From a bacterium (GTDB taxonomy: Bacteria; Patescibacteriota; Minisyncoccia; Phycocordibacterales; CAIZLB01): a stretch of DNA of 64,000 bases. The stretch is from positions 36,915 through 100,914 of the forward strand of contig JBAXAB010000001.1 in NCBI GenBank assembly GCA_037142735.1, given 5' to 3'. Every line of letters begins with the position of its first letter. Positions within the stretch are counted from its first letter, which is position 1. Shown in pieces: positions 1-64,000 of this stretch. Position numbers and translations under genes: made by a program. The notes below the pieces were generated by a model. It searched no databases. It saw nothing but the letters and a program-made list of their open reading frames with translations, and had not been told where the DNA came from.

Positions 1-1
1 T

Positions 2-135
2 CAGTTGAAAGCCGCGCTTGTTCATAAGGAGGCAGCTGAGGATCATATGAAAGAAGCTGAAGATCATATAGAAGCTGCTAAGGAAAATAACAAATTTTTG
101 GTAAAAAAAATTCATCTGGACCAAAAAATTAAATA
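2..135 (+). CDS. 3' end of an ORF truncated by the window edge. Hypothetical, charged or coiled-coil-like C-terminus (...KEAAEDHMKEAEDHIEAAKENNKFLVKKIHLDQKIK*).
   Basis: Open frame from the window edge to a TAA at 133-135. No recognisable domain. Confidence 0.3.
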
Positions 136-150
136 AGTTCAACTTTCACT

Positions 151-180
151 ACAATGCTCCAAAGGTGGGAGGATGTTCCC
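151..180. repeat. Degenerate copy of the ~40-bp cassette-boundary repeat (core GGAGGATGTTC).
   Basis: ctccaaaggtgggaggatgttccc matches the core of the repeats at 757-796 and 1286-1325. Confidence 0.5.
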
Positions 181-210
181 GATTTCTTAGCTTCGAAGAA
201 GCTGTTGAAA

Positions 211-240
211 TCGTAGTCCTCGGGAGGATGTTCGAACCTA
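211..240. repeat. Partial copy of the ~40-bp cassette-boundary repeat (gggaggatgttcgaaccta).
   Basis: The 3' two-thirds of the repeat consensus, in tandem with the copy at 151-180. Confidence 0.55.
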
Positions 241-301
241 CCTTTGCCCATAAAACACAAAGCCCACCATCAGACGACAGAGGCTCGTGTTGAGTGGTGG
301 G

Positions 302-682
302 TTATCCAATGCAAGGGCATAGGCACACAAAGAGAATGTCAGTTTCCTGATGACCAGAGGGGTCTTTCTCATATGCGCCAAAGACACCTAGAAATGTATT
401 TGCCTCTGCTGGCCAGACATCACCCATGATGGTTCCTTGGTCTGACATTTCGATGATGTTTTCCCAGTGGATGCTAGTGTAGTATTCAGAGAGTATTTTA
501 CACACTTCTTCAAGTGGTATTTTTTCTTTGAATTTAAAACGCGTAGCATCACAGAGTAAACTATCCAGAGGGTCAACCAATTCACCTACGGTGCCAGGAA
601 TGACAGGCTTGTCTTCTTCAACGGGCAACAGAGCGCCCATGAACCTTGCTAGGAGAAACTCTCCTAAAGTATGTTTGCTCAT
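302..682 (-). CDS. Hypothetical protein (126 aa), cassette gene 1.
   Basis: ORF with an AAAGGA motif 6 nt upstream of the ATG. Flanked upstream by the 757-796 repeat and downstream by the repeat copies at 151-240. No recognisable domain. Confidence 0.5.
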   Translation of the reverse strand: MSKHTLGEFLLARFMGALLPVEEDKPVIPGTVGELVDPLDSLLCDATRFKFKEKIPLEEVCKILSEYYTSIHWENIIEMSDQGTIMGDVWPAEANTFLGVFGAYEKDPSGHQETDILFVCLCPCIG

Positions 683-756
683 ATTTATCCTTTCGTTGAT
701 GTTTATGTTCTGGGGTTCAGATTAAAAATACACTTAAATTATTAAAAGTAAAGTGA

Positions 757-796
757 CGTACTACGGCTCCAAAAGTGGGACGATGTTCGAACTTAC
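757..796. repeat. ~40-bp direct repeat (cgtactacggctccaaaagtgggacgatgttcgaacttac) abutting the NUDIX stop codon.
   Basis: 37/40 identical to 1286-1325. Contains the 8-bp palindrome GTTCGAAC and a small CTCC..GGAG hairpin. Confidence 0.8.
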
Positions 797-1258
797 TTAT
801 CTCAAAGACTTTAAATAAGTATCTAAAACCTCTTTTGTGAGCACAGAGAGATTCGGGGGTAAATTGCTTATTGGAAACCATTCTGTCTTTTTAATTTCCA
901 CTCGATTAAAAATAATCTCTTTTGAATCGCTATGGCCTACAAAAACACTGACAGTGTCATGGTGATAGGAGTGGTAGACATTAACTACCCCTACATTCTT
1001 AAGTTCTGATAATTCCAACTTCAATTCCTCTTCTGTTTCTCGTCTTGCAGCATCAATAGGATTTTCATTTTCCTTTACTCCACCTCCAGGGAAATCCCAT
1101 AAACCCCTATGCATGTATGTATGTTGAATTAATAAAATACTATCTCCGTTCCTTAATATAATCTGAACACCTTGTGTATTTGGGCGAGTAATAAACCACT
1201 TCAAGTAATATACTGCGTATCCAACCTTATATAATAATCTGCCCAAAAGATTTTTCAT
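797..1258 (-). CDS. NUDIX hydrolase (MutT-like).
   Basis: Nudix box GGGVKENENPIDAARRETEEELKLEL (GX5EX7REUXEEXGU pattern). Confidence 0.85.
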   Translation of the reverse strand: MKNLLGRLLYKVGYAVYYLKWFITRPNTQGVQIILRNGDSILLIQHTYMHRGLWDFPGGGVKENENPIDAARRETEEELKLELSELKNVGVVNVYHSYHHDTVSVFVGHSDSKEIIFNRVEIKKTEWFPISNLPPNLSVLTKEVLDTYLKSLR

Positions 1259-1285
1259 TGTTGAAGTATACCAAATCTTCCTAGA

Positions 1286-1325
1286 CGTACTACGGCTCCA
1301 AAAGTGGGAGGATGTTCGAACCTAT
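1286..1325. repeat. ~40-bp direct repeat (cgtactacggctccaaaagtgggaggatgttcgaacctat) overlapping the Fic stop codon.
   Basis: Near-identical to 757-796. Sits between the Fic stop (1322) and the NUDIX start (1258). Confidence 0.8.
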
Positions 1326-2308
1326 CTACTCAATAGCATTACAATCAATCCAACAACTTGATCTTTGTCCTTCGGACTGCTCTCTGCAACAAGGAGGGTT
1401 ATAGCTGTTAAGGCTTCTGGGGTCATACGATTTGTATCAAGCACTTTTGCTTTTCTCAGAAACCAGATAAAAGAAAGGGCGCCGCTTCTTTTATTTCCAT
1501 CAGAGAATGGGTGATTTTTAACGATGAAATATAATAGATGGGCTGCTTTTTCTTCAATACTGCCATAAACATCCTTGCCACCAAAAGATTGAAATACATT
1601 ACCAATAATGCCCGCTACACTTCCTTTTTCTCTTTCTTGCGCGAAAAGTTCTGTTGCCTCGTTAAGTGATAGAAGATTTTGCTTCAAATCGAGGATCGCA
1701 TTATGTAGTTCAGAACCTGTAATGACAACTTGTCTTTTGGTTAGTTTTTTACTTTTGAACTCTGATTTGTCGTACGCATCCAAAGAAAACCATGTGCTTG
1801 CGAATAGTTTTACGAGCTCAAGGGTATCTTGATTTTTTATATTACTTTGCTCTGGTAATAAATTTCTTACCTTCTCGACTGCTGATAGGAACGAATTATA
1901 ATTATGCTGTACGCGGTTTGGATTGATAGTGTAGCCCTTGATTACATGGGATTTTAAAACTTTTGTGGCCCACTGGCGAAATCTTGTGGCTTGCTTTGAA
2001 TTTACTCTATATCCGACAGATATAATTACGTCTAGGTTGTAGCGTTCTATGCTTCGTTCTACCTTTCGCCCACCTTCAGTTTGAACTGTTGCATTTTTTG
2101 CAACAGTTGATTTTCTAGATAATTCTCCCGAACTGTAAATATCCTTGATGTGTCTTGATATAACGGATTTATCACGACCAAAAACATCGGCAATCTGATT
2201 CAAACTCGCCCATAAAGTTTCCTTGTCTGTATCAACTTGAAAGTTGATATCTCCTTTTGAGTCTTTGTATATTGCAATTTCCTTTGTCATTAGGGAATAT
2301 TGTAACAC
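1322..2308 (-). CDS. Fic/DOC family protein with an N-terminal RhuM-like DNA-binding domain.
   Basis: C-terminal Fic motif HPFSDGNKRSG (HPFx[DE]GNGR). The N-terminal ~130 aa resemble the RhuM/virulence-protein family. Confidence 0.8.
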   Translation of the reverse strand: MLQYSLMTKEIAIYKDSKGDINFQVDTDKETLWASLNQIADVFGRDKSVISRHIKDIYSSGELSRKSTVAKNATVQTEGGRKVERSIERYNLDVIISVGYRVNSKQATRFRQWATKVLKSHVIKGYTINPNRVQHNYNSFLSAVEKVRNLLPEQSNIKNQDTLELVKLFASTWFSLDAYDKSEFKSKKLTKRQVVITGSELHNAILDLKQNLLSLNEATELFAQEREKGSVAGIIGNVFQSFGGKDVYGSIEEKAAHLLYFIVKNHPFSDGNKRSGALSFIWFLRKAKVLDTNRMTPEALTAITLLVAESSPKDKDQVVGLIVMLLSR

Positions 2309-2434
2309 AAGGGGACTAAATAAAAATTAAGAAGTTATGAAAATCTAGTTTTTATAATGCTCCCCGCCTGGGGATCGTACCTAAATTGGCAAAAGGCTAT
2401 TAAATCAGTATTTTTATGCTATTATCATTCAACT

Positions 2435-3535
2435 ATGGCAAAACTTTCTATCGGAATTGTAGGGCTCCCGAATGTTGGTAAATCAACATTATTTAACGCG
2501 CTCACAAAAAAATCTGTCCCTGCAGAGAACTATCCATTTTGTACTATTGATCCATCCGTTGGAATTGTTCCAGTACCTGACGAGCGTTTATACAAATTAG
2601 CCTCATTTTCTGAAACAGAAAAAACCGTCCCGGCTGTTATTGAATTTGTTGATATCGCAGGGCTTGTTAAAGGTGCCTCTGAAGGAGAAGGTTTAGGAAA
2701 TCAATTTTTGTCCCATATTCGAGAGGTTGATGCAATTGCCGAAGTGGTTAGAATTTTTGAAGACGGAAATGTAATTCATGTTCATGGGAAAGTTGACCCT
2801 ATTAATGACATTGGTGTTATTAACCTTGAATTGATTTTAGCTGATACAGGCACTGTGACAAAACGCCTTGGCAGTCTAGAGAAAGACGTAAAAAAAGGAG
2901 ACAAACTGGCTATAAAAGAAAAAGAAGCACTCACGAAAATTGCCGAAGGCCTGGAAAATGAAAAACTAGCACGTGAAGTTAATCTGACCCCGGAAGAAAA
3001 CGAAGCGATCAAGAACCTAAGTCTTTTGACCATGAAGCCAATCATGTACATCTTGAATCGTAAGGCGGGAAGTGTAAATTTAGATGATGTGAAGGACGGT
3101 AGATTTGAAAAATTGATCGAATTCTTTAAAGAAAAAAATGCGATGTGGACAATTGTTGACGCAGGAGTTGAACATGAACTAAAAGATTTGGAAGGAGACG
3201 AGAAAGAGATGTTTCGAAAAGAATTAGGGGCAAAAGATGATGGAATTAACGCACTTATTAAAAAAGGGTACGAACTTTTGAATTTAGAAACATATTTTAC
3301 GACTGGAAAGGTAGAGACGAGGGCTTGGACTATTGCCAAAGGTTCGACTGCTCCTGTTGCTGGAATGGCAATTCACACAGACTTCAAGGAAAAGTTCATC
3401 AGAGCTGAAATAATCTTTTGGTCAGATCTTTTAAATGCAGGATCATTTGGAACTGCCAGAGAGAAGGGGTTATTGAGGACAGAAGGGAAGGATTATGTGG
3501 TAAAGGATGGAGATGTGATTGAGTTTAAGATATAA
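2435..3535 (+). CDS. ychF: Ribosome-binding ATPase YchF (Obg-family GTPase).
   Basis: MAKLSIGIVGLPNVGKSTLFNALT G1 motif, NYPFCTIDP, C-terminal TGS-like domain. Start moved to the MAKLS ATG at 2435. Confidence 0.95.
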   Translation: MAKLSIGIVGLPNVGKSTLFNALTKKSVPAENYPFCTIDPSVGIVPVPDERLYKLASFSETEKTVPAVIEFVDIAGLVKGASEGEGLGNQFLSHIREVDAIAEVVRIFEDGNVIHVHGKVDPINDIGVINLELILADTGTVTKRLGSLEKDVKKGDKLAIKEKEALTKIAEGLENEKLAREVNLTPEENEAIKNLSLLTMKPIMYILNRKAGSVNLDDVKDGRFEKLIEFFKEKNAMWTIVDAGVEHELKDLEGDEKEMFRKELGAKDDGINALIKKGYELLNLETYFTTGKVETRAWTIAKGSTAPVAGMAIHTDFKEKFIRAEIIFWSDLLNAGSFGTAREKGLLRTEGKDYVVKDGDVIEFKI

Positions 3536-3619
3536 ACTATGGAAAATAAGGGTTTTTTGCCAATTTTAATATAATACTAAAAAATACTTGACATATATTT
3601 AATATGTGCTAGGGTTTTA

Positions 3620-4215
3620 TCAGCGCGAAGGTTCTTTGAACAAAACATCTACGTATCTTGATGGCCGCGAGGTCAATCAAAGGTAAAGATGTCGAACCCT
3701 CTCCGCTCTGGTTACTCGTCCGACGTGTCGTAAACCAGTGTATGCGAAGAACAAACAGCATGTGAGTACCAAGTCAAAGGCACGCTGTTTCGCTAGGCAC
3801 AAAGATAAGTCCGGCGCACAAATGGATGCTTGTCCAAAGCTCCTACTCTATGGGTCCACAGGCGCCGTAAAGCGACATCGAATCGTCGGGAGGGGCAACG
3901 TGCTACCACCCGCTATCGAACTCGCAGCCGCCACCATCGCCGTCGCACAATGCGCGGCCGAGCATCAGAGATGGCCCAAGAAAATCTCAAGGACGAAAAC
4001 GAGCCGGGCAACCTTGAGAATGGACAGCGCTGCGGCGCAACAGGTTTCGATCAATCCCAGGTCGAAAGTGCAGGCAGTCTCGGCAGACACCGAAGCTGAA
4101 CCCGAAGTTCTTACCCGCACACCGAAGGGTACCCCGCTGTTGCGCGCCCCACGCGTGCACAGCGGGGGCCCGACGGCCTCCCACACACTGATCCCACCCC
4201 GGGGTCTTTTTTTGT
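3620..4215 (+). other. GC-rich island 1: ~600-nt segment ending in an intrinsic terminator. Candidate structured ncRNA or small-ORF cassette. Diverged paralog of the element at 18459-18860.
   Basis: Sharp GC rise versus neighbours. Extended hairpins, e.g. CCCCGCUGU..ACAGCGGGG. Conserved blocks shared with island 2 (TCGAACTC..CGCCACCA, ATGG..GACGAAAAC, GGCCCG..CCTCCCACAC). Only low-complexity overlapping ORFs. Confidence 0.4.
4193..4214 (+). terminator. Rho-independent terminator (CCCCGGGG hairpin plus a T7 run).
   Basis: acCCCGGGGtcttttttt lies immediately upstream of the leuS promoter region. Confidence 0.8.
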
Positions 4216-4267
4216 ACCTGAATTAGCGTTACTATCCATTTTTTGCTACTATTATTTTCATACTTTT

Positions 4268-6694
4268 ATGAAAAAGAAGGCCTCAAAATCTGTCTCAAAA
4301 ATCTCTTCAGTCTACGACCACTTAAAAATCGAAAAAAAGTGGCAAGCTGATTGGAAAAAATCGGGAATTTACAAAACCAAAGAGGGAGGTAAAAAGCCAA
4401 AAGCCTACGTCTTGGACATGTTTCCATATCCATCTGGTTCTGGACTTCACGTTGGGCACCCAAAGGGATACATCGCAACAGACGTATTCGCTCGTTTTAA
4501 ACGCATGTCTGGATTTAATGTTTTACATCCAATGGGTTGGGATGCGTTCGGATTACCAGCAGAGGAGTTTGCTTTAAAAAACAAAATTCATCCGAGTATA
4601 GCAGTCAAGACGAATGTAAAGTGTTATAAGGACCAACTTTCAATCCTCGGTTTCTGCTATGACTGGGATCGAGAAGTAAACACCACTGATCCTGAATACT
4701 ATAAATGGACTCAATGGGCGTTTTTACAGATGCATAAAAAAGGTTTGACGTATGAATCTCACGAACCTATCAATTGGTGTCCTTCGTGTAAAACTGGTCT
4801 TGCTAATGAAGATTTAGACAATGGAAAGTGTGAACGCTGTGGTTCAATTGTCGAAAAGAAGCCGATTCGTCAGTGGGTGATTGGCATTACAAAATATGCA
4901 GATAGACTTTTAAGTGATCTGGATGCTTTAGATTGGCCAAATTCTATTAAAGAGTCTCAGAAAAATTGGATTGGTCGTAGTGAAGGATCAGAATTAACCT
5001 TTGAAATTAAAGGTGGAGAGTCCGTCAGTGTTTTTACTACGCGTCCAGATACAATTTTTGGTGTGACATATCTTGTCCTTGCACCTGAGCATCATTTGAT
5101 TGAAAAAATAAAACCACGAATTGAAAACTGGGATAAAGTTCAGTCATTCATCAAAGACGTAGCCAAAAAAACGCAGATCGAACGAACGGCTGAGGGGAAA
5201 GAAAAAACCGGTGTACATTTATCTGGAATTTCTGCTGTGAATCCTGCGAATGGTGAAAAAGTACCCGTCTGGATTGCGGATTACGTTTTAGCAGATTACG
5301 GAACAGGTGCGGTTATGGCAGTACCGGCACATGACGAACGTGATTTTGTCTTTGCTAAAAAATATAACTTACCGATTATGGCAGTAATTGGATCCGAACA
5401 TGTGTCAGACGAAAAAGCCTACACCGGCGGTGGAACTTTGATTAATTCTGGAAAGTTTAACGGAAAAGATTCAGAATCTGTGATTAAGGAAATCACCAAA
5501 TTCTGTAATGGAAAATTAGTAGTGCGCTATAAATTACGAGACTGGGTATTTTCACGTCAGAGATACTGGGGAGAGCCGATTCCACTTGTTCACTGTGCTT
5601 CATGTGGAGTGGTGCCTGTGCCTGAAAAAGAACTTCCACTAAAACTTCCTAATGTAAAATTCTACGAACCGACAGGGACTGGAGAATCTCCTTTGGCTGC
5701 AATCGACAAATGGGTCAATACTAAATGTCCACAATGTAAGGGTCCTGCAAAACGCGAGACGAATACCATGCCTCAATGGGCTGGATCATGTTGGTATTAC
5801 CTTCGATACATGGATCCGAAAAATAAAAAGATGCTCGTGGATCCTAAAAAAGAAAAGTACTGGTCACCAGTTGATGTGTACGTTGGTGGCACCGAGCACG
5901 CAACGAGACACTTGATCTATGCAAGATTTTGGCACAAGTTTTTATATGATATTGGAGTCGTTTCCCAATCAGAACCATTTACGCAATTGCGAAATCAGGG
6001 ATTGATTATGGGACCTGATGGACAAAAAATGAGCAAGCGTTTTGGAAACGTAGTAAACCCAGATGATATTGTGAAATTATATGGAGCTGACAGTCTACGT
6101 GTATACGAAATGTTTATGGGTCCATTTGAGCAAGCGATCTCATGGAGTACTGACAACATGCTTGGTTCAAGACGATTTATTGAGCGTGTTTGGAGATTGA
6201 AACAGAAAATTTCTAAAGATTCTGTTAAAAAGGATACCGAACAACTTCTACATAAGACAATTAAAAAAGTAGGACAAGACATTCAGGGTTTTTCTCACAA
6301 TACTGCCATTTCATCAATGATGATTCTCTTAAATGCCCTAGAAAGTGAGGCTTCTGTTGATAAAAAAACGTATGAAACTCTTCTTCTTATCCTCGCTCCA
6401 TTTACTCCACATATCACTGATGATTTATGGTCTCAACTAGGACACAAAAAGAGCATACATTTGGAGGTGTGGCCTACATATGATGAATCAAAATTAATCA
6501 GTGATTCATTTAAAATAATGATCCAAGTTAATGGAAAAATACGTGGGTCACTAGAGACTAATAATCCTGAGGAAGCCTTTGTAATTAAGGCTGCAAAGGA
6601 AAAACCCGAGATTAAAAAGTATCTCGATGGTAATGAAATTATCAAGGAAATTTACGTCAAAAATAAGCTTGTCAACTTCGTCGTCAAGGGGTAA
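4268..6694 (+). CDS. leuS: Leucine--tRNA ligase.
   Basis: HIGH motif (HVGHP), KMSKS (QKMSKRFGN), CP1 editing domain, ~808 aa. Confidence 0.97.
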   Translation: MKKKASKSVSKISSVYDHLKIEKKWQADWKKSGIYKTKEGGKKPKAYVLDMFPYPSGSGLHVGHPKGYIATDVFARFKRMSGFNVLHPMGWDAFGLPAEEFALKNKIHPSIAVKTNVKCYKDQLSILGFCYDWDREVNTTDPEYYKWTQWAFLQMHKKGLTYESHEPINWCPSCKTGLANEDLDNGKCERCGSIVEKKPIRQWVIGITKYADRLLSDLDALDWPNSIKESQKNWIGRSEGSELTFEIKGGESVSVFTTRPDTIFGVTYLVLAPEHHLIEKIKPRIENWDKVQSFIKDVAKKTQIERTAEGKEKTGVHLSGISAVNPANGEKVPVWIADYVLADYGTGAVMAVPAHDERDFVFAKKYNLPIMAVIGSEHVSDEKAYTGGGTLINSGKFNGKDSESVIKEITKFCNGKLVVRYKLRDWVFSRQRYWGEPIPLVHCASCGVVPVPEKELPLKLPNVKFYEPTGTGESPLAAIDKWVNTKCPQCKGPAKRETNTMPQWAGSCWYYLRYMDPKNKKMLVDPKKEKYWSPVDVYVGGTEHATRHLIYARFWHKFLYDIGVVSQSEPFTQLRNQGLIMGPDGQKMSKRFGNVVNPDDIVKLYGADSLRVYEMFMGPFEQAISWSTDNMLGSRRFIERVWRLKQKISKDSVKKDTEQLLHKTIKKVGQDIQGFSHNTAISSMMILLNALESEASVDKKTYETLLLILAPFTPHITDDLWSQLGHKKSIHLEVWPTYDESKLISDSFKIMIQVNGKIRGSLETNNPEEAFVIKAAKEKPEIKKYLDGNEIIKEIYVKNKLVNFVVKG

Positions 6695-6757
6695 CTTGAC
6701 GGTATTCCGCATTTATGCTAAAACTAATACTAATTAAACGACAAATTAGCATATAAC

Positions 6758-7810
6758 ATGGCAATAGCAAACCTTCCATTCAAACCAAAACAGGTCACCA
6801 AGAAACTTCTTTCGTCACTGCACGAAAGAGCTCGGTTGGTTATCATAAAAAGATACGGTCTTGATAAAAATTCTGAGAGAATGACGCTTGAAGGTATCGG
6901 CCAGGACTACAATATCACTCGCGAACGTGTCCGCCAGATCGAAAATGCTGCTATTGCTAATATTCGTAAATCCTCACAATTCAGAGAAGAGGCCGCTTCT
7001 TTCTTGGCTCTTGAAACATTGATCCGTGACCTTGGTTCATTAATTTCAGAAGAAGATTTATTGAATCATCTTGCGAAAGATCCTTCTACAAAGAATCATT
7101 TCCATTTCATGCTCACTGTTGGTCTAACATTTAAAAAAGAACGCGAAGACGAAGAGTTTAAACACCGATGGCACGTTGATCCTGAATTAACTAAAAGAAT
7201 TCACGAAGCACTTAGAAAACTTTACAAATCTCTTTCAAATGATGACCTTGTTCCAGAATCTGAAATGATTCAGATGTTTTTCGATAACTTAAAAGACATT
7301 AATGACAAGTACAAGAGCGATGAAGTGTCCAAACGATGGTTACGCATTTCAAAACACATTGATAAGAATCCATTGGGTGAATGGGGCAAGACAAGTTCGC
7401 CAAATGTAAAGACAAAAGGCATCAGAGACTTTGCTTTTTTGGCTATGCGAAAACATGGTTCTCCAATCCACTTCCGAGACATTGCAAAATTGATCGAAAA
7501 ACTTTTCAACAAGAAAGCGCACATCGCAACGACTCATAATGAACTGATCAAGGATAAACGATTCGTCTTAGTTGGACGAGGTTTATATGCATTGGCAGAA
7601 TGGGGATACCTCAGTGGTGTTGTAAAGGATGTTATAAAGAAAGTTCTAGACAAACACGGTCCACTTCCAAAGGATGAAATCATTCAAAAAGTTTTAAAGG
7701 AAAGATTTGTAAAAGAAAACACTATCCTCGTTAACTTACAGAACAACAAATTCTTCAAAAAGGACAAAGATGGACGTTACCACATGGTAGATTTCACTGC
7801 TACTAAATAA
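6758..7810 (+). CDS. Sigma-70 region 4 domain protein with a C-terminal HARE-HTH domain.
   Basis: N-terminal region-4.2-like GIGQDYNITRERVRQIENAAIANIRK. C-terminal HARE-HTH signature FVLVGRGLYALAEWGY. Confidence 0.8.
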   Translation: MAIANLPFKPKQVTKKLLSSLHERARLVIIKRYGLDKNSERMTLEGIGQDYNITRERVRQIENAAIANIRKSSQFREEAASFLALETLIRDLGSLISEEDLLNHLAKDPSTKNHFHFMLTVGLTFKKEREDEEFKHRWHVDPELTKRIHEALRKLYKSLSNDDLVPESEMIQMFFDNLKDINDKYKSDEVSKRWLRISKHIDKNPLGEWGKTSSPNVKTKGIRDFAFLAMRKHGSPIHFRDIAKLIEKLFNKKAHIATTHNELIKDKRFVLVGRGLYALAEWGYLSGVVKDVIKKVLDKHGPLPKDEIIQKVLKERFVKENTILVNLQNNKFFKKDKDGRYHMVDFTATK

Positions 7811-7851
7811 TCGACTAGTATTTTCATACACAGTAAGTTAAAATACTACTG

Positions 7852-9144
7852 ATGTATCTTGCTCTCATTCAATCTTCACTTGGGCCAGCTTTCACCTTTA
7901 TCTATTTGGTTGCTATTATCGCGATACCAATAGTGTTGTTTTTTGAACTTAATAAGAAATGGCAGAAATACCTACATGCTTATTATTTTAACAAACAAAC
8001 ATACACAGTTCTTGAATTAAAGATTCCAAAAAACAATACCAAATCACCACTTGCCATGGAGATTTTTCTTAATGCCCTTCAACAACCAGGAAAGGATTAC
8101 GAATGGAGAAAAAAATGGTGGACAGGAGAGGTTCGTGCCTGGTTCTCGCTAGAGATATGTTCGTTCGAAGGTAATGTACGTTTTTTTATATGGACAAAAA
8201 CAAAATATAAAGATTTACTAGAGAACCAGTTGTATTCTCAGTATCCAGATATTGAAATTAGTGACGTCGGCGCGCGTGACTATACGTACAACATACCCTT
8301 TGATGAAAGTAAGTATGAATACTGGGCTACCGAATGGAGAAAAAGAGAGCCTTCTCACTTACCTATAAAAACCTACATGGCTTTTGGACTTCAAGATGAT
8401 CCAAAAGAAGAATTTAGAATCGATCCAATTACACCACTTTTTGAATTTTTAGGATCACTGAAAAAAGGAGAACAGGTATGGTATCAAATTTGTGTCCGAG
8501 CACACGGAAAGGACAAATTTGATAAGGGAAAAGGTGCCTACGTTGACTGGAAGCACGCTGCTCAGAAGGATGTGTTGAAACTGACAAAACGAGATGCTCC
8601 TAATAAAGATGATAAATTTAATTTCATCATTTTGACCAAGGGTGAAAAACAAGCAGCGGATGCAATTGAAGACAACATTACAAAAGCAGCTTTCGATGTC
8701 GGAATTCGTGTTATCTATGCGGCAGAGAAAAGTGTATATCAAAAAAGTACCGTAGGTCGTATTAAAGCTTCGTTTAACCAGTTCAATGCCCCGAATTTGA
8801 ATAGTTTTGCTCGTGTGAATGACATTGACGATGACAAGTGGCGTTACCATTACTTACCATTCGGAAACAAGAGACTTTCTCGTCATAAAAAAAGACTTTT
8901 CGATCTTTATCGGCACCGATCGTTCTTTTATAGAGACTTTGTTCCGTATCCTCACAAAGAGGAAGAATTGATTTCGAACTTCTGGGTTTCAGATATAACA
9001 ACATGGTTTGATTCAAAAATCACCACATTCAGTGCTGAAGAGCTAGCAACTATTTACCACTTCCCAGGAGAAGTCGCAAAGACGCCAAGTGTAAACCGTG
9101 TGACTGCCAAGAAAGCCGAACCACCATCAAACTTACCTCAATAA
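7852..9144 (+). CDS. Hypothetical membrane-anchored protein (430 aa).
   Basis: N-terminal TM helix, Trp/Lys-rich, no recognisable catalytic motif. Directly downstream of the sigma-r4/HARE-HTH gene. Confidence 0.65.
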   Translation: MYLALIQSSLGPAFTFIYLVAIIAIPIVLFFELNKKWQKYLHAYYFNKQTYTVLELKIPKNNTKSPLAMEIFLNALQQPGKDYEWRKKWWTGEVRAWFSLEICSFEGNVRFFIWTKTKYKDLLENQLYSQYPDIEISDVGARDYTYNIPFDESKYEYWATEWRKREPSHLPIKTYMAFGLQDDPKEEFRIDPITPLFEFLGSLKKGEQVWYQICVRAHGKDKFDKGKGAYVDWKHAAQKDVLKLTKRDAPNKDDKFNFIILTKGEKQAADAIEDNITKAAFDVGIRVIYAAEKSVYQKSTVGRIKASFNQFNAPNLNSFARVNDIDDDKWRYHYLPFGNKRLSRHKKRLFDLYRHRSFFYRDFVPYPHKEEELISNFWVSDITTWFDSKITTFSAEELATIYHFPGEVAKTPSVNRVTAKKAEPPSNLPQ

Positions 9145-9160
9145 TTTTAATTCATATCTA

Positions 9161-10159
9161 ATGAGAATCTTTAAAGAACATATATTTGTAATCTACTCGG
9201 TACTTCTAGCAGTGTTGATATTGGTAGTTGGAATAGCTGCTAAAATATTTATACCAGTTGAAATCCCACGGGACGGATCAGTGATTGTACATATTGATAA
9301 AGGGCAAAGCCTTATTAGTATTTCACATGAATTAGAAAAAGAGCAGATCATTGATTCTCCATTCCTTTTCCGCCTGATTATTACATTGCGTGGAAGTGAA
9401 AACAGTATCCCAGCTGGTTATTACTTATTCTCAGATGACAGCGGCCAATCTGGTAGAAGTCGTTACAGTCTAAGTGCAATTGCCAGGCGCTTAGCTCAAG
9501 GAGAAATGGGTTTTAGGCCACAGAAAATTACCATACCAGAAGGGTTGAACGTTATTGACATTGGAAATAAGGTACACCAAGAATTTCCAGCCATTGACGC
9601 ATTAGAGTTTGCGAGCTCTGCTAAGCCTTATGAAGGATACCTTTTCCCAGATACGTACCTCTTTATGCCTTATGCAACATCTGGTGAAATTATACATAAA
9701 ATGAGGGATACCTTTGAACAAAAAGTGACTGATAATCCTTTATTCGCTGAGGCAATCGCAAGTTCTACACACTCATTTGCAGATATTATAAAAATGGCCT
9801 CAATTCTAGAAGGAGAAGTGAGAACTTTAGAGGATCGCAAAATTGTATCCGATTTGCTATGGCGCAGAATAAAAAAAGGCATGCCATTACAAGTCGATTC
9901 TACTTTTAAGTATATAAATCAAAAAACATCTGCTCAACTAACTTTAGGCGACTTAAAAATTGACTCTCTCTACAATACCTACAAATATAAAGGTTTGCCT
10001 CCGACACCAATTTCAAATCCAGGCCTTGAAACATTATTTGCGGCGGCAGAACCGACTCCAAATCAATATGTATTCTTTTTAAATGATAAGGATGGAATAA
10101 GTCATTTCGCTAAAACATTTGCAGAGCACATTCGTTACAAAAACCAATATTTGAAATAG
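9161..10159 (+). CDS. mltG: Endolytic murein transglycosylase MltG (YceG family).
   Basis: N-terminal TM, YEGYLFPDTY and GLPPTPISNPG motifs typical of YceG/MltG. Confidence 0.9.
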   Translation: MRIFKEHIFVIYSVLLAVLILVVGIAAKIFIPVEIPRDGSVIVHIDKGQSLISISHELEKEQIIDSPFLFRLIITLRGSENSIPAGYYLFSDDSGQSGRSRYSLSAIARRLAQGEMGFRPQKITIPEGLNVIDIGNKVHQEFPAIDALEFASSAKPYEGYLFPDTYLFMPYATSGEIIHKMRDTFEQKVTDNPLFAEAIASSTHSFADIIKMASILEGEVRTLEDRKIVSDLLWRRIKKGMPLQVDSTFKYINQKTSAQLTLGDLKIDSLYNTYKYKGLPPTPISNPGLETLFAAAEPTPNQYVFFLNDKDGISHFAKTFAEHIRYKNQYLK

Positions 10160-10202
10160 CCTGGAAATGGCATCGAGCCATTAAATGGTGTAGTATCCTT
10201 GG

Positions 10203-11282
10203 ATGATTGGAAAGTCTAAAAAGGTCTGGGTAGGAATGTCGGGCGGGGTCGACTCGTCTGTTTCAGCGTACCTTTTAAAGCAACAAGGTTACGACGTAAC
10301 CGGTGTTTTTATAAAAGTTTGGCAACCAAACGATGTTGAATGTACCTGGAAAGACGAACGACGAGACGCCATGCGAGTCTGCGCAGAGCTGGATATTCCT
10401 TTTTTAACTCTTGACCTAAGCGTTGAATATAAAATGCAGGTAGTTGACTATATGATCAGTGAATATGCCAAAGGGCGCACTCCAAATCCGGACATTATGT
10501 GTAATCGTCACATTAAATTTGGCGGTTTTCTAGATATGGCCAAAAGAATGGACATTGATTATGTAGCCACTGGTCACTATGCAAATGTTAAAAAAACTGA
10601 TGACGGCTATTTTTCATTATTTGAAGGAAAGGATCCATCCAAAGATCAAAGTTACTTTTTATGGACTCTTAATTCAGATGATTTGTCCAGAGTGCTTTTT
10701 CCTGTTGGACACTTGCTCAAAACGGAAGTGCGTAAGATTGCTCAAAAGGCAAAATTACCAGTTTTTGACAAAAAAGACAGCCAGGGAATTTGTTTCATTG
10801 GCCATGTTGATATGAAAGAATTCCTAAAGAAAAATATAGAGACCAGATCTGGATCTGTTCTTGATATTGATGGAAATGTAATAGGGGAACACGATGGTGC
10901 AATTCTATACACAATAGGAGAACGTGTTGGATTTAAGGCTTTTAAAACTGGCGCAGACGACAAAGCGATGTATATTCTAAGTAAAGACGTTTCAAATAAT
11001 ACTATCACCGTCATAGAAAATAATCTTTTAACCGTTGAAGGTTCTGAACACAATCAAGGCATAAGGATTGCCCAGCTAGCCGACGTTAACTGGAACACTG
11101 AAAAGACAAATACTGTCAGCAATTTAAAGGCTAGAGTTAGATACAGACAAGAAAAACAGGACTGTATTTTTGACCCAAATACGAGCAGGGTGACATTTTC
11201 TAAAGCGCAGGTCCTAGCAAGCGGACAATCCGTCGTTTTGTACAGTGGCGAAAGGTGCCTAGGTGGTGGTATTATAAGCTAA
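10203..11282 (+). CDS. mnmA: tRNA-specific 2-thiouridylase MnmA.
   Basis: PP-loop SGGVDSS, catalytic Cys motifs, C-terminal beta-barrel region. Confidence 0.93.
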   Translation: MIGKSKKVWVGMSGGVDSSVSAYLLKQQGYDVTGVFIKVWQPNDVECTWKDERRDAMRVCAELDIPFLTLDLSVEYKMQVVDYMISEYAKGRTPNPDIMCNRHIKFGGFLDMAKRMDIDYVATGHYANVKKTDDGYFSLFEGKDPSKDQSYFLWTLNSDDLSRVLFPVGHLLKTEVRKIAQKAKLPVFDKKDSQGICFIGHVDMKEFLKKNIETRSGSVLDIDGNVIGEHDGAILYTIGERVGFKAFKTGADDKAMYILSKDVSNNTITVIENNLLTVEGSEHNQGIRIAQLADVNWNTEKTNTVSNLKARVRYRQEKQDCIFDPNTSRVTFSKAQVLASGQSVVLYSGERCLGGGIIS

Positions 11283-11284
11283 TC

Positions 11285-12154
11285 ATGTTTCAGGAAGTTT
11301 TATTAGTAAAGACTGACGGCACCAAAGAGGTTTATGAACCTCATAAATTAAGAAATTCTCTCATTAAAGCTGGTGCCGGTGGTCATTCGGCTGATAAAGT
11401 TCTGACCGAAGTTTCAAATTATCTAGAAGAACATCTGAAAGGCAAAAAGAAATCTGAGGTAACGGTTTCCGAATTATACAAACTAGCTTTTGAATGTCTC
11501 AAAAAATATGCGGGGGATGCGGCGTTGCGATATTCACTTAAGAGGTCTCTTTTTGAACTTGGCCCGACCGGTTTTCCTTTTGAAAAATATATCGCTGAAA
11601 TTTTCAAGACTCAGGGTTTTGAAACCTTAACTGGCCAAATGGTGATGGGTAGCTGTGTTCCTCACGAGGTAGATCTAGTGGCGTGGAACGCTGATAAATT
11701 AATTATGGGTGAAGTAAAATATCACAACGATCCTGCTTCAAAGACAGATTTAAAAGTCGCCCTTTACGTAAGTGCGCGTTATAACGATATAAAACAAAAC
11801 ATGTTTGATTACGGCGGCACACCTCGTAAATTGGCCGAGTGGTACTTAATTACAAATACAAAGTTTACGGACACTGCGATCACCTATGCTGTGTGTAACG
11901 GAGTCAAATTATTAAGCTGGGTGTATCCAGAGACTGGAAATTTGCATGACATGATTGAAGACACCAAATCGCACCCGATTACATGTCTAAGCGCTCTTGA
12001 TGCAAGCCAAAAGAAGATGTTGATAGACAAAAATGTGATCCTTTGTCGACAGTTACATTCAAATACCGCCATTATGAAAGAACTTCACTTCAGCGAAGAG
12101 ACTATTTTTAACGTTCTAGAAGAAACAAATAAAATTATTACCACAAAAAAATAA
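11285..12154 (+). CDS. ATP-cone domain fused to an Mrr-like restriction-endonuclease (PD-(D/E)xK) domain.
   Basis: N-terminus LVKTDGTKEVYEPHKLRNSLIKAG..RYSLKR fits the ATP-cone consensus. C-terminus EVDLVAW..GEVKYH is an Mrr_cat-type D..E.K core. Start taken at MFQE, directly after the mnmA stop. Confidence 0.75.
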   Translation: MFQEVLLVKTDGTKEVYEPHKLRNSLIKAGAGGHSADKVLTEVSNYLEEHLKGKKKSEVTVSELYKLAFECLKKYAGDAALRYSLKRSLFELGPTGFPFEKYIAEIFKTQGFETLTGQMVMGSCVPHEVDLVAWNADKLIMGEVKYHNDPASKTDLKVALYVSARYNDIKQNMFDYGGTPRKLAEWYLITNTKFTDTAITYAVCNGVKLLSWVYPETGNLHDMIEDTKSHPITCLSALDASQKKMLIDKNVILCRQLHSNTAIMKELHFSEETIFNVLEETNKIITTKK

Positions 12155-12158
12155 GATT

Positions 12159-12956
12159 ATGGCTTTTATTCCGTACAAAAAGAAATTATATATTCCAGAC
12201 AGTACCGAACCCTTCAAATTAAGCCGCTCGAAGATCGACATGTTTCTTGAATGTGCCCGTTGCTTTTATTTAGACCGTAGAATTGGGGTCTCTCGACCTG
12301 ATAGCTTTCCTTTTAATCTCAACAGTGCTGTTGATCATCTCTTAAAAAAAGAATTTGATATCCATCGTAGTGCAAAGACGGCGCACCCCCTCATGGTGAG
12401 TTACAAAATTGATGCGGTACCTTTTATCCACAAAGATCTAGATGTCTGGAGAGAAAATTTTGTCGGAGTGCAATATTTGGATAAGAAAAATAACTTTATC
12501 ATCTTTGGCGCTGTGGATGATGTATGGGTGAATAAAATGGGTGAATTGATTGTAGTCGACTATAAATCAACCAGCAAAGACACCGAAGTAAACCTTGATG
12601 CAGACTGGCAAATCGCCTACAAACGCCAAATGGAGGTGTACCAGTGGCTATTGGAGAAGAATGACCACAAAGTATCTACTACGGGTTATTTCGTGTATGC
12701 CAATGCCACCAAAGCTCGTGATTCCTTCGAAGCTCGCCTTGAATTTGAAATGACAGTAATACCATATACAGGCGATAATTCATGGATAGAAGAGACACTT
12801 GTTTCAATTAAAAAATGCCTTGACGGAAATGACATACCAAAAGAATCAGCTACGTGTAAATATTGCGAATACAGGACAAAAGCAGGCAATGCTTTTAAAG
12901 ATCATGTTCAAAAATATGGAGCAGTAAAGGCAGCCAGTCCTAAGAAAAAGAAATGA
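12159..12956 (+). CDS. PD-(D/E)xK nuclease, Cas4/RecB-like, with Cys cluster.
   Basis: N-terminal LSRSKIDMFLECARCFYL (Cas4/Dna2-like Cys), VVDYKS (D-x-K), QxxxY (EVYQWL), C-terminal CKYCEY cysteines. Confidence 0.7.
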   Translation: MAFIPYKKKLYIPDSTEPFKLSRSKIDMFLECARCFYLDRRIGVSRPDSFPFNLNSAVDHLLKKEFDIHRSAKTAHPLMVSYKIDAVPFIHKDLDVWRENFVGVQYLDKKNNFIIFGAVDDVWVNKMGELIVVDYKSTSKDTEVNLDADWQIAYKRQMEVYQWLLEKNDHKVSTTGYFVYANATKARDSFEARLEFEMTVIPYTGDNSWIEETLVSIKKCLDGNDIPKESATCKYCEYRTKAGNAFKDHVQKYGAVKAASPKKKK

Positions 12957-14743
12957 AAAAGCCTGCGTACAAAACTGAATGGGACTTTGCAAACTTATTT
13001 TACAAAAAAAGCATTAAGGACCCTTTAATAGAAATTGATGTAGCTGCTGCTGAAAACATGTGTGTGGGTTTTGAAAAAAAATACACCAACAATCAAGAAT
13101 ACTTACATGACGTAGCTACACTTAAAACAGCGTTGGACGATTACGAAATATTATTAGCAGGGGTGATGTCTTCAAAGCCACTTTTTTATTTGCAGATGCT
13201 CCTTGCTGTTGATAGTCAAAACAATGCGGCCCAAGCCAAGATGAACCTTCTGAGCAGTCGCCTTACTGCCGCATTCAATAAAATTATTTTCTTTGAACTA
13301 CGATTGGGTAAAGTCTCCGAGTCACAACAGAATAAGTTTTTACAGGCCACGGAATTAAAGAAATATAAATACCTACTAGACAGACTATTTTTAACTGCAA
13401 AATATCAATTATCTGAACCTGAGGAAAAGATTTTAAACTTAAAATATCCCTCTTCTCGAGGGATGTGGAATGACTATTCTGAAAAACTCCTCAATGCGCA
13501 AACGCTTGTGTGGAAAGGTAAGAATCTACCATTGCCAGAAGCGACAAACATGATCCGTAGCCTTCCAAAAAAAGAACGTCATGCTCTGCACACCCTTCTT
13601 TGTCAGAAACTTCAAGAGATCAGTTTTTTTGCTGAGGCCGAGATGACTGCCATCTTGACCGATAAAAAAACTACCGATGAATTAAAAGGTTTCAAAAAGC
13701 CTTACGAATCATGGATCATTGGTAATCAAAATTCAATAGCAAGTATCGAAAATCTTGTGACAACGATTACAAAAAATTTTAATATCAGCCACAAATTTCA
13801 TGCTTTACAAGCAAAACTACTGAAAGAAAAAACCTTATCTTACCCGGATCGGGCTGTGGGTATTAGCAAAAAAGTTACACCATTCGCTTTTGAAGAAGGG
13901 GTATCTCTTTTTACTTCAGCATTGAAAAAAACTGATCCGATGTTTGCTGAAATTTTCCAGAAGCTTTTAAAAAATGGCCAGGTTGATGTTTACCCCAGAA
14001 AAGGTAAAGGCGGCGGAGCATTCTGTTCGTCTTCAATAAATCAACCGACGATGATTATGCTAAATAACACTCCAAACGTTGATTCATTTTTTACTCTTGC
14101 TCATGAGATGGGGCACGCTTTTCACGGAGAATTATCCAAAACTCAAAGTCCAATGTACCAAGATTACACCATTTCTGTAGCCGAAGTAGCCAGCACTTTC
14201 TTTGAAAATATTGCAGTTGAAGCCATTAGTGCAAAACTCACTGACAAGGAAAGAGTTGAATTAGAATTCCAGCGCTTACAAGATGACATCGGTACAATTT
14301 TTCGCCAAGTAGCATGTTTTAATTACGAAATAGAAATTCATAATGAAGTTAGGAGTAAGGGATCAATTACCAAAGAAAGGTTAGCGGATCTGCATAATCA
14401 GCATATGTCCAAATACCTAGGCCCACTATATAAGATGAAGGATGTTGATGGGTATATGTTCGTACAATGGACTCATATTAGACACTTTTTCTATGTTTAC
14501 ACTTATGCTTACGGCCAGATAATCAGTAAAGCTTTATATGCTCGATATAAAAAAGACCCGACGTTTATACATTCCATCATCAAGTTTCTTTCAGCTGGAG
14601 GCAGTATGTCACCTGACGATATTTTTAAATCAATTGGCATAGATACGACACAGCCAGAATTTTTTCTTGACGGACTACGAGAAGTTGAATCTAGTATAAA
14701 AAGAATTGAAATAATGGCCAAAAAACTTGGAATGATAAAGTAG
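12953..14743 (+). CDS. pepF: Oligoendopeptidase F (M3B metallopeptidase).
   Basis: HEMGHAFH zinc motif, ~596 aa, M3B family. Confidence 0.9.
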   Translation: MKKPAYKTEWDFANLFYKKSIKDPLIEIDVAAAENMCVGFEKKYTNNQEYLHDVATLKTALDDYEILLAGVMSSKPLFYLQMLLAVDSQNNAAQAKMNLLSSRLTAAFNKIIFFELRLGKVSESQQNKFLQATELKKYKYLLDRLFLTAKYQLSEPEEKILNLKYPSSRGMWNDYSEKLLNAQTLVWKGKNLPLPEATNMIRSLPKKERHALHTLLCQKLQEISFFAEAEMTAILTDKKTTDELKGFKKPYESWIIGNQNSIASIENLVTTITKNFNISHKFHALQAKLLKEKTLSYPDRAVGISKKVTPFAFEEGVSLFTSALKKTDPMFAEIFQKLLKNGQVDVYPRKGKGGGAFCSSSINQPTMIMLNNTPNVDSFFTLAHEMGHAFHGELSKTQSPMYQDYTISVAEVASTFFENIAVEAISAKLTDKERVELEFQRLQDDIGTIFRQVACFNYEIEIHNEVRSKGSITKERLADLHNQHMSKYLGPLYKMKDVDGYMFVQWTHIRHFFYVYTYAYGQIISKALYARYKKDPTFIHSIIKFLSAGGSMSPDDIFKSIGIDTTQPEFFLDGLREVESSIKRIEIMAKKLGMIK

Positions 14744-14749
14744 GGGGGC

Positions 14750-15919
14750 TTATTTATTTTCGTAGACTGCTACAGTTTTCTTGACCATTCGATCGAGTGA
14801 AAAGTTTTCAGCAATTCTCTTTTTAAAATTATCTGTCTGGAGTCGCACATCAAATTCTGAATTTAACGTCATGCGTAGTGCCAAAGCGAAAGCTTTTTTA
14901 TCTCTTGGGGCAATTAAAATACCACACGGATTGTGTTCGGTCGTGAGGACTGTTTCTGGAATTCCACCCACATTTGAGGCGATAACAGGGACCTCCGCCA
15001 TTCCAGCTTCAATAATAACGTAACCGAATGCTTCAGAGAAAGAGGGAAGCACAAACACGTCAAAGGCCTTCAGCAACCGAGGAGCTTCGTCCACAAACCC
15101 TGTCAGAAACACATGGGCCTGCAAACCTCTCTCTGTAATAAACTTAGCCAGATCTGTTTTAAGCTCTCCTTCACCAATGATCACATATCTAGTATCAATC
15201 TCTGGGTTCGTTTTCATTAAAATATCTACTGCCTCGATAGAACTATAGAGATTCTTCACAGGATGAAGTTCTGCAAGTGTGCCTATCCATTTTGTAGTTG
15301 GTGAAAAATTAAATTGAGCCTGAGAGTTTTTTTCTACCTCTAGGATTGTTGAAATTTTATTCTGAGCGTCCTCACGTGAATAAAAATCAATGGCCGGGCT
15401 CGCTGGATGAATAACTTTGATTTTATTTTTTACAAACGGCATCCACATGACTTGATTTTTTACAGACTCTGAAACGGCGATAGTTTTATGGTTCAGCACA
15501 ATAGTCAGCCAATGAAGGCAACCGATAATAAACTGCTGCACGTGCGAACGATTTTCATTAAAAGCCCATGCATGAGCGGTAAATACCACTCTTTTGACCC
15601 ATAACAAACGAGCAATGAAGGCGCCAATGCCTCCTGCTTTCGAACTATTCACATGCACTACATCCGGTCGTACTTTCCAAATAATTCTACCTAGCGTGAA
15701 GAAAGTCTTAATTTCGTCTTTGAAACTAATATCTCTTTTCATTGAGCCAACATTAAAAACATTAATACCAGCATTTTTTAGTTTTTCAGACAATAAACCA
15801 TTTCCACCCAACACCACCGAAACGTCGTGACCTTGGGAGGACAAGCTGGTCGCAAGATCATAAACATATCTTTGTGCACCACCCCAGTTTGATTTTGTAA
15901 TGACATACAGAATTTTCAT
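14750..15919 (-). CDS. Glycosyltransferase family 4 (GT-B).
   Basis: N-terminal MKILYVITKSNWGGAQRYVYDLA, C-terminal EAFGYVIIEAGMAEVPVIASNVGGIPE. Confidence 0.9.
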   Translation of the reverse strand: MKILYVITKSNWGGAQRYVYDLATSLSSQGHDVSVVLGGNGLLSEKLKNAGINVFNVGSMKRDISFKDEIKTFFTLGRIIWKVRPDVVHVNSSKAGGIGAFIARLLWVKRVVFTAHAWAFNENRSHVQQFIIGCLHWLTIVLNHKTIAVSESVKNQVMWMPFVKNKIKVIHPASPAIDFYSREDAQNKISTILEVEKNSQAQFNFSPTTKWIGTLAELHPVKNLYSSIEAVDILMKTNPEIDTRYVIIGEGELKTDLAKFITERGLQAHVFLTGFVDEAPRLLKAFDVFVLPSFSEAFGYVIIEAGMAEVPVIASNVGGIPETVLTTEHNPCGILIAPRDKKAFALALRMTLNSEFDVRLQTDNFKKRIAENFSLDRMVKKTVAVYENK

Positions 15920-15952
15920 ACGTTTAGTCAGTTTAACTTAAAATGTGACAAT

Positions 15953-17347
15953 GTGGAATTAGTTGTAATGAGGCCTTTTTGGCTGTACTATAATACTAAT
16001 ATGAAAGTTGCGAATAAGCGAGAACCTTTTCTCCTTTTGATCGGGGATATTGCATGTCTTACTTTATCTCTTTGGTTAATGCTGTACTTGCGTGCATTTA
16101 ATATTCCTTCACTTGCCGTTTTTACAGCCCACCTGGCACCATTCGGTATTCTTTTTCTGGCTTCATTGGTTGTGTACTATATCTCTGGTTTATACGAAAA
16201 ACATAACAGTATTCTGCGCTCTCGCCTGGCATCAGTAATTATAAAGGCTCAGATCGCAAACAGTTTAGTTGCAATTGCTTTCTTTTACTTTGTTCCATAT
16301 TTTGGCATCACACCGAAAACAAACCTTTTCTTGTACTTACTTATTTCCATAATTATCATCACATTATGGCGACTCATTTTCTATCCATTCTTTTTGCCTG
16401 GCAAAAAACGTCGTGCAGTTATTATTGGATCTGGTACAGAAATGGAAGATATTATTCGTGAAGTAAACAATGATCCACATTATGACTTCCAATTGTCACG
16501 AATTATTGATCTAACTGAGACAGACAAGGCCACTATTCCGGATATTATTAAACAAGAAGTAATGGATAATGATGTTTCGATGATAGTGATCGACCTCGAT
16601 CACGCTAAAATCAAAGACGTATCACCAAAATTATTTGATTTAATTTTTATGAATGTAGATTTTGTCCCAATGTATAGCGTATACGAACACGTGTTCTACC
16701 GTATTCCATATTCAGCTTTAAAGCATGATTGGTTTATTGAAAATATCTCTTCTCGAGCTAAAGGCAGCTATTCGTTTGGTAAGCGCGTAATCGACATTAC
16801 ACTGGCGGGAATTGCCTTCATAATTTCTCTAATATTTTATCCACTAATTTGGATCGCCATCAAGATTCAAGACGGGGGGCCACTTTTCGTCTATCAAGAA
16901 AGACTCGGGCAGGGTAATAAGAAATTTATGATTAGAAAGTTTAGAAGTATGCGCGCAGCCAAGCATGATGATGGGGCTTGGGTGGGAAAAGACGATATGA
17001 GAATAACAACACTTGGTCGCATTATGCGAAAAACCAGCATTGATGAACTTCCTCAATTATGGAGCGTTCTGAAAGGAGACTTGTCCCTCATAGGCCCACG
17101 TCCTGACTTGTATGATCGAGGAATAGAACTGTCTCAACAAATTCCTTACTACAATATAAGAAACCTTTTAAAACCAGGACTGTCTGGTTGGGCACAGGTT
17201 AGTCAGGCACTACCACCGCAATCATTAGAAGAGACTAAGCTCCGCCTTGCATATGACATTTATTATGTAAAAAATAAATCATTGTTCATGGACTTTGTCA
17301 TTGTGCTTCGCACCATTCGATCCCTCTTTTTGCGTTTAAAGCAATAA
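15953..17347 (+). CDS. Polyprenyl glycosylphosphotransferase (WbaP/CpsE-type sugar transferase).
   Basis: Multi-TM N-terminus. C-terminal bacterial sugar-transferase domain (KRVIDITLAGIAFII..GPLFVYQERLG..MIRKFRSM..GDLSLIGPRP). True start may be the MKVANK ATG at 16001. Confidence 0.88.
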   Translation: MELVVMRPFWLYYNTNMKVANKREPFLLLIGDIACLTLSLWLMLYLRAFNIPSLAVFTAHLAPFGILFLASLVVYYISGLYEKHNSILRSRLASVIIKAQIANSLVAIAFFYFVPYFGITPKTNLFLYLLISIIIITLWRLIFYPFFLPGKKRRAVIIGSGTEMEDIIREVNNDPHYDFQLSRIIDLTETDKATIPDIIKQEVMDNDVSMIVIDLDHAKIKDVSPKLFDLIFMNVDFVPMYSVYEHVFYRIPYSALKHDWFIENISSRAKGSYSFGKRVIDITLAGIAFIISLIFYPLIWIAIKIQDGGPLFVYQERLGQGNKKFMIRKFRSMRAAKHDDGAWVGKDDMRITTLGRIMRKTSIDELPQLWSVLKGDLSLIGPRPDLYDRGIELSQQIPYYNIRNLLKPGLSGWAQVSQALPPQSLEETKLRLAYDIYYVKNKSLFMDFVIVLRTIRSLFLRLKQ

Positions 17348-17384
17348 CCATTTATAATCTGTACACAAATTTAACCAATAACAC

Positions 17385-18458
17385 ATGAAGCTATTTATTA
17401 CCGGAGGAGCAGGATACGTCGGGGCAATGTTGGCAGATCAGTTCAGCGGGCGGGCAGATGTTGAAAAGATTTTATTGGTAGACAAAGAAGCAGAGCCACA
17501 GTTACTAAAGAACAATCCCAATTATTCAAAAATTCAATTTATTCAAAGCAATCTTGGAGATACAAACTGGCAGGATCAGGTTCGTGCATTTACACCTGAT
17601 GTCGTCATTCACACTGCGTGGCAAATTCGTGAAATGTTTGGCAAAAAAGAATTACAGTGGAAATGGAATGTGACAGGCTCTGATAATGTCTTCGATGTCG
17701 CCTTTGAATTAACTTCTGTGAAGAAACTGATTTATTTCTCTACTGTTTCAAGTTACGGAGCATTTTCAGACAACCAACTTGATCACTTTATAAAAGAAGA
17801 AGAGCCTTTTCGTGAAAACACTTATTTATACGGTGTTGAAAAAAAGGAAGTTGAGGTGCATCTCCATAAAAAATATGAAGAGGCCAAGAAAGCTGGAACA
17901 CATGTGCCCCAGATCTTCATTGTACGACCCGCAGCAATCACTGGAACACGTGGACGCTACATGCGCGTACGATTTGGTCTCCAGGCGGCCCTTTCTGGTC
18001 AATTAAAGGGTAATTTTGTGTACAGAATGATCTCATTCATGGTTTCTTTTGTGCCGGCAACTAAAAAATGGTGTCGACAATTTATTCATGAAGATGATGT
18101 GTGTAATATTGTGGAATTATTTACTTTTACTGAACTGAAGGGAGACTACGAGGTTTTTAACATCTGTCCACCTGGCCAAATCGTGACTGCTACTGATATG
18201 GCCAAAGCCGTGGGTAAAAAACCAATCTTTTTGCCTCCATGGTTAATTCGTATTGTTTTTGCCTTTATGTGGAATGTATTCCGGGGAAGAGTGCCGACTT
18301 CAAAGGGTGGCTGGAAATTCTATTCATATCCAGTTGCAGTTGATGGTTCAAAACTGACGAAACAATATGGTTATCAATACAAATACAATTCTTTAGATGC
18401 GTTTACTAAAAGGGAGGGCAGATATTCTAAATATACAGAATCTGAGACTAAGTTATAA
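17385..18458 (+). CDS. NAD-dependent epimerase/dehydratase (SDR family).
   Basis: [20 protein letters not shown] Rossmann motif and the YxxxK region. Confidence 0.85.
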
Positions 18459-18502
18459 AAAAATCCCGCGGACAAGTCGATGGGGGTCGGCTCATCCGCG
18501 GG
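18455..18502 (-). terminator. Intrinsic terminator for a minus-strand transcript.
   Basis: Minus strand reads CCCGCGGA..UCCGCGGG (8-bp stem) followed by AUUUUUUUAU. Confidence 0.7.
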
Positions 18503-18860
18503 AAGCGTGTGGAGGGGGAATTGTTTACGGGCCGCCTGCTACAGGTGACCTACGCTGACGATTTCTGCGGAACCTCCGGACGTATTTTCGTTTTTCTCGT
18601 CCATGGTCAGTGGGCTTGAAGGGACTCGCCCTTCAGGTTGGTTGGGCCGGGCGTGACCTTGGCTGGTGGGCGGAGAGTTCCGACTGGGGTGTCCCAGTTT
18701 TTCTGGAGCTGTTTCCTGTAGTGATCGTGGGATTGAGGCTTTGCAGGCGCCTCGGGTGTTGCTGTCATGGTTTCGTTGGTGGTTGGTTGCTTCGTGGCTA
18801 CGTGAACTTCTGGCGCCGACTATCGGCGTCAAAAAATCCATCGCAGGGTTCAAAAAATAA
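18459..18860 (-). other. GC-rich island 2: minus-strand paralog of island 1 with A/C-rich leader, two tiny coupled ORFs and a terminator. Candidate ncRNA or small-ORF cassette.
   Basis: Shares ordered blocks with island 1 (TCGGAACTCTCCGCCCACCA, ATGGACGAGAAAAACGAAAA, GGCCCG..CCTCCACAC). Leader ..aaccaaccaccaacgaaaccATG. Inverted repeat TCCATCGCA..TGCGATGGA at the 5' end. Confidence 0.4.
18607..18768 (-). CDS. Candidate small ORF (53 aa, MTATPEAPAKPQSHDHYRKQ...) after the A/C-rich leader of island 2.
   Basis: ATG right after the ACCACCAA leader. Its stop lies 2 nt before the ATG of a second 21-aa ORF (18539-18604). No homology recognised; may be non-coding. Confidence 0.25.
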   Translation of the reverse strand: MTATPEAPAKPQSHDHYRKQLQKNWDTPVGTLRPPAKVTPGPTNLKGESLQAH

Positions 18861-18996
18861 GTGACTTACTTTCTAAACTTTGCGATGGATACACCTTTGA
18901 TGAACTTATTCTGTGGAGCAGTATAATACCTTTTGTTAAAAAAGTCAATATTTTGAATCTTTCTGCCACGATTGCTTTATGTTAATATCAAACGCA

Positions 18997-20844
18997 ATGA
19001 AATCATCCGAAATTAGGAAGCGTTTTATAGACTTCTTCAAAGAGCAGGGGCACGCAGAAATCCCATCCGCCTCTCTTGTTCCTGAAAATGACCCGTCGGT
19101 TTTATTTAATACTGCTGGAATGCAGCCCCTTGTTCCATATTTATTAGGTGAAAAACACCCGCTTGGTGTTAGATTGGTAGATTTTCAAAAATGTGTAAGA
19201 ACAGTAGACATTGATGACATCGGGGACAACACTCATGCCACTTTTTTTGAAATGATGGGGAATTGGTCTTTGGGAGATTATTTTAAAAAGGAAGCAATTG
19301 AATGGAGTTACACGTTATTAACAGACAAAGAGAAAGGTTTTGGTCTTGATCCGCAGAGACTATATGTGACATGTTTTGAAGGCGATGAAAATGCCCCAAG
19401 AGACGAAGAGAGCGCAAGTATTTGGAAATCAATTTTTGAAAAAAACAAGGTAACTGGAAACAGAATCTATTTTTTAAATGCAAAAAGTAACTGGTGGAGC
19501 CCGGGAGAGAACGGCCCGTGCGGCCCTGATACAGAAATGTTTTATGACGTTACAGGCACATTAAACCAAGGATTAACACATGAAGAATATCTAAAGGCAG
19601 ATGAGAAACAACAAGTGGTAGAGATCTGGAACGATGTTTTCATGGAATATGAAAAGAGGGATGGAAAAGTGGTAGGGAAATTGGCTAATAAAAATGTAGA
19701 TACTGGTTCAGGATTTGAACGTGTCACTATGGTTCTTCAAGGTAAAGATAATATCTTTGACACAGATATTTTTAGCCCGATTATCCAAAAAATTGAAGAA
19801 TTTGTGGGAGAAGTAAGTTTGGAAGTAGGCGAGCTCAAAAAACTAAAGCGTATTATTGCTGATCACGTTCGAACATCAGTGATGTTAATTTCTGACGGTG
19901 TTTTGCCTTCAAATACGGATCAAGGATATATATTGAGGCGTCTTATCAGACGAGCGGTTCGATGTGCTGACAGATTGGGTCTAAAAGCAGGTTCATTGTT
20001 TTGGATTGCGGAGACAGTGGTTGATCAATACGAAGAGGTATATAGAAATGTAAAGCAACAACGCGAAACCATCAAGGTAGCAATCGATAAAGAAGAACAG
20101 AAATTTAGAAATACATTACATGATGGACTCAAACTGCTCGACAAAATCTTAAATAAGTCTTCTGATCAAACAATCACAGGTGAAACTCTTTTTAAGATGT
20201 ACACCACGTATGGTTTTCCGCTTGAAAATTCATTTGATGAAATTAATCATATGCGCATTTCAAAAGGTCTAGGAATCTTAGATTCCGTCACTCGTCAAAA
20301 ATTAGTAGAAGAATTTAATTCTTTTATTCATCAACACCAAGACGTGTCAAAAGCCGGCTCTGAACAAAAATTCAAAGGAGGCCTTGGTGGTCACGGAGAG
20401 GTGGAAACAAGGTATCACACTGCTACACACTTACTCCACCAGGCCCTGAGAGAAGTACTTGGTGATCATGTCTCTCAAAAAGGAAGCAACATCACGGCCG
20501 AAAGAATGCGTTTTGACTTTACTCATCCGACCAAAATGACTGAAGCTGAAAAATCTAAAGTTGAAAAAATCGTTAATGACAAAATCCAAGCAAGTCTTCC
20601 TGTGAACGTGGTTGAATTAGATCGTGAAGCAGCCGAAAAAACTGGGGCGCTTCACTTTTTTGGTGACAAATATGGAGACAAAGTGACGGTGTATTACATT
20701 GGTGACTCAATCGAGGCTGCATTTTCAAAAGAATTTTGTGGAGGACCGCATGTGAAAAATACAAAGGAATTAGGAACCTTCAAAATTGCAAAGGAAGAGG
20801 CAGTCGCGTCAGGTGTTCGTCGTATCAAAGCAGTCCTAGAATAA
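18997..20844 (+). CDS. alaS: Alanine--tRNA ligase, short form lacking the C-terminal C-Ala/DHHA1 domain.
   Basis: Class II catalytic core (FEMMGNWSLGDYFK), editing-domain HxxxH (HTATHLLHQALREVLGDHVSQKGS) and CGGPHV motif. Protein ends ~616 aa. Start taken at MKSSEIRK. Confidence 0.92.
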   Translation: MKSSEIRKRFIDFFKEQGHAEIPSASLVPENDPSVLFNTAGMQPLVPYLLGEKHPLGVRLVDFQKCVRTVDIDDIGDNTHATFFEMMGNWSLGDYFKKEAIEWSYTLLTDKEKGFGLDPQRLYVTCFEGDENAPRDEESASIWKSIFEKNKVTGNRIYFLNAKSNWWSPGENGPCGPDTEMFYDVTGTLNQGLTHEEYLKADEKQQVVEIWNDVFMEYEKRDGKVVGKLANKNVDTGSGFERVTMVLQGKDNIFDTDIFSPIIQKIEEFVGEVSLEVGELKKLKRIIADHVRTSVMLISDGVLPSNTDQGYILRRLIRRAVRCADRLGLKAGSLFWIAETVVDQYEEVYRNVKQQRETIKVAIDKEEQKFRNTLHDGLKLLDKILNKSSDQTITGETLFKMYTTYGFPLENSFDEINHMRISKGLGILDSVTRQKLVEEFNSFIHQHQDVSKAGSEQKFKGGLGGHGEVETRYHTATHLLHQALREVLGDHVSQKGSNITAERMRFDFTHPTKMTEAEKSKVEKIVNDKIQASLPVNVVELDREAAEKTGALHFFGDKYGDKVTVYYIGDSIEAAFSKEFCGGPHVKNTKELGTFKIAKEEAVASGVRRIKAVLE

Positions 20845-20888
20845 ATTTCAAATTTTATTCATGAATTAGTCATGATATAATATTCGGT

Positions 20889-21968
20889 ATGAGAATCCCT
20901 GCGAACCTCACATTTTTTATTGATGATTGTCACATCTCGGCAATTATTATTCCGCAGTCAAAAGAAAGGCAAAACATTGCGACAATTTTTACATCAGAAA
21001 AAAAGAGCCCTCGTGAATTGGGTGACAAAGAAGGCCTCACTATTTCCTTATTAAAAGAATTATGTAAAGACATTCGTGACTGGTCATCAAAGGCTGAATC
21101 AAGGGCCTATGACATATCAAGTACTCAGGTTATTTTGTCTCCTTCATGGTACGTCTCTCAAACCACACTTGTGTTAAAAGAGAGTTTAAAACCAATTATC
21201 TTTAGTGAGACTTCGATTCTAGAGGCTAATATGGAAAATATACCTAAAAACATAGAGGTATTTTCTTCATCCAAAGATCTTGTCCTTATTGAAAAGCAAG
21301 TCTCACACGTGTCTTTGAATGGATATCCAGTGGCTAGTTTAAATAGACAGAAGGCCACTATATGTAAAGCATCCGTCTACTATTGCTACATGAACAAACG
21401 CTTCCAAAATCTTATTTCAGAATGTCTAAAAACTTTACCAACCTCAATTAAAAAAGTCTCATTTCAATCTCTGGCCAAAATCACTACAGATAATGCTAAA
21501 AAGGCATTAAATGACAAGAACGACTTGTCTACTTTAAAAAATGGAAGCGTCGTTATAATTAATTTTTGTTCATACATAACAGAAATCGTTTATATCCATA
21601 GTGAAACTACTGTTAACATCCTTTCTCTTCCATTCGGATACAAAGAAACTATACACAAAATGAATAAAGAAACCGGATCTGATCATGCCGCCACAGAATC
21701 ATTACTTGATTTATTCTTAAGTGGAAAATTAAAACCAGAATCTAGAGAACTAGTAGTAGACCTATTGCAAAAAATGGGAACAGACTGGGCAGCTATGGTT
21801 ATGCAAGGTATTTCTCAATTACCAAAGAGTCCAAACGCTTTAACTAAAACTTTCGTGTACGCCCTGGATAAGAGACAAAATGAAGTTGCCAAGATATTTA
21901 CACGTTTACTTCCATTTAATCCAAACGAAAATATCACCGTGAGTGATTTTGTTGGAATTAGTGCTTAA
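20889..21968 (+). CDS. Hypothetical protein (359 aa), possibly a degenerate actin-like (FtsA/PilM-like) fold.
   Basis: No canonical motifs. Weak resemblance only, so best treated as hypothetical. Confidence 0.65.
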   Translation: MRIPANLTFFIDDCHISAIIIPQSKERQNIATIFTSEKKSPRELGDKEGLTISLLKELCKDIRDWSSKAESRAYDISSTQVILSPSWYVSQTTLVLKESLKPIIFSETSILEANMENIPKNIEVFSSSKDLVLIEKQVSHVSLNGYPVASLNRQKATICKASVYYCYMNKRFQNLISECLKTLPTSIKKVSFQSLAKITTDNAKKALNDKNDLSTLKNGSVVIINFCSYITEIVYIHSETTVNILSLPFGYKETIHKMNKETGSDHAATESLLDLFLSGKLKPESRELVVDLLQKMGTDWAAMVMQGISQLPKSPNALTKTFVYALDKRQNEVAKIFTRLLPFNPNENITVSDFVGISA

Positions 21969-22009
21969 TCCACAACTTGATACTGCTTCAATTGTGATAT
22001 AATGCTGAC

Positions 22010-23296
22010 ATGTCGGCAAAGTTCTCGGACATCATTCCTCCAAATAAGCGTACTATCCGTAATGTACCCCTCACCATTAGCGTCGCTGATGAGCCAAAGC
22101 ATGTTAAACATGCGACTACCCAAAAACACGCAAAGGAACTAATGAAGATTGTAGATAAGGAGGAAAAGTCTAATCGTTCTAAAACTATTTGGGTTGTGGC
22201 CTTTGTCTTTGTCTTAATTCTTGCCTTTATTATTATTTCAAAATTTTCAACAGGTACAGTATCGATAGTGGCAAGCAATAATCCAATACCTGTACAAATG
22301 AATATTCGACTTTCCCACAATGCGACTAGTACGAATTCAGCAGACTACGATGTCGTCACGATGTCGGTAAGTGATAATATACCTGAATCTGCTATCCAAA
22401 ATGCCACGGGGACAGCTGCCTTGGGTTCAAAAGCCAAAGGCACGGTTATTCTGTACAATAATTTTTCATCATCTGCCCAAATTCTTCAAAAAAATACTCG
22501 TTTAGAATCTCCGGACGGTAAAATATTTTTTATTACTGACAAAGTGACCATTCCAGGACAAACAACTAGCAAAGGAAGTACCATCGCTGGCACAGTATTA
22601 GCTAAAGTCGTAGCACAAAAAGAAGGGTCTTCTTACAACATTGGAACCAAAGATTTTACACTGCCTGCTTTGAAGGCAACTCCTCGTTACAAAACAGTCT
22701 ACGCCAAGACAAAAGATTCTATTGACGGTGGCACTAATACTAATTCAAGGCTGGTGATAGATCCCGGCACCTTACAAAATCTACAGGATTCGCTCTTGGT
22801 TAATGCCAAAAAACAAATTGACGCTCAAAAATCTGATGATTACCTCATAGTTCCTGGTGGAACACAAAGTACACTGCATATCAACGGAACAAGTACTGCT
22901 ACTTTGGATGTTTCAACCCTGTTGATTAAAAAGTCAGATTTGGCAGTTCAGATCCAGACTCACAATAATCTAGACATAAATTTATCGCCTGATAACATCA
23001 AGAATCTTCTTGTTGGTACTGCTGACCTGAACCTCTCATTACCTGATGGGGTCAAATTAAACAACATGGGCGCTGATCCTGTTTCTATCGGACTAAATGG
23101 AACCACAACCATTTCAAGTGATCTATCGAGCGACGTAATTACAAAAGAACTGTCTGGTCTGAACTATGATATAGCCGAGAAAGATCTAAAAAATAAAATT
23201 GGAGTGGAGGCAGTCAATCTGGAAATTTGGCCTTGGTGGGTTAAAAACTTTCCTACAAATCCGAATCGAATAACTGTAAAAATTGAAAATAACTAG
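22010..23296 (+). CDS. Hypothetical membrane-anchored protein (428 aa, single TM, Ser/Thr/Asn-rich ectodomain).
   Basis: TM helix WVVAFVFVLILAFIIISKF. No recognisable domain. Confidence 0.7.
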   Translation: MSAKFSDIIPPNKRTIRNVPLTISVADEPKHVKHATTQKHAKELMKIVDKEEKSNRSKTIWVVAFVFVLILAFIIISKFSTGTVSIVASNNPIPVQMNIRLSHNATSTNSADYDVVTMSVSDNIPESAIQNATGTAALGSKAKGTVILYNNFSSSAQILQKNTRLESPDGKIFFITDKVTIPGQTTSKGSTIAGTVLAKVVAQKEGSSYNIGTKDFTLPALKATPRYKTVYAKTKDSIDGGTNTNSRLVIDPGTLQNLQDSLLVNAKKQIDAQKSDDYLIVPGGTQSTLHINGTSTATLDVSTLLIKKSDLAVQIQTHNNLDINLSPDNIKNLLVGTADLNLSLPDGVKLNNMGADPVSIGLNGTTTISSDLSSDVITKELSGLNYDIAEKDLKNKIGVEAVNLEIWPWWVKNFPTNPNRITVKIENN

Positions 23297-23323
23297 CGTT
23301 GTGGTATCATAGAAATCCGTCCA

Positions 23324-23545
23324 ATGACAGAAAATAAAAATATTAAACAATACGTAGAAGGGGTAGTAATCGAAGCTCTTCCTAATACGCAATTCAAGCT
23401 TCAGATTAATGGCACAAATGAGGAAATAAGGGCTTATATGAGCGGTAAAATGAAACAGAACCGTATCAAAGTTTTTGTGGGAGATAGGGTCTCGGTTCTT
23501 TTGGATCAGTACGGAAGTACCCATAGAATCGAACGAAGAGTCTAG
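23324..23545 (+). CDS. infA: Translation initiation factor IF-1.
   Basis: S1-like fold, VEGVVIEALPNTQFKLQ..YMSGKMKQNRIKVFVGDRV. Confidence 0.93.
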   Translation: MTENKNIKQYVEGVVIEALPNTQFKLQINGTNEEIRAYMSGKMKQNRIKVFVGDRVSVLLDQYGSTHRIERRV

Positions 23546-23678
23546 CAATTTACTACAGATTCCCAGTTCCCCTGATCAATTAACAATTATTCACCAAAAA
23601 AGGCTTTACTTCTTATTTTAAATATAGTAGTATATTCCTCACTGTTTAAAACAATGGTTTTTAAAATGGTTTAAAAAA

Positions 23679-23795
23679 ATGCGAGTCAAATCATCCGTAA
23701 AGAAAAAATGTGCTAAATGTAAGGTAGTCCGCAGAAAGGGCTATGTGTATGTTATTTGTAAAGCAAATATCCGACACAAACAGCGCCAAGGTTAG
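23679..23795 (+). CDS. rpmJ: 50S ribosomal protein L36.
   Basis: [38 protein letters not shown], a C4 zinc ribbon of 38 aa. Absent from the ORF track because it is under 60 aa. Confidence 0.9.
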
Positions 23796-23829
23796 ACTTT
23801 ATTAAAATTAAAAATTAACGATCAATTTC

Positions 23830-24207
23830 ATGCGAGTTCTAGGTATTACAATTCCAGATGACAAACGAATAGAAATGGGCCTTACCGCCCTTTACGGTAT
23901 CGGACGATCTCGTGCTCACAAGATCTTGACACAGGCTGGCGTTGATTTCGCAAAACGACCAAAAGATCTTTCAGCAGATGAGGAATCTAAAATTAAGACA
24001 CTTATCGAGGACTTAACCCTAGAAGCTGACCTTAAACGAGAGGTAGGTTCAAATATCAAGCGATTAAAGGATATCAAGAGCTACCGTGGTTCTCGACACG
24101 CACGACGCCTTCCTGCAAGAGGTCAGCGAACCAAGACTAATGCCCGAACGTTAAAGGGTGTTAAGAAGACCATGGGTTCAGGCCGAAAGAAGGAGACAAA
24201 GAAATAA
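23830..24207 (+). CDS. rpsM: 30S ribosomal protein S13.
   Basis: MRVLGITIPDDKRIEMGLTALYGIGRSRA..YRGSRHARRLPARGQRTKTNAR. Confidence 0.95.
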   Translation: MRVLGITIPDDKRIEMGLTALYGIGRSRAHKILTQAGVDFAKRPKDLSADEESKIKTLIEDLTLEADLKREVGSNIKRLKDIKSYRGSRHARRLPARGQRTKTNARTLKGVKKTMGSGRKKETKK

Positions 24208-24234
24208 TAATTAATAATAAATAAAGAAAGACCA

Positions 24235-24657
24235 ATGGGTAAGACAAGAATTGTAAAAAAAGAAGATAGCGCCGAAGCAAGAAAGGCGGCAAACGCAGCA
24301 AGCAAAAAGCGAGTTGACGTGGGCATTTTGAATATTCAATCAACATTCAACAATACAAAGATTGTCCTAGCTGACCCCAAAGGTAACACTTTGACATGGT
24401 CATCGAGCGGAAGCCTAGGCTTCAAGGGTGCCAAGAAAGGTACTCCTTTTGCGGCTGCAAAGATCGCAGAAGTCCTCGCTGACAAAGCGATTGCCATGGG
24501 CATGAAGGAAGTGTCGGTTGTGGTTAAAGGTGTCGGATCTGGACGAGAGTCTGCGATCCGAACTTTTATTTCTAAGGGAATTACTATTTCGGCTATCAAG
24601 GATGCAACACCTGTACCACATAATGGTTGCAAGCCTAAAAAGCCAAGACGAGTTTAA
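24235..24657 (+). CDS. rpsK: 30S ribosomal protein S11.
   Basis: ILNIQSTFNNTKIVLADPKGNTLTWSSSGSLGFKGAKKGTPFAA. Confidence 0.95.
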   Translation: MGKTRIVKKEDSAEARKAANAASKKRVDVGILNIQSTFNNTKIVLADPKGNTLTWSSSGSLGFKGAKKGTPFAAAKIAEVLADKAIAMGMKEVSVVVKGVGSGRESAIRTFISKGITISAIKDATPVPHNGCKPKKPRRV

Positions 24658-24669
24658 TTATATAAATAT

Positions 24670-25290
24670 ATGAAAATAGGTCCAAAATATAAAATTGCAC
24701 GACGTCTAGGAGCTCCAATCTTTGAGAAAACACAAACTCAAAAGTTTAAGATGCGTTCCGAGAGTGGTGAAAAAGGTGCTAAAGGAAAGGGTGGAGGACG
24801 AGGCGCTAAAAGCGACTTCGGAAAGCAATTGATTGAAAAGCAAAAAGCTAGATTTACTTATGGTATTTCAGAAAAACAATTTTCAAATTACGTTAAAAAA
24901 ATAATCGAAAAAAAGAGCCATACTCCTGCAAATGACATTTATGCAGCTCTTGAAACAAGACTCGACAACGTAGTCTTCCGCGCAGGTCTTGTCTCAACAA
25001 GACGCCTTGCACGACAAGTTGTCTCTCACGGTCACATTTTATTGAATGGTAGAAAGAATGGTATTCCATCTGCAGTTGTAAAACCAGGTGATAGTATTTC
25101 TATCCGAGAAGGTAGTCTTAAAACTGCTCTTTTCGTTACCCTTGATGACAAAATTAAAAACGCAACTACTCCAATATGGCTTGCATGGAAAGCAGACGAA
25201 AAGAAAGCATCGGTTCTTCGAGCTCCTTCAATAGAAGGTCAGGAACTCATGTTCGATTTAGGTGCGGTTATAGAATTCTATAAGAGATAA
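24670..25290 (+). CDS. rpsD: 30S ribosomal protein S4.
   Basis: S4 RNA-binding domain RLDNVVFRAGLVSTRRLARQVVSHGHILLNGR. Confidence 0.95.
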   Translation: MKIGPKYKIARRLGAPIFEKTQTQKFKMRSESGEKGAKGKGGGRGAKSDFGKQLIEKQKARFTYGISEKQFSNYVKKIIEKKSHTPANDIYAALETRLDNVVFRAGLVSTRRLARQVVSHGHILLNGRKNGIPSAVVKPGDSISIREGSLKTALFVTLDDKIKNATTPIWLAWKADEKKASVLRAPSIEGQELMFDLGAVIEFYKR

Positions 25291-25316
25291 TATTTAAATT
25301 AAATAATAACAAAGCC

Positions 25317-26300
25317 ATGTCAAACAACAATATTCTATTACCATCTAAACCAAGAGTCGTTGAAGAATCAGCGAATATCGGACGATACGAAATCGACGGT
25401 CTTTATCCTGGTTACGGGCACACATTGGGTAACTCTCTCCGAAGAATCATCCTTTCATCACTTACAGGAGCGGCTATAACAAGTGTGAAAATTAAAAGCG
25501 TTAGTCACGAATTTTCAAGCATTAAAGGCGTAAAGGAAGACGTTATTAACATCATTCTTAATCTTAAAAAATTCCGTTTCTCTATCTCATCTGATGAGGT
25601 TCAAACGGTGACTGTCAAAGTAAAGGGTGCTAAAAAAGTAACAGGTGATGACCTTAAATTGCCCGGACAAGTTACATTAGCAAATCCTGACATGCCCATC
25701 TGTACAATCACAGATAAGGACACTGAATTTGATGCTGAATTTACTATCGAAAAGGGAATTGGTTACGTACCAAAGGAACTTTTGAAAAAAGATCGTGTAG
25801 AAATCGGTACAATTCACCTTGACGCTGCTTTTTCACCAGTTGTACAGGCAAACTACGATGTAGAACAAATGCGAGTAGGTGATCGAACAGACTTCAACAA
25901 ATTGAAATTGTTTATCCAGACTGATGGAACTATTTCTCCAAAGGAAGCTCTAGAAAAATCTATCGAGATCATGATCACACAATTAAAGGCCATTGTTGGC
26001 TTCAAAGAAGACGATCTAGAAGACTTCAAAAAAGCAAAGACAGAATCTGTTTCTGAAGAAAGTGAAAAGCACGAAGCAGAGGACAACGAAGCTATGTCTG
26101 AAGTATTAAAGACTCGCATCGAATCTTTGGAATTGTCGAACCGTACAATGAACTCGTTGGTATCGGCAAATATCCGAAGTGTTGGAGGCTTGATCAGAAA
26201 GAAAGAGAAAGATATCCTTGAATTCGAAGGAATCGGAGCAAAAGGCCTTGATGAAATTAAGGACGTTTTGAAGGGTATGGGACTTTCACTTAAAGCATAA
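25317..26300 (+). CDS. rpoA: DNA-directed RNA polymerase alpha subunit.
   Basis: N-terminal dimerisation domain (GYGHTLGNSLRRILLSS) and a C-terminal alphaCTD-like region. Confidence 0.95.
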   Translation: MSNNNILLPSKPRVVEESANIGRYEIDGLYPGYGHTLGNSLRRIILSSLTGAAITSVKIKSVSHEFSSIKGVKEDVINIILNLKKFRFSISSDEVQTVTVKVKGAKKVTGDDLKLPGQVTLANPDMPICTITDKDTEFDAEFTIEKGIGYVPKELLKKDRVEIGTIHLDAAFSPVVQANYDVEQMRVGDRTDFNKLKLFIQTDGTISPKEALEKSIEIMITQLKAIVGFKEDDLEDFKKAKTESVSEESEKHEAEDNEAMSEVLKTRIESLELSNRTMNSLVSANIRSVGGLIRKKEKDILEFEGIGAKGLDEIKDVLKGMGLSLKA

Positions 26301-26333
26301 TTAGCAACTTATTATTACTATTACAAAACTGCC

Positions 26334-26684
26334 ATGAGACATCACAACGCAAACCGAAAACTAAAACGAGAACGAAATCAGCGACGAGCATTGTTGCGCT
26401 CTCTTGCGCGTGAACTTTTCCTTCGTGGAAAAATCACAACAACTGAGGCCAAAGCCAAAGAAGTTCGTCCATTTGCAGAAAAACTAATCACCAATGCTAA
26501 AGGTGCTACTTTAGCTGCACGCCGATTGGTTGCTGGAAGAATGTCAAATAATATCATTGTCGGCAAGTTAGTTGATGTTATTGCTAAGAAATATGAAGAC
26601 AGAAAGGGTGGATATATCCGAATTATCAAAATGAATCGACGTCCTTCAGACGGTAGCAAAATGGCCGTTGTTGAGCTAGTATAA
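26334..26684 (+). CDS. rplQ: 50S ribosomal protein L17.
   Basis: MRHHNANRKLKRERNQRRALLRSLAREL. Confidence 0.95.
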   Translation: MRHHNANRKLKRERNQRRALLRSLARELFLRGKITTTEAKAKEVRPFAEKLITNAKGATLAARRLVAGRMSNNIIVGKLVDVIAKKYEDRKGGYIRIIKMNRRPSDGSKMAVVELV

Positions 26685-26698
26685 TTCACATCAAATTT

Positions 26699-27043
26699 AT
26701 GAAACACGTAATTGACGCAAAAAACAAAAAGATCGGCCGAGTATGCTCACAGGTAGCTATGATTCTTATGGGTAAAAACGCTCCTACATACGAAAGAAAC
26801 AAAATCCCCGTTGTTGAAGTAGAAATCATCAACACTTCAAAAGCTGATATTTCTAATACAAAGAAGGATGAAAAGACGTATCGAACATACTCTGGATATC
26901 CAGGTGGACAGAAGAATGAAAAACTTGCTGATCTTGCAACACGAAAAGGTCATTCGGAACTTTTCAAGAGAGCAGTTTACGGAATGCTTCCTTCAAACAA
27001 ATTACGCTCAAAAATGATGCTTAATTTAAAAATTAGCGAGTAA
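26699..27043 (+). CDS. rplM: 50S ribosomal protein L13.
   Basis: IDAKNKKIGRVCSQVAMILMGK..TYRTYSGYPGG. Confidence 0.93.
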   Translation: MKHVIDAKNKKIGRVCSQVAMILMGKNAPTYERNKIPVVEVEIINTSKADISNTKKDEKTYRTYSGYPGGQKNEKLADLATRKGHSELFKRAVYGMLPSNKLRSKMMLNLKISE

Positions 27044-27067
27044 TACTTATTATAAATTATCAAAACT

Positions 27068-27490
27068 ATGTCAGCAGAAAAAAACAAAGGTACGGAAAAA
27101 TATATAGAAGCAGTGGGCCGAAGAAAGACAGCGATCGCTCGTGTTCGCATGACTCCGGCTACTAAAAACTCAATTACAGTAAACGATAAAGCGTTAAATG
27201 AATTTTTTACTGTTTCAAATCTACAGAAGGTTGCTCTTGAGGCACTTGAAAAATACACGTCCGTTACTGAAGAAAAATTTTCAGTTATTGCAAAGACAAT
27301 TGGCGGAGGTATGGCAGGTCAGGCTGAAGCTGTCCGACACGGAATTGCTCGCGCCATCATCAAACATGCCCCACATCACCGTACAACCATGAAGAAAGAA
27401 GGTTTCTTAACTCGAGACCAGCGAGCCAAGGAACGAAGAAAGTTCGGTTTGAAGAAGGCGAGAAAGGCTCCACAGTGGTCAAAGCGATAA
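27068..27490 (+). CDS. rpsI: 30S ribosomal protein S9.
   Basis: AVGRRKTAIARVRM..GGGMAGQAEAVRHGIARAI..RDQRAKERRKFGLKKARKAPQWSKR. Confidence 0.95.
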   Translation: MSAEKNKGTEKYIEAVGRRKTAIARVRMTPATKNSITVNDKALNEFFTVSNLQKVALEALEKYTSVTEEKFSVIAKTIGGGMAGQAEAVRHGIARAIIKHAPHHRTTMKKEGFLTRDQRAKERRKFGLKKARKAPQWSKR

Positions 27491-27514
27491 AACTTCAAAA
27501 GATTCAAACGTCAA

Positions 27515-27556
27515 AAACGCCTCACACCCATATTTCAGGGGGAGGCGTTTTGCGTT
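27515..27556 (+). terminator. Intrinsic terminator after rpsI.
   Basis: AAACGCCUC..GAGGCGUUUUGCGUU hairpin with a U-run. Confidence 0.6.
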
Positions 27557-27577
27557 GGGTGAGCATACGAAGCGGGA

Positions 27578-27859
27578 TTACATCCCTTCCTCGTCGCTTA
27601 TAGATTTTTTCTGTGCAGGAGCAAATCCCATTACTTCGTTGTGTTCTCTGGCGGACCGTGCCTCCATCCAGTTCAAAATATGCTTTGGCAGGATGATGAC
27701 AGCGGCAAGATACGGGAAACCAAAATACACAATAGCGCTGAGAATTTTGCCAAAGTTCCAGTCCTCGAAGTACCCCATAAACAGGAGCCCGACACCAAGG
27801 ACTATTACCAAGCCTGTGCACATAAAAAAATTGACCCACTTGCTTATTTTTGCGCTCAT
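27578..27859 (-). CDS. Small membrane protein (93 aa, 2 TM), hypothetical.
   Basis: Two hydrophobic helices, SD-like AGAGGGAGG 6 nt upstream. Best of several overlapping ORFs here. Confidence 0.5.
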   Translation of the reverse strand: MSAKISKWVNFFMCTGLVIVLGVGLLFMGYFEDWNFGKILSAIVYFGFPYLAAVIILPKHILNWMEARSAREHNEVMGFAPAQKKSISDEEGM

Positions 27860-27998
27860 CTGATGAAATTCCTCCCTCTTTTTTTTGTTGTTGTACGTGA
27901 CTCGTGTCCACGAGTGTTAGCCCCATAAATAAAGTAACATGGTATGAAAAAAATTCCAAACTTTTGTTAAAAAATGAGAATACTATATACTTTACTCA

Positions 27999-28271
27999 AT
28001 GGATTATTTAACAAAAATTTTAAGACGCATCTCTATTAAAAGCGTCCTAGTTCACATCATCGCACTATCTGCGTCAATCGGAGTGATCTGGGGAATTAGT
28101 TATTTGATTCTGGTCACCTTTTCCATTCAGGACAGTGCCGTTGTGGTAGTTCCGGCTAGTGAAGTTATACCCAAAATCGCATCTAACACCGCTTCATCTA
28201 CTTTAAAAAATAGTAAAAAGGGGACAGGGCATGCAACATCAACTAGTAGTAGTACGAAAAGTAAGAAGTAG
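27999..28271 (+). CDS. Small membrane protein (90 aa), hypothetical.
   Basis: TM helix LVHIIALSASIGVIWGISYLILVTF and a Ser/Thr/Lys-rich tail. Confidence 0.45.
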   Translation: MDYLTKILRRISIKSVLVHIIALSASIGVIWGISYLILVTFSIQDSAVVVVPASEVIPKIASNTASSTLKNSKKGTGHATSTSSSTKSKK

Positions 28272-28280
28272 ATTCCAAAG

Positions 28281-28304
28281 AAGACTCTACCCTCCGCGTT
28301 TAAT
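28281..28304 (-). terminator. Weak intrinsic terminator for the island 3 genes.
   Basis: CCCUCCCC..GGAGGG hairpin followed by UAGAGUCUUCUUUGG on the minus strand. Confidence 0.4.
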
Positions 28305-28317
28305 CGGGGAGGGTAGG

Positions 28318-28545
28318 TTAGTTGTCTCGTCCGTCTTCTTCTGCTGGCTCAAGGTAGCCTTCTCGGTCTCTTTTTTCCTTGAGTAAAAACTGAATCTCCC
28401 TCTCTCGCTCTGCCTCGATTTCAGCTTCTCGCTCTGCTCTTTTTACCTCATCTTCGGCAAGCCATTTTGCTGTGAGAGCATCATCAGCTTCTCCGCCAGA
28501 GGCGAGCCATTTTCTGTCTGGGATATCGCTATGACTTTCTTTCAT
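28318..28545 (-). CDS. Small acidic protein (75 aa) in GC-rich island 3. Hypothetical.
   Basis: Strong SD AAGGAGGTG 9 nt upstream of the ATG at 28545. The GTG at 28602 lacks an RBS. Glu/Arg-rich, coiled-coil-like. Confidence 0.55.
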   Translation of the reverse strand: MKESHSDIPDRKWLASGGEADDALTAKWLAEDEVKRAEREAEIEAEREREIQFLLKEKRDREGYLEPAEEDGRDN

Positions 28546-28696
28546 TTGTGTATTCACCTCCTTACGGTGTGTGGAGTTTATTAAAATGGGAACTGTTCCC
28601 ACCTAAAATATAGCATAGTTAATATAAAAAAACTCTACCCCCAGCACCTTTGCAGATGATGGGGGTATGTGAGGTTTGAGAATGGGGGAGGCAATC

Positions 28697-29044
28697 TTAC
28701 CCCATTAAGAATCTCGGGGTATCCCGTTGAGTAGAGTCACCCGGGAGACGCGAAATCTCGCAAGCGGTAATGCGGGGATCATCGATCAATATCCTTCCGT
28801 CAATCTCGACAGCGCTGAACGTGTGTTGAATCCTCCCGTTAACCGTCTGGTGAACTGGGCCCAGAACGGTGGTCCGTTTAGGGGGAACAGGACTCGCTTG
28901 AACCATATCGCCCTCTTGGCGGACAGCGTATGGTTCATCATCGCGATCATTGGCGGACAGCCGCTTACGATCAACAGAAGTCGCACTTGGCATATCGAGT
29001 CCGTGTTGATGGCTTAGCTTTTTCCTACTGTGTTTTCCTCTCAT
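28697..29044 (-). CDS. Hypothetical protein (up to 115 aa) in GC-rich island 3. Possible swapped-hairpin (AbrB/MazE-like) fold, very tentative.
   Basis: ATG immediately after the A/C-rich leader ..ccaccactaactccaaccactgaagaaacaactaccgacc. Internal alternative start with AGAGGG SD at MVQASP. Confidence 0.45.
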   Translation of the reverse strand: MRGKHSRKKLSHQHGLDMPSATSVDRKRLSANDRDDEPYAVRQEGDMVQASPVPPKRTTVLGPVHQTVNGRIQHTFSAVEIDGRILIDDPRITACEISRLPGDSTQRDTPRFLMG

Positions 29045-29144
29045 GGTCGGTAGTTGTTTCTTCAGTGGTTGGAGTTAGTGGTGGTAGGAAGCAGGTACTG
29101 TTTCCCGACCAAAACTATACCACAATATAGGAAATGTGGAAAGT

Positions 29145-29600
29145 CTAGCTAAACAACCCTTCAACCACAGCCTTTACATCAGACCCATCCGCTTTACCCT
29201 TTAATTCGGTCATAACTGCCTTCATAAGCAATCCTTGCTTGGATTTATCATCAATACCTAATTCTGCCTTTTTCGCCTCTACAACAGCTTTTATATCGTC
29301 ACGAGACATCATCTGAGGCAAGAACTTTTCTAATACTAACAATTCCGCTTGTTCACTTTCTGCAAGATCAGGTCTGCCACCAGAAGTGAATTGTTCAATG
29401 GAATCTTTTCTCTGTTTTACATTTCGACGAATAACTGCCAATACTTCTTCATCATTTAAAAAGTCTTGCGGCTTTCTTTGTGTTGCCACAAGCTCGTTTG
29501 TGAAGGCACTTACCAAGCCTCGTAGTGTTGTCAGTCTGACGGCGTCCTTGGCCATCATGGCTTCTTTAATTTGTCCTTTGATTTCTTCGTGTAAGCTCAT
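29145..29600 (-). CDS. GatB/YqeY domain protein.
   Basis: YqeY-family signature across the whole 151 aa (LTTLRGLVSAF..LLVLEKFLPQ..). Confidence 0.88.
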   Translation of the reverse strand: MSLHEEIKGQIKEAMMAKDAVRLTTLRGLVSAFTNELVATQRKPQDFLNDEEVLAVIRRNVKQRKDSIEQFTSGGRPDLAESEQAELLVLEKFLPQMMSRDDIKAVVEAKKAELGIDDKSKQGLLMKAVMTELKGKADGSDVKAVVEGLFS

Positions 29601-29634
29601 ATAAATTTATATTAAGTTTGTTATACTATACCGT

Positions 29635-30744
29635 ATGACTAATACTGTGCTCATCATTCTAGCCTTAATCGTAATTATATTCAACGTAATTTTTGTGTTC
29701 TGGCAGAGTCGAAAAAAAGAGGGAGGAGTTGATGTGACCTCCATATTGACCCAATCAACAGCGCAATCAGCTGCTCAAAATGCCAGCCTTCAAATGCTCA
29801 CCCAGCAGTTAAATGAACTTTCACGTACTGTTGATGGAAAAATGGGGGACACATCTAGAATGGTTCAAGAATCTTTTCGTAACCAGGCGAATGAGTCTTT
29901 TAAAGTAATTAAGGATATCACCGAGCGTCTAACCAAATTAGACGAGACAAACAAACAAGTAGTCTCTTTTGCCGATCAACTGCAATCTTTACAGGATGTA
30001 TTGAAGAATCCAAAACAGAGAGGAATTCTTGGTGAATACTTTTTGGAGACGTTGTTAAAGAACGTTCTGCCTTCAGGTTCGTTCCAAATGCAATATCCAT
30101 TTAAAGATGGAACGATTGTGGACGCAGTGGTATTTGTGAAGGATAAAGTTATACCTATTGATTCCAAATTCAGTTTGGAAAATTATAATCGATTATCAGA
30201 AGAGCGGGATCCGGTCGAGCGTGAAAAATTAGAAAAGGCTTTTCGTAATGACCTTAAAAATCGCATTGATGAAACCAGCAAATATATCAAACCGGATGAA
30301 GGAACCATGGAATTCGCATTTATGTTCATCCCTCACGAAGCGATCTATTATGAACTGCTAATTGCTCAAATCGGATCAGTTAAAGTAAACACCCGAGACC
30401 TCATCGAATACGCCTTTAAGGAAAAACATGTGTGCATTGTGTCACCAACCTCATTCTTAGCATTCCTGCAGACAGTTCTACAGGGATTAAAAGCTCTCCA
30501 AATTGAAGAATCCGCAAAAGACATCAGAAAGCGAGTAGGGGAATTGGGCAAGCATTTGTCGGCGTATGATCAGTATATGAAATCTTTAGGTAAGTCTCTT
30601 GGAACTTCTGTTAGTCATTACAACAAGGCTGACCTTGAACTAAGGAAGATTGATAAGGATGTTTTTCGCATCACCGAAAAGGAAGTATCCATTGGGATTG
30701 AGCCACTTATTCTAGAAAAGCCGAATGAGGATGAGGAAGTTTAA
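29635..30744 (+). CDS. rmuC: DNA recombination protein RmuC.
   Basis: N-terminal TM, long coiled coil, C-terminal RmuC nuclease-like domain (VDAVVFVKDKVIPIDSKFSL..FAFMFIPHEAIYYEL). Confidence 0.88.
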   Translation: MTNTVLIILALIVIIFNVIFVFWQSRKKEGGVDVTSILTQSTAQSAAQNASLQMLTQQLNELSRTVDGKMGDTSRMVQESFRNQANESFKVIKDITERLTKLDETNKQVVSFADQLQSLQDVLKNPKQRGILGEYFLETLLKNVLPSGSFQMQYPFKDGTIVDAVVFVKDKVIPIDSKFSLENYNRLSEERDPVEREKLEKAFRNDLKNRIDETSKYIKPDEGTMEFAFMFIPHEAIYYELLIAQIGSVKVNTRDLIEYAFKEKHVCIVSPTSFLAFLQTVLQGLKALQIEESAKDIRKRVGELGKHLSAYDQYMKSLGKSLGTSVSHYNKADLELRKIDKDVFRITEKEVSIGIEPLILEKPNEDEEV

Positions 30745-30755
30745 ATTTTAGAGAT

Positions 30756-31643
30756 ATGTTCGAAATACAGAAAATCCAACCTGAAGAATCCCACGCGGTC
30801 ATTGATTCTTTTTTAAAATCTAGAAAATTTGTACCTATTTTCTTTTATTCTCCGTATACCATTAACACCTGGCTCAATCATCAGAACAAATCGCTTTATG
30901 TTGCGACCTTAGATCATGAGCGTGTATTCATGATTCATAAGGAAGTGACAAATGAGGTAAGGTTTCTTTTTTCTGAACCTTCTGATCAAATGTGTACAGA
31001 AATTAAGGCTCATTTCAAGCCTCAATTTATTTCAGCCAATGAATTAGGTGAGGCCTCTCATCCTGTAGAGTTATACACGTCCTATAATGAACTCATGATT
31101 GATGTCACAAAGGTTGCCAATTTAGAAGACCCTGAAGTATCCAAAGATTACAAAAAATGTCAGCTTCGGCATCCAGATTTAAAAGTGGTCAAATACACTG
31201 TAAACGAAATGGAATCCATAAAAACCTTTTTAAATGAGTGGTCACACACAAGAAGTGCAGAAATGAACAAGCGTGCCAAAATCGAGAACGATCTGCGCTT
31301 TTTTAGTTTGTATATGAATGCACTGGAGCTAAAAGGACTTTTAATTAAAGATGCAGACAAAGTCATTGCAATTAGTTTTTTTATTCCTAGTCTTGATGGA
31401 AAAGTGATTGGGGTTATTAATAAATGTTTAAGAGGCTATACACAATTGGGTGTTTACACTTTTGTTGAAAGAGCGAAAATGATGCTAAGCCTCGGTTATA
31501 CCGAAGCCTATATTGGAGCGATAAATAATGACTTTAAAAAGAGATTTATTAATAGTGCCGTTATACACAAAACTCTTGCTAGGGAGATATTTAGAAGCCC
31601 AGAATTTGTGACCTCTGGGCCTTATATCTTGAGGCTCTTTTAG
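30756..31643 (+). CDS. Hypothetical protein (295 aa).
   Basis: No confident motif. Weak resemblance to the DUF2156/GNAT-like fold only. Confidence 0.6.
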   Translation: MFEIQKIQPEESHAVIDSFLKSRKFVPIFFYSPYTINTWLNHQNKSLYVATLDHERVFMIHKEVTNEVRFLFSEPSDQMCTEIKAHFKPQFISANELGEASHPVELYTSYNELMIDVTKVANLEDPEVSKDYKKCQLRHPDLKVVKYTVNEMESIKTFLNEWSHTRSAEMNKRAKIENDLRFFSLYMNALELKGLLIKDADKVIAISFFIPSLDGKVIGVINKCLRGYTQLGVYTFVERAKMMLSLGYTEAYIGAINNDFKKRFINSAVIHKTLAREIFRSPEFVTSGPYILRLF

Positions 31644-31647
31644 CTCT

Positions 31648-31692
31648 ATGCAAAAGGAAAGCCGCCGCTCGGTTGAAAACCAAGCGGCGGCG
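31648..31692 (-). terminator. Intrinsic terminator of the island 4 gene.
   Basis: Minus strand GCCGCCGCU..AGCGGCGGC (9-bp stem) followed by UUUCCUUUUGC. Confidence 0.75.
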
Positions 31693-31712
31693 GTGCCTAC
31701 CAAGGATGAGGC

Positions 31713-31925
31713 CTATTTTTTGGCCACCTTCGGCTGCTCGAACGCGAGCTCGAAGAAGTTTGTTAGGACTTCCTTTTGTCTCTTGTTCAATTGGACTTCG
31801 CCCTCCTTGTCGAGAACTTCCCGCAGCAAACGAAGACTGGCTCTTAGCTCTGTTGCTTTGGGGTGAGTTTTCGGGACGACGAGTGTCTTGCAAAAGGTTC
31901 TGACCGAGCGATCTTTGTCTGCCAT
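31713..31925 (-). CDS. Small protein (70 aa, MADKDRSVRTFCKTLVVPKTHPKATELRASLRLLREVLDKEGEVQLNKRQKEVLTNFFELAFEQPKVAKK) in GC-rich island 4.
   Basis: ATG directly after the A/C-rich leader gcacaaaattcaccacaaccaaaacccactcaccacc. Own promoter and terminator. The GTG at 31979 lies inside the promoter -10. Confidence 0.6.
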   Translation of the reverse strand: MADKDRSVRTFCKTLVVPKTHPKATELRASLRLLREVLDKEGEVQLNKRQKEVLTNFFELAFEQPKVAKK

Positions 31926-31969
31926 GGTGGTGAGTGGGTTTTGGTTGTGGTGAATTTTGTGCCAGTAAC

Positions 31970-31999
31970 ATTTTAACACGAATAAGCTTATACTGTCAA
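31970..31999 (-). promoter_or_regulatory. Sigma70-like promoter (TTGACA-N18-TAAAAT) for island 4.
   Basis: Minus strand TTGACAgtataagcttattcgtgtTAAAATgttactg. Confidence 0.55.
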
Positions 32000-32072
32000 A
32001 TCATCCTCGTGCAGGAAAATCTATACGCTCCTCTTGTCTTTTAACATCTTTTATCATATACTGTCTCACACT

Positions 32073-32468
32073 ATGGCAACTGAAAAAACAATCGTAAAGA
32101 AAGCCCCTAAGGCAAAAAAGGCAACAACAACTGCTCCTGAAAATAATGGTGCTTTTGCAATTATCATGACTGGTGGCAAGCAATACCGAGTATCCGAAGG
32201 AACTACACTTAAAATTGAAAAGATTAAAGGTGAACACAAGGTAGGCGATAAACTTACTTTTGATCAGGTTCTTATGACAGGAAATGGTACTGAAACTACT
32301 CTTGGAAATCCAACAGTGAAGGGTGTTTCTGTTACTGCTGAACTTGTTGAGATCGGACGAAACGCAAAGGTAATCATTTATAAATACAAAAACAAGAGCC
32401 GTTCAGGGACTTCAAGAAAGGGTCACCGACAGCCACATTTTAAGGTAAAGATTTCTTCAATCAAGTAA
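32073..32468 (+). CDS. rplU: 50S ribosomal protein L21 with a Lys/Ala-rich N-terminal extension.
   Basis: FAIIMTGGKQYRVSEG..GDKLTFDQVLM..KGHRQPHFKVKI. Start taken at MATEKT. Confidence 0.9.
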   Translation: MATEKTIVKKAPKAKKATTTAPENNGAFAIIMTGGKQYRVSEGTTLKIEKIKGEHKVGDKLTFDQVLMTGNGTETTLGNPTVKGVSVTAELVEIGRNAKVIIYKYKNKSRSGTSRKGHRQPHFKVKISSIK

Positions 32469-32472
32469 TCTA

Positions 32473-32499
32473 AAAAAAACCCCGAAAGGGGATTTTTTG
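32473..32499. terminator. Bidirectional intrinsic terminator (rplU / recR).
   Basis: AAAAAACCCCgaaaGGGGAUUUUUUG. Confidence 0.8.
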
Positions 32500-32534
32500 T
32501 TTCTGGGCATTTCTAGCAGCTTCTTACTCTGAAC

Positions 32535-33158
32535 CTATCGTCTATTCATCATTGCGCTCTTAATAGTATCCGCATCAGAATATTCCAATTCTGTTCCTGT
32601 TGAAAGTCCACGTCCCAAGGTTGTTACCCTAACTCCATCACCTAATTGTTTCTTTAAAAGTCCTTGAACATAATAAAAAGTGTTCTCACCTTCAGGATTG
32701 GCGCTAGTCGCGATAATTACTTCTTTAAGGCCTGATGAGGTGCTTGAAAGAGATTTCGTGCGTTCTAATAACTGCTCTTGTCTAATGAACGTTGACGGCT
32801 TCTCTTCGAGAATCGGCACATTTCCTCCAAGTACAAAATACAAACCATTAAATGCTCTAGATTTCTCCATATTATCTAAATCAACATCTCGAGCGACAAT
32901 CATCAAAATATTTTGTTCTCTGTTACCATCAACACAGATCTGACAAACATTTGGGATATCCAATTGTTTAACTGAGAAAAATCTTTGACACAATTTACAC
33001 TGTGCCACATCATTGTTTAGTTTTTTAATATTCTCAACTATTTCTTCTACGGTATTGTCGTTTCTTGAAAGCAGGTGATAGACAAATCGTCGGGCTTGGC
33101 GTGGGCCAACTCCGGGAAACTTTCTAAATATTTCAGTTAGTTTGTCGATACTGGACAT
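32535..33158 (-). CDS. recR: Recombination protein RecR.
   Basis: HhH (FPGVGPRQARRFVYHLL), C4 zinc finger (CKLCQRF..CQIC), Toprim domain. Confidence 0.95.
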   Translation of the reverse strand: MSSIDKLTEIFRKFPGVGPRQARRFVYHLLSRNDNTVEEIVENIKKLNNDVAQCKLCQRFFSVKQLDIPNVCQICVDGNREQNILMIVARDVDLDNMEKSRAFNGLYFVLGGNVPILEEKPSTFIRQEQLLERTKSLSSTSSGLKEVIIATSANPEGENTFYYVQGLLKKQLGDGVRVTTLGRGLSTGTELEYSDADTIKSAMMNRR

Positions 33159-33221
33159 ACACGTATTAAGTAATTATCACGTCGCGCTTTAATGGACGGT
33201 GCGCGACGTGATTTCGTAAAA

Positions 33222-34682
33222 TCACATTCCTGGCTCCATACCCATGTGTTCGCTAAAATCACCAAAGTCTTTCTTTTCGACACTTTGGAAGCTGGTAATT
33301 TTATTGTTGAAGTACAACTGTAGACTTCCAGTTGGACCATTTCTATGTTTTTCAATCAAAATTTCAGTCACATTCGGAGCAGAGCCTGGTTCATCCTTGT
33401 ATTTATCCTCACGGTGAATGAACATAACCAAATCGGCGTCCTGTTCAATTGAACCTGAATCTCGAAGGTCAGATAGACGAGGTTTACCTCCACGCTGTTC
33501 TACGGCACGGGATAGCTGAGAAAGGGCAATAACCGGCACCTCTAATTCACGAGCGAGATGTTTTAAAGATCTTGAAATCTCGGTAATCTGCTGAACCACG
33601 TTATCACTTTTAACAGACTGAGTAGGGGCCATGAGTTGCAAGTAGTCTACGATAATAAGTCCAAGACCTTTTTCACTCTTTAAACGTCGGGCCACGCTTC
33701 GCATCTTCAAAATATTATTTCCAGGAGTGTCTTCTATGTAAATTGGTGCTTTTGAAAGACGAGCCATAGCTTCACCAATTTGTGCAAAGTCTTCTTCACG
33801 AGAAAGTTTACCTGTGCGCATTTTCCATGAATCCACCATTGATTCAGCCGAAAGCATACGATTGATCAATTGGGCGGCACTCATTTCAAGCGAGAATATT
33901 CCAACGGGAATATTGTATTTAACCGCAGCATTACGAGCAATGTCCAAAGCGAAAGCTGTTTTACCCACTGATGGTCGCGCGGCAAGAATAATGAGATCAG
34001 ATTTTTGAAAACCAGCTGTTTTTAAGTCTAACTCTGGGAAACCACTCATAACACCTTGCCCAGCCTCACCACCAGAGTTGTGAATTTTATCAATTTGTTC
34101 CCACACACCCTTAAGCACATCTTTTACATCACGGAATTTTGTTGCACTCGTTTTATTTGTCACTTCAAAAATCCTTTTTTCCGCCTGATCGAGTAGTTCG
34201 TCTAGGTGTCCTGCTTCTTCGTAACCGATATGAGCAACATGGTCAGAGGCTAAAATCAAATTACGCATATATGATTTTTTCTGAATAATTTCAGCATAGT
34301 GTTCGAGGTTAGTAGCCGAAGGAACCACATGAACCAATTCAGCAAGGTATGAAGCACCTCCAACCTGATCTAGTATTTGCTTTTCCTGAAGAAGGTTTTT
34401 AACTGCCACCAAATCCATTGGACTGTGAGTATTAAAAAGATCATTCATGACACGGAAAATCAGGCGATGTTTTTCACTATAAAAAGTATCTTCATTGATA
34501 ATGTCCAGAATATCTGAGAAGGCTTGATTGCGAATCATCAAAGATCCTAGAACTGCTTTTTCTGCTTCAAGATTATGAGGGGGGACACGTAAACTATTAG
34601 CACCGACGAAACCAGACTCGATCGAAGTATATGGGGTTTTATATAACCCACGAGATTGTGTACGTTGAGCCATGGTGTACAT
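33222..34682 (-). CDS. dnaB: Replicative DNA helicase DnaB.
   Basis: Walker A ARPSVGKTAFALDIARNAA, DnaB N-terminal domain, Walker B IVDYLQLM. Confidence 0.95.
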   Translation of the reverse strand: MYTMAQRTQSRGLYKTPYTSIESGFVGANSLRVPPHNLEAEKAVLGSLMIRNQAFSDILDIINEDTFYSEKHRLIFRVMNDLFNTHSPMDLVAVKNLLQEKQILDQVGGASYLAELVHVVPSATNLEHYAEIIQKKSYMRNLILASDHVAHIGYEEAGHLDELLDQAEKRIFEVTNKTSATKFRDVKDVLKGVWEQIDKIHNSGGEAGQGVMSGFPELDLKTAGFQKSDLIILAARPSVGKTAFALDIARNAAVKYNIPVGIFSLEMSAAQLINRMLSAESMVDSWKMRTGKLSREEDFAQIGEAMARLSKAPIYIEDTPGNNILKMRSVARRLKSEKGLGLIIVDYLQLMAPTQSVKSDNVVQQITEISRSLKHLARELEVPVIALSQLSRAVEQRGGKPRLSDLRDSGSIEQDADLVMFIHREDKYKDEPGSAPNVTEILIEKHRNGPTGSLQLYFNNKITSFQSVEKKDFGDFSEHMGMEPGM

Positions 34683-34812
34683 TTTACACCTGAATGTAAG
34701 ATAAAGAAAATATCAAAAAACCATCAAAATGTTCACAAGCTGTTAATAGCAACTGAACAAGTTTTCACCTTACAAAAACTATCCCAAAATAGGTTGGAAA
34801 CAAAAGAAAATC

Positions 34813-35388
34813 TTATGATTTGAGATGAATACGGGTGATTCTCTCTTTCAAGAAAGAGAAGAGTTTAATTGAGAAGAACAGCGCTACACAATAGAGAATA
34901 ATAAATGACAACGGGGTAGGCACATTTCGGACACTAGCCAAATATTCATAACTTGTAGCGAGCACAGCACTCACCCACGTGATTGTCGAGACAATCACGG
35001 TGTTAATTAGAGAATCACTGTGATAAATAAAACTATCAGACAAATGCACATTATGTTTTTGATGACGCAAAAGGGTAGGGAGATGAATTTTACGAAGGGT
35101 AAGAGCAGAAAGAAAGATAATAGAGAGAAGAAGAAGTTTCACTAACCAATATGAGAAAGAAGAATCTGATGACTGCATCACTTCGAAAGAAATAATACTG
35201 ACATCTGTCACAAGGGCAATGACTACTGACACAATGGCCGAAAGATTAAGTCTAAAAATCATTTTGACGTCACGTGCCGACAAAATTCTAGTCTTAGCCG
35301 AGGTGACAAAAAATAAATCTATAATAAATGCAGAGCCGGCCCCAAGAGCGAGTGCTGCGAAGTGAATTGAAAATAAAATAATACTCAT
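34813..35388 (-). CDS. Hypothetical polytopic membrane protein (191 aa).
   Basis: 5-6 predicted TM helices, no motif. Confidence 0.65.
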   Translation of the reverse strand: MSIILFSIHFAALALGAGSAFIIDLFFVTSAKTRILSARDVKMIFRLNLSAIVSVVIALVTDVSIISFEVMQSSDSSFSYWLVKLLLLSIIFLSALTLRKIHLPTLLRHQKHNVHLSDSFIYHSDSLINTVIVSTITWVSAVLATSYEYLASVRNVPTPLSFIILYCVALFFSIKLFSFLKERITRIHLKS

Positions 35389-35422
35389 ATGATAATTTTG
35401 TTAAGTGCTCTGTATGTAGATA

Positions 35423-36841
35423 TTATACCTCTAATTTTTTAATTCGGGTACCCTCTGGGGTGTCGAAAACTTCATATCCTTTATTTGTGAGAAAATCACG
35501 TAACTCGTCTGATTTTTTCCATTCCTTATTTTGACGTGCCAAATCTCTTTGTTCAATAATCTTTTTAATATCATCTGAGATAGTATTCTGGAAATCATCT
35601 TCTGATTTAATATTATTTTCAATTTCAATATTTAGATTAAGACCCAACACTTCATCGAACTTAAGTAATGTAGAAATATTTATGCTGTTTGATTTAATTA
35701 GACCCCATACATATGAGACGGCGCCTGGCATGTTCAAATTATCATTCACAATGTCAGTGAATTCAGCGAGTTGCGACTGATCAATAATTTCTGCTGCATT
35801 ACTGTTTGCTTTCATAAGAACGCCTTGTTGGACCAATCTCTGTCGTGCCTGTTTGGCAGCATCTAATGATTCGTAACTAAAATTAAGGGAGGTAGACCAG
35901 TGTGCTGTTAACAGCAAATATCGATAATCAAGAGGGGAGTAGCCTTTTTCGATTAGGTCTTTGAGGCTGATGCCACCTGTGGATTTTGCCATTTTAGCAT
36001 CTTTTAGATTCAAAAAAGCACCATGAAGCCAATAGTGCGCAAAGGCCTTGCCAGTGGCATTTTCAGACTGAGCAATCTCATTATTATGATGTGTAGAAAT
36101 AAGATCTATTCCACCAGTGTGGATATCAAATGTTTCTCCCAAATATTTCATAGACATAGCAGAACATTCAATGTGCCATCCTGGAAAACCTTTTCCCCAG
36201 GGCGCTTCGTATCCCAATTCTGGATTGAACTTCCATAAAGCAAAATCTCGTGGATCTTTTTTTTCTGGGTTTGTCGCAAGTCGACTTTGTAATTCTTTCT
36301 CATCAATAATCGCCACTCCTCCTAATTTTCCATATTCTGGATATTTAATGGTATCGAAGTACAGGCCGTCACTTGTTGCGTATGTCAGTCCTTTCTGTGA
36401 AAGGGTAGCAATTAAATCCATGTCTTCTTGTATGTGATCACTGGCCATAGGCAGTACATGCGGAGTCATGATGTTAAGACCAACTAAATCATTTTTAAAA
36501 GCTTCTGTATAAAACAACGCAATATCCTTCATGTTTTTCAGATTCAGTTCTTTTCCTTCTCTTCTTAAGGCTTTGGTCATTTTGTCATCACCACTATCAG
36601 CATCCGAAATCAGGTGGCCAATATCAGTGACGTTCATAACTTGCTTCACTTTGTATCCATTAAATTGAAAAACTCTTCTTAATAAATCTCCCAACATAAA
36701 TGACCTTAGATTTCCAATCTGCAAATAGTCATACACCGTCGGACCACAATGATACATTGTCACTTCATTCTCCTTAATAGGGGTAAAAACTCTTTTTTCT
36801 TTGTGGAGCGTATCGAAAAGGTATATCGGCTTTGCTGTCAT
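35423..36841 (-). CDS. cysS: Cysteine--tRNA ligase.
   Basis: MYHCGPTVYDYLQIGNLR (HIGH region), KMAKSTGG (KMSKS), Cys zinc ligands. Confidence 0.95.
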   Translation of the reverse strand: MTAKPIYLFDTLHKEKRVFTPIKENEVTMYHCGPTVYDYLQIGNLRSFMLGDLLRRVFQFNGYKVKQVMNVTDIGHLISDADSGDDKMTKALRREGKELNLKNMKDIALFYTEAFKNDLVGLNIMTPHVLPMASDHIQEDMDLIATLSQKGLTYATSDGLYFDTIKYPEYGKLGGVAIIDEKELQSRLATNPEKKDPRDFALWKFNPELGYEAPWGKGFPGWHIECSAMSMKYLGETFDIHTGGIDLISTHHNNEIAQSENATGKAFAHYWLHGAFLNLKDAKMAKSTGGISLKDLIEKGYSPLDYRYLLLTAHWSTSLNFSYESLDAAKQARQRLVQQGVLMKANSNAAEIIDQSQLAEFTDIVNDNLNMPGAVSYVWGLIKSNSINISTLLKFDEVLGLNLNIEIENNIKSEDDFQNTISDDIKKIIEQRDLARQNKEWKKSDELRDFLTNKGYEVFDTPEGTRIKKLEV

Positions 36842-36919
36842 TGTTTTACGAAATTATTAACTGGCATTATACAACCATTTATGAGATACTGCTAACATAA
36901 TTTTTAACAAATAAACCTC

Positions 36920-38197
36920 ATGAATTCTGAATCAGAAACAAACAACGTGGCACATCCTCAACATCCAATTAAAAAAATAGTAGCTATCTTTGTTTTGATT
37001 GCAATGTTTAGTATTGGTTTCGTCACAGGCAAATCAAACGATGTTGAAGCCCGACAATTCAGCGGTAATTCTGCTTCAACTAAGGTCTCTGATTTGGACT
37101 TTAGCCTATTCTGGAAAGTGTGGACTTTGGTAAATGAAAAATACGTACCGACCCATGTAGCGACCTCAACGGCTGGGATTGCCACTACTACAGTAGCTAC
37201 TAATCAGGACAGAATTTACGGAGCCATAAAAGGCATGGTTTCAGCTATGGGAGACCCATATACGACATTCTTTACACCTGAGGAAAATACATCGTTTAAG
37301 ACCCAAATAGACGGTAATTTCGAGGGTATAGGCATGGAAGTAGGCCAAAAAGATGGCATTTTAACGGTGATTGCTCCGATTGCAGGTTCTCCATCAGAAA
37401 GAGCGGGAATAAAGACTGGCGATAAAATCATCAAAATAAATGACACAATATCCTCAGATCTTTCAGTCGATCAAGCAGTTTCTCTAATTCGTGGAAAAAA
37501 AGGGACAAAGGTAATCTTAACTATTTTACGTGAAGGTTCTACAAAACCAATTGTGTATGAAATCACTCGTGACGTTATAAACTTACCGACTCTTGATGCA
37601 AACTACTCTACATCAACTGGAATCTACACAATCAGATTATATTCATTTAATGCAAATTCTCGGGATCTATTCAATAAGGAAATCGACAAATTCGCACTTA
37701 GTGGATCAAATAAATTAATTATTGACCTTCGCGGAAACCCTGGAGGCTTTCTTGACTCAGCAGTATCAATTGCAAGTAACTTCTTACCAGGAGGAGCAGT
37801 AGTGGTTCGTGAAAGCTATGGAACTAACAAGCCCGAAGACGTGATCCGCAGTGAGGGATATAATACTTTTGCAAATAAAAAGCTTCCAAAGATTGTCATC
37901 TTGATAGATGGGGGATCCGCTTCTGCCTCCGAGATTTTGGCAGGTGCCTTACATGAACAAGGAGTGGCAACATTGGTAGGAACTCAGTCTTTTGGAAAAG
38001 GATCAGTCCAGGAATTGGTTCAAGTCACTCCAGACACCTCTTTGAAGGTAACAGTGGCAAGATGGTTAACTCCACAGGGTAATTCAATCTCTCAGGTGGG
38101 CATAAAGCCTGACGTTGAGGTCAAAATCAGTGAAGATGACGTCAAAGCCCAGAAAGACCCCCAGCTGGCCAAGGCGGTTGAAATCCTGACCAAATAG
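36920..38197 (+). CDS. Carboxyl-terminal processing protease (S41 family, CtpA-like) with PDZ domain.
   Basis: PDZ (GIGMEVGQKDGILTVIAPIAGSPSERAGIKTGDKI), IIDLRGNPGG, catalytic GSASASEILAGAL. Confidence 0.9.
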   Translation: MNSESETNNVAHPQHPIKKIVAIFVLIAMFSIGFVTGKSNDVEARQFSGNSASTKVSDLDFSLFWKVWTLVNEKYVPTHVATSTAGIATTTVATNQDRIYGAIKGMVSAMGDPYTTFFTPEENTSFKTQIDGNFEGIGMEVGQKDGILTVIAPIAGSPSERAGIKTGDKIIKINDTISSDLSVDQAVSLIRGKKGTKVILTILREGSTKPIVYEITRDVINLPTLDANYSTSTGIYTIRLYSFNANSRDLFNKEIDKFALSGSNKLIIDLRGNPGGFLDSAVSIASNFLPGGAVVVRESYGTNKPEDVIRSEGYNTFANKKLPKIVILIDGGSASASEILAGALHEQGVATLVGTQSFGKGSVQELVQVTPDTSLKVTVARWLTPQGNSISQVGIKPDVEVKISEDDVKAQKDPQLAKAVEILTK

Positions 38198-38244
38198 TGC
38201 TAGTATTTCACGACTTATCAAATACATATAAATTATCCATACAC

Positions 38245-38688
38245 ATGAAAGTAATCTTACTTCGCGACGTGCCAAAGATTGGTCACAAATATCAGGTTAT
38301 GACAGTAGCTGACGGCTATGCTGGAAACTTCTTGTTTCCAAACAAATTGGCAGAACAGGCTACTCAATCAGCTCTTGTTCGAGTCGAAAAATTAATGGCT
38401 GAGGAAAAAGCTCAGAAATCTATTCGTGAAGACCTCCTTATTAAAAACCTTAAGGCTATTAATGGTGTAACTATCGAAATCACTGAAAAGGCGAACGCGA
38501 AGGGTCACTTGTTCGCTGGGGTACACAAGGACCTTTTGATTCCTGCTCTAAAGGAACAGACTCGATTGGATATCGATGCGGAACACATTGTTTTGGATAA
38601 ACCATTGAAAGAAGTAGGCGAACACAAGGTGACTATTAAAGTTCAGGATAAAACAGCAGAGTTTACGGTAAATATTCTAGCGGCGTAA
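38245..38688 (+). CDS. rplI: 50S ribosomal protein L9.
   Basis: MKVILLRDVPKIGHKYQVMTVADGYAGNFLFP. Start taken at the ATG at 38245. Confidence 0.9.
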   Translation: MKVILLRDVPKIGHKYQVMTVADGYAGNFLFPNKLAEQATQSALVRVEKLMAEEKAQKSIREDLLIKNLKAINGVTIEITEKANAKGHLFAGVHKDLLIPALKEQTRLDIDAEHIVLDKPLKEVGEHKVTIKVQDKTAEFTVNILAA

Positions 38689-38702
38689 AGATTTATATAG
38701 AT

Positions 38703-38737
38703 AAAAACCTCTCACATCTTGAGAGGTTTTTATTTTG
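38703..38737. terminator. Bidirectional intrinsic terminator after rplI.
   Basis: AAAAACCUCUCAcaucuuGAGAGGUUUUUAUUUU. Confidence 0.8.
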
Positions 38738-38744
38738 AAGCAAA

Positions 38745-38783
38745 TCAAAACCCCGGCGGTTCCTTTGGACCGCGCGGGGCGTG
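38745..38783 (-). terminator. Intrinsic terminator for the island 5 operon.
   Basis: Minus strand CCCCGCGCGG..CCGCCGGGG (bulged 9-bp stem) followed by UUUUGAUUUG. Confidence 0.55.
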
Positions 38784-38817
38784 AATTGTTTCGTTTAGTG
38801 GGATTCAGGGTTGGGAA

Positions 38818-39405
38818 CTAGGCCTCGACCCCGATCAGTCCGCTCAACATGCTACGGACCAGGTTTGTCGAGGCCATCACAGGGATTCGGGCCAGTTCGA
38901 ATTGCAGGGCGAAGACAGGATCGTCGAGCACAACGCGCGCGGCGCTGAAAGGCAGATCCACTCGGCCGTTGTAGAGAACCAAGCCTTCAGCCTGAACCGA
39001 GCGCAACTTGAGAACCTCCGAGACTTCCGTTCCGGACAGATCCAGATGAGCCTTGATTTTGACCTGTTCGATGGACAACCTCTTCCATCTGTTCCTGTAC
39101 ATGTCGATGTACCTGACTTCGGCACAATCAGACATGTGAAATGCGGAACCTTCACAGCCGGAGACATGAAGGCCGCCCAGGAGATTGCACTTTTCGAAGC
39201 CGATCCTGCAGTCTGGCTCATTTTCGATGTGAAGCCATCCGTTGAAGGTGGTGTTCCGGAAACAGAGGGAATTGATAGGATTCTTCTTTCCGCCGTTGAT
39301 CGAGAAGTCATCAGTGACGATGAACGACTCGTGAATACCGAGCCCGTGTGGGCTGGTGAGTTTTGCCAGATACTCTGCTGGCTTTATGAGTGTAGGTGAT
39401 GACAT
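38818..39405 (-). CDS. Pentapeptide-repeat protein (195 aa) in GC-rich island 5.
   Basis: Tandem A(D/N)LxX-like pentads (CNLLG GLHVS GCEGS AFHMS DCAEV ..LDLSG TEVSE..). GGAGG SD 9 nt upstream of the ATG. Confidence 0.75.
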   Translation of the reverse strand: MSSPTLIKPAEYLAKLTSPHGLGIHESFIVTDDFSINGGKKNPINSLCFRNTTFNGWLHIENEPDCRIGFEKCNLLGGLHVSGCEGSAFHMSDCAEVRYIDMYRNRWKRLSIEQVKIKAHLDLSGTEVSEVLKLRSVQAEGLVLYNGRVDLPFSAARVVLDDPVFALQFELARIPVMASTNLVRSMLSGLIGVEA

Positions 39406-39520
39406 ATAGAGTTTCCTCCATCGGGTAGACTAATATAATCTACATTTTTATACAAGCAAAAAGCCGCCCACCCATATGCCAAATAGGGTAGACGGCTCTG
39501 CGAAGGTTATCACCAGGACA

Positions 39521-39940
39521 TTATTTCGATTTCGGCCTGATCGGTGACGCCCACCAAAAGGTGTACCCAACGGCACACACAGCTCCGACGATGGTCGCAA
39601 CCTGATACGCAATGAACACCGGGGCAAAAAAGCACCCCGTGATGAAGATCGCCAAGATGCCAATTCCAATCAGCATCCGTCTTCCGGGATGGCTGTCTTG
39701 GGAATCTCCAGATTCATACTCGGAAAAGAACATAAAAGTATTGAATGCAACATAACCGACCCAAAGACACAGGCTAGTAACTGTCGCGGTGTGTTCGAGC
39801 CATTTGTACAGCTTGGCCCAGTGTTTGATCGAGCCGACTTCGATGGCCGCGACAGTGATAAGGATTGCTATGATGAACGCACCGAGGATATACACTGCGC
39901 GATCTTGGGTAGCGGAAGTTGGGACTAGACGATTGCTCAT
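39521..39940 (-). CDS. Hypothetical membrane protein (139 aa, ~4 TM) in island 5.
   Basis: ATG directly after the A/C-rich leader gcgaaatcaccacaaacctaaactccactcctaaaaaacaa. Four hydrophobic helices. Confidence 0.6.
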   Translation of the reverse strand: MSNRLVPTSATQDRAVYILGAFIIAILITVAAIEVGSIKHWAKLYKWLEHTATVTSLCLWVGYVAFNTFMFFSEYESGDSQDSHPGRRMLIGIGILAIFITGCFFAPVFIAYQVATIVGAVCAVGYTFWWASPIRPKSK

Positions 39941-40092
39941 TTGTTTTTTAGGAGTGGAGTTTAGGTTTGTGGTGATTTCGCTTTTTTATCAGCGACACCT
40001 TGGATGGTACTAGGTAAAACTACTACCCTCAAAGATGGCGCTGAATTTCCCATATCAAAAAACTACAATATCTATCTAAAACAATAGTATAT

Positions 40093-40121
40093 AAAAAAGG
40101 CCCCGTAAAGGGGCCTTTTTT
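40093..40121 (-). terminator. Intrinsic terminator of rpmA (bidirectional palindrome).
   Basis: AAAAAAGGCCCCguaaaGGGGCCUUUUUU. Confidence 0.8.
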
Positions 40122-40139
40122 ATAATGTATTTGTATAGA

Positions 40140-40412
40140 TTACTCTACATTCACTACACCTTTCTTACTGACAGTATTATCAAAGTTTACCTTTCGTTTC
40201 GTACCGTAACTAACGGTTCCTTCTTTCTTTGCATACAAAGTGTGATCAGAACCTACACCAACGTTTTTACCAGCCATGATTTTAGTACCACGCTGTCGCA
40301 CGATGATTGCACCGGCACTAGCACGTTCTCCAGCATAGAGCTTAATACCCAAGTACTGTGGGTTTGAATCGGTGAGGTTTTTTGCGCTACCTCCAGCTTT
40401 TTTGGTTGCCAT
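40140..40412 (-). CDS. rpmA: 50S ribosomal protein L27.
   Basis: [55 protein letters not shown]. Confidence 0.95.
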
Positions 40413-40522
40413 TTATCGTAATTTTAAGATTTATTTATGCCTGCTTCATCTGATTTCTTATAAGATAGAGACGCATTCACAAGCCAGAACAGTATATCAA
40501 TTTATTTAATTAAATCAAGCCT

Positions 40523-40780
40523 ATGAGCCTCAAAATCAAAAGCGTCCTTTGGCCCATAATAATGATCGTATCCTTAGGTCTAAGTACCGGTGCCTTTGTT
40601 TTAGGTTCAAAAATCATAGCCAAAGAGCAATCTCCACCTCCAATTTCGATCGCATATCCCGAAGGATACATTGATTTGCCCGAAGAAAAAATAGTTAAAT
40701 CATCTAAGGCCTCAACTAAAACCAAAAAGGTGAGGAAGCCTCGTCAAACTAGCAAAACCCTTAAAAACGTGGTTTTGTAG
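40523..40780 (+). CDS. Small membrane-anchored protein (85 aa), hypothetical.
   Basis: TM helix WPIIMIVSLGLSTGAFVLG and a Lys-rich tail. Confidence 0.4.
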   Translation: MSLKIKSVLWPIIMIVSLGLSTGAFVLGSKIIAKEQSPPPISIAYPEGYIDLPEEKIVKSSKASTKTKKVRKPRQTSKTLKNVVL

Positions 40781-40850
40781 TTTTTCGGTTTATAGGCTTA
40801 TATAGAGCCATATTATCAAGGCTTCCAGACTCTTTTTTCATCAAAAATCA

Positions 40851-40879
40851 TTGACAGGGTGGCGTCTCCGTGCTAGTAT
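40851..40879 (+). promoter_or_regulatory. Sigma70-like promoter (TTGACA-N17-TAGTAT) with a hairpin plus U-run immediately downstream.
   Basis: TTGACAgggtggcgtctccgtgcTAGTAT, followed by ACCACAUGcauucCAUGUGGUUUUAUUG. Possible attenuator or short RNA upstream of the 41001 gene. Confidence 0.5.
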
Positions 40880-41000
40880 GTATGGGTACCACATGCATTC
40901 CATGTGGTTTTATTGTGCAAGCGTATAAACAGACCGCAATCGACATACGCATTATTAATTAAGGAATTGGCTTATTATACAACTCACCATTGGACTCGCG

Positions 41001-41519
41001 ATGCTTACATCAGGATTCTTGGGAACAAATCAGGTTTCTGATACTCCCAATACTTCAACAACCAACGCGATTATCACAACTGCTAGCCCAAGTGCGTTGG
41101 TTGCCTCAACAACAGCAACAGCTTCTGGGGTAACAGTTCAAGCGAAACTTAACAACAATAAAAACTACAATTTTGGCCAAAAGGTTAGAGACAATACGTC
41201 TGACAAACCTTTAATGGCTGAAATTTCTAATTGTGAATCTCACTTTAGACAGTACAACAAAGACGGCTCGGTTCTCCGAGGTATCGTAAACAATCGTGAC
41301 GTTGGACTATTCCAAATTAACGAACATTACCACCTCGACCGGTCCAAGAGACTAGGTTACGACATCTATTCACCAGAAGGAAACATTGGCTATGCCAAAC
41401 TCCTTTTCAACGAAGAAGGTCCGGAACCTTGGATTTCTTCATCACCTTGTTGGTCTAAAACCTCAGCTTACCGTGACTACGTAGCATCAACTCAGAATAA
41501 CTTAGTGGCTATACAGTAA
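41001..41519 (+). CDS. Lytic transglycosylase (SLT-domain) protein with a Ser/Thr/Ala-rich N-terminal region.
   Basis: SLT catalytic region MAEISNCESHF..GLFQINEHYH (E-S..G-L-x-Q motif). Confidence 0.65.
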   Translation: MLTSGFLGTNQVSDTPNTSTTNAIITTASPSALVASTTATASGVTVQAKLNNNKNYNFGQKVRDNTSDKPLMAEISNCESHFRQYNKDGSVLRGIVNNRDVGLFQINEHYHLDRSKRLGYDIYSPEGNIGYAKLLFNEEGPEPWISSSPCWSKTSAYRDYVASTQNNLVAIQ

Positions 41520-41564
41520 TCCCTTAACCTGTGCGAGAACACAAAGTTCTTATAGCACATAACA

Positions 41565-41600
41565 AAACCACCCCTACCGTCATGGTAGGGGTGGTTTTGT
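41565..41600 (+). terminator. Intrinsic terminator after the SLT gene.
   Basis: AAAACCACCCCUACCgucauGGUAGGGGUGGUUUUGU. Confidence 0.75.
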
Positions 41601-41620
41601 ATATGAAAGTATTCAGACAA

Positions 41621-41660
41621 ACGAAAAGGCCTGCATCATTAGTCACTTTTGATGCAGGCC
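41621..41660 (-). terminator. Intrinsic terminator of the island 9 gene.
   Basis: Minus strand GGCCUGCAUC..GAUGCAGGCC (10-bp stem) followed by UUUUCGUUUG. Confidence 0.7.
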
Positions 41661-41689
41661 TCGGGTTCGGTGTTGTTGTTCTGTGATGG

Positions 41690-42262
41690 CTACGGGCCGA
41701 CTTCGAAGTCGAGGTAGCCGGCAACCTCGACTGGTGGCAAAGATGGGTTCTTAACCCGGGCAACGAGATTGGCAATATCTTTGCGACTGGCGTTCACTGG
41801 CTTGTAGGTGAAGTCGGTCTCACTGACTTCGAGATTGACACTGTTGATGTATGACCCGAGCTCTTGAGCGCGAAAGTAATCATCAGCATTCTTCTTTTTG
41901 TCGCTGTTAGCCAGAGCCTTCAGCTCTTCAAGCCTTCGGTTACCGCTTAGGATACGCAAACGCATCCTGTAATCGGCGACCCAGTATGACCCGAAGTAGG
42001 GAAGAGACTTGGTTTTGCTCAGCTCGACAGAGGTCACCTTCCGTTCTTTGAGGGCGACGCTCACCTTGTCGATGAGCCTGGCGATTTCACCCTCTGACAA
42101 TTTGGATTGCTCCATCTTATCGAGGACTTTGACCGCCTCGGCATATGGGGCGATGCGTTTTTGTGCTTTCTCCTTTTCATTTGGCAATGAGACTGCCACC
42201 ATGATCGCGGCCATAAGGCCCGCGAGCATGAAGATAGGGAGAATTTTCTGACTTTGATACAT
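41690..42262 (-). CDS. Hypothetical secreted or membrane-anchored protein (190 aa) in GC-rich island 9.
   Basis: ATG preceded by the A/C-rich leader actgaaccacaaaccaaccaccaatatc. N-terminal signal/TM. Promoter TTGACA-N17-TATTAT on the minus strand at 42377-42405. Confidence 0.6.
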   Translation of the reverse strand: MYQSQKILPIFMLAGLMAAIMVAVSLPNEKEKAQKRIAPYAEAVKVLDKMEQSKLSEGEIARLIDKVSVALKERKVTSVELSKTKSLPYFGSYWVADYRMRLRILSGNRRLEELKALANSDKKKNADDYFRAQELGSYINSVNLEVSETDFTYKPVNASRKDIANLVARVKNPSLPPVEVAGYLDFEVGP

Positions 42263-42376
42263 GATATTGGTGGTTGGTTTGTGGTTCAGTATGAAAGGCC
42301 TTTGGACACTTGCGTGTACTCTAGCCGTTCATTGCTAAACCCAAACTCCATCACAGATGTAAAGAACTTTGATAAA

Positions 42377-42405
42377 ATAATACATTGAATATACAATAGT
42401 GTCAA
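42377..42405 (-). promoter_or_regulatory. Sigma70-like promoter (TTGACA-N17-TATTAT) for the island 9 gene.
   Basis: Minus strand TTGACActattgtatattcaatgTATTAT. Divergent from the pif1-like gene. Confidence 0.5.
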
Positions 42406-42438
42406 CGTCTCCACTTCCTGTGATATAATCTCCCTCAC

Positions 42439-44181
42439 ATGACCCAAGAACAAGCATTGAATATCTTAAAAATGGGTTACAACGCCTACATAACAGGCCC
42501 TGCAGGAAGCGGTAAAACCTACCTCCTAAACAAATATATTAAATATTTAAAGAATCGCGACGTTGAAGTCGGTATCACTGCTTCAACTGGTATTGCAGCC
42601 ACGCACATTGGTGGAGTGACCATTCATTCATGGACAGGACTCGGGATCAAAAGTGTTCTAACAGAATACGATTTGGAAGCGCTTCAAGAAAAACAATATC
42701 TATGGAAGCGCTTTGAAAAAGTTAAAATCTTGGTGATCGATGAGGTCTCGATGCTTCATCATTATCGATTAGATCTCGTCGATCGTGTATGTAAAAGTTT
42801 TAAACGAAACAACAAACCATTCGGCGGTATTCAAATTATTCTATGTGGAGACTTTTTCCAGTTACCGCCAATTTCAGCTTCGTATGAAGACGAAGGGCAG
42901 TTTATTTATCATTCATCTGCGTGGAAAAATGGAAACTTTAAAATATGTTACCTCGAAGAACAGCATCGTCAAACAGACAACGAAACAATTTCCATTCTAA
43001 ATGAAATACGAGTAAACAATGTCAGTCCTAAAAACTTGGCGTTACTAAAAAGCAAAATCGCTAAACCTCACACTGAAAAAGATGGAGCGTTTGAACCGAC
43101 ACGTCTCTACACTCACAATGTTGATGTAGACAATATTAATAATCGGGCTCTGGCTGATTTGAAAGAAGATGAAAAAATATATGACATGATCACCAGGGGT
43201 GGCAACGAAGTCCTAACGGATCTCTTAAAAAAATCATGCCTCGCTATCGAGAGAATTAAATTAAAAGTGGGGGCAAAGGTTATGTTTGTTAAAAATAATT
43301 TTGAAACAGGGTATGTGAATGGAACTTTGGGAACTGTCATTGCCTTAGGCAAGAATGGTCCGACGGTCAGAACATATAAAGGCCAAGTTATAGACGTGGA
43401 ACCGGCTAGTTGGAAAATCGAAGAAGATGGAAAAGTTAAAGCTGAAATTATCCAATATCCACTCCGTCTCGCTTGGGCCATTACGGTCCATAAAAGCCAA
43501 GGAATGAGTTTGGACTATGTCGAGGTAGACTTGTCTAAATCTTTTGAAAAGGGAATGGGGTATGTTGCTTTATCTCGAGTCCGTTCAATAGAAGGACTTC
43601 GAATAATTGGCCTGAACGATATGGCCCTTCAAGTGAGTGACGACATTGTAGAATATGACGAGGAACTACGCGAAAAATCAGCAGGGGCAGTTCGAGGACT
43701 TTTACAATTGGAAAATGCTGACATAAAAAAACGACAAGTAGATTTTTTAAAGCATATTGGTGCTAACAATCTTGATCCGGATGATAATATAAAAAATTAT
43801 ACTAAAAGTAATAGGGCAGGGGACAAAAAGAAAAACACCAGAACAAGCACTTTCGATCTGACTAAAAATTTAATAATGGAAGGTCACACTCTGGATGAAG
43901 TTTCTCGCTTACGCAATCTAAAACCTGAAACCATTCTTGAACACTGTGAAAAAATTCTAGAAGGGGATGCATTTTTTGATTTCTCATCAATATATAAATC
44001 TGTCAGTATTCGAAAACAGCAAAGAATTCTAGCGGCTTTTAAAAAGGCTCACAAACTGGGCGAGTCTACTAAATTGGTATTAGAAAAACTTTCTCTGGCT
44101 CCAGTTAAGCACCTTTTAGACAACACTTTTAGTTATGTTGAAATCCGGGCAATTCGCATGATGCTTATTCAGGGGTTGTGA
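42439..44181 (+). CDS. Pif1/RecD-family ATP-dependent DNA helicase.
   Basis: Walker A GPAGSGKTYLL, AAA_30/Pif1-like motifs (ILVIDEVSM; ITVHKSQGMS..VALSRVRS), extra C-terminal ~150 aa. Confidence 0.85.
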   Translation: MTQEQALNILKMGYNAYITGPAGSGKTYLLNKYIKYLKNRDVEVGITASTGIAATHIGGVTIHSWTGLGIKSVLTEYDLEALQEKQYLWKRFEKVKILVIDEVSMLHHYRLDLVDRVCKSFKRNNKPFGGIQIILCGDFFQLPPISASYEDEGQFIYHSSAWKNGNFKICYLEEQHRQTDNETISILNEIRVNNVSPKNLALLKSKIAKPHTEKDGAFEPTRLYTHNVDVDNINNRALADLKEDEKIYDMITRGGNEVLTDLLKKSCLAIERIKLKVGAKVMFVKNNFETGYVNGTLGTVIALGKNGPTVRTYKGQVIDVEPASWKIEEDGKVKAEIIQYPLRLAWAITVHKSQGMSLDYVEVDLSKSFEKGMGYVALSRVRSIEGLRIIGLNDMALQVSDDIVEYDEELREKSAGAVRGLLQLENADIKKRQVDFLKHIGANNLDPDDNIKNYTKSNRAGDKKKNTRTSTFDLTKNLIMEGHTLDEVSRLRNLKPETILEHCEKILEGDAFFDFSSIYKSVSIRKQQRILAAFKKAHKLGESTKLVLEKLSLAPVKHLLDNTFSYVEIRAIRMMLIQGL

Positions 44182-44211
44182 TGTGTAAAATATGATATAA
44201 TTTTTACATAT

Positions 44212-44703
44212 ATGTTTTATTTTAATCAAATCATGCCCTACATACTTTTGACACTTACTATTCTTCCAACGTCTTTGCTCTTGGTCTATTCTGCTTTTGA
44301 AATTATATGGTCACACAAGCTTTCAATAAAGCCATCTTGGATTTTTACTAAAGCCTCTTTTCTTTTAATTGGGGTTTCTCTGGGTCATCTTTTATTATCA
44401 ATCGGGGATAGAGGACTGGGCTTGATACCGTACGTTCATAATTCTTTTTTCGAAATTGCTTTTTATATTTACAACCTTCTTGCAGGAGCCTACATCTGGA
44501 AACTTATCCGAATTTCATGGCCACACAAAATTGGAATGCTTCTTGTTAAGCAACACATACTTGCCCTAGTGGTTAGATTGATAACTCGCATTCAAAAGTT
44601 CTTGATAGACAGCTATTTTGTGCACATTATTGCCTTTATCGCCCTACTCTTACTACTAGTCAGCTCTCTGTTTGGCAAAAACCTATACGTACAGATTAGA
44701 TAA
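44212..44703 (+). CDS. Hypothetical polytopic membrane protein (163 aa).
   Basis: 4-5 TM helices, no motif. Confidence 0.65.
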   Translation: MFYFNQIMPYILLTLTILPTSLLLVYSAFEIIWSHKLSIKPSWIFTKASFLLIGVSLGHLLLSIGDRGLGLIPYVHNSFFEIAFYIYNLLAGAYIWKLIRISWPHKIGMLLVKQHILALVVRLITRIQKFLIDSYFVHIIAFIALLLLLVSSLFGKNLYVQIR

Positions 44704-44732
44704 ATACCCTTATTTGTAGGGTTGTTTCACGC

Positions 44733-44761
44733 TTGACAAACAATCTAAATAGTAGGATAAT
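44733..44761 (+). promoter_or_regulatory. Sigma70-like promoter (TTGACA-N17-GATAAT) for island 6.
   Basis: TTGACAaacaatctaaatagtagGATAAT. The ~150-nt leader holds an imperfect hairpin (GGATGCAAaaagga..ttctccTTGCATCT) and then the A/C-rich tract. Confidence 0.55.
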
Positions 44762-44918
44762 ATACCTAGTAGATAGGGGTTCTTTACATTGGTTCAGATG
44801 GGCTTTCAAGGATGCAAAAAGGATGGGTCCAGACAAGACCTTTTCTCCTTGCATCTTTGGAAAGCTTACGCCGCCCAAGGGTCACACCACCACACCTAAC
44901 CACCACCGACCACCCACC

Positions 44919-45419
44919 ATGAAAAACATCACCCGCAGCGCCTTCCGTAGGCAAGAACGAAACAAAGGCATTGTAGCCATCGCTGCAACCTTCGTGATCG
45001 CTTTGATCATCGCCGCATTTGCATTCGTCGTCTGGGCTCACACCGAGAACCCCGACAACTGGAAGGCAGAGGCGAAACTGGGAATGAAGCGTCAGCAAGC
45101 CGCGAGGTTTGTTGTCGAGACTCTCCGCGAAGTGAGAATGTTCCAGCAGGAACTCTCAGCGGAGAAAAAAATCACGGTTGCCAAAGCACTAGCCGAAGTC
45201 AAAGAAGGCCTCGCGGACATCAACAACCCTCCAAGCCGACTAACAACTGAGCGGCTGCGCAAGTCACTGGCGAACATCCGCATCTACGAGCACCCCGTGT
45301 TCGAAGAGCTCCTGGAGGAATCCGGAGCCGACTGGTTGCCGACCATTCGTGAGTGCCTCCTTGGGGTGTCAACACACCGCGAGGTCAAGCTCATCGTCCA
45401 AAGCGCCGAAATCGAGTAG
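44919..45419 (+). CDS. Membrane-anchored protein (166 aa, single TM) in GC-rich island 6.
   Basis: ATG directly after cacaccaccacacctaaccaccaccgaccacccacc. TM IVAIAATFVIALIIAAFAFVVWA. The upstream in-frame extension from 44733 overlaps the promoter and is unlikely to be coding. Confidence 0.6.
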   Translation: MKNITRSAFRRQERNKGIVAIAATFVIALIIAAFAFVVWAHTENPDNWKAEAKLGMKRQQAARFVVETLREVRMFQQELSAEKKITVAKALAEVKEGLADINNPPSRLTTERLRKSLANIRIYEHPVFEELLEESGADWLPTIRECLLGVSTHREVKLIVQSAEIE

Positions 45420-45464
45420 GGGAATAAAGTACCCGAGCTCGGCAAGAGGCCTTCGGGCCAAAAG

Positions 45465-45545
45465 ACACCTGCGCGTAGCACTTCGAAAGAAATCTTCAAA
45501 AATTTCCCGAAGCGCACGCCAGGTGTTTTCTTTTTTATTTTTTGT
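45465..45545 (+). terminator. Long hairpin plus T-run terminator of island 6. A GGCCUUCGGGCC tetraloop hairpin lies just upstream at 45448-45459.
   Basis: ACACCUG..CAGGUGU outer stem followed by UUUUCUUUUUUAUUUUUUG. Confidence 0.55.
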
Positions 45546-45632
45546 AAAAGAATTGATAAATAGACAATATTTAAATTTCCCATTTTTGATGAAAATGTGT
45601 AGAGGGGATATAGGTCGAGAGTATATATGTAT

Positions 45633-45660
45633 GTCGCACAATATATCTTTTGCGACATGT
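45633..45660. promoter_or_regulatory. Perfect 8-bp inverted repeat ATGTCGCA-N11-TGCGACAT (operator-like).
   Basis: Seen directly, in an otherwise non-coding AT-rich stretch. Confidence 0.3.
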
Positions 45661-46006
45661 GCCTATAGGCAGACTCTGAATGCACTACTTGGTTCTATCA
45701 ACAAAGCCATGCTAGTCTTATGCACAGACCAAGCTCCATTTGCTTTTCAAATGAATCAGGTCAAATTCACCGCAACCCAAATCCACAACTGCCACAAATG
45801 AAAAAAAAATAATCCTTGCAATTCAACCACAGCGATCTGATCTTAGGCACCGTCCACTGTTATTTTCTGTGCCGATACCTCAGTACCAATGCCATCGGCC
45901 GTTTCTTCAATTGCCCGTTGGAATGTTGAAGAGATTCTACAATGCCGGTGCCACTGTATGTAGGCGCTAAAGTTCACATTCACCCAAAACAAAAAACAAC
46001 CCAAAC

Positions 46007-46043
46007 CTACCGTCGCCGCAAGGCCGCGGTAGTTTGTTTTTTA
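46007..46043 (+). terminator. Intrinsic terminator on the plus strand with no annotated gene upstream.
   Basis: CUACCGUCGCCgcaaGGCCGCGGUAG followed by UUUGUUUUUUAUU. Suggests a non-coding transcript from ~45560-46045. Confidence 0.5.
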
Positions 46044-46080
46044 TTGAAGGGGACTCGACTTCCCTATTTTGCCTTTTTAT

Positions 46081-46119
46081 AAAACAACAACCCCGCGTGG
46101 ACAGATTTCCACACGGGGG
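46081..46119 (-). terminator. Intrinsic terminator abutting the stop of the 463-aa minus-strand gene.
   Basis: Minus strand CCCCCGUGUGG..CCACGCGGGG followed by UUGUUGUUUUAU. Confidence 0.6.
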
Positions 46120-47511
46120 TTAAGGTTTGTTTTTTAGTGATTCGCCAGGTTCTAAACCCGACGCTTGATGTTCAATCCTTTGGTGCACCCGAACCAAGTG
46201 CCCTGGGATGATATTAAACATGAGTAGCTGTGCGAGCTGGACAATAAACGGATCTGAGCCAGTGATGAGTCTCTTGTGCAGACGAAGGCGCCCGTAGATG
46301 TGATCACCGTCGAGGAGCTCAACCAGCATGCTATCACCTTTCTTTGTAACCTTGATCTTTGCGATAACTGGCACTCCAATTTTCCGGAAGTACTTGGTCC
46401 ATTCGGCTTTGACCTTGACCCATTCATCTTGGTCTGCAGGTCCAAGTATGATGCCGAAGGACGCGAACACTGACAAAGGCTCAGTGACTTCCTCGGTTAT
46501 CCGACCAGGTAAATCCGCGACCACCAGCTTTGGACCAGGCAGTGATTGAAGCTCGAACATAGACCTCACAGATTCCTGCACAAGCTCTGGGGTCCACTCA
46601 CGCTTATTGGCTTTGGATATTCGCCTGTTTGGAACTGCATGGTTTCTGATAGAATCTGCCACCGGATCTGCGAGGTCAAGCATCTTCATCAATGCACGTA
46701 GTTTACGGATCCTTCTCCAGGGTCCAGGCCGATTACGTAGGCAGTCGAGCTGGCTAGAAAACTCGACGTCCAGTGCAGGCATAGTGGTGCTTTTACTTGT
46801 AGCCGGTGGTCCCCCAATCAAGATTGTTGGTCCTCCCATAAGCATCAAATAAACTACCAACGCCTCGTCCAAGATCATCTGCTTGTAGCCAGTGATATGC
46901 CTTAAGCGATCGGGATCTGTAATACCCTTTCGTCTTTCACTAATTGGGGTAGTAAGAGGCCGAGCATATGCTCCGAGTCTGTAGCGCAGTTGACTGAGCT
47001 CTTCGTACACGCACTTTACCTTAGCATCGAGCTTGTCCGCGATGACGGCTGGGTTGAGGCTCTCCGAATGAATTCGGTCGAACACCTTAGCACAATCAGC
47101 CATCGCTTTTTTGGGTTTACCATGGCGGGAAAGCTGGCCAGTGAAGGCCAACCACTTCCTCCACGCCGTTTTTTGTTTTCCTCCAAACGAAAAGAAATGT
47201 CTCATCCCTTTCAGTTGGAAACGATTTGCATGACAGAGGCCATCCACTGCCAATAATTCTTCGACCAGACCTTGCAAACTCTTTTCAGAGAGATTAAGGT
47301 CGACTATTGCGCCGCATCCACTGAAGAAATCTGCTGGTGACTTTTCAGTCCTCGACAGAGAATTCCAGCGAATGTGATGCTTGCCAAGGAATGACCCTCG
47401 GGCTGTTTTAGCCTTGCTTAAGAGCCAATAGACGAAAGCGTCTAGGGGGCGAAAAGGAAGTGGTATCAACACAATCCTCAGGGCACCCTTCGGTAATTGT
47501 GTGATGTTCAC
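46120..47511 (-). CDS. Hypothetical protein (463 aa), GC-elevated, with a degenerate P-loop-like segment.
   Basis: ILIGGPPATSKSTT resembles a variant Walker A. No SD before the GTG start, so the start is uncertain. Promoter TTGACG-N18-TAAATT on the minus strand near 47600-47640. Confidence 0.55.
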   Translation of the reverse strand: MNITQLPKGALRIVLIPLPFRPLDAFVYWLLSKAKTARGSFLGKHHIRWNSLSRTEKSPADFFSGCGAIVDLNLSEKSLQGLVEELLAVDGLCHANRFQLKGMRHFFSFGGKQKTAWRKWLAFTGQLSRHGKPKKAMADCAKVFDRIHSESLNPAVIADKLDAKVKCVYEELSQLRYRLGAYARPLTTPISERRKGITDPDRLRHITGYKQMILDEALVVYLMLMGGPTILIGGPPATSKSTTMPALDVEFSSQLDCLRNRPGPWRRIRKLRALMKMLDLADPVADSIRNHAVPNRRISKANKREWTPELVQESVRSMFELQSLPGPKLVVADLPGRITEEVTEPLSVFASFGIILGPADQDEWVKVKAEWTKYFRKIGVPVIAKIKVTKKGDSMLVELLDGDHIYGRLRLHKRLITGSDPFIVQLAQLLMFNIIPGHLVRVHQRIEHQASGLEPGESLKNKP

Positions 47512-47649
47512 TTTTTGTATGTAAATGACCTAATGCTCCATCCATCGGAGCACTTTGGTCCGTTTTGTTGAAGCGGGTTTGGGGCCCAGATGGATTGGAA
47601 AACTAGGCCAAATTTAACATTTTATTTTGCATTTCGTCAACATTTCCGT

Positions 47650-47889
47650 TTACCCGTTTATAATACTTTTTATGAAGTGGAAAATATCTACCAAATCGTT
47701 CCATACAAGAATCAAGAGGTCTTTAACATAGAGTCCAAATTCTCTGACTGCAGGTTTAGCCAACACTGTCGTAATATTAATACCCAACAGATGAAGCATG
47801 ACTATTGAAATAATAATGGCTACGATGAATTCGATAAATCCTCCTGATTTGTTACGATAGCCTTTGTACCTTTGTAAATTATGCTTCAT
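47650..47889 (-). CDS. Small type IV pilin/pseudopilin-like protein (79 aa), tentative.
   Basis: N-terminus KSGGFIEFIVAIIISIVML resembles a prepilin class III signal (G|FxxxE). The start overlaps the asnB stop by ~11 nt. No RBS seen. Confidence 0.35.
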   Translation of the reverse strand: MKHNLQRYKGYRNKSGGFIEFIVAIIISIVMLHLLGINITTVLAKPAVREFGLYVKDLLILVWNDLVDIFHFIKSIING

Positions 47890-49768
47890 TTAATTTATCT
47901 GTTAACAACTGTGCTAATTGATCCTGATCTTTAGCTTTTATGTATATATCATACCATAGTGAAAGCATGAGGAGAACAAAAATTCGACGTGAAGTATCCA
48001 CAGCACCACTGGCGTGATCATCAAAAAGCTTTGTGACTACTGATACATTAAAATCACTCTTTATAAGTTCATTATTTAATACATAACGACGAATAGCTGA
48101 CGGGTTTGCCTTAAGCCAATGTTTAATTGGAGTTGGAAATCCAAGTTTTTTACGTCCTGCAGTCGTTTGAGGCAAAATATTTTTGAAGGCTTGACGTAAT
48201 GCATATTTTGTTGTTCCAGCGTAATATTTTAAGCTGTCTGGAATAGTGGACGAAACTCTGTAAACTTCCATATCAAGGAATGGTACACGTGCCTCCAATG
48301 AATGCGCCATGGTCATTTTGTCTGCCTTGGCCAAAATATCTCCTGGCAACCAATAATTAATATCTACCATTTGCATCTTTTTAGAGTCAGAAAGGCCTGT
48401 GAGTTTTCCATAAAAACTTGACAGGAGAGGGGCGCTTTTCACTTCTCCACTTCCCTCTTTTAATATTGAGAGAACTTCATTTTCAGAAAAAACTCGGGCA
48501 TTTCCAATATATCTTTCTTCAATTGGTAGTAAAACTCGGCGTAAATAATTTTTTCCAAAGAAGTTAAAGGGCAACTTTGTACATAGTCTTATTAGAAACT
48601 TTGGGACCCAAGAAATTGCTTTGAGTGCAAACGGTTCTCGATAAATATTATAGCCTCCAAATAATTCATCAGAGCCCTCGCCCGACAGAACAACTTTCAC
48701 TTTTTTAGAAGCCTCACGAGCTAAAAAATATAATGCGACCGCCGATGGATCAGCGACAGGCTGATCGAAGTGCCATGCGATCTTGGGCAAGTTTTTTAAA
48801 TACTCATCAAAATTAATTTTTATTTCTGTATGGTTGGTTCCTAATATATCAGAAACTTCACGTGCCTCACTGTGCTCGCTAACTTCGTTAAAACCAATTG
48901 TAAAAGTTTGTACTGGATCTAATCCATTCGCCGTGCGAATCTGTTGCATTAACGTCACAATGATCGCACTATCAATACCACCTGACAGAAAGGCTCCTAC
49001 AGGAACATCACTGATCATGTGATGTTCGACTGAATCCTTCATAACGTCAAAGATCTTTTTTTGATAATCATCTGCATCCGAATCTTTATTAAATGTGTAT
49101 TCCCAATATTTTTTTATTTCAAAAGATTTGTTGTTAAGATCCACAGTCATTGTGTGCCCAGGTAGTAATGTATAAATATCTTTAAATAATGTTTCTTCAA
49201 GTGGGTTATATTGAAACTCTAAATACAAAGGCAAAACTTTCCTATTTAACTCAATCTTGTATCGATCATCCTTCAATAAAGCTTTTATTTCTGAAGCGTA
49301 AGAAGCGATCTTGCCTACAGAATCTACACGATAGTAAAGTGGCTTGATCCCAAATTGATCCCGAGCAATAAATAAAGTATTTTTCTTTCTATCAAAGATT
49401 GAAAACCCAAACATTCCGCGTAATTTGTCCACCATTTTTTTTCCATACTCTTCATACAAATGCACTAAGGTTTCAGTGTCACTTTCAGTTTTAAAAATGT
49501 GCCCCTTCCCTTTCAGATCAATAGACAATTCTTTATAATTATAAATCTCGCCGTTAAAAACAATCGTGATTGTCCCGTCTTCATTCGAAATCGGCTGGTG
49601 ACCACGACTCAGATCAATAATTGACAAGCGGCGCATGCCAAACGCAAATAAATTTTCAATCAAAAATCCGTCATCGTCGGGCCCTCGATGAGTGATTTCA
49701 CCCACCATCGACTTGATAGCTTTTTCATTTATATCTTTACCCGCAATAATACCAGCAATTCCACACAT
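47879..49768 (-). CDS. asnB: Asparagine synthetase B (glutamine-hydrolysing).
   Basis: N-terminal MCGIAG Ntn amidotransferase, PP-loop SGGIDS. Confidence 0.95.
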   Translation of the reverse strand: MCGIAGIIAGKDINEKAIKSMVGEITHRGPDDDGFLIENLFAFGMRRLSIIDLSRGHQPISNEDGTITIVFNGEIYNYKELSIDLKGKGHIFKTESDTETLVHLYEEYGKKMVDKLRGMFGFSIFDRKKNTLFIARDQFGIKPLYYRVDSVGKIASYASEIKALLKDDRYKIELNRKVLPLYLEFQYNPLEETLFKDIYTLLPGHTMTVDLNNKSFEIKKYWEYTFNKDSDADDYQKKIFDVMKDSVEHHMISDVPVGAFLSGGIDSAIIVTLMQQIRTANGLDPVQTFTIGFNEVSEHSEAREVSDILGTNHTEIKINFDEYLKNLPKIAWHFDQPVADPSAVALYFLAREASKKVKVVLSGEGSDELFGGYNIYREPFALKAISWVPKFLIRLCTKLPFNFFGKNYLRRVLLPIEERYIGNARVFSENEVLSILKEGSGEVKSAPLLSSFYGKLTGLSDSKKMQMVDINYWLPGDILAKADKMTMAHSLEARVPFLDMEVYRVSSTIPDSLKYYAGTTKYALRQAFKNILPQTTAGRKKLGFPTPIKHWLKANPSAIRRYVLNNELIKSDFNVSVVTKLFDDHASGAVDTSRRIFVLLMLSLWYDIYIKAKDQDQLAQLLTDKLNEA

Positions 49769-49778
49769 GTTTTTATAA

Positions 49779-51095
49779 TTATATTTTAGGCCAGTATAAC
49801 ATAGGGTCTAAATAGGCATCGATTGGTGATACTGGCATAGTTAAATTTTTACCAGGACATGAGGCACTGGGTCTGGTCATAACATTCACTGCTGTTGAGA
49901 CGTAGGCACTTATATGAACATGTGGCCCTGTACTATAGCCTGTATTACCACTGTATCCGATGACTTGCCCTGCCTGAACACTATCCCCTGTTTTCACCCC
50001 AATGACCGACAAGTGCCCGTAAGTAGCCGCCAACCCATTATTAAACTTTATAAGTATCCATCGTCCAAATGACACTCTCCTACAATCCAAATCGGTATCT
50101 CCCGCACCTGCAACTACTCCACTGGCCAGAGCCTTGACCGGGGTTCCAATCGGCACCCCAAAGTCTACTCCATTATGAGAACCAGACACATATAATTTTT
50201 TAGCTCCTACTGTTCTTCCGAAATATTGCGTAATACGCACATCATCAACTGGCCAGCCGAGTGGAGAACTTCCTGGAACTGGTAACGCATTCGGGTCAGC
50301 ATTAAATTTTAATTTAGATTCGTAGAGGAAGACTTCTTGTTCGAAGGCATTTTTTTGAGCAGTTCGATCTGCGACCAATGTTTGATATGTTTTTTCCTGA
50401 GACTTAGTGTCAACTAGAATTTTTTGTTGCTCAGTTTTTGTATATTCAACCACTTTCTTTTTCCCATCTAATTGGGTTTTTAAATCCGCCAATTCTTTCT
50501 TTGTTTTTTCTACTGCAGTTTTATTATCCTCAAGTTTCTTTTTTTCATTAAGAATGGAGGTGACTTTATCTTTAATGCTGTTGTTAAATTGGGCTTGATC
50601 ATCGAGCCGACCAAAAAAATCAGAAAAACTTTTATCGTTCAATAATGTTACTACCACATGGAAATTATCGTTTTGAGAGATTTCACGCAAACTTTTTTCT
50701 AACCCGTCTTGAAGAATACTGATCTTGCTTTTAGAATCAGTAATCTTTGAGTTGAGTTGTTTAATACTGAGATTGGTAGCATCGATTTGAGTTTGAATTT
50801 TTTTAGTTTCTAGCGTAAGCTTTTGACGATCCTTTTCAAGCGAATTAATAACTTGTTTTAATGTTGACGATTGTTGATTAGCCTCCGAAGCCAGACTTTG
50901 ATATTTCGCAATTTCAACATTTAAGGCTTGAATTTTCTGATTCTTGTCATCAATTTGTTTCTGTAGATCAGCCACATTCACATCTGCATTGGCAGATTTA
51001 CCTAAAACTGTAAGGCCGACCAAAACAAAAATCGCCAAGGCCGAACCTAGGAGATGTATACCTTTTTTACATGTAGATGAATTATTCGTTTTCAT
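49779..51095 (-). CDS. M23 family peptidase with N-terminal signal and coiled coils (EnvC/LytM-like).
   Basis: C-terminal LytM domain (HNGVDFGVPIGTPVKA..GYSGNTGYSTGPHVHISAY). Long coiled-coil N-terminal half. Confidence 0.9.
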   Translation of the reverse strand: MKTNNSSTCKKGIHLLGSALAIFVLVGLTVLGKSANADVNVADLQKQIDDKNQKIQALNVEIAKYQSLASEANQQSSTLKQVINSLEKDRQKLTLETKKIQTQIDATNLSIKQLNSKITDSKSKISILQDGLEKSLREISQNDNFHVVVTLLNDKSFSDFFGRLDDQAQFNNSIKDKVTSILNEKKKLEDNKTAVEKTKKELADLKTQLDGKKKVVEYTKTEQQKILVDTKSQEKTYQTLVADRTAQKNAFEQEVFLYESKLKFNADPNALPVPGSSPLGWPVDDVRITQYFGRTVGAKKLYVSGSHNGVDFGVPIGTPVKALASGVVAGAGDTDLDCRRVSFGRWILIKFNNGLAATYGHLSVIGVKTGDSVQAGQVIGYSGNTGYSTGPHVHISAYVSTAVNVMTRPSASCPGKNLTMPVSPIDAYLDPMLYWPKI

Positions 51096-52212
51096 GAGAA
51101 AGTCCTATTTTAAGAAGCTCTCTCGCTATCACATTAGATGCATTTTTCTGGGCAGTTTTTTGGGTCGCGTGTCTCATTCTTTCATTTACAGTGGCATTTG
51201 AAATAATACGATCAATTTCATTACAAATAATATTTGAACTAAGATTTGACTCTTCAATGACTACTGCCGCTCCATCTCGTGCATAATTGTACGCGTTCTT
51301 TCTCTGATGATCACCGTTTGAATTAGTAATCGGCACAATAATAGAAGGTAACCCCCAACATGCAATCTCAAAAATACTTGATCCTCCTCGTGATATGACC
51401 AATGAAGCACTTCCTGCGGACATTCTAAGAGCAATAGTAGTGAGGTAGTCAAATGGTCGATAACGATCCTTATGAGGATGGCCTTCGAGGGCGACGTTAG
51501 CGATTCCCTTCACACTCGTGATGTTGGATCGGCCCACCTGGTGAATTATCTGATATTTATTTAACAATACAGGTAATGAGTTTAAAATAGCATCGTTGAT
51601 AATCTGAGCACCTGATGAACCACCTAAGATTAAAATAACCGGTACGTCTTTTTCTAAGTTTAAATATTCAAAAGCACCAGTGCTTAAAACATCACGAATT
51701 TCTCGACGAACTGGCTGGCCTGTATACGCCACTTTATCCTTTGGAAAAAATTCTCCGGCTTCCTTGTATGAGACTGCGATTCTGGCTGCAAACTTACCAG
51801 CCCATGCATTCACACGGCCTGGCACGCTGTCGGATTCGTGAATAAACACAGGTATACCTAAAATTCTAGCTGCCAAATATGCCGGAAAACTTGTATATGC
51901 ACCTTTTCCAAAGACTACATCTGGAAAAATAAAAAACATTTTAACTAATCCAACCAAACATCCCCAGGCCATTTTGAACTTATCAAAGAAATTCAACACT
52001 GACTTGTATAGACGTTTTTTTCCTGCCGGCACATCAACGAACTTAATATCCAGGTCAAACAGTTCCTTTTCGTTATAAGGGTTATTCGACATGAAATAAA
52101 CCTGTGGTTCTAGGATTTTCTCCTCCCTGGAAATTTCACGAATAGATTCTGCCACTGCAATTAAAGGGTAAAAATGCCCTCCACTTCCCCCACCTGTCAT
52201 CAAGATTTTCAT
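51082..52212 (-). CDS. murG: UDP-GlcNAc--undecaprenyl-PP-MurNAc-pentapeptide GlcNAc transferase MurG.
   Basis: MKILMTGGGSGGHFYPLIAVAE, GT28 N- and C-terminal domains. Overlaps the M23 peptidase gene by 14 nt. Confidence 0.93.
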   Translation of the reverse strand: MKILMTGGGSGGHFYPLIAVAESIREISREEKILEPQVYFMSNNPYNEKELFDLDIKFVDVPAGKKRLYKSVLNFFDKFKMAWGCLVGLVKMFFIFPDVVFGKGAYTSFPAYLAARILGIPVFIHESDSVPGRVNAWAGKFAARIAVSYKEAGEFFPKDKVAYTGQPVRREIRDVLSTGAFEYLNLEKDVPVILILGGSSGAQIINDAILNSLPVLLNKYQIIHQVGRSNITSVKGIANVALEGHPHKDRYRPFDYLTTIALRMSAGSASLVISRGGSSIFEIACWGLPSIIVPITNSNGDHQRKNAYNYARDGAAVVIEESNLSSNIICNEIDRIISNATVNERMRHATQKTAQKNASNVIARELLKIGLSHENE

Positions 52213-52219
52213 GCTTGTA

Positions 52220-53329
52220 TTATACTATTTTCTTTTGAAACCTCGAAATGTTAATAACTATACCCACTGAGGCTAAAGCAAAGAATAGCGCCGTGCCACC
52301 ATGGCTGATAAATAACAATGGGGTACCGGAGAGTGGAATAATTGCCAACATGGCCGCAATATTCAAAAAAGATTGTAGCGAAATAAGCACAATAATACCT
52401 ATGGCTAAAATTGAACCGTATGTTTCCGTGGATCGAATGGCCACCCTAAAACCTTGAAACGTAAACATGAGATACAACATAATAATAGCAAGCGAGCCGA
52501 CGAAACCGAATTCTTCAGAAGCCACTGCAAAAATTGAATCACCAATTGGCTCTGGTAAGAAGTTGAATTTCTGAACACTTTGACCAAAGCCTCGACCAAA
52601 CACACCACCTGACCCAATCGCAATGAGAGACTGTTCAATTTGATAACTACTCCCTCTTGGATCTTTAGATGGATCAATAAAAGTTTTGACTCGTTGCATC
52701 AAATATGGGCGCATAAAAACTAAACAGATCAAACCAACCACACCTGCGAGGCCAATAAGCATAACATGTTTCCACCTTCCCCCCGCAGAAATAAACATGG
52801 CTGTTCCTGCTACTGCAACCACAATAAATGTATCGGTATCAGGCTGCATCAATATAAGACCAGCTGAAATTCCCAACATCACCAAAAATGGCAAGGTTCC
52901 GTATTTAAATGTATTAACTTTATTTTTAGTTGCAGTGAGGAGAGTCGCCAAATACATCACGAAACCTAATTTATAAAATTCAGCTGGTTGAAATGTAAAA
53001 GAACCGATTGAGACCCAACGCCTTGCTCCTCCATGGTAAAAACCAAGACCTGGAATAAACACGGCTAACATTGCCAGGAATGAAAACAAAAAGATCCAAA
53101 ACGACAATTTTCTCCACCAGCTGAAATGAACAACGGACATTGCAAGGCAAGCTACTACACCTGCCCCCAGACCAAACACCAACTGATTAAACATCACAGA
53201 ATAATATTTTACTTCTCCTTTATCGGTATTAGCCAAAAGCCCACTCGACGCAGACAGAAAAATAAAAACTCCAAAAATGACGAGGACAAGAACAATGATA
53301 AGAAAAGGTCTATCAGCTTTTTTCTGCAT
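52220..53329 (-). CDS. ftsW: SEDS-family peptidoglycan glycosyltransferase FtsW/RodA.
   Basis: 10-TM SEDS topology with conserved motifs (GGTALF..). Confidence 0.92.
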   Translation of the reverse strand: MQKKADRPFLIIVLVLVIFGVFIFLSASSGLLANTDKGEVKYYSVMFNQLVFGLGAGVVACLAMSVVHFSWWRKLSFWIFLFSFLAMLAVFIPGLGFYHGGARRWVSIGSFTFQPAEFYKLGFVMYLATLLTATKNKVNTFKYGTLPFLVMLGISAGLILMQPDTDTFIVVAVAGTAMFISAGGRWKHVMLIGLAGVVGLICLVFMRPYLMQRVKTFIDPSKDPRGSSYQIEQSLIAIGSGGVFGRGFGQSVQKFNFLPEPIGDSIFAVASEEFGFVGSLAIIMLYLMFTFQGFRVAIRSTETYGSILAIGIIVLISLQSFLNIAAMLAIIPLSGTPLLFISHGGTALFFALASVGIVINISRFQKKIV

Positions 53330-53349
53330 GTAGATATACTATATCAAAA

Positions 53350-53847
53350 TTATTTATGAACTGAAATAAATGGAAATTCAATAATCTGATGTCTACTCTC
53401 TAAACCAGAGGGATTCTCGGCTGAAATAGATAATTTCATTTTTGTATCACTAGGAGCGTTCAAACCCATATCATCTACAACAAAGGAAAAGTTTGTAGTA
53501 GTACTCGCCCAATCAGTAACATGGATTATGTCTTTATTCACAGCTTCCCAAGTTCCAGTATTGTTTAAAAATAAGAGCTGCCAAGTTCCCGCCTGACCTT
53601 CAAACATTGTCCACGAACAGCCTTTATTTGAATTATCAACTACCCCTGAAATAGTGACAGGCAGACTGACTTGGTCATTTGGTTTAAGAGAAGTAATCTT
53701 GAATGCTTCACATTTTGGCACCTCTACAGTAGTAACTTTTACTGGAGCTTCTTTAAACTTTTGTACATATATATAGACCACCAATAAAACAATGACTATG
53801 ATTAAAAATGGAACAATAAAACCACCTTGATGTTTTTTCATATGCAC
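53350..53847 (-). CDS. Hypothetical protein with N-terminal TM (165 aa), in the position usually held by murD.
   Basis: TM IVPFLIIVIVLLVVYIYV. No motif. Confidence 0.65.
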   Translation of the reverse strand: MHMKKHQGGFIVPFLIIVIVLLVVYIYVQKFKEAPVKVTTVEVPKCEAFKITSLKPNDQVSLPVTISGVVDNSNKGCSWTMFEGQAGTWQLLFLNNTGTWEAVNKDIIHVTDWASTTTNFSFVVDDMGLNAPSDTKMKLSISAENPSGLESRHQIIEFPFISVHK

Positions 53848-53865
53848 AAAATTATATCACAAACC

Positions 53866-54930
53866 CTAGCTGATAAGCGCGACAACGGCCCCTAAAAGTC
53901 CACAAATAATCGAGATGACCCAATAACGCATAGTAACTTTATGCGAAGGCCAGCCCATCGCCTCAAAATGATGATGAAGTGGGGCTATTTTGAAAACTTT
54001 TTTACCAAAATATTTTTTAGAAATAAGCTGAATTGTTGATGACAGAGACGTGACCACTAGAGGGAAAGCTACGATCGGCAACACCAACACTTCTTTAGTT
54101 AGGAAAGCAACAACAGCAAGCGTCACTGTAATACCGATCATTCCGGTCTCCCCCAAATAAAATCTAGCCGGTGGAATATTAAACCAAAGGAAGGCCAAAA
54201 TACCCCCGGCGACTACCGCACAAAAAGCCGCGAGGTCAATTTGATGATTTCCAAAAGCGATCACTGCATATGATACAAACGCCGAAGCCATGACACCTGC
54301 AGCCAATCCATCAATTCCATCAATGACTGAACCCGAGAAAGTCCCAAGCACGACTAATATGAAAAAAGGTACAAACCACAGTCCAAGTGCTAAATCCCCA
54401 TCAAAAGGAATGTGAATTGAGAGGTTGCCAAGTTTAAAATAAAACCACCAAGCACCGACCGCCCCGATTAAAATAACCATAAGCGTACGCATTGTGCGAG
54501 AAATACCATCACTCATTTTTAGATCTTTTCCATAAATCTGTAAAAAGTCGTCAACTAATCCCATTAGTGATGCAAAGAGTAAAATAGCTAAAGGTAAAAT
54601 TGTTTGGTTACGACTCAAGAAATTTAATTTTTCTGCCATTGGGCCCGGAAAAATATATGGCAATACGGACACTAACACGCTGACAATGGCGACTGACAAC
54701 CATACAACTACACCCCCGACTCGCGGGGTCGATGTCTCCCCTTTCTCGTTGTGGATTTTAATAAAAGCAGGAGACATAGCTTCGGTATTTTCATGACTAC
54801 GAGACGCCTTTCTCCACATCTTATACTTGTACATGTATCTAGCTAAAATAGGTGTGATCAAAATCCCAACCATAAAGGTCAAGAATGACGGGAAGATTAT
54901 TTTGATAACATCGATGATTAAGTCGCTCAT
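53866..54930 (-). CDS. mraY: Phospho-N-acetylmuramoyl-pentapeptide transferase MraY.
   Basis: Polytopic, conserved DD and HHH motifs (PLHHHFE). Confidence 0.95.
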   Translation of the reverse strand: MSDLIIDVIKIIFPSFLTFMVGILITPILARYMYKYKMWRKASRSHENTEAMSPAFIKIHNEKGETSTPRVGGVVVWLSVAIVSVLVSVLPYIFPGPMAEKLNFLSRNQTILPLAILLFASLMGLVDDFLQIYGKDLKMSDGISRTMRTLMVILIGAVGAWWFYFKLGNLSIHIPFDGDLALGLWFVPFFILVVLGTFSGSVIDGIDGLAAGVMASAFVSYAVIAFGNHQIDLAAFCAVVAGGILAFLWFNIPPARFYLGETGMIGITVTLAVVAFLTKEVLVLPIVAFPLVVTSLSSTIQLISKKYFGKKVFKIAPLHHHFEAMGWPSHKVTMRYWVISIICGLLGAVVALIS

Positions 54931-54935
54931 GTTTT

Positions 54936-55535
54936 TTAATTTTGTGAAGAAAGATTATTATTGGCCCCCTGCTCTTTTTGCTCCTTAAAATTTTGTAATT
55001 CTATTTGAACTTTTTCAAAGTCTGGTAACTTGCTTAATTCAGACACGCCCAAATGGGCAAGAAGATCAAATGAGGCTGAGTACAAAAATGTACGCGAGTC
55101 CTTCGGATCAGATTTTTTTTCAATTAATCCCCGGACAAGAAGATTTCTAATGATAAAGGATGAATTAACTCCTCGTATATAATCAACATCGCTGCGACGA
55201 ATTGGGCCTTTATACAGAATAATAGACAATGTTTCAAGAGAAGCCTTACCAAGTTCAGCAGACTCTTCTTCCATGCTGATTTTTTTAATAAGTTCTGATG
55301 ATTCTGGGCTTGTAGCCAAGAAAACTTCCATATTTTCAGGTTTTGTGTCCCCAGAATTTTTTATGAGCACGATTCCCCTGTTTTCTAAACTTTTTTCAAG
55401 TACTGGAATATGCTCAATTATCACATCAGTTGCCACAGAAAGCATTCGTGATAATTCCTTAACAGACACAGGGGCAGATTTCCAAAAAAGTATGGATTCG
55501 ATTTGTTGTTCAATTTTATGGGTATGCTGTTCCAT
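54936..55535 (-). CDS. scpB: Segregation and condensation protein B.
   Basis: Tandem winged-helix ScpB signature (ESILFWKSAPVSVKELSRML..). Confidence 0.9.
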   Translation of the reverse strand: MEQHTHKIEQQIESILFWKSAPVSVKELSRMLSVATDVIIEHIPVLEKSLENRGIVLIKNSGDTKPENMEVFLATSPESSELIKKISMEEESAELGKASLETLSIILYKGPIRRSDVDYIRGVNSSFIIRNLLVRGLIEKKSDPKDSRTFLYSASFDLLAHLGVSELSKLPDFEKVQIELQNFKEQKEQGANNNLSSQN

Positions 55536-55539
55536 TGAT

Positions 55540-56283
55540 TTACATGTAGTGAGGTGTGCCTATACTATAACTTTCCATTTCAATTTCATCAAACAAACCA
55601 TTTTGACGTGCGTCGACTGTTCCCTGCTTTACCAGTTCAAGAAGGGCCAGGAAGCTGACGATCACATTCACTTTTTCTGCACGACCTTTATTACTAAAAT
55701 CAGAGAATGACATTTTAATAGCAGATTTAATACGAACTGTAAGATTGTCCATCATTTCCTCTAAGCTGATCACTTTTTGTACTTTAACTTTAGGTAATGC
55801 GGCCTCTGTTTTAGGAAGATTATTCAAGACCCTTCCCATTGCGTCTGTTAGGCCCTGCAAAGTCGCATCGGTTCCTGGATTAAAAAAGATCTCTCGTTGT
55901 GGACTATTTTCTTGGAAAAATAAGACCTTTCGTCCAAAAAGTTTTCTAACTTCTAATGATTGCCGACGCATCACTTCTAATTCCTTGAGGCGCGCTTCCA
56001 AATCCTCAATACTACCCTTTTCGTCTTCAGTCAGTGGCAGGTTTGGTAAAAGAGACTTTGCCTTAATCAGGAGGAGTGTGGATGCGATGAGAATAAATTG
56101 AGTTCGATCATCCATCGAATATTCAGGCAATTGCGAGATGTGATTGATGTATTCGTCAGTGACCGATGCCAATGAAATATCACTAATAAATAATTTACGT
56201 TTTTCCACCAACGACAACAACAAATCCAGAGGTCCTTCGAAGACTTCCGTTTTTATTTTGAATGTTGGCGCGGTGGGCTGCAT
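55540..56283 (-). CDS. scpA: Segregation and condensation protein A.
   Basis: FEGPLDLLLSLVEKRKLFISDISLASVTDEY. Confidence 0.9.
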   Translation of the reverse strand: MQPTAPTFKIKTEVFEGPLDLLLSLVEKRKLFISDISLASVTDEYINHISQLPEYSMDDRTQFILIASTLLLIKAKSLLPNLPLTEDEKGSIEDLEARLKELEVMRRQSLEVRKLFGRKVLFFQENSPQREIFFNPGTDATLQGLTDAMGRVLNNLPKTEAALPKVKVQKVISLEEMMDNLTVRIKSAIKMSFSDFSNKGRAEKVNVIVSFLALLELVKQGTVDARQNGLFDEIEMESYSIGTPHYM

Positions 56284-57746
56284 TATTTAGAAGCTTCTGG
56301 TTTTTTAATCATAATACCCAAATCACGTAATTGATCACCAGAAACTGAACTTGGAGCGTTCATCATGAGGTCTCTTCCTTCTCCAGTCTTTGGAAAAGCC
56401 ATAACTTCACGGATATTTGGCTCGTTCTCTAGGATCATCATAAGGCGATCAAATCCCCATGCGATTCCACCATGAGGTGGCGTTCCACTTTTAAATGCGT
56501 GTAACATGTGACCAAAATTATTTTCTACAGTCTCTTTGTCATAACCCATAATTTCAAAGACCTTTAACAATGATTCTGGTTTATGATTTCGAACACTTCC
56601 TCCTCCGATTTCATATCCATTCAATACAATATCGTATTGTGCCGCCAGTAAAGTATTCATGTCTTCAGATCCAGCGCTACTTGCCATCAATTTTTCATTA
56701 AACTCTGGTTTAACTGCTGAAAATGGATTATGGGTAAAAGTCCAATTACTTGTCCCTGCCCCTGTTCCATTCTTACTAGTCCCGTTTGCATTCTTTTCAT
56801 TTTTTTCAAAGAAGGGAAAATCTATTACCCAGCAAAAAGCCAAGAGGTTCAGATCGTTTTTATCCGCCCGTAAGTCTGGTCGATCAATTTTATATTCTGC
56901 CATTGCTTTCGCATATGGAATTCGAGGAAACGGAACTTCTTGAATTTTTTTGTGTGGATAAAGTTCTGCGACAATTTGAATCAGCAATTGTTCGGTAATC
57001 TGCATTATTTCTTCTTCATCTGCAAAACTTAATTCCATATCCAATTGAGTAAACTCGGGCTGACGATCACCTCTTGTGTCTTCATCACGCATACATTTTG
57101 CCATTTGAAAATATCTTTCAATGCCACCCGCCATCAGTAATTGTTTGTACTGCTGTGGTGATTGAGGTAATGCATAAAAACTTCCTACTTCTAAACGAGA
57201 TGGAACAATAAAGTCACGTGCACCTTCTGGCGTCGATTTGGTGAGAAGTGGCGTTTCAACTTCAGTGAAATTGATACCGGCCAAAAAGTTTCGAATATAC
57301 GTAACAACTTTTGCGCGATTGCGAATATTTTTTTGCAGTCTCTCTCCACGCATATCAACGTAACGGTATTTCAAACGAACCTCCTCATTAATTTCGCGAG
57401 TATCAGAATGAATATCAAAAGGTGGAGTCTCTGCTTCATTCAACACGATCATGCTGAGAATTTCCAATTCAATATCGCCATTAAATTTATCTTTTTGAAT
57501 TGCACGTTCAGGTCGAGTATTCACTTTACCCACAACTTCAACTACCCACTCAGAACGTAACGTTGAACCAACCTTATGTGCTTCTGGAGCAGACGGCAAA
57601 ATCACCCCCTGCACCTTCCCTGTCATATCGCGAAAATCAAAAAAGATCATTTTGCCTTGATCACGACGAACATCAATCCAGCCTTTAATCATAACCTCCT
57701 GCCCGGCAGAAGCCTTTAAATCCTTGATAAATACACGTTTTTTCAT
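56283..57746 (-). CDS. aspS: Aspartate--tRNA ligase, short form (487 aa).
   Basis: N-terminal OB anticodon-binding domain. Class II motifs (FRDMTG.., QLDMELSF, GGGSVRNH motif 3). Confidence 0.88.
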   Translation of the reverse strand: MKKRVFIKDLKASAGQEVMIKGWIDVRRDQGKMIFFDFRDMTGKVQGVILPSAPEAHKVGSTLRSEWVVEVVGKVNTRPERAIQKDKFNGDIELEILSMIVLNEAETPPFDIHSDTREINEEVRLKYRYVDMRGERLQKNIRNRAKVVTYIRNFLAGINFTEVETPLLTKSTPEGARDFIVPSRLEVGSFYALPQSPQQYKQLLMAGGIERYFQMAKCMRDEDTRGDRQPEFTQLDMELSFADEEEIMQITEQLLIQIVAELYPHKKIQEVPFPRIPYAKAMAEYKIDRPDLRADKNDLNLLAFCWVIDFPFFEKNEKNANGTSKNGTGAGTSNWTFTHNPFSAVKPEFNEKLMASSAGSEDMNTLLAAQYDIVLNGYEIGGGSVRNHKPESLLKVFEIMGYDKETVENNFGHMLHAFKSGTPPHGGIAWGFDRLMMILENEPNIREVMAFPKTGEGRDLMMNAPSSVSGDQLRDLGIMIKKPEASK

Positions 57747-57870
57747 GAAGGTTAGTTTAGCAAAAATATGCTTAATTTAAAAGGTTTTGAATTAACACGT
57801 ATATTGACAAATATATATAGATATGGTATCATTAGAAAGTAGACAGATCTTTAAAAGCAGGTCATTGGTA

Positions 57871-57917
57871 GGTTACAGACAACTTCTTGTTTCTTAAGTA
57901 AGTAGTTGTCTGTAACC
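57871..57917 (+). promoter_or_regulatory. Perfect 14-bp inverted repeat (GGTTACAGACAACT-N19-AGTTGTCTGTAACC) just upstream of the island 7 leader. Operator-like and overlaps a weak promoter.
   Basis: Seen directly. Followed by taaGGTTGCGGaaaacaacacaccaccaataccc ATG. Confidence 0.5.
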
Positions 57918-57951
57918 TAAGGTTGCGGAAAACAACACACCACCAATACCC

Positions 57952-58428
57952 ATGAAAACACCCCTCAACTTCATCGAAACCCACGCTTACACGCTCGCCA
58001 TCACGATCGGAGGAAGCGTCATCGCCTGCATCCTCATCGGATGCGTGATGCTCCGGCAAGCCTATATCAAGGCGCAAAGTGCAAAGCGCGCCCGCAAGGA
58101 CGAGCTGGACACAGAAACCGCCGTCTGCGCGGAGCTGCGATACCCAATGCTTCGCGACTCTTACCGCAAAGCGGTCAGCACCAGGCGACGGTTCGACACC
58201 AAATCCCCGATCGCCGACGAGATGTACAACCATCTCAGCGACATCCGGTTCGCGTTCTTCGAAGGAGTCGCTCGCCTCATCGGGCGAGGGGCACCACTCT
58301 ACGTAGACAAATTCCCTCGCGGAGTGTGTCACGTGATCTGGAACACGCTCTTCGGTTGGACCATCCTCCTCACCGGCTGGCTTCACCTCGTTGAAGTCGC
58401 CCGGGCGAAGGAGGTCCAAGCGAGCTGA
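57952..58428 (+). CDS. Membrane-anchored protein (158 aa) in GC-rich island 7.
   Basis: ATG after the A/C-rich leader aaaacaacacaccaccaataccc. TM LAITIGGSVIACILIGCVML, Arg-rich cytoplasmic region, second hydrophobic segment near the C-terminus. Confidence 0.6.
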   Translation: MKTPLNFIETHAYTLAITIGGSVIACILIGCVMLRQAYIKAQSAKRARKDELDTETAVCAELRYPMLRDSYRKAVSTRRRFDTKSPIADEMYNHLSDIRFAFFEGVARLIGRGAPLYVDKFPRGVCHVIWNTLFGWTILLTGWLHLVEVARAKEVQAS

Positions 58429-58454
58429 GAGCAGATCGTCCTGGAAAACCCAAA

Positions 58455-58502
58455 GCCGTCAGGCGCAAGTACCCACTCTTGCCCTGGCGGTTTTCCTTTT
58501 GT
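58455..58502 (+). terminator. Intrinsic terminator of the island 7 gene.
   Basis: Long imperfect hairpin CCGUCAGGCGCAAG..CUUGCCCUGGCGG followed by UUUUCCUUUUGU. Confidence 0.5.
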
Positions 58503-58530
58503 ATACATAATTTATTTTAAGTGACAGCAT

Positions 58531-58572
58531 TTTAAAAACGAACACCCGGCCCTTCGTGAGAAATGCCGGGTG
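58531..58572 (-). terminator. Intrinsic terminator of the pilin gene.
   Basis: Minus strand CACCCGGC..GCCGGGUG followed by UUCGUUUUUAAAAUG. Confidence 0.6.
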
Positions 58573-58617
58573 GTGTGAGTTTGATGGACGCTTGTGAAGC
58601 TGCCGGTCGCCGCCGAG

Positions 58618-59031
58618 TTAGTTGTAGGGCGACCAGAAGCTTGCGGCTGCGGGAGTGTCCTTCGTGACGTCGGCGAACGCTTCGACGGTTGCAGACGAAA
58701 CCTTTGCATGTCGGGTTCCGACGGGCAAGGTGATCGCATGACCGAGGATGTCCACGCCGCCGCTCGAGTAGAGACGCGTGCCGGGTTTGAGGTAGGCCTG
58801 GACGTCCATCCACTTGGGGATGACGCCAGGTTCCTTCGCCGCGAGGGCGTATTGGTCGGCAGCGATGTCAACGAGCCGCAGCTCTTCGATCGTCATGTTC
58901 GCCTGCGAACGCTTGCGGCCACGCAGCCAGTTCGGGACGGCGATGGCGGCGAGCAGGGCGATGATCGCGACGACGATCATGATTTCAACGAGCGTAAAGC
59001 CCGTGCGTTTGGTGTTCAGTTTACGGAGCAT
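58618..59031 (-). CDS. Type IV pilin / pseudopilin (138 aa) in GC-rich island 8.
   Basis: Class III signal and N-terminal helix MLRKLNTKRTGFTLVEIMIVVAIIALLAAIAVPNW (G|FTLVE). ATG directly after caacgcaacatcaaaccaacaccaaacaacacacc. The upstream extension to 59163 is unlikely to be coding. Confidence 0.8.
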   Translation of the reverse strand: MLRKLNTKRTGFTLVEIMIVVAIIALLAAIAVPNWLRGRKRSQANMTIEELRLVDIAADQYALAAKEPGVIPKWMDVQAYLKPGTRLYSSGGVDILGHAITLPVGTRHAKVSSATVEAFADVTKDTPAAASFWSPYN

Positions 59032-59094
59032 GGTGTGTTGTTTGGTGTTGGTTTGATGTTGCGTTGCAGAACGCAGCCAATGCCGTGAGGCGCT

Positions 59095-59142
59095 GGTTGC
59101 GGAATAAAGACAATATAAAAATACAGGCTTTATTCCGCAACC
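59095..59142 (-). promoter_or_regulatory. Perfect 15-bp inverted repeat (GGTTGCGGAATAAAG-N18-CTTTATTCCGCAACC) embedding a TTGCGG-N17-TATATT promoter-like sequence upstream of the pilin leader.
   Basis: Seen directly. Shares the GGTTGCGG word with the sequence after the island 7 palindrome. Confidence 0.5.
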
Positions 59143-59272
59143 ATTCACATATGTGTCCATCAATATTTAAGGAACAATTTATTAAAAATTATCACAGATG
59201 TGGGTAAAGTCAAGTGTGTTGTAACCAGTACACAGGGTAAAAAATAAAGGATCAAGAAAACAATAACAAAAA

Positions 59273-59494
59273 CTATAACCCCCCTACCGATTTAATCTGA
59301 TCAAAACTACTAAGAAAATTTGGAATGGCGAAGAGTAAACCTATTAATGGCAACACAACTGCAAGTACAGTCACAACAAAAGCCCACCATATATATTTTC
59401 GAGTTTTTTCTACAGATACGTAGATCTTCTCAATTTTTTCTTCGAGAGTGGCAAGACGGGATTCGATGGTAGAGTTAGGCTGTGTAGAATTCAT
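59273..59494 (-). CDS. Small membrane protein (73 aa), hypothetical.
   Basis: C-terminal TM WWAFVVTVLAVVLPLIGLLFAI. AT-rich, native-like composition. Confidence 0.45.
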   Translation of the reverse strand: MNSTQPNSTIESRLATLEEKIEKIYVSVEKTRKYIWWAFVVTVLAVVLPLIGLLFAIPNFLSSFDQIKSVGGL

Positions 59495-59525
59495 GTGATT
59501 ATTTTAACATATTTTTTTGGGAAAT

Positions 59526-61154
59526 CTAAGAATTTACCATATCAAGTTCTATAAAGAAACTAGCCCCCTTACCAACCCCTTCAGATTCAGCCCATACCCT
59601 ACCATTATGAGCTTCAACCATTTTTTTAGCTACATAGAGGCCCAGACCTGTACCCATAATGTTAGTTTTTGATGCACCAGGTGCCCTAGTAAATTTTTCG
59701 AACAATCTTGGTAACACATCCGGATTGATTCCAACACCGGTATCAGAAATCGTAATCAATATTTTGTTATTCGGGCTCTTGTTCAACCACACATGTATAG
59801 ACCCCTTCGGTGTGTATTTAATTGAATTGTCTATTATGTTGCCTATGACCTGTTTAATTTTTCCTTGATCAGCATTCACTGTAAAGTTACAGTTGGGCTC
59901 ATAATTGAAATCAATTGATAAATTTGCTCTTTCCAAATTCGGTCTTAATTCAGTAATAACAGTTGCTACCAATTCTTTCATATCAAATTGGCTGAAGTCA
60001 TACTGCATTCTTCCTTGTTCAATTCTAGAAACATCTAAGTAATCACCCACTACTATCACCAAATCTTGAGTCGACTTAAATATCTTATCTACAGCGTCAC
60101 GTACACTGTCTTGTATAGCTCCAAAATCATTATCTAGAAGCATAGACGCGTAGCCTTTTACAGCAGTTAACGGACCCCTTAATTGGTGACTAGCCAAAGA
60201 AACGAATTCTGATTTTTGCTGATCAAGTTCTTTGAGGTGTATATTGGCTTGTTCCAAGTCGTTTGCTAACGATTCGATTTTTTCTCTATTCTTAATTTCT
60301 TTTTGAACGTTTTTTATAAGGAAATATCCTATTAAGAGAGTAAACGCAAAAAGTATTATATTACCTAGTCGTTCATTAAACGATTCACTGGCAAATATTT
60401 TTACAAATACAAATATCCATAACAGAAATGTAAGTATTTCAGTTGCAATAACTCTCACGCTGAACAGGTGATACTTCATAATTGCATAAGAAATAGAAAC
60501 GATCATGACGACCACACCCACTTGCCCCATCCAGTTTAATTCAAAGTAGCCTATATAAGGCAGAAACATATTTGTAGTTAAAGCAATCGACGTCGAAAAC
60601 AACGTGCCTATAAAAATCCACATTATCTGTCTATGTACAACATCTTGAGATTGTTTCCATTTTTTAAAAAGAATTAAGTAGCTAGATCCAAAACAAATAA
60701 TTTGATAGAGGACAAAAAACGTGTGGCCAACTAAATTAAATTTAATGATATTTTCAGACTTAGACATTAAATTAACTCCTTCTATCAGATAGCCTGGAAT
60801 GCTTGTAACAACCAAAATTGCAATAAAAAATAATGGCAATAAAAACTTTTCTGTGTAGGTCAACTTGTAAGACCTGTCTGGAAACGTGCAACATAAATAC
60901 AAAAATATAAACGGTATTACATCAGCAGAAAGATAGAGAAGTTTTGAGAAAAACAACGCAGAAATATTATCAATTGCACCTCTATAGAAAAAAATACTTA
61001 TTCCCCAACCGGCCACTGAAAGAGTTAACAATAAGAAGAAGAGATTACTTACCTCCCTTCTGTTTCGAGAGTAAATGATGAGACCGTAAATTAAGTTCGC
61101 AAGAGCGATTAATATAATCAGTACATTTATTGAATCTAATTTAAAGAATATCAT
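59526..61154 (-). CDS. Sensor histidine kinase with multi-TM sensor domain.
   Basis: ~7 TM N-terminus, HisKA (SLASHQLRGPL), HATPase_c (DTGVGINPDVLPRLFEKF..GTGLGLYVAKKMVEAHNGRVWAES). Confidence 0.9.
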   Translation of the reverse strand: MIFFKLDSINVLIILIALANLIYGLIIYSRNRREVSNLFFLLLTLSVAGWGISIFFYRGAIDNISALFFSKLLYLSADVIPFIFLYLCCTFPDRSYKLTYTEKFLLPLFFIAILVVTSIPGYLIEGVNLMSKSENIIKFNLVGHTFFVLYQIICFGSSYLILFKKWKQSQDVVHRQIMWIFIGTLFSTSIALTTNMFLPYIGYFELNWMGQVGVVVMIVSISYAIMKYHLFSVRVIATEILTFLLWIFVFVKIFASESFNERLGNIILFAFTLLIGYFLIKNVQKEIKNREKIESLANDLEQANIHLKELDQQKSEFVSLASHQLRGPLTAVKGYASMLLDNDFGAIQDSVRDAVDKIFKSTQDLVIVVGDYLDVSRIEQGRMQYDFSQFDMKELVATVITELRPNLERANLSIDFNYEPNCNFTVNADQGKIKQVIGNIIDNSIKYTPKGSIHVWLNKSPNNKILITISDTGVGINPDVLPRLFEKFTRAPGASKTNIMGTGLGLYVAKKMVEAHNGRVWAESEGVGKGASFFIELDMVNS

Positions 61155-62310
61155 CAGTTGATTGAATAATTGATCTTACGGACTCAAGTTTAGCTAATGG
61201 TATTATACCCTTTCTATTTTGATATTGTCCAAGACTAAAACTTAACTTTCTGCCCATTTTAGAAACTTCATCAACAAGATCTAAGGTTGCTTTGTTTATA
61301 ACATAATGTTTATCCCATTCTTCTGCAGATAAAATTAAAAGCTCAGCCATACAGCAAAAATTATCGAATTTGTTCTTCAGCCCAAAGTTAAAATGACTAT
61401 CTATATTTGGTGTGTACACAACACCAGCCTCTATGGTCAAAACATCTCCTCTTTCAAGGACCTCTTCAGCAACATCTGAGGGTTGAGCATCGTCAATAAT
61501 AATGGCACCAGGCTTTACTAAATCATTCGTTATTAACGCTTCAGGTGCGTTAGTGGCAGTAATTATATAATCAGCGCTATAGATATCTTTAACTGTATTA
61601 GTAACTTTTAAATTAACCCTTGGATTAATTTCTAAAATTATTTTCTTCAAACTATCAAATAAGTGATTTTTCCTCTCCAGATCAACCAATGTTATGTTCA
61701 TACACCCGGCCCGGGCCAAAATTTGAGCAGAAGTGGAACCCACAGAACCTGTTGCGCCAACTATAGCAACCTCAATACGATCTTTGTCACTTCCAAAATA
61801 TGCTGCGAGTTCAAAGAAATTTTGGGTTACATTGTAAGCTGTATACGCATGCCCGGTTGTTATATTTATATTTACCTTATCAATTAAATCTAATCCGCCC
61901 TTAGTCAATGAAGAGATAAGCCCTCCTAATCCAACGATTTTTGCCCCTTTCTTCTTCGCCAAGATTAGAGCACGGGTAATATGTTTAAGTGCTAATTTCC
62001 TATTATTTAGCATTTGCTTTGCTGTAAGCAGAACGCTAATAACCCAGCCGTTGATTTCCTTCCCATCTTTCTGGGAAGTAAGACCTGTCACTTTTGACAA
62101 AGTTACTGGCCAAAAGTGACTTAAAACAAATTTTAAAATTGATGCTGGTATAAATTTTGAAAATGGATATTTCCGAGCAAAATCACGATGATCTCTTGGA
62201 TGAACTATAAAGGCGTATGCGTATTCTTTGTTCGATATCCTTCTTTGAGGAAGGATAAGAACGAACAAGTCACCAATCGCTTGGAAAATGCTTCTAAAAC
62301 TTTTTTTCAT
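61141..62310 (-). CDS. NAD(P)-binding oxidoreductase of the acyl-ACP-reductase-like / shikimate-DH-like family.
   Basis: Collinear similarity to cyanobacterial acyl-ACP reductase (FIVHPRD; IVGLGGLISSL; TTGHAYTAYNV; IVGATGSVGSTSAQIL). Overlaps the histidine kinase gene by 14 nt. Adjacent to plsC. Confidence 0.6.
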   Translation of the reverse strand: MKKSFRSIFQAIGDLFVLILPQRRISNKEYAYAFIVHPRDHRDFARKYPFSKFIPASILKFVLSHFWPVTLSKVTGLTSQKDGKEINGWVISVLLTAKQMLNNRKLALKHITRALILAKKKGAKIVGLGGLISSLTKGGLDLIDKVNINITTGHAYTAYNVTQNFFELAAYFGSDKDRIEVAIVGATGSVGSTSAQILARAGCMNITLVDLERKNHLFDSLKKIILEINPRVNLKVTNTVKDIYSADYIITATNAPEALITNDLVKPGAIIIDDAQPSDVAEEVLERGDVLTIEAGVVYTPNIDSHFNFGLKNKFDNFCCMAELLILSAEEWDKHYVINKATLDLVDEVSKMGRKLSFSLGQYQNRKGIIPLAKLESVRSIIQSTDDIL

Positions 62311-62334
62311 TTAACGTCTATTCTAGCTTATAAA

Positions 62335-63030
62335 TTATATAAAGTCTTGTGGTCTTTCTGATAATTTTGCAGTATTTATTTTTATCCTTTCTGTTTCCAT
62401 CTTGTAATAGTCAAGAATTGAAGTGTGTTTTTCATTATCAAATTTTAAATAAATTGGCTCACCAAAGGTTACTGTAATCTTTCTCTTTCTACTAAAAAAT
62501 TCTTTAAATGAAATTCGAAAAGCCCCACTAATAAAAACAGGTATCAGGGGACTGCATGTAGACTCCGACAAATATGCAACCCCACCCTTAAATTCCTTAA
62601 GCTTACCATCTTTTGTTATACCACCCTCTGGAAATATACAAATAGATAAGCCTTTATCTATAAACTCTTTGTGTGCTTTTAACGATTTAGAGTAATCTTG
62701 TTTACCAACTTCAACAGGATATGCGCCCCAGATCTTAAAAAAGGTACTACCGTAAAAAATTTGTCTGAGTCCTGAATTGATATAAAAACTCTTTTCTCTA
62801 GAAGTATAGAATAATGGAAAAAACCTAGAAAAAAATGGGAGTGCAGCTGTTAATATTATTGGATCCATCTCAGAAGTGTGGTTACTTGAGAATATAACAG
62901 GGGAAGAGATATTCCTAAAATTATTTAGGCCCTCAATTTTAAAGTTGACAAACAACAGCAATGTAGCCCTCACAGGAATCCACATTAAAGTTTGAAGTAT
63001 CCAAGGTATAAGGATTCGCGGCTTCAACAT
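62335..63030 (-). CDS. plsC: 1-acyl-sn-glycerol-3-phosphate acyltransferase.
   Basis: HX4D motif NHTSEMD, FPEGG motif. Confidence 0.88.
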   Translation of the reverse strand: MLKPRILIPWILQTLMWIPVRATLLLFVNFKIEGLNNFRNISSPVIFSSNHTSEMDPIILTAALPFFSRFFPLFYTSREKSFYINSGLRQIFYGSTFFKIWGAYPVEVGKQDYSKSLKAHKEFIDKGLSICIFPEGGITKDGKLKEFKGGVAYLSESTCSPLIPVFISGAFRISFKEFFSRKRKITVTFGEPIYLKFDNEKHTSILDYYKMETERIKINTAKLSERPQDFI

Positions 63031-63089
63031 ATTGAATATTTATGTACCACTATTATGGCATAAATATTAGTTTTCTTCAATCCCCCACC

Positions 63090-63584
63090 CTACGCTCTCG
63101 ACGAATACATCAGCGCGAAAACGGCCACAATCAGCATAATCACCGTCCCAGCGGCCGAAGCGACAAACACTTCGACAGACGAAGATAGGTGGTAAAAATC
63201 GGGCAATCCTAATGTCTGAAAAATTAGAACCAAAGATTCTGCAACTAAACCGAGGGAAAGAAAAACTGAATCCAATATTTTATGTAATCCCCTTCTACTA
63301 ATCTCGTACCCGATCAAGCGTTGAATAATGTAAAACATAAAAATATACACTACGAGGAAAAAACCGACTCTGTTCGTAGACGAACCTTCAAAAAAACCTT
63401 TTGGGAAAGCATCCACAAATATACCCCAATGTGTAAATGCCTGATACATCATCACCGCGGGAAAAAATGACAACATAAGACTATATAAAATTTTCCTGCC
63501 TTTAAAAAAAGCTAAAAGTGTCATGACCACTATGACAATACCCAGAGTTAAATTTTCAGGAATGACACTGAGAATGTTTGACAT
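63090..63584 (-). CDS. Hypothetical membrane protein (164 aa, ~4 TM).
   Basis: Hydrophobic helices only. Confidence 0.65.
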   Translation of the reverse strand: MSNILSVIPENLTLGIVIVVMTLLAFFKGRKILYSLMLSFFPAVMMYQAFTHWGIFVDAFPKGFFEGSSTNRVGFFLVVYIFMFYIIQRLIGYEISRRGLHKILDSVFLSLGLVAESLVLIFQTLGLPDFYHLSSSVEVFVASAAGTVIMLIVAVFALMYSSRA

Positions 63585-63699
63585 TAGAAAAATTATAGCA
63601 TGACAACCTTACTTTTTTATACCTGGCTGTGTACAAAAAATCTATATTTCACAAAAAAAATATTGAATAAAATTCACGACGTATTTTATAAAAGCATTT

Positions 63700-64000
63700 T
63701 TACAACCCTTCTCTCTTCAAGTCTTCCAATAAGGCCTTAGCATTTTTTGAAAGCTTATTTGGTATCTCTACTGCAATTTTTAGCATCAAGTCTCCACGCT
63801 TTGGACCTGCACCAATTATAAATCCACGATTTTTTACACGTAACACTTCACCATGACTCACACCAGATGGAACCGATACGGTGACAGGTCCGTCAACGGT
63901 TTCAATTTGTTTGTCGGCCCCTAGTAACGCATCACTAATCTTAATTTTTAAATCACCAATAATATTATGTCCTTCTTTTTTAAAATGAGCGTTCTTTGGC
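63700..64000 (-). CDS. dnaJ: Chaperone DnaJ, C-terminal part (gene continues beyond the window end).
   Basis: The minus-strand frame translates to ..VKIPSGVSHGEVLRVKNRGF..GDLMLKIAVEIPNKLSKNAKALLEDLKREGL*, matching the DnaJ CTD and its terminal region. Confidence 0.85.
   Translation of the reverse strand, partial: PKNAHFKKEGHNIIGDLKIKISDALLGADKQIETVDGPVTVSVPSGVSHGEVLRVKNRGFIIGAGPKRGDLMLKIAVEIPNKLSKNAKALLEDLKREGL

Follow-up and report, generated by a model that had tools for sequence, protein, structure and literature searches.

Genes and features of the locus

Near the start of the 64-kb stretch of DNA analysed here (the window), three unrelated small genes follow one another on the minus strand, and the end of each is marked by a copy of a short repeated element, the junction motif. 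The features of the locus are as follows.

1..136, plus strand: 3' end of a convergent 126-aa gene, taken from the source-contig gene calls; it bounds the array and is not part of it
137..243, minus strand: junction element J3, long form, closing the array; nhmmer matches at 152-178 (E 1.3e-9) and 222-243 (E 5e-6). In gene-strand order it holds a GTTCGAAC box (230-237), hairpin 1 CCTCCCGAGG (218-227), hairpin 2 CGATTTC...GAAATCG (180-213), the core GAACATCCTCCCACCTTTGGAGC (156-178), ATT-GTAG and a degenerate second box, GTTGAAC (137-143)
252..301, minus strand: terminator module of cassette 3, a CCCACCA...TGGTGGG hairpin with a T-run
302..682, minus strand: cassette 3 gene, an orphan of 126 aa with its own Shine-Dalgarno leader
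766..798, minus strand: junction element J2, short form, AAGTAA-GTTCGAAC-ATCGTCCCAC-TTTTGGAGC; nhmmer E 5.2e-13
797..1258, minus strand: cassette 2 gene, a NUDIX hydrolase of 153 aa; Pfam NUDIX 3.1e-20
1259..1294, minus strand: right-hand module of J1, a putative promoter, consisting of CGTAGTACGTCTAGGAAGATT, the extended -10 box TGGTATACT (1265-1273), 6 nt and the NUDIX ATG
1295..1327, minus strand: junction element J1, short form, AGATAG-GTTCGAAC-ATCCTCCCAC-TTTTGGAGC; nhmmer E 2.7e-13, 45 bits
1322..2290, minus strand: cassette 1 gene, a protein with a RhuM N-terminus and a Fic/DOC domain, 322 aa from the ATG at 2290 (alternative GTG at 2308)
2360..2386, minus strand: low-confidence candidate for a degenerate proximal (possibly fifth) copy, TAGGTACGA-TCCCCAGGCGGGGAGC-ATTATA, between the ychF and Fic promoters

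Pfam and NCBIfam agreed with the original prediction on the three genes. The cassette 1 protein matched Virulence_RhuM (6.5e-25) and Fic (2.4e-11) in Pfam, its match to NCBIfam DOC_P1 staying under the cut-off, and the gene has its own extended -10 box, TGTTACAAT, at 2299-2307, 8 nt 5' of the ATG. A 90% aa homolog of the Fic protein, in locus L018, is also preceded by a canonical junction motif; the motif was absent from five other CPR contigs with Fic homologs (65-75% identity), and the idea that it is tied to Fic was rejected. NUDIX proteins were also found as cassettes in L004, L033, L045 and L047. The orphan had no match in Pfam or NCBIfam, and a set of 5.8 billion proteins held just 3 clusters homologous to it. 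One of its homologs (69% aa, locus L063) occupies a 630-bp single-gene insertion between 43-nt direct repeats at a tRNA-Gly gene. This repeat, which covers the T-loop to the 3' end of tRNA-Gly(UCC), differs from the junction motif, and the insertion shows cassettes behaving as discrete units.

The array had been thought to run off the window edge. Instead, it ends at the convergent 126-aa gene, followed on the source contig by yceG and housekeeping genes. The convergent gene itself lies within a segment that varies between relatives, and it is absent from the close relative L054. In the 81.5 kb of the source contig searched (positions 27,797-109,310), there was no further copy of the motif beyond the array.

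Two forms of the junction motif

The junction unit is an asymmetric motif of ~34 nt, which on the gene (minus) strand reads A-N5-GTTCGAAC-ATCNTCCCAC-NTTTGGAGC. The pair of repeats originally described, 757-796 and 1286-1325, was recovered with the same 37/40 identity, including the GTTCGAAC palindrome and the CTCC/GGAG inverted repeat; the end of the repeat is separated by 27 nt from the NUDIX start and by 74 nt from the orphan start. Allowing up to 3 mismatches, a 31-mer of the repeat matched only two sites in the 64 kb (0 expected from shuffles), and the 19-mer GGGAGGATGTTCGAACCTA matched three (0.02 expected). An nhmmer profile built from 89 unique motif copies found outside the window gave four significant matches, all at 151-1329 on the minus strand (E 2.7e-13 to 5e-6), and nothing above 8.3 bits in the rest of the 64 kb. 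These values confirmed that the window repeats are real and far above chance.

J1 agrees with the consensus of 104 unique copies, and the Fic stop codon TAG falls inside it, at motif positions -3 to -1. J2 is 95% identical to J1 over 41 nt; its extension CGTAGTACGTC reaches 755, and the NUDIX stop TAA is at positions -7 to -5. What had been taken for two partial copies (151-180 and 211-240) proved to be the two ends of a single long-form element, J3, in which ~52 nt of hairpins are inserted into the motif. Long forms 76-93% identical to J3 were found in L005 (two copies), L009, L023, L026 and L040. Their alignment, read by eye, shows compensatory variation in hairpin 1 (CCTC/GAGG, CCTT/AAGG, CCG/CGG), for which RNAalifold counted 0 compensated pairs, and conservation of hairpin 2. 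Both the long form and the form found in Saccharibacteria have a second TTCGAA-like box 80-105 nt off, which is suggestive of paired core sites. The candidate copy at 2360-2386 matches the motif by eye at ~22/33 positions with a 3-nt gap, keeps the hairpin with a different sequence and was not picked up by the nhmmer profile; it begins 11 nt past the point, window 2397, where synteny with L054 breaks.

Promoter and terminator modules at the junctions

The right-hand module of J1 recurs 3' of the motif and before unrelated ORFs in L004, L006, L024, L027, L029, L033, L034, L037, L045, L047 and L051. In 30 of the 92 unique right flanks, TGnTAnAnT was followed by an ATG within 4-9 nt, mostly at a fixed +21 (0.4 in shuffles). 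An extended -10 box so close to the start codon implies a leaderless mRNA transcribed from a putative promoter. Some of the remaining junctions have their own -10 box or Shine-Dalgarno sequence. The shared promoter module offered as an alternative in the original prediction is partly right, J1 and those 30 junctions elsewhere carrying such a box. A consensus promoter/terminator scan of positions 1-2600 performed no better than shuffles because it demands a -35 box. At the other end of the cassettes, the terminator module at 252-301 is ~90% identical to the end of a different cassette (with a 158-aa ORF) in L006, L039 and L046, with four different neighbours on its right-hand side. As read from its sequence, each cassette forms a self-contained unit with a predicted promoter of its own and a single ORF, and its stop codon or an intrinsic terminator adjoins the next junction.

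Motif arrays are widespread in CPR/Patescibacteria

The motif was present in 48 other public loci, belonging to Paceibacteria-like freshwater MAGs and to Saccharibacteria. A pattern of 21 specified bases found 16 loci in GTDB species genomes (calculated chance ~0.3), and a 20-base pattern found 32 metagenome loci. All 16 genome records were MAGs: five were titled Saccharibacteria, one Nomurabacteria, one 'Patescibacteria group' and the others 'bacterium'. Carriage by phages or plasmids was rejected, since no motif match came from viral contigs or from phage and plasmid records. Such arrays are thus widespread in CPR/Patescibacteria, and we found no report of the motif or of CPR cassette arrays in a full-text literature search that included the motif sequence; a paper on hypervariation in Gracilibacteria deals with an unrelated coding repeat.

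Within a locus, 143 of the 146 profile matches were co-oriented, the 3 exceptions scoring below 9 bits, and the largest array, in L029, had 9 copies in 5 kb. A single dominant ORF, typically of 300-1200 nt, occupied 65 of the 69 inter-motif intervals (53 forward, 12 reverse). The 67 predicted cassette proteins fell into 50 families, and a Pfam domain was detected in ~11 of the 47 families scanned. The defence- or addiction-type cargo that had been suggested is weakly backed: a few cassettes match candidate defence models, and most families are without a known domain. Long contigs each carried one array (JANOAN, 70.2-77.0 kb; Ga0194051_1000017, 2.3-5.7 kb; JACCDR, 31.5-34.5 kb; CAZUCU, 15.6-17.1 kb). 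The motif is ~90% identical between Saccharibacteria and Paceibacteria-like lineages, with all flanks different. Its place relative to transcript ends is not fixed, as the order of motif and terminator differs by lineage: in the freshwater lineage the motif is 3' of the upstream terminator and 5' of the next promoter, and in Saccharibacteria it sits between the stop codon and the intrinsic terminator. In addition, a conserved GTAG follows the weak 4-bp hairpin of the motif on its 3' side.

Neighbouring cassettes change at the motif

The 101 junctions analysed represented 88 junction types. Downstream of four cassette ends, and upstream of 8 cassette starts, 2-4 different cassettes were found per end or start, and in both sets homology stopped at the motif. 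The locus also varies in a close relative: in L054, whose YchF is 93% identical, synteny extends up to window 2397 and resumes at yceG, with a single different gene in between, at whose 5' end a motif remnant, GAGCATTG-GACAAAAAC, takes the place of the candidate copy at 2360-2386. L005 and L023 have a common yceG-side context and different numbers of cassettes. Invariant content among strains, named beforehand as an outcome that would speak against cassettes, is therefore not what we observed, and the original prediction of an array of cassette type, in which unrelated small genes are set apart by a fixed boundary element, is supported.

No fixed crossover point was mapped, because polymorphisms of the motif (positions 11, 18 and -5 to -1) did not segregate cleanly with either neighbour, and neither an excised circle nor a precise empty site was seen in the loci compared. 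A 45-nt promoter module and a ~50-nt terminator module, both outside the motif, are common to different ORFs, indicating breakpoints outside the motif too, as homologous recombination would give. The divergence of Fic and of YchF from their relatives is similar (~80% nt), suggesting that the three-cassette array of the window may be old and inactive.

Structure of the motif

On the gene strand, the short form folded no better than shuffles (z +0.7 to -0.8); as single-stranded DNA its z values ranged from +0.74 to -2.1, and J3 DNA gave -2.9. The short form showed no covariation among 104 copies, in which its 4-bp stem is essentially invariant. A closing stem involving the A-rich 5' flank with CCACCTTT, suggested by the long-form fold, was rejected, because pairing in those copies equalled expectation and covariation was absent there too. 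Rfam gave no match at the gathering threshold in the 64 kb, at E <= 1 in positions 1-4400 and six related loci, or at E <= 10 in positions 120-1340, the tRNA model included. With default settings, ARAGORN found 0 tRNAs in the 64-kb window and in L001; relaxed thresholds returned only noise (65 'genes' in 20 kb), and no cloverleaf could be parsed by hand on either strand, the stems lacking complementarity. A tRNA or tmRNA origin was rejected, as were a coding sequence (the two variable positions are separated by 7 nt, which gives no codon periodicity) and a sigma-54 or ECF promoter within the motif, for which spacing and invariant bases, judged by eye, are unfit and the -10 would fall outside the conserved block. 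The motif was likewise rejected as an attC site on length, fold and core sites, and an association with dif, Ter or ori was rejected on symmetry and GC skew, the sign of which is unchanged across the array.

Search for a recombinase

The original prediction had noted that no integrase is visible, and this still holds over the 81.5 kb of source contig at positions 27,797-109,310, which gave no match to Phage_integrase or to any other recombinase or transposase model in Pfam and contained no Y1_Tnp gene. The 69 inter-motif intervals gave no integrase. The sole recombinase seen near an array was a generic Xer-like gene at a distance of 2.5 kb, in Saccharibacteria, which scored 48.9 against an integron-integrase cut-off of 265 and was also under the Xer cut-off. 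Searching by tblastn with the L014 tyrosine recombinase found nothing in the window or the other loci, and six ORFs in the flanks of L014 and L016, scanned with Pfam, included no other recombinase. A linkage of motif arrays to a recombinase was rejected, as a recombinase is close to only one of the ~25 arrays.

Interpretation and alternatives

The best explanation we can offer, to which we give slightly less than an even chance, is that window 137-2397 is a three-cassette array and that the co-oriented motif is the recombination site of a recombinase encoded elsewhere. The ~34-bp motif would be the place where cassettes are gained, lost and re-ordered: an enzyme encoded elsewhere in the genome, most likely an Xer-like tyrosine recombinase, would recombine it, excise a cassette together with one copy of the site and re-insert it at another copy, and the asymmetry of the site would hold all sites in one orientation. 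Observed directly are the layout of the array, the single orientation, conservation of the sequence across phyla, clustering, neighbour exchange at the motif and variation of this locus in a close relative. The enzymatic and site-specific, rather than RecA-mediated, nature of the exchange, the identity of the enzyme and the crossover position are what we infer here. A role of the motif at the DNA level is favoured, because its position relative to transcript ends varies and the short form is without significant fold or covariation.

The main rival, which we hold to be rather unlikely, is a REP/BIME- or BOX-like repeat serving mainly in expression or insulation, as punctuation between terminator and promoter or as a site bound by a nucleoid or regulatory protein, with shuffling as a passive by-product of RecA acting on identical repeats of 34-80 bp, perhaps after natural transformation, and with no dedicated recombinase. 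It would account for the lack of any linked recombinase, for the modular short and long architecture with optional hairpins, as in BOX, and for the conserved GTAG 3' of the hairpin. The promoter and terminator modules that extend homology between unrelated ORFs, implying breakpoints outside the motif, would fit it as well, as would the failure to map a fixed crossover point. REP elements, however, are dispersed and occur in both orientations. The dispersed distribution that had been named as evidence for a REP role was looked for here, and the repeat was found clustered, with no other copy in 81.5 kb, one array per long contig and one orientation. Moreover, a homology anchor or an insulator needs no ~90% identity between Saccharibacteria and Paceibacteria-like lineages when all flanks differ, the short form is neither palindromic nor folding, and the order of motif and terminator is not the same in every lineage.

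Transcription offers another reading, an improbable one, in which the motif is an RNA element (a 3'-UTR, a 5'-leader or a small RNA acting as processing site, stabiliser or anti-Shine-Dalgarno mimic, CCUCC-GGAG) and the array an operon-like string of genes. Co-orientation of the motif with 53 of the 65 cassette ORFs, the CUCC-N7-GGAG hairpin within it and the by-eye covariation of long-form hairpin 1 are in its favour, and in Saccharibacteria, where the motif precedes the intrinsic terminator, it would be transcribed. In the window lineage, in contrast, it lies past the terminator and before the promoter and is probably poorly transcribed; the Rfam searches, the shuffle-like folds and the invariant stem of the short form argue against an RNA, and neighbour exchange at the motif is left unexplained. 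The least probable of the readings considered makes the repeats att scars of successive integrations at a tRNA-derived site, the motif being a decayed tRNA fragment. The opposite strand does read CTCCAAA, like the anticodon loop of tRNA-Trp, and TTCGAAC, like a T-loop; the orphan homolog of L063 is inserted as one gene between copies of a 43-nt tRNA-Gly(UCC) repeat, and L008 and L013 have tRNA genes 0.65-1.2 kb upstream of the motif. Those two tRNAs are nevertheless without motif sequence, neither the 64-kb window nor L001 contains a tRNA, the would-be stems are not complementary and their spacing is 2-3 nt short by manual parsing. The motif also lacks the acceptor 3' end usual in tRNA att repeats, and no integrase was found among the 67 predicted proteins of the intervals.

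If the motif is a recombination site acted on from elsewhere, a broader proposal, which we advance with more reserve still, is that CPR/Patescibacteria possess their own, independently built, integron-analogous capture system with a ~34-bp asymmetric site that is conserved in sequence across phylum-level lineages and has modular long forms, an unlinked recombinase, a junction promoter and leaderless expression of each captured gene. The window would then be a three-cassette example of it. CPR genomes are tiny, and the ways in which they gain and exchange accessory genes are poorly known; a system of this kind would explain why they have hypervariable islands, why assemblies break up at these loci and how orphan genes pass from one lineage to another. 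The motif could in that case be used as a sequence tag for CPR accessory genes in metagenomes, comparable to attC-targeted PCR for integrons. Some CPR bacteria are now genetically tractable, and the junction with its predicted leaderless promoter, together with the recombinase, would offer a compact candidate for use as a part in engineering them. Even if the motif were only a passive intergenic element, it would still mark variable regions of CPR genomes.

Comparison with known systems

The arrays resemble sedentary chromosomal integrons and CALINs (attC clusters without integrase) in having one array per region, mostly single-ORF cassettes, boundary sites in one orientation, most ORFs co-oriented with a minority reversed, and stop codons often inside the boundary element. 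Cargo is mostly of unknown function, and which cassettes are present, and in what order, changes from relative to relative and from contig to contig; the breakpoints fall at the boundary, and for 12 cassette ends or starts there are 2-4 alternative partners. Like the VCRs of Vibrio, the boundary repeats are near-identical within a lineage, and like CALINs the arrays have no adjacent integrase. IntI is a tyrosine recombinase with an IntI-specific insertion, encoded adjacent to and divergent from the array; no IntI was found in any of the DNA retrieved. An attC site has two paired core sites, R'' (RYYYAAC) and R' (GTTRRRY), as well as an L''/L' pair that carries extrahelical bases, and structure is conserved rather than sequence. 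The attC-like element of the original prediction finds no counterpart here: attC is a folded imperfect palindrome of 57-141 nt, whereas the short form of the motif has 34 nt, is conserved in sequence across phyla, folds like its shuffles and is without a second inverted core site. It has no RYYYAAC/GTTRRRY pair, AAC/GTT occurring only within one palindromic TTCGAA box; set against RYYYAAC, the TTCGAAC box fits AAC and two of the four degenerate positions, and no GTT box was found 3' of the motif before the next ATG. Unlike integrons, whose mostly promoterless ORFs are expressed from the common promoter Pc, the cassettes have their own predicted promoters, often provided by the junction, and the hosts are CPR bacteria.

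With REP, BIME and BOX elements the motif shares its short length, its intergenic position 3' of stop codons, modular optional hairpins, GTAG and possible use as a recombination substrate. RAYT-associated REPs, often arranged as inverted pairs, are imperfect palindromes that start with GTAG and are recognised by a Y1 transposase encoded in the genome. All these elements differ in being genome-wide, in both orientations, palindromic and species-specific, and they delimit no exchangeable single-gene arrays; all 4 significant copies of the motif, in contrast, lie within 1.2 kb of the 64 kb, with none in a further 17.5 kb of the contig. Island arrays targeted to a tRNA keep that gene intact at one of their ends, with repeats that equal its 3' part and, in some units or more, an integrase. 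As in tRNA islands, a relative of the orphan sits in a tRNA-Gly insertion (L063), but here there is no tRNA, and the single small genes come without any integrase. A dif-type site has 28 bp, with two 11-bp inverted arms and a 6-bp spacer, and either lies at the replication terminus or alternates in orientation. Unlike dif and IMEX sites, the motif has no 11-6-11 symmetry and its array is not at a GC-skew switch, and unlike pdif sites, which alternate in orientation, all motif sites are direct repeats. What the arrays have in common with tycheposon-type islands and IMEX/pdif modules is cargo carried between direct repeats of a 28-45-bp site, in systems where the Xer recombinase can be encoded elsewhere.

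Organization of the array and its boundary element

Three genes lie in the leftmost 2.4 kb of the window:

1322-2290, minus strand: gene for a RhuM-N/Fic-DOC protein
797-1258, minus strand: NUDIX hydrolase gene
302-682, minus strand: gene for a 126-aa protein without family match (the orphan)

The two main copies of the direct repeat on which the original prediction had based a cassette-like array were confirmed: positions 757-796 and 1286-1325 are identical at 37 of 40 nucleotides, and shuffles of the window never reproduced them. Read on the gene strand, the repeat unit is AAAYAR-GTTCGAAC-ATC[C/G/A]TCCCAC[C/T/G]TTTGGAGC, an asymmetric junction element of about 34 nt (hereafter, the motif). 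The TAG stop codon of the Fic gene falls inside the motif, and the NUDIX stop is located 4 nt ahead of the GTTCGAAC box. The supposed partial copies at 151-180 and 211-240 turned out to be both ends of one element, a long form in which about 52 nt are inserted between GTTCGAAC and ATCCTCCCACC. This insert comprises two hairpins, a small one (CCTCCCGAGG) and one of 7+6 bp (CGATTTC...GAAATCG). Among the fetched loci compared with the window (L-numbers), the long form was also present in L005 (twice), L009, L023, L026 and L040, with 76-93% identity. Its small hairpin varies compensatorily among copies (CCTC/GAGG, CCTT/AAGG and CCG/CGG), these pairs being a manual reading of the alignment, for which the tool's own tally was 0. 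As DNA, the short form folded no better than shuffles and showed no covariation, and the attC-like structure suggested for the repeat was not found.

The array had been expected to run off the window edge. It ends instead at about position 137, beyond which the source contig (ENA ERZ27300101 k141_330149, 128 kb, in whose numbering the window is 37,001-101,000) carries a convergent 126-aa gene followed by yceG and housekeeping genes. Between this gene and yceG, immediately outside the left edge of the window, lies a GC-rich, hairpin-rich non-coding block with a T-run at its end (locus L001, 11530-11700). The block has an 81% match within a cassette array (L030, 2795-2889) and could be another shared module or a small structured RNA.

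The motif is shared by distant CPR lineages

When 21 bases were specified, exact-pattern scanning returned 16 loci in one-per-species GTDB genomes, against a calculated chance expectation of about 0.3. All 16 belonged to MAGs, five titled Saccharibacteria, one Nomurabacteria and one 'Patescibacteria group', the others being just 'bacterium'. A 20-base pattern gave 32 metagenome loci, and there were no matches among viral contigs, phage records or plasmid records. Named YchF relatives at 74-77% identity point to a Paceibacteria/Parcubacteria-like window lineage, so the motif is common to phylum-level CPR lineages, across which it is about 90% identical while the flanks are unrelated. At 23 of the 27 core positions the same base was found in at least 97 of 104 unique copies, and the A at -6 was invariant in all of them. 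Neither the motif nor CPR cassette arrays turned up in searches of the literature, whose searchable coverage is incomplete so that an earlier description is possible.

Arrays consist of single-gene cassettes with oriented boundary sites

A profile search showed that the locus-wide orientation was kept in 143 of 146 motif matches, the three oppositely oriented ones being at chance level (<9 bits). The largest array had 9 copies in 5 kb (L029; up to 5 mismatches allowed). One dominant ORF occupied 65 of the 69 inter-motif intervals (53 forward, 12 reverse) and two were empty. The 67 cassette proteins fell into 50 families, and a Pfam domain was detected in only about 11 of the 47 families scanned: NUDIX, RhuM/Fic, NYN, GrpB, HD_4, Ser_hydrolase, SRPBCC, EamA, UbiA and two DUFs. 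A few families matched candidate defence models. Genes with an NYN domain (PIN-like nuclease) recurred as cassettes adjoining the motif in both Saccharibacteria and freshwater arrays:

L014, 6252-6749: NYN cassette gene
L007, 3-341: NYN cassette gene
L005, 1016-1648: NYN cassette gene
L023, 654-1286: NYN cassette gene

The dispersal over unrelated loci that the original prediction had named as the mark of a REP-like element was not observed: every long contig of the tiled loci held a single array, and no additional motif copy occurred within 81.5 kb of the source contig. Unlike REP elements, the motif is clustered and uni-directional in the contigs covered, which argues against this class.

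Neighbouring cassettes are exchanged at the motif

Clustering of the 74-nt left and 73-nt right flanks of 101 junctions yielded 88 junction types. Four cassette ends had 2-4 alternative downstream cassettes each, eight cassette starts had 2-4 alternative upstream cassettes each, and in all exchanged junctions identity broke off at the motif. For example, the cassettes behind the cupin cassette end ...ACAGAAGAA differ in all four of L004, L021, L037 and L039, and the terminator module of the window's orphan cassette closes another ORF in L006, L039 and L046, where three more neighbours occur to its right. Several of the exchange contigs share one lake sample series (Ga0194051), which points to a heterogeneous population or community.

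The locus varies among relatives

Relatives of the locus were found through YchF and three were compared. L054 (GFS_7744, 93% identity) matches the window collinearly between ychF and position 2397 and again from yceG. Between these blocks it holds a single unrelated 141-aa membrane-protein gene, whereas the window holds Fic-NUDIX-orphan plus the 126-aa gene. Upstream of the 141-aa gene there is a remnant, GAGCATTG-GACAAAAAC, of the motif 3' end plus a common right-flank class; at the same relative position, window 2360-2386 is a candidate degenerate motif copy, an assignment of low confidence. The arrays of L005 and L023 also adjoin a yceG homolog and differ in cassette number. Those of L049 and L031 adjoin fmt/hpf, so the arrays have no platform gene in common. 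Cassette content does vary among relatives; its constancy was what the original prediction had named as a refutation.

In the relative L053 (89% identity; GCA_043718245.1), a large-serine-recombinase element is inserted into ychF itself, which makes this neighbourhood a hot spot. At 6090-7924, the recombinase gene (549 aa, Resolvase and Recombinase domains), accompanied by genes of the HTH_17 and primase-polymerase/AAA_25 types, lies directly upstream of a 5'-truncated ychF (320 aa versus 366). This looks like an integrative element for which ychF served as the attachment site, and its hot spot is the one that holds the window's array.

Between ychF and leuS, the window carries a GC-rich block of about 600 nt (3585-4215, plus strand; up to 63% GC versus about 38% around) without convincing ORF, which begins after a TTGACA-like box and ends with a terminator made of CCCCGGGG plus T7. 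It had no Rfam, tRNA or tmRNA match, and its RNA fold gave z = -2.6 on the plus strand and -0.8 on the minus strand. In L053 and the relative L052 this interval has small protein genes in place of the block. The block could represent foreign DNA or a structured RNA not yet described.

Predicted transcription signals flank the motif

In the window lineage the preceding cassette often ends with a GC hairpin and T-run directly before AAATAG-GTTCGAAC, and a T-run was present within 35 nt in 45 of 96 unique left flanks. Of 92 unique right flanks, 30 (0.4 in shuffles) had a TGnTAnAnT box with an ATG 4-9 nt behind it, mostly with the box at a fixed 21 nt past the motif. The junction between the Fic and NUDIX genes is of this type, with TGGTATACT at 1265-1273 and the NUDIX ATG at 1256-1258, a geometry that would imply leaderless mRNAs. 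This extended -10 box and another, TGTTACAAT (2299-2307), are placed 6-8 nt ahead of ATG without a Shine-Dalgarno, as in many related loci, an indication that accessory genes of the lineage commonly have leaderless mRNAs. The order in Saccharibacteria is motif, intrinsic terminator, TTAGTAGAAG-TTCGAACC (a second TTCGAA box) and promoter. The motif thus precedes the terminator in some lineages and follows it in others, which makes a fixed RNA-level role unlikely.

Orphan and Fic homologs outside the arrays

Only three clusters homologous to the orphan protein were detected among 5.8 billion proteins. One homolog (69% aa identity; locus L063, 9832-10552) is the single gene of a 630-bp promoter-gene-terminator insertion with a direct repeat of 43 nt (79% identical) on either side; the repeat overlaps a tRNA-Gly(UCC) from its T-loop to its 3' end. 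Similarity to the window at the nucleotide level is limited to the ORF. The orphan cargo therefore also exists as a discrete unit with a different bounding repeat, which fits the idea of small self-expressing cassettes as mobile units in CPR genomes. A second repeat family in L063, GACTGARGCCTCCGCATAGGGGT, flanks a neighbouring AAA ATPase gene, and the L063 repeats look like a different cassette-boundary system of another CPR lineage.

The tRNA-Gly(UCC) repeat, together with the motif complement reading CTCCAAA...TTCGAAC, suggested a tRNA origin of the motif. This origin has a low probability, as a tRNA covariance model found nothing at the motif and the would-be stems are not complementary.

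A Fic/RhuM homolog (69% aa identity; locus L055, 9521-11843) lacking the junction motif lies between infC and rpmI of a CPR genome, splitting the normally contiguous infC-rpmI-rplT operon.

A recombination site or a passive repeat

Pfam annotations over contig positions 27,797-109,310 included no integrase, resolvase or transposase, in agreement with the original prediction, which had seen no integrase. The only recombinase near any array was a 308-aa Xer-like tyrosine recombinase in the Saccharibacteria locus L014 (CAZUCU010000004.1), 2.5 kb from the array and divergent to it (Phage_integrase, 1e-22; far under the NCBIfam cut-offs for IntI and XerC/D). With this protein as query, tblastn gave no match in the window or the other loci. 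GC skew did not switch at the array, leaving a dif- or Ter-type role unsupported; the system is not dif-like, a tRNA-island array or any Rfam RNA.

We tentatively propose, at slightly less than an even chance, that an unlinked recombinase uses the motif as its recombination site. That a conserved factor recognises the sequence specifically is supported most strongly by the combination of two features: the asymmetric 27-34 nt are conserved across phyla, and they keep a strict single orientation. The main rival of this proposal, a passive intergenic repeat at which RecA mediates exchange, is favoured by the fact that no enzyme was found and that modules outside the motif are also common to different cassettes; we give it a somewhat lower probability.

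The array is not a member of the sedentary integron/CALIN family, since no IntI was found in the DNA covered, it has no attC structure, and its cassettes carry putative promoters. Its architecture nevertheless works like a sedentary integron or CALIN, with oriented boundary sites, single-ORF cassettes of mostly unknown function, exchange of neighbours at the sites, one array per region and variability among relatives.

Follow-up and report, generated by a model that had tools for sequence, protein, structure and literature searches.

The GC-rich islands in this 64,000-nt stretch of DNA (the window, which is also the scope of our unit census) represent, at a probability that we place just below 0.6, that part of a low-GC, Paceibacteria-like CPR genome which is flexible and exchanged by horizontal transfer, each island being an autonomous, usually monocistronic accessory unit placed between the terminators of housekeeping genes. 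A new cassette system is not demonstrated; the islands are instead regarded here as accessory transcription units that are exchanged horizontally. Judged from its sequence, the window comes from a low-GC (39%), ultra-small CPR/Patescibacteria genome of the Paceibacteria-like type. Nearly all of its core genes lack an SD and many are leaderless: an SD core was found in one of 54 core genes and a TATAAT-like box lies 4–12 nt upstream of the start in 24 of the 54, a trait that a preliminary description of this DNA had missed.

That description had listed ten segments as standing out by their GC content, and all ten are real according to the GC profile of the window and to GC3, with peaks of 0.50–0.63 over a background of 0.35–0.41. 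Because two of them (28280–29140 and 38740–40090) hold two units each, and with the addition of I8, we arrive at 13 units, labelled I1–I11 with I3 and I5 each split into a and b, which make up 13.2% of the window and are as follows:

I1, 3588..4215, plus strand: ~600-nt GC-rich (0.52–0.61) transcription unit without a convincing ORF; promoter TTGACA-16-TAGGGT (3588–3615), terminator ccccggggtcttttttt at ~4195–4215.
I2, 18459..18948, minus strand: promoter TTGACT-17-TATACT (18948–18920), ~144-nt 5'-UTR with two hairpins, leader ending ..aaccaaccaccaacgaaaccATG, 53-aa Pro-rich ORF (18768–18607; GC3 0.65), long 3'-UTR, then a terminator.
I3a, 28640..29135, minus strand: promoter TTTCCA-17-TATAGT, 5' hairpin, A/C leader, 115-aa ORF (29044–28697; GC3 0.51), terminator.
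I3b, 28280..28639, minus strand: SD-type unit (taaggaggtg-N9-ATG) with an acidic 75-aa ORF (28545–28318).
I4, 31645..31999, minus strand: promoter TTGACA-18-TAAAAT (31999–31970), unstructured 37-nt A/C leader (..caccacaaccaaaacccactcaccaccATG), 70-aa ORF (31925–31713), GC hairpin terminator.
I5a, 39470..40089, minus strand: AT-rich conserved promoter and 5'-UTR with hairpins (cgctgataaaaaagcg), followed by the A/C leader, a multi-TM 139-aa ORF (39940–39521) and a terminator.
I5b, 38740..39469, minus strand: SD-type unit (GGAGGA; −10 region tATTAGTCT) encoding a right-handed beta-helix protein of 195 aa (39405–38818), with conserved 3'-UTR and terminator (aaacgaaacaattcac..ccgccggggtttt).
I6, 41605..42405, minus strand: promoter TTGACA-17-TATTAT (42405–42377), structured 107-nt 5'-UTR, leader ..accacaaaccaaccaccaatatcATG, N-terminally anchored 190-aa ORF (42262–41690), A/C-rich 3' linker, then a terminator.
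I7, 44733..45545, plus strand: promoter TTGACA-17-GATAAT (44733–44761), 150-nt 5'-UTR with hairpin ggatgcaaa..ttgcatc, leader gtcacaccaccacacctaaccaccaccgaccacccaccATG, anchored 166-aa ORF (44919–45419), terminator in the form of a long hairpin.
I8, 45546..46060, plus strand: conserved hairpin platform (tagaggggata..atgtcgcacaatatatcttttgcgacat), A/C leader, then ATG, A9 and a stop (MKKK*); terminator 46015–46040.
I9, 46080..47640, minus strand: promoter TTGACG-18-TAAATT (47640–47611), hairpin in a 92-nt 5'-UTR, 463-aa ORFan (47511–46120; GTG start as listed, 450 aa in the public call), terminator 46118–46091.
I10, 57804..58512, plus strand: promoter TTGACA-17-TATCAT (57804–57832), AT-rich 5' hairpin (57872–57920), leader ..aaaacaacacaccaccaatacccATG, anchored ORFan of 158 aa (57952–58428; GC3 0.75), terminator.
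I11, 58513..59213, minus strand: sigma70-like promoter (TTGACT, 59213–59208), AT-rich hairpin (59140–59090), then a GC-rich stretch that may contain a degenerate sigma54-type motif, leader ..caaaccaacaccaaacaacacaccATG, 137-aa prepilin ORF (59031–58618), terminator 58572–58543.

With the exception of I3b, in which GC3 is an ordinary 0.38, the cargo genes have GC3 values of 0.51–0.78 compared with 0.34 ± 0.04 in core genes (z = 4.8–12.4), and GC1 and GC2 are also raised (0.56/0.41 versus 0.47/0.35). The units are thus compositionally foreign at all three codon positions, and their codon preference (CTC over CTG for Leu, CGC for Arg) is also that of the contig carrying the donor pilin described below.

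As the preliminary description had stated, every unit is intergenic and flanked by core-gene terminators. Most share a common build of near-consensus sigma70 promoter, hairpin-bearing 5'-UTR of 40–150 nt, A/C tract, ORF and own terminator. Between 38 and 48 kb we counted 25 terminator-like sites versus 8.3 ± 3.1 in shuffles. The promoters match the consensus at 10–11 of 12 positions in I2, I4, I6, I7 and I10 and at nine in I1, I3a and I9. A strong sigma70-like promoter had been proposed for each island and most are indeed near consensus, but the raw number of promoter-like hits is at shuffle level (20 versus 17.8), and the promoters are therefore supported by position and cross-species conservation and not by hit count.

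Island leaders (A 0.40, C 0.40, G 0.08, T 0.10) differ in composition from core leaders (A 0.38, C 0.16, G 0.13, T 0.33), A/C-rich tracts number 28 versus 6.6 ± 2.2, and the words CACCAC and ACCACC occur eight times each versus 1.2 in composition-matched shuffles, none of 500 of which reached eight, an enrichment beyond composition; a 13-mer common to two islands was reached in four of 500 shuffles. We know of no partner for these words. The A/C leader is less widespread than had been suggested, as I3b and I5b carry an SD-like GGAGG without an A/C tract and the leader of I9 is not A/C-rich. As a shared element it was rejected, being a generic G-poor, unstructured, SD-independent style that is native in the donor phylum too, and the resemblance of the leaders indicates shared function and composition, not a common mobile cassette. 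The suggestion that one cassette had been reused as a homologous or mobile family was not upheld: there is no sequence homology among the islands, the window contains neither flanking repeats nor an integrase, transposase or RT, no target-site signature or integration machinery was found, and two units are SD-type.

In the mechanism that we propose, the strong sigma70 promoter would yield a leadered mRNA stabilised by its 5' hairpin and strong 3' hairpin, and the unfoldable G-poor A/C tract would act as an SD-independent landing site for ribosomes, probably of the S1/unstructured-leader type, in an ACC-ATG context. This leader may be to GC-rich genes what the A/T-rich or leaderless starts are to the core, a solution also native to the donor phylum, which is GC-rich and poor in SDs. 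The encoded proteins probably act at the cell surface or in the interactions of an episymbiont.

The heterogeneity of the cargo was confirmed: most units code for small membrane-anchored proteins, a pilin, a beta-helix protein or orphans, with an N-terminal hydrophobic anchor or TM segments in about half of the proteins; the label 'small acidic protein' fits I3b and no other unit. Among 5.8e9 proteins, I9 has no relative besides itself, with a weak similarity to Csx3-AAA (E = 7e-5), and I10 has none. It is possible, if tentative, that I1 only, or perhaps I8 as well, is a structured non-coding RNA gene, as is often the case for GC-rich islands in AT-rich genomes. I1 has a promoter and terminator without a credible ORF, the public record has no gene call at the locus, its fold has a z of −2.3 that was equalled in none of 100 shuffles, and the product of I8 is only MKKK*. 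However, the Rfam search of I1 was empty even at E<=1, a decayed foreign gene is equally possible for I1, and the intact 53-aa ORF found in L003 (L-numbers denote the relatives' loci or genomes compared) behind an I8-type platform speaks rather for a broken gene in I8, probably a copy of a small ORF that is frameshifted or phase-off.

The clearest evidence of origin comes from I11. Its pilin has thousands of full-length homologues with 60–65% amino acid identity, in tandem arrays on contigs of 64–66% GC, one of which is annotated as Chthoniobacteraceae. When I11 and donor DNA are aligned, the 5' part of the ORF is near-invariant (~88–90% over the first ~200 nt, by our own count) and its final 24 nt are identical, and a 30-nt terminator motif is confined to I11 and the donor units, with none expected by chance. 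The layout of hairpin, A/C leader and ACCATG seen in the islands recurs in the donor units, and near-identical terminators surround divergent ORFs in the donor paralogues. By these alignments, acquisition of the I11 unit from a Verrucomicrobia-type donor, leader style and terminator included, can be taken as demonstrated, and that Verrucomicrobium is a possible host. The proposed high-GC donor is thereby substantiated for the pilin, but for no other island was a donor found.

In close relatives, an island may be there, be missing or have another in its place. I3a and I4 are not present in L005, L086 and L087, nor I9 in L003 and L004; at the I6 site, L003, L005, L087 and L097 have no insert and L004 has another GC-rich gene; and L005, L006, L087 and L097 lack inserts at the I5 and I6 sites, which are filled differently in L003 and L004. 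CtpA and L9 are 100% identical in L113 and L005, and the I5b unit is in L113 alone. An I5b 12-mer, TGTATTAGTCTT, occurs at five of 115 loci only, each time ~20–40 nt upstream of an I5b-family ATG, and the window's own I5b has the shorter core TATTAGTCT. This family is found in three genomic contexts, with a gene GC of 0.49–0.54 versus 0.33–0.42 in its neighbours, and two of the genomes carrying it are demonstrable relatives of the window's CPR; the beta-helix unit, promoter included, travels among AT-rich, leaderless-type genomes of this kind.

Such sites could also arise if foreign GC-rich reads had been chimerically joined into a CPR contig, since this is a short-read metagenome assembly (megahit k141) and, in another sample, a Logan contig breaks off at 57865, the border of I10. 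We judge this extremely improbable: the 13 insertions are separate, and each is set exactly between terminators with its promoter, leader and terminator in the correct orientation, the same contig (127.9–128.1 kb) was recovered three times, junctions of the same types are seen again in relatives that were assembled independently (L003, L004 and L113), and orthologous filled sites are seen in L003, L004 and L113–L115.

At occupied sites in relatives, the AT-rich promoter/5'-UTR and the 3'-UTR are conserved around an ORF with ~31–34% amino acid identity that is still GC-rich. This conserved part beside a hypervariable GC-rich one had also been missed in the preliminary description. For I5a and its syntenic homologue in L004, the promoter/5'-UTR is largely invariant over ~150 columns (~85%, own count), with 33% identity between the proteins; for I7, the promoter, hairpin and leader start are kept in L003, L004 and L005 and the 3'-UTR in L003 and L004, with 32–34% identity to the L003 cargo; and for I3b, L005, L086 and L087 have kept the promoter, the 5' hairpin and the SD platform and have a hyperdivergent, mosaic ORF. 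Syntenic homologues of I5a, I5b and I7 have GC3 values of 0.58–0.69, whereas core four-fold sites are saturated (identity 0.36–0.40), and a simple old transfer with amelioration therefore fails for these units. Given the conserved UTRs, the cargo must either have been replaced within a fixed frame or have had its GC actively maintained.

This raises the alternative that the islands are endogenous hypervariable 'contingency' genes, long-term residents of the CPR clade under diversifying or balancing selection whose alleles are reshuffled via the conserved UTRs and flanks by homologous recombination, with a GC content that is not of foreign origin but kept up actively, by GC-biased gene conversion in the highly polymorphic segment or by selection for U-poor, unstructured, nuclease-resistant mRNA, the pilin having entered one of these slots separately, by an incidental transfer. 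Besides the conserved platforms and retained GC3, it is favoured by I3b, where the ORF alone differs by 40–50% between 100% identical flanks as a mosaic among three strains, by the I5b family, whose examined members are all in CPR-like genomes and none in a high-GC phylum, and by the precedent of Borrelia vls, a surface-protein locus of 49% GC in an AT-rich genome of 28.6% that keeps its GC across species (PMC11499132). We nevertheless consider it rather unlikely. The clearly mosaic I3b has a GC3 of 0.38, which uncouples hypervariability from GC3 at that locus, and other fast-evolving genes of core composition remain AT-rich, e.g. 44212–44703 (42–50% identity, GC3 0.37); GC1, GC2, linkers and interrupted-T terminators look foreign too; the pilin is a genuine inter-phylum import with exactly this signature; hypermutation is not ongoing, with 0 of 70 SNPs between L112 and L113 inside the island; and there are no silent copies in 82.8 kb.

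If the platforms were instead landing pads of a dedicated capture system, in which GC-rich ORFs, e.g. from the host, go in or are swapped time and again in a site-specific (integron-like) manner or guided by homology in UTRs that the donor gene families conserve too, they would be older than their cargo, as the conserved frames around unameliorated, distantly related ORFs suggest. The variable segment is also bounded, from inside the A/C tract to ~30 nt past the stop codon, and the near-identical donor terminators, common with the CPR copy, show that UTR homology arms exist. This is improbable in our view, as the window has no integrase, attC-like consensus, RT or transposase, the islands have no common junction motif, the cargo of one platform is usually a distant homologue and not an unrelated gene, and the pilin alone has a donor. 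Horizontal exchange of accessory units remains our preferred reading, against which we count the single demonstrated donor, the orphans I9 and I10, the CPR-like confinement of the I5b family, the GC3 retention and conserved UTRs of I5a, I5b and I7, and the lack of an integration signature.

Among known systems, CA-multimer enhancers in E. coli and ompA-type 5' mRNA stabilisers resemble the units in having an unfoldable G-poor leader at the ATG, a 5'-terminal hairpin before it and a strong terminator after; here the function is suggested by sequence alone and the CPR genome's own genes use leaderless starts. Integron cassettes are likewise small accessory units, most with one ORF, whose cargo is heterogeneous and often an orphan and whose end forms a hairpin, but they are promoterless and arrayed with attC at one attI beside intI, whereas these units are dispersed with a promoter each, and neither an integrase nor an attC-like consensus was found. 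Borrelia vls (PMC11499132) shares a surface-protein sequence far GC-richer than its genome, a composition kept across species despite sequence divergence, but has one expression site with an adjacent silent-cassette array and a G-rich coding strand (skew +0.52); the coding strand here is slightly C-rich, silent copies are absent from 82.8 kb and close strains lack ongoing variation. In Patescibacteria, horizontally transferred genes and islands reach up to 13% of genome length (PMC12455944), similar to the 13% of the window here, and both show atypical composition, sporadic distribution, orphan or surface cargo and, for one gene at least, a donor from another phylum. Those are multi-gene islands, whereas our units are single-gene, at many sites, each with a complete expression frame, without mobility genes, tRNA targets or repeats, with AT-rich frames but not GC-rich ORFs conserved across species, and with a GC-richness that outlasts the expected amelioration time. 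Finally, the Verrucomicrobia arrays of 133-aa prepilins match I11 over the full length of the protein (60–65%), at both ORF ends in DNA, and in homologous terminator, A/C leader and ACCATG context, but are tandem, with a sigma54-type promoter (TGGCAC-N5-TGCTT) per unit in a chromosome of 64–66% GC, whereas I11 exists as one copy in a CPR genome of 39% GC, preceded by a sigma70-type promoter and a 5' hairpin that are both AT-rich.

The window spans 37001-101000 of a metagenome contig of 128 kb (ENA ERZ27300101 k141_330149), which was also recovered in assemblies of NCBI and JGI, with lengths of 127.9-128.1 kb; we regard an artefact of assembly as an extremely improbable source of its GC-rich islands. 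Its housekeeping genes include Leu-, Ala-, Cys- and Asn/Lys-type tRNA synthetases, DnaB, RecR, YchF, ribosomal proteins, MraY/FtsW/MurG and ScpAB, and its nearest genomes are MAGs with 73-78% CtpA identity, followed by Paceibacteria, Nomurabacteria and Patescibacteria labelled as 'Saccharibacteria'.

The segments noticed as GC-rich in the preliminary description do differ from their surroundings, as in a GC profile they reach 0.50-0.63 against a background of 0.35-0.41. The ORFs that they carry (the cargo) have GC3 values of 0.51-0.78, compared with 0.34 ± 0.04 in 54 core genes (z = 4.8-12.4), and GC1, GC2 and codon choice are shifted as well; the exception in composition is I3b, with a GC3 of 0.38. 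With I8 (45546-46060) added to the segments first listed, there are 13 units in 11 regions (I1-I11, with I3a/I3b and I5a/I5b), accounting for 13.2% of the window. As had been proposed, each unit is preceded by its own promoter and sits between the terminators of the neighbouring genes on both sides. The sigma70 promoters of I2, I4, I6, I7 and I10 are near-consensus (10-11 of 12 matches), those of the other units being weaker. Compositional islands are a textbook signature of HGT. In addition, Patescibacteria have been reported to undergo HGT, with islands representing up to 13% of the genome (PMC12455944). Core-like composition was found for a RhuM/Fic-domain protein (1322-2308) and for an ATP-cone/Mrr-like nuclease followed by a PD-(D/E)XK (Cas4-like) nuclease (11255-12956).

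The predicted 5'UTRs of the islands are 40-150 nt long, mostly with a strong hairpin close to the 5' end, and a non-folding stretch of 25-45 nt (A 0.40, C 0.40, G 0.08 and T 0.10) leads to the island ATG. A/C-rich tracts are four times commoner than in block shuffles and approximately ten of them adjoin island start codons, so that the A/C leader previously attributed to the islands holds for these starts, but not for I3b and I5b, which use GGAGG, nor for I9, whose leader is ordinary. The words CACCAC and ACCACC are each found eight times in nine leaders, where 1.2 occurrences would be expected (0 of 500 shuffles), and the 13-mer common to two leaders was matched in 4 of 500 shuffles, indicating that the likeness of the leaders exceeds that due to composition. 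A/C-rich, G-poor tracts are also found in three 3'UTRs, where they follow the stop codon and precede the hairpin of the terminator.

A/C-rich tracts in island 3'UTRs (window positions)
41661-41689, 3'UTR of I6
45974-46014, 3'UTR of I8
46115-46139, 3'UTR of I9

Among the 54 core genes only one has an SD core, and in 24 a TATAAT-like box (often TGnTATAAT) ends 4-12 nt 5' of the start codon; these 24 genes are therefore leaderless by prediction, which implies that leaderless mRNAs are probably widespread in this CPR lineage. The remaining core genes have A/T-rich, G-poor leaders.

Example regions for the SD-free starts of core genes (window positions)
20875-20891
42420-42441
44195-44214
51082-52225

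One small genome would in this way use two kinds of start, core genes being leaderless or SD-less and accessory genes having an unfoldable A/C-tract leader. We propose that the strong sigma70 promoter of each unit would produce a leadered mRNA, that the 5' hairpin and the strong 3' hairpin would protect this mRNA, and that the unfoldable A/C tract, in an ACC-ATG context, would take the place of an SD in loading ribosomes. The proteins encoded are mostly small and N-terminally anchored or multi-TM, with one pilin and one predicted beta-helix protein, and their site of action is probably the surface of the episymbiont cell.

Comparison with loci retrieved from relatives (L003-L006, L086, L087, L097 and L113) revealed island sites that are empty, filled or otherwise filled. 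No unit occupies the L9-L27 gap (the I5 site) in L005, L006, L087 and L097, two terminators alone being left, and in L004 this gap contains two GC-rich genes, of which one shares 33% identity with I5a. Four relatives have an empty I6 site and L004 has other content there, and I3a, I4 and I9 are missing in the relatives that cover those sites. Between L113 and L005 the CtpA and L9 proteins are 100% identical and the flanks 94-96% identical, and only L113 has an I5b-family unit in this gap. The islands belong to the flexible genome, and these data show that they are autonomous units with a foreign-type composition and a patchy distribution. Our preferred reading, with a probability of roughly 0.58, is that they are horizontally exchanged accessory transcription units operating by the mechanism proposed. 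Separately, the L9-L27 gap of L003 (2260-3560) is occupied not by GC-rich units but by an AT-rich gene of approximately 1.3 kb on the other strand, indicating that the slot accepts cargo of native composition too. A 4.1-kb Logan contig from SRR7053531 (L002), which is 100% identical to 53760-57865, ends exactly where the I10 5' hairpin starts; this end at 57865 may reflect population variation or a drop in coverage at the island border.

The cargo of I5b had been described as a pentapeptide-repeat protein. Its AF2 model (pLDDT 94) is all-beta and repetitive, and the beta-helix predicted from it is confident, but the top PDB matches, which are pentapeptide-repeat proteins, were not significant (E values of at least 0.085), and Pentapeptide_3 was matched for an I5b paralogue only, at E = 6e-4 and short of the family cut-off. 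This second I5b-family beta-helix gene of the same genome lies at 2204-2794 of L108, the continuation of the window's contig, about 7.7-10 kb past the window end; it is 19% identical to I5b and has a GC content of 0.48 and a weak Pentapeptide_3 match, and its promoter is laid out similarly. A further two or three small GC-rich genes are located at L108 5568-7155. The family comprises approximately 45 clusters among 1.8e9 representatives, and relatives of I5b were located in CPR-like genomes. In AT-rich, leaderless-type genomes it occurs in three contexts, namely the L27-L9 gap (the window and L113) and others in L085 and L115. A promoter segment, TTGAC..ATGTATTAGTCTT..GGAG, is common to L085, L113 and L115, and the window copy retains the TATTAGTCT core and GGAGGA. 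In AT-rich genomes it always exceeds its neighbouring genes by approximately 0.10-0.15 in GC, and in a genome of approximately 50% GC the family member is compositionally like its surroundings. Taken together, these comparisons show that I5b is a self-contained unit that apparently moves with its own promoter, recurring at different loci.

The identification of a type IV pilin as the cargo of I11 was confirmed by matches of its prepilin cleavage/methylation motif to PF07963 (E = 5e-8) and TIGR02532 and by a hydrophobic helix at residues 8-38. Thousands of full-length homologues with 60-65% identity were found, in tandem arrays on contigs of 64-66% GC, one of which is annotated as Chthoniobacteraceae. 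When the DNA of I11 was aligned with that of these Verrucomicrobia-type donor contigs, the 5' part of the ORF was almost invariant (approximately 88-90% over the first ~200 nt by our own count) and the final 24 nt were identical. In addition, a 30-nt terminator, CACCCGG..TT.C....G...GGCCGGGTG, is found in I11 and the donor pilin units only, with 0 occurrences expected by chance. On this DNA-level evidence I11 is proven to be an import from Verrucomicrobia with its own signals, and it is the single proven origin among the islands. The high-GC donor suggested previously is thus established for I11, as far as the terminator, but gained no support for I9 and I10, no homologues of which were found, or for I5b, with its relatives in CPR-like genomes.

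In a donor pilin unit a sigma54-type promoter and a GC hairpin occur together with an A/C-rich leader and ACCATG, and other genes of the donor contigs have leaders such as ..aaccaaacctcaagaccaaatccagaccATG, which indicates that the layout and leader style of the islands are native to a GC-rich, SD-poor donor phylum. The codon choice of the islands (Leu CTC>CTG, Arg CGC) is between that of the donor and that of the CPR core. The promoters of the Verrucomicrobia pilin units follow TGGCAC-N5-TGCTT, and their terminators are near-identical around divergent ORFs.

Sigma54-type promoter sites of donor contigs
L083 6540-6565, pilin unit promoter
L083 7265-7290, pilin unit promoter
L083 7880-7905, pilin unit promoter
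L084 5270-5295, pilin unit promoter

I11 keeps GGCATtggcTGCgtt (~59075-59060, minus strand), which is 2 nt under the canonical sigma54 spacing and may be a dead sigma54-type remnant. Most Patescibacteria have, to our knowledge, no known host or interaction mechanism. A pilin unit that came from Verrucomicrobia with its leader style and terminator, has not ameliorated and stands behind a CPR promoter provides a concrete, testable host or partner candidate, namely Chthoniobacterales-like freshwater Verrucomicrobia, and its import is suggestive of mimicry of surfaces or of the use of pilins of the host type.

The AT-rich promoter and the hairpins of the 5'UTR have been conserved at five sites (I5a, I5b, I7, I8 and I3b) across species that have reached saturation at the four-fold sites of the core (identity 0.36-0.40), and at I5b and I7 the 3'UTR is conserved also. 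The ORFs inside these conserved frames show 31-34% amino acid identity and are random at four-fold sites, and those of I5a, I5b and I7 have kept a GC3 of 0.58-0.69 in both lineages; given the saturation of the core sites, a simple ancient transfer followed by amelioration is rejected for these three. Either the cargo has been renewed inside old frames or its GC-richness is actively maintained, and such maintenance could be due to biased gene conversion or to selection favouring mRNA that is U-poor, unstructured and nuclease-resistant. Selection on codon usage alone is unlikely, as GC1, GC2 and untranslated linkers are shifted too, and fast evolution alone is rejected as a cause because AT-rich fast-evolving genes exist (44212-44703). 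That the islands are endogenous hypervariable genes kept GC-rich, as the persistence of GC3 in both lineages might suggest, is rather unlikely. A precedent is Borrelia vls (PMC11499132), in which variable DNA encoding a surface protein is maintained at high GC within an AT-rich genome; the islands differ from it in that silent cassettes are absent from 82.8 kb of contig and the G-rich skew of vls is lacking.

Exchange of alleles is indicated at the I3b site, where the flanks are 100% identical and a difference of 40-50% lies strictly inside the ORF, in a mosaic pattern, among genomes (L005, L086 and L087) that are 91-97% identical.

The ORF at the I3b site
L005 3380-3860
L086 6983-7445, reverse complement
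L087 2025-2504, reverse complement
window 28280-28639

In the relatives this ORF is SD-type, encodes 61-66 amino acids including Cys, and varies from codon 2, the variation ending before the terminator, a pattern that indicates probable exchange by recombination. Between L112 and L113, all 70 SNPs are in the flanks and none in the I5b-family unit; ongoing hypermutation or diversity-generating retroelement (DGR) activity is rejected on these counts, and also on the lack of a reverse transcriptase in the window and of adenine specificity. A further explanation, which we consider unlikely, is that the islands are expression slots, ancient and conserved, each bounded 5' by an AT-rich sigma70 promoter with a 5' hairpin and 3' by a conserved hairpin of the 3'UTR. 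The ORF of a slot would be repeatedly renewed with GC-rich DNA of partners or, alternatively, be held GC-rich by biased gene conversion, in both cases through a locus-specific process overriding the AT pressure of the genome. Renewal would involve partners including Verrucomicrobia and would be guided by short UTR segments also conserved in the donor gene families; if true, the symbiont would continuously sample and express host-type surface proteins.

Several units are individually unusual. I1 (3588-4215), a GC-rich unit of 600 nt with promoter and terminator, has no credible ORF, gave no Rfam match even at E<=1 and has a fold somewhat better than that of shuffled sequences (z = -2.3); an unrecognised RNA and a decayed foreign gene are the two alternatives, and a structured RNA is a tentative possibility. 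The ORF of I8 (45798-45812) is ATG, A9 and a stop (MKKK*), A7 would open an ORF of 57 amino acids, and behind the same conserved platform L003 has an intact 53-amino-acid ORF (8830-8991); I8 may be a homopolymer frameshift, through pseudogene formation, phase variation or sequencing error. I9 (46120-47511, 463 amino acids) had no homologue among 5.8e9 proteins, contains a Walker-A-like GGPPATSKST and gave a single-sequence AF2 model (pLDDT 35) too low for use. Likewise, no homologues of I10 were found.

The idea of one cassette reused many times, as an undescribed system, was not demonstrated, as the islands showed no similarity to one another in all-against-all blastn and tblastx comparisons. 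Partial or silent island copies were absent from 82.8 kb of contig by the same methods, and with neither paralogy nor silent copies a repeat or mobile-element family is rejected. In the window we found no tRNA genes (ARAGORN), no integrase, transposase or reverse transcriptase among the annotated ORFs, and no known RNA families (Rfam at gathering thresholds), and comparison of the empty and filled I5b site gave no clear target duplication. A dedicated system for capturing such units is quite improbable in this light. Phage origin is rejected, as scans of viral contigs with I5b, I6, I7, I9, I10 and I11 gave only generic pilin matches of 40-50%, and so is a defence-system identity, the one PADLOC match being a weak similarity of I9 residues 292-390 to Csx3-AAA (E = 7e-5). 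NCBIfam and Pfam searches of the cargo gave nothing apart from the pilin.

A literature search for descriptions of such islands in CPR yielded nothing beyond general surveys of HGT and a hypervariable repeat gene that is unrelated. New here are the format of single-gene, fully self-contained units scattered over many sites, a transfer between phyla that is traced as far as the terminator, two initiation regimes in one genome, and a pattern of conserved frames with hyperdivergent, GC-persistent ORFs. The last of these is a natural case in which to ask whether repeated replacement, biased gene conversion or mRNA selection acts against amelioration.

Among known systems, the integron has intI/attI and a common promoter, whereas the window has no integrase and each unit has its own promoter; integron cassettes also end in a conserved attC, whereas the 3' hairpins of the islands have no consensus. 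Antigenic variation of the vls/pilS type draws on silent donor cassettes, of which none homologous to the islands is present in 82.8 kb of contig. A DGR combines a reverse transcriptase, lacking in the window, with a template repeat and adenine-restricted change in a short VR, whereas the divergence of the islands runs through the whole ORF and affects all bases.

Follow-up and report, generated by a model that had tools for sequence, protein, structure and literature searches.

Two GC-rich intergenic islands beside leuS and alaS in a Patescibacteria genome share an architecture rather than an ancestry

What kind of element occupies the GC-rich stretch upstream of leuS in this Patescibacteria genome, and is it related to the similar stretch beside alaS? 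A sequence-only reading had proposed that the two islands are diverged paralogs, transcribed in opposite directions, that resemble structured RNAs more than protein genes. We followed both islands in the window (the whole 64-kb stretch of DNA analysed here) and in related genomes. Island 1 (3620-4215, plus strand) lies between ychF (2357-3535) and leuS (4268-6694) and is placed directly 5' of the latter, as had been stated. Island 2 (about 18915-18457, minus strand) lies between an epimerase gene (17385-18458, plus strand) and alaS, which it adjoins (plus strand, from 18979, with a likely start at 18997). The GC content is 55% for island 1 (3717-4283) and 54% for island 2 (18410-18866), against 40% for the whole window, and the native genes have 30% GC at their four-fold degenerate sites. 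These native genes lack Shine-Dalgarno sequences, and many of them appear to be leaderless, since a TATAAT box stands a few bases 5' of the ATG. The relatives of LeuS, MnmA and AlaS all belong to Patescibacteria/Paceibacteria MAGs. The window sequence also forms part of a 128-kb metagenomic contig, k141_330149 of ENA ERZ27300101, and recurs without any difference in a Logan assembly made independently.

Island 1 begins with a promoter region (3540-3620, plus strand) in which we read a -35 box, TTGACA, at 3588-3593, a 16-nt spacer and TGc-TAGGGT at 3607-3615, with a predicted transcription start near 3622. For both islands, the promoters and terminators are predicted elements called as consensus matches, the promoters being close to the sigma-70 type. 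A long 5' stem-loop (3630-3698, plus strand), present in the MFE and in the centroid fold, is followed by a variable GC-rich core (3699-4112, plus strand). Within this core lie an ORF of 42 or 49 amino acids (3950/3971-4099, plus strand) and most of a 162-aa ORF (3738-4226, plus strand) that runs past the terminator T-run. The island closes with a conserved 3' module (4113-4215, plus strand) made of a hairpin, a C/A-rich linker and an intrinsic terminator (4190-4206 with a T-run at 4207-4213, plus strand) found by a terminator scan. The hairpin, at 4132-4167, is as perfect as had been claimed, with the arms CCCCGCUGU and ACAGCGGGG and a C-rich apical loop. The terminator lies 54 nt 5' of leuS and the island 1 promoter about 600 nt from it. 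The own promoter and short leader of leuS (4222-4267, plus strand; TTAGCG, 18 nt, TACTAT) stand outside the island, 3' of its terminator, and are homologous in three relatives that all lack island 1 (L163, L175 and L177).

A counterpart of island 1 could be identified in a single relative, L174. There was no GC island upstream of leuS in any of 31 GTDB Patescibacteria leuS loci; the GTDB and JGI leuS loci are distant (at most 66% identity) and are informative only on the absence of the island. L163 is syntenic with the window throughout ychF to alaS (MnmA 77%), and its ychF-leuS slot is filled by an AT-rich HD-domain gene; homology to the window stops at the ychF stop codon and restarts at 4222, at the leuS promoter. 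Island 1 shows no similarity to this HD gene, and the idea that it is a diverged remnant of it was rejected. The same slot contains a DUF5671 gene in L176 and a GC-rich lipoprotein cassette in L175 and L177. Searches of island 1 DNA against phage and plasmid collections gave no match.

The comparison with L174 separates the ends of island 1 from its interior. LeuS of L174 is 95% identical to that of the window at the amino acid level and 87% at the nucleotide level, with 58% identity at leuS four-fold sites. Against this neutral level, the 81 nt of the island 1 promoter region stand out with 90% identity (binomial p = 2e-10), and the conservation begins just after the upstream stop codon despite a different upstream gene, ychF in the window and NUDIX in L174. 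The last approximately 100 nt of the island, including the terminator, and the leuS promoter that follows are 83-100% identical. A consensus fold of the 3' module contains 19 pairs, two of them compensatory, from two sequences, and a covariance model of this module (R2) matches only the copies of the window and L174. At the position of the 5' stem-loop L174 has a hairpin of different sequence. This stem-loop was included when the cores of approximately 490 nt were compared (3621-4112 in the window, 712-1196 in L174): in both orientations, they align no better than unrelated controls (z of 0.5, -0.2 and -1.0). When sequences were simulated to diverge neutrally down to 58% identity, z was still about 9, even if 8% indels per site were allowed. 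The core has thus been replaced or has hyper-diverged, beyond what mere drift would produce. An invertible core was considered and rejected, the reverse complement of L174 giving the z of -1.0. The two compared stretches differ little in length (492 against 485 nt), and the whole bodies little in GC content (57% in island 1 and 52% in L174).

A positive control is provided by L175 and L177, whose divergence is similar to that of the L174 pair (LeuS 96.8% identical in amino acids, 67% at four-fold sites). Their lipoprotein cassettes align end to end, with 78% nucleotide and 83% amino acid identity and in-frame indels, and their codon differences comprise 21 synonymous-only and 18 non-synonymous changes. 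Because this cassette stays alignable, a coding cargo in island 1 would be expected to remain recognizable as well.

Island 2 is present in three genomes: the window, L167 (AlaS 88%) and L163 (AlaS 76%). It is absent from L168 (AlaS 78%), L172, L173 and L169-L171, in which the epimerase gene lies 1-40 nt from alaS. Since the epimerase gene abuts alaS where the island is missing, the insert also brought the present alaS promoter. The predicted island 2 promoter (18920-18948, minus strand; TTGACT, 17 nt, TATACT; 10 of 12 matches in a promoter scan) stands back-to-back with that of alaS and is kept in L167 and L163. It is followed by a conserved leader (18769-18915, minus strand) with a 24-bp hairpin 1 (18890-18836), a U-run directly after it (18835-18831), a hairpin 2 (18828-18814) and a C/A-rich tract without Shine-Dalgarno sequence, the leader ending at an AUG at 18768. 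The variable GC-rich body (18503-18768, minus strand) contains a 53-aa ORF (18768-18607) that starts at the conserved AUG, and a 21-aa ORF (18604-18539). Sequence and fold both indicate a terminator (18457-18502, minus strand), with a 13-bp hairpin at 18502-18465 and a U7 run at 18463-18457, which abuts the stop codon of the convergent epimerase gene. Both islands therefore end in a predicted terminator, in agreement with the sequence-only reading. L167 and L163 share one terminator, different from that of the window.

From the alaS-proximal region through the promoter, both leader hairpins, the U-run and the C/A-rich tract to the AUG, the window and L167 are 75% identical over 238 nt, whereas neutral sites are saturated (30-47%). 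Part of the conservation of the leader may come from the overlapping alaS promoter. RNAalifold on three sequences predicted 34 pairs in the leader, four of them compensatory, and a covariance model of it (R1) matches each of the three orthologs with 141-178 bits. L163 carries, at 873-1015, a weaker copy of the leader hairpin (33.8 bits) 5' of another GC-rich ORF; no further copy was detected when the window was searched with R1. The orthologs retain only U4 of the U-run, and no such run follows the homologous hairpin at L163 873-1015. Beyond the AUG, the bodies of the three genomes do not align with each other, and tblastx between them returned one short (8-aa) match. Viral contigs scanned for exact patterns of the hairpin of island 2 and the terminator of island 1 gave 0 matches. 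In both islands, pairing kept by compensatory changes could be followed only at the ends, in the leader of island 2 and the 3' approximately 100 nt of island 1, while the interior is unalignable. The compensatory evidence is thin (two pairs in island 1, four in island 2), because only one or two orthologs are available per island.

By sequence comparison, the predicted promoter, the leader hairpins of island 2 and the 3' hairpin and terminator of island 1 are shown to be under purifying selection. Such selection on promoters and end modules favours the idea that the islands produce expressed, fast-evolving RNAs that are non-coding or carry micro-ORFs; as the cargo contains no constrained reading frame (see below), non-coding RNAs or RNAs with vestigial micro-ORFs are the most likely products. 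We therefore prefer to see the two islands as unrelated, lineage-restricted and predicted stand-alone transcription units, which sit as inserts between conserved housekeeping genes and have a cargo that is non-coding or vestigial, a reading to which we give about an even chance of being correct. It could just as well hold as fail that the RNAs are expressed and fast-evolving and that their function, if any, resides in the ends or in transcription beside the promoters of aminoacyl-tRNA synthetase genes. The unit would then act through its conserved ends or through transcription itself: candidate roles are RNA stabilization, pairing via the C-rich apical loop, and insulation or supply of the adjacent synthetase promoters.

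It is unlikely, in our opinion, that the islands are simply dead cargo, that is decayed GC-rich acquired genes or foreign DNA whose ends are kept through overlap with leuS and alaS signals. Such an origin would agree with the behaviour of the slots, which are insertion hot spots with differing genes and have integrase or resolvase genes nearby in relatives. It would also agree with the position of the island 1 terminator directly 5' of the leuS promoter, with the inclusion of the alaS promoter in the conserved region of island 2 (relatives without this island fuse alaS to the epimerase operon), and with the 179-codon open frame of island 1, a length that few shuffles reach (p = 0.027). However, overlap does not easily explain why the island 1 promoter is so well conserved at its distance from leuS, nor why the hairpins of island 2 keep compensatory pairing well beyond the alaS promoter. 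Moreover, the core of island 1 was replaced, not decayed, and the island bodies still hold 46-72% GC, despite near-saturated neutral sites and a neutral equilibrium of about 30%, the level of native four-fold sites. This high GC also bears on the reading that we prefer, as a non-coding cargo accounts for it only if one also assumes that composition is selected or that the DNA was acquired recently.

A protein-coding cargo would have to consist of small, very fast-evolving proteins (53 and 21 aa in island 2, 42 or 49 aa in island 1; these ORF sizes had been given correctly) started from C/A-rich leaders, and we judge this rather improbable. It draws its appeal from island 2, in which the AUG and the C/A-rich leader are kept in three genomes and are followed by ORFs of 53, 76 and 67 codons; the same signature of leader plus AUG stands 5' of clear protein genes, and a gene finder predicted the L167 ORF, which shows some periodicity (z 2.7). 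In addition, the 49-aa frame of island 1 has a coding-like GC pattern, in which codon position 1 is the richest and position 2 the poorest. Yet the three products from the fixed AUG of island 2 are unrelated in sequence, the combined test on their ORF lengths is only marginal (p = 0.046), and such short DNA matches as the window has with L167 lie in different frames. No ORF was found in common between island 1 and its L174 counterpart, whereas the lipoprotein cassette exemplifies true coding conservation at such a distance.

Codon periodicity gives a similar picture. The period-3 z-score is 2.1 for the island 1 body and -1.1 for that of L174, -0.4 and -0.7 in island 2 (-0.7 for the 53-aa ORF), 2.7 in L167 and 1.9 in L163. 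By comparison, it reaches 3.6-15 in five GC-rich cassette genes of the window (12-15 in four of the five); among six coding controls, four give 12-15 and the lipoprotein cassette gives 0.7. The neighbouring GC-rich cassette genes have a GC3 of 0.61-0.79. Island ORFs of at least 50 aa had no match in Pfam or PHROGs. When the 178-aa frame of island 1 was searched against 1.84 billion representative proteins, one marginal match was obtained (E = 2e-4 over 36 aa), which we judged to be due to chance.

We now turn to the proposal that the islands are diverged, oppositely transcribed paralogs of one novel family of structured non-coding RNAs. The eight short blocks on which it was built are all present, in the order and on the strands claimed: those of island 1 begin at 3916, 3971, 4068 and 4164 (plus strand), and those of island 2 occupy 18683-18664, 18604-18581, 18542-18532 and 18536-18505 (minus strand). 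End-to-end alignment of the claimed segments gives a z of 2.3-2.9 against dinucleotide shuffles, MFE z-scores are -2.3, -4.6 and -5.9, and both units lack a coding signal, all of which would suit such a family. Against this, blastn (word size 7) and tblastx found no match between the two islands, their local Smith-Waterman score is under the shuffle mean, and the z drops to 1.3-2.2 (p 0.03-0.1) once local composition is kept by shuffling within windows of 20-40 nt. This drop indicates that the resemblance is mostly a shared order of composition: a C/A-rich tract, an AUG with Lys, Glu and Asn codons, a GC hairpin and a T-run. Furthermore, the bodies of orthologs are already unalignable at 88-95% identity of the flanking proteins, which makes a retained similarity between paralogs implausible. 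The covariance models R1 and R2 match only their own locus and do not cross-match, and R1 fails to match island 1 even with filters off. Nothing was found either when blastn and tblastx were extended from the island pair to the remaining window and about 170 other loci. The paralogy reading is thus largely refuted, and we regard the chance that it is correct as very small. A k-mer search for a repeated motif common to five island bodies found only the terminator T-run enriched, and the idea of a protein-sponge RNA was rejected on these grounds.

Several known RNAs resemble these islands. OLE, ROOL, GOLLD and the raiA motif, like RNase P, tmRNA and 6S RNA, are also several hundred nucleotides long, intergenic and hairpin-rich, with a GC content above that of the host genome and a promoter and terminator of their own. 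Unlike the islands, whose core is unconserved even at 95% LeuS identity, these RNAs keep their core across phyla. A cmscan with Rfam 15, which includes RNase P, tmRNA, 6S and large non-coding RNAs, matched no family: at gathering thresholds there were 0 matches in the 64-kb window and 0 in five orthologous loci. Under permissive settings (E<=10), the matches of each island scored only 10.8-16.1 bits, all with unrelated models (eukaryotic, viral or sRNA); in L174, the ortholog of island 1 gave only two matches of 16-17 bits (E<=5). The description of the islands as structured RNA rather than protein gene survives in part. They are hairpin-rich, bounded by a predicted promoter and terminator, and not protein-gene-like, but a conserved structured RNA is unsupported, Rfam being negative and the interior unconserved.

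A tmRNA combines a tRNA-like domain, with a T-arm and an acceptor stem ending in CCA, with a tag reading frame. ARAGORN detected neither a tRNA nor a tmRNA in the window, and the sequence before '...GCCGCCACCA' is unable to form a T-arm or an acceptor stem, which removes tRNA-like elements and tmRNA, permuted forms included. The same lack of T-arm and acceptor stem, together with the loss of the motif in orthologs, speaks against mimicry of a tRNA 3' end or a T-box by the '...CCACCA' blocks, which we treat as a consequence of the C/A-rich composition.

A T-box leader is recognized by a stem I that bears a specifier loop, by the conserved T-box sequence and by an antiterminator that competes with a terminator, and no promoter separates these from the regulated gene. 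Island 1 is alike in its placement just 5' of leuS and in its end at an intrinsic terminator; it differs by its length of approximately 600 nt, by the separate promoter of leuS and by its absence from close relatives. The T-box model RF00230 had no match in the islands at E<=10. That the islands are cis-regulatory leaders, T-box or attenuator-like, of the adjacent synthetase genes is therefore highly improbable: island 1 is indeed co-oriented with leuS, with its terminator shortly before that gene, and island 2 has a hairpin and U-run beside alaS, but no Rfam match beyond the unrelated models named above was obtained even at this permissive threshold, the leuS promoter 3' of the terminator is common to relatives without island 1, island 2 is divergent from alaS, its U-run is shortened or missing in the related copies, and most relatives lack both islands.

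If not common descent, what do the two islands share? In the reading that we prefer, the link is one of architecture and not of descent: both islands are built like a set of GC-rich accessory cassettes that this genome and related ones carry. This class is an architecture defined in the present analysis rather than a published family. Its layout consists of a TTGACA-type promoter, a long 5' hairpin, a C/A-rich leader without Shine-Dalgarno sequence, a GC-rich body and an intrinsic terminator, set in a variable slot, and it also occurs in the window at 31713-32000, 41690-42400, 44733-45540 and 57800-59160. The genes in these neighbouring islands encode proteins of 70 aa (31925-31713), 190 aa (42262-41690), 166 aa (44919-45419) and 158 aa (57952-58428), and a pilin-like protein (59031-58618; PF07963, E = 5e-8). 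Most cassettes carry a small gene of membrane, lipoprotein or pilin-like type. Six GC islands show a C/A-rich leader with an AUG behind it, and the only other occurrence is a spurious site of 4 codons. Island 2 has all features of the class, including this signature; island 1 agrees in promoter, hairpin, GC-rich body, terminator and variable slot, but the leader before its AUG at 3950 is less C/A-rich. The blocks once taken as evidence of paralogy are the grammar of this class, and the C/A-rich tract is a segment that stays unstructured in the GC-rich RNA of an organism without Shine-Dalgarno sequences. Homology between the shells of different cassettes was limited to island 2 and L163 873-1015. 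The small-protein cassettes (the lipoprotein cassette of L175 and L177, and those at 44919-45419, 57952-58428 and 59031-58618) have the same layout as the islands, and the lipoprotein cassette even the same slot; most of these cargos (four of five in the window) have strong periodicity, and the lipoprotein cassette has amino acid conservation with in-frame indels, neither of which is seen in the islands.

Stand-alone units of the kind that we prefer may exchange their cargo by recombination between the conserved ends. In horizontal regulatory switching, reportedly described by Oren and colleagues in 2014, intergenic or regulatory regions are replaced by recombination in conserved flanks. The islands resemble this process in that a non-homologous segment lies between near-identical flanks at a fixed chromosomal position; in contrast, the flanks here are the unit's own promoter and its 3' hairpin and terminator, and it is the transcribed body that would be swapped. 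Integron gene cassettes also have exchangeable cargo at a fixed site and hairpin-forming sequences beside it. An integron cassette carries an attC site (RYYYAAC...GTTRRRY), with an adjacent IntI integrase, attI and Pc. We saw no attC consensus flanking the islands, and no integrase beside either of them among the genes called around leuS or in the ychF-to-alaS stretch of L163. Unlike integron cassettes, the units do not form an array but lie scattered, each with a promoter of its own.

It is tempting to go one step further, although we consider this doubtful, and to suggest that Paceibacteria of this clade carry integrase-independent 'expression shells', with a consensus promoter and 5' stem-loop at one end and a conserved hairpin and terminator at the other, into which GC-rich cargo of near-constant length is swapped by recombination, some cargos being small surface proteins and others, islands 1 and 2 among them, non-coding RNAs selected for composition but not for sequence. 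The RNAs of such shells might represent captured foreign DNA expressed as RNA, or serve as a decoy or sponge.

These results remove a false lead, as the islands are not a new paralogous family of structured RNAs, nor RNase P, tmRNA or T-box elements. They also illustrate how accessory DNA is organized in a streamlined Patescibacteria genome, in small stand-alone units with strong predicted promoters, located at hot spots between essential genes. If the swapping of cargo holds in more genomes, it would represent a compact way for episymbiotic bacteria to diversify their surface proteins and RNAs, and it would explain the empty stretches left by gene callers.

The slot between ychF and leuS, which is held in the window by island 1 (a GC-rich promoter-to-terminator unit), carries different inserts in different relatives: an HD gene with a broken frame, a DUF5671 gene, a lipoprotein cassette or island 1. 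Among the loci of relatives, each numbered in its own coordinates, the positions noted for this slot are 2220-2815 in L163, 1987-2964 in L176 and 8182-9279 in L175, and recombinase genes are found nearby, a tyrosine integrase in L175 and a serine recombinase in L176. The variety of inserts and these nearby recombinases identify the slot as a hot spot for insertion. The lipoprotein cassettes are GC-rich (L175, 9480-9960; L177, 2405-2960) and encode products of 108 and 132 aa, respectively, with Pro/Cys-rich repeats and a signal peptide ending in ...TGC. A gene call is missing at both, despite 83% amino-acid identity between the two and indels that remain in frame.

The window itself contains five stand-alone GC-rich gene cassettes, located at 31713-32000, 41690-42400 and 58530-59160 on the minus strand and at 44733-45540 and 57800-58490 on the plus strand. 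All five share one layout: a TTGACA promoter, a long 5' hairpin, a C/A-rich leader without Shine-Dalgarno, an ORF and a terminator. Their ORFs are small and membrane or pilin-like (GC3 0.61-0.79; period-3 z 3.6-15). The sequence-defined signature of a C/A-rich leader plus ATG was found at these cassettes and at island 2, the only further site being a spurious one of four codons. We also noticed a second homologous copy of the island 2 leader hairpin in L163 (873-1015, minus strand), which scores 33.8 bits with R1, the covariance model built from the island 2 leader. It shows compensatory changes in the stem and an apical UAAGUA, and is followed by a 283-aa GC-rich ORF for which no Pfam match was found.

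Native genes throughout the window lack a Shine-Dalgarno sequence at their starts (e.g. 20889, 22010, 42439, 44212 and 63584). In many of them a TATAAT box precedes the ATG by 5-8 nt, which suggests that leaderless mRNAs are widespread among them. Among the gene starts seen, a clear GGAGG Shine-Dalgarno occurs only at a moderately GC-rich 195-aa ORF (38818-39405, minus strand), which may be a recent acquisition. Separately, near the window's left edge, a 41-nt direct repeat is present in three copies, 61-95% identical (145-185, 755-795 and 1284-1324), in spacers separating successive minus-strand genes.

At the other island, relatives without the insert indicate the earlier arrangement. The epimerase gene ends 1-20 nt upstream of the alaS start in L168 and L170-L173; in L169, also without island 2, alaS begins 40 nt past an uncharacterised gene. 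Since alaS adjoins the epimerase gene in relatives lacking island 2, its insertion split an operon-like pair, and the present alaS promoter (region 18949-18996), back-to-back with that of the island, is now provided by the insert.
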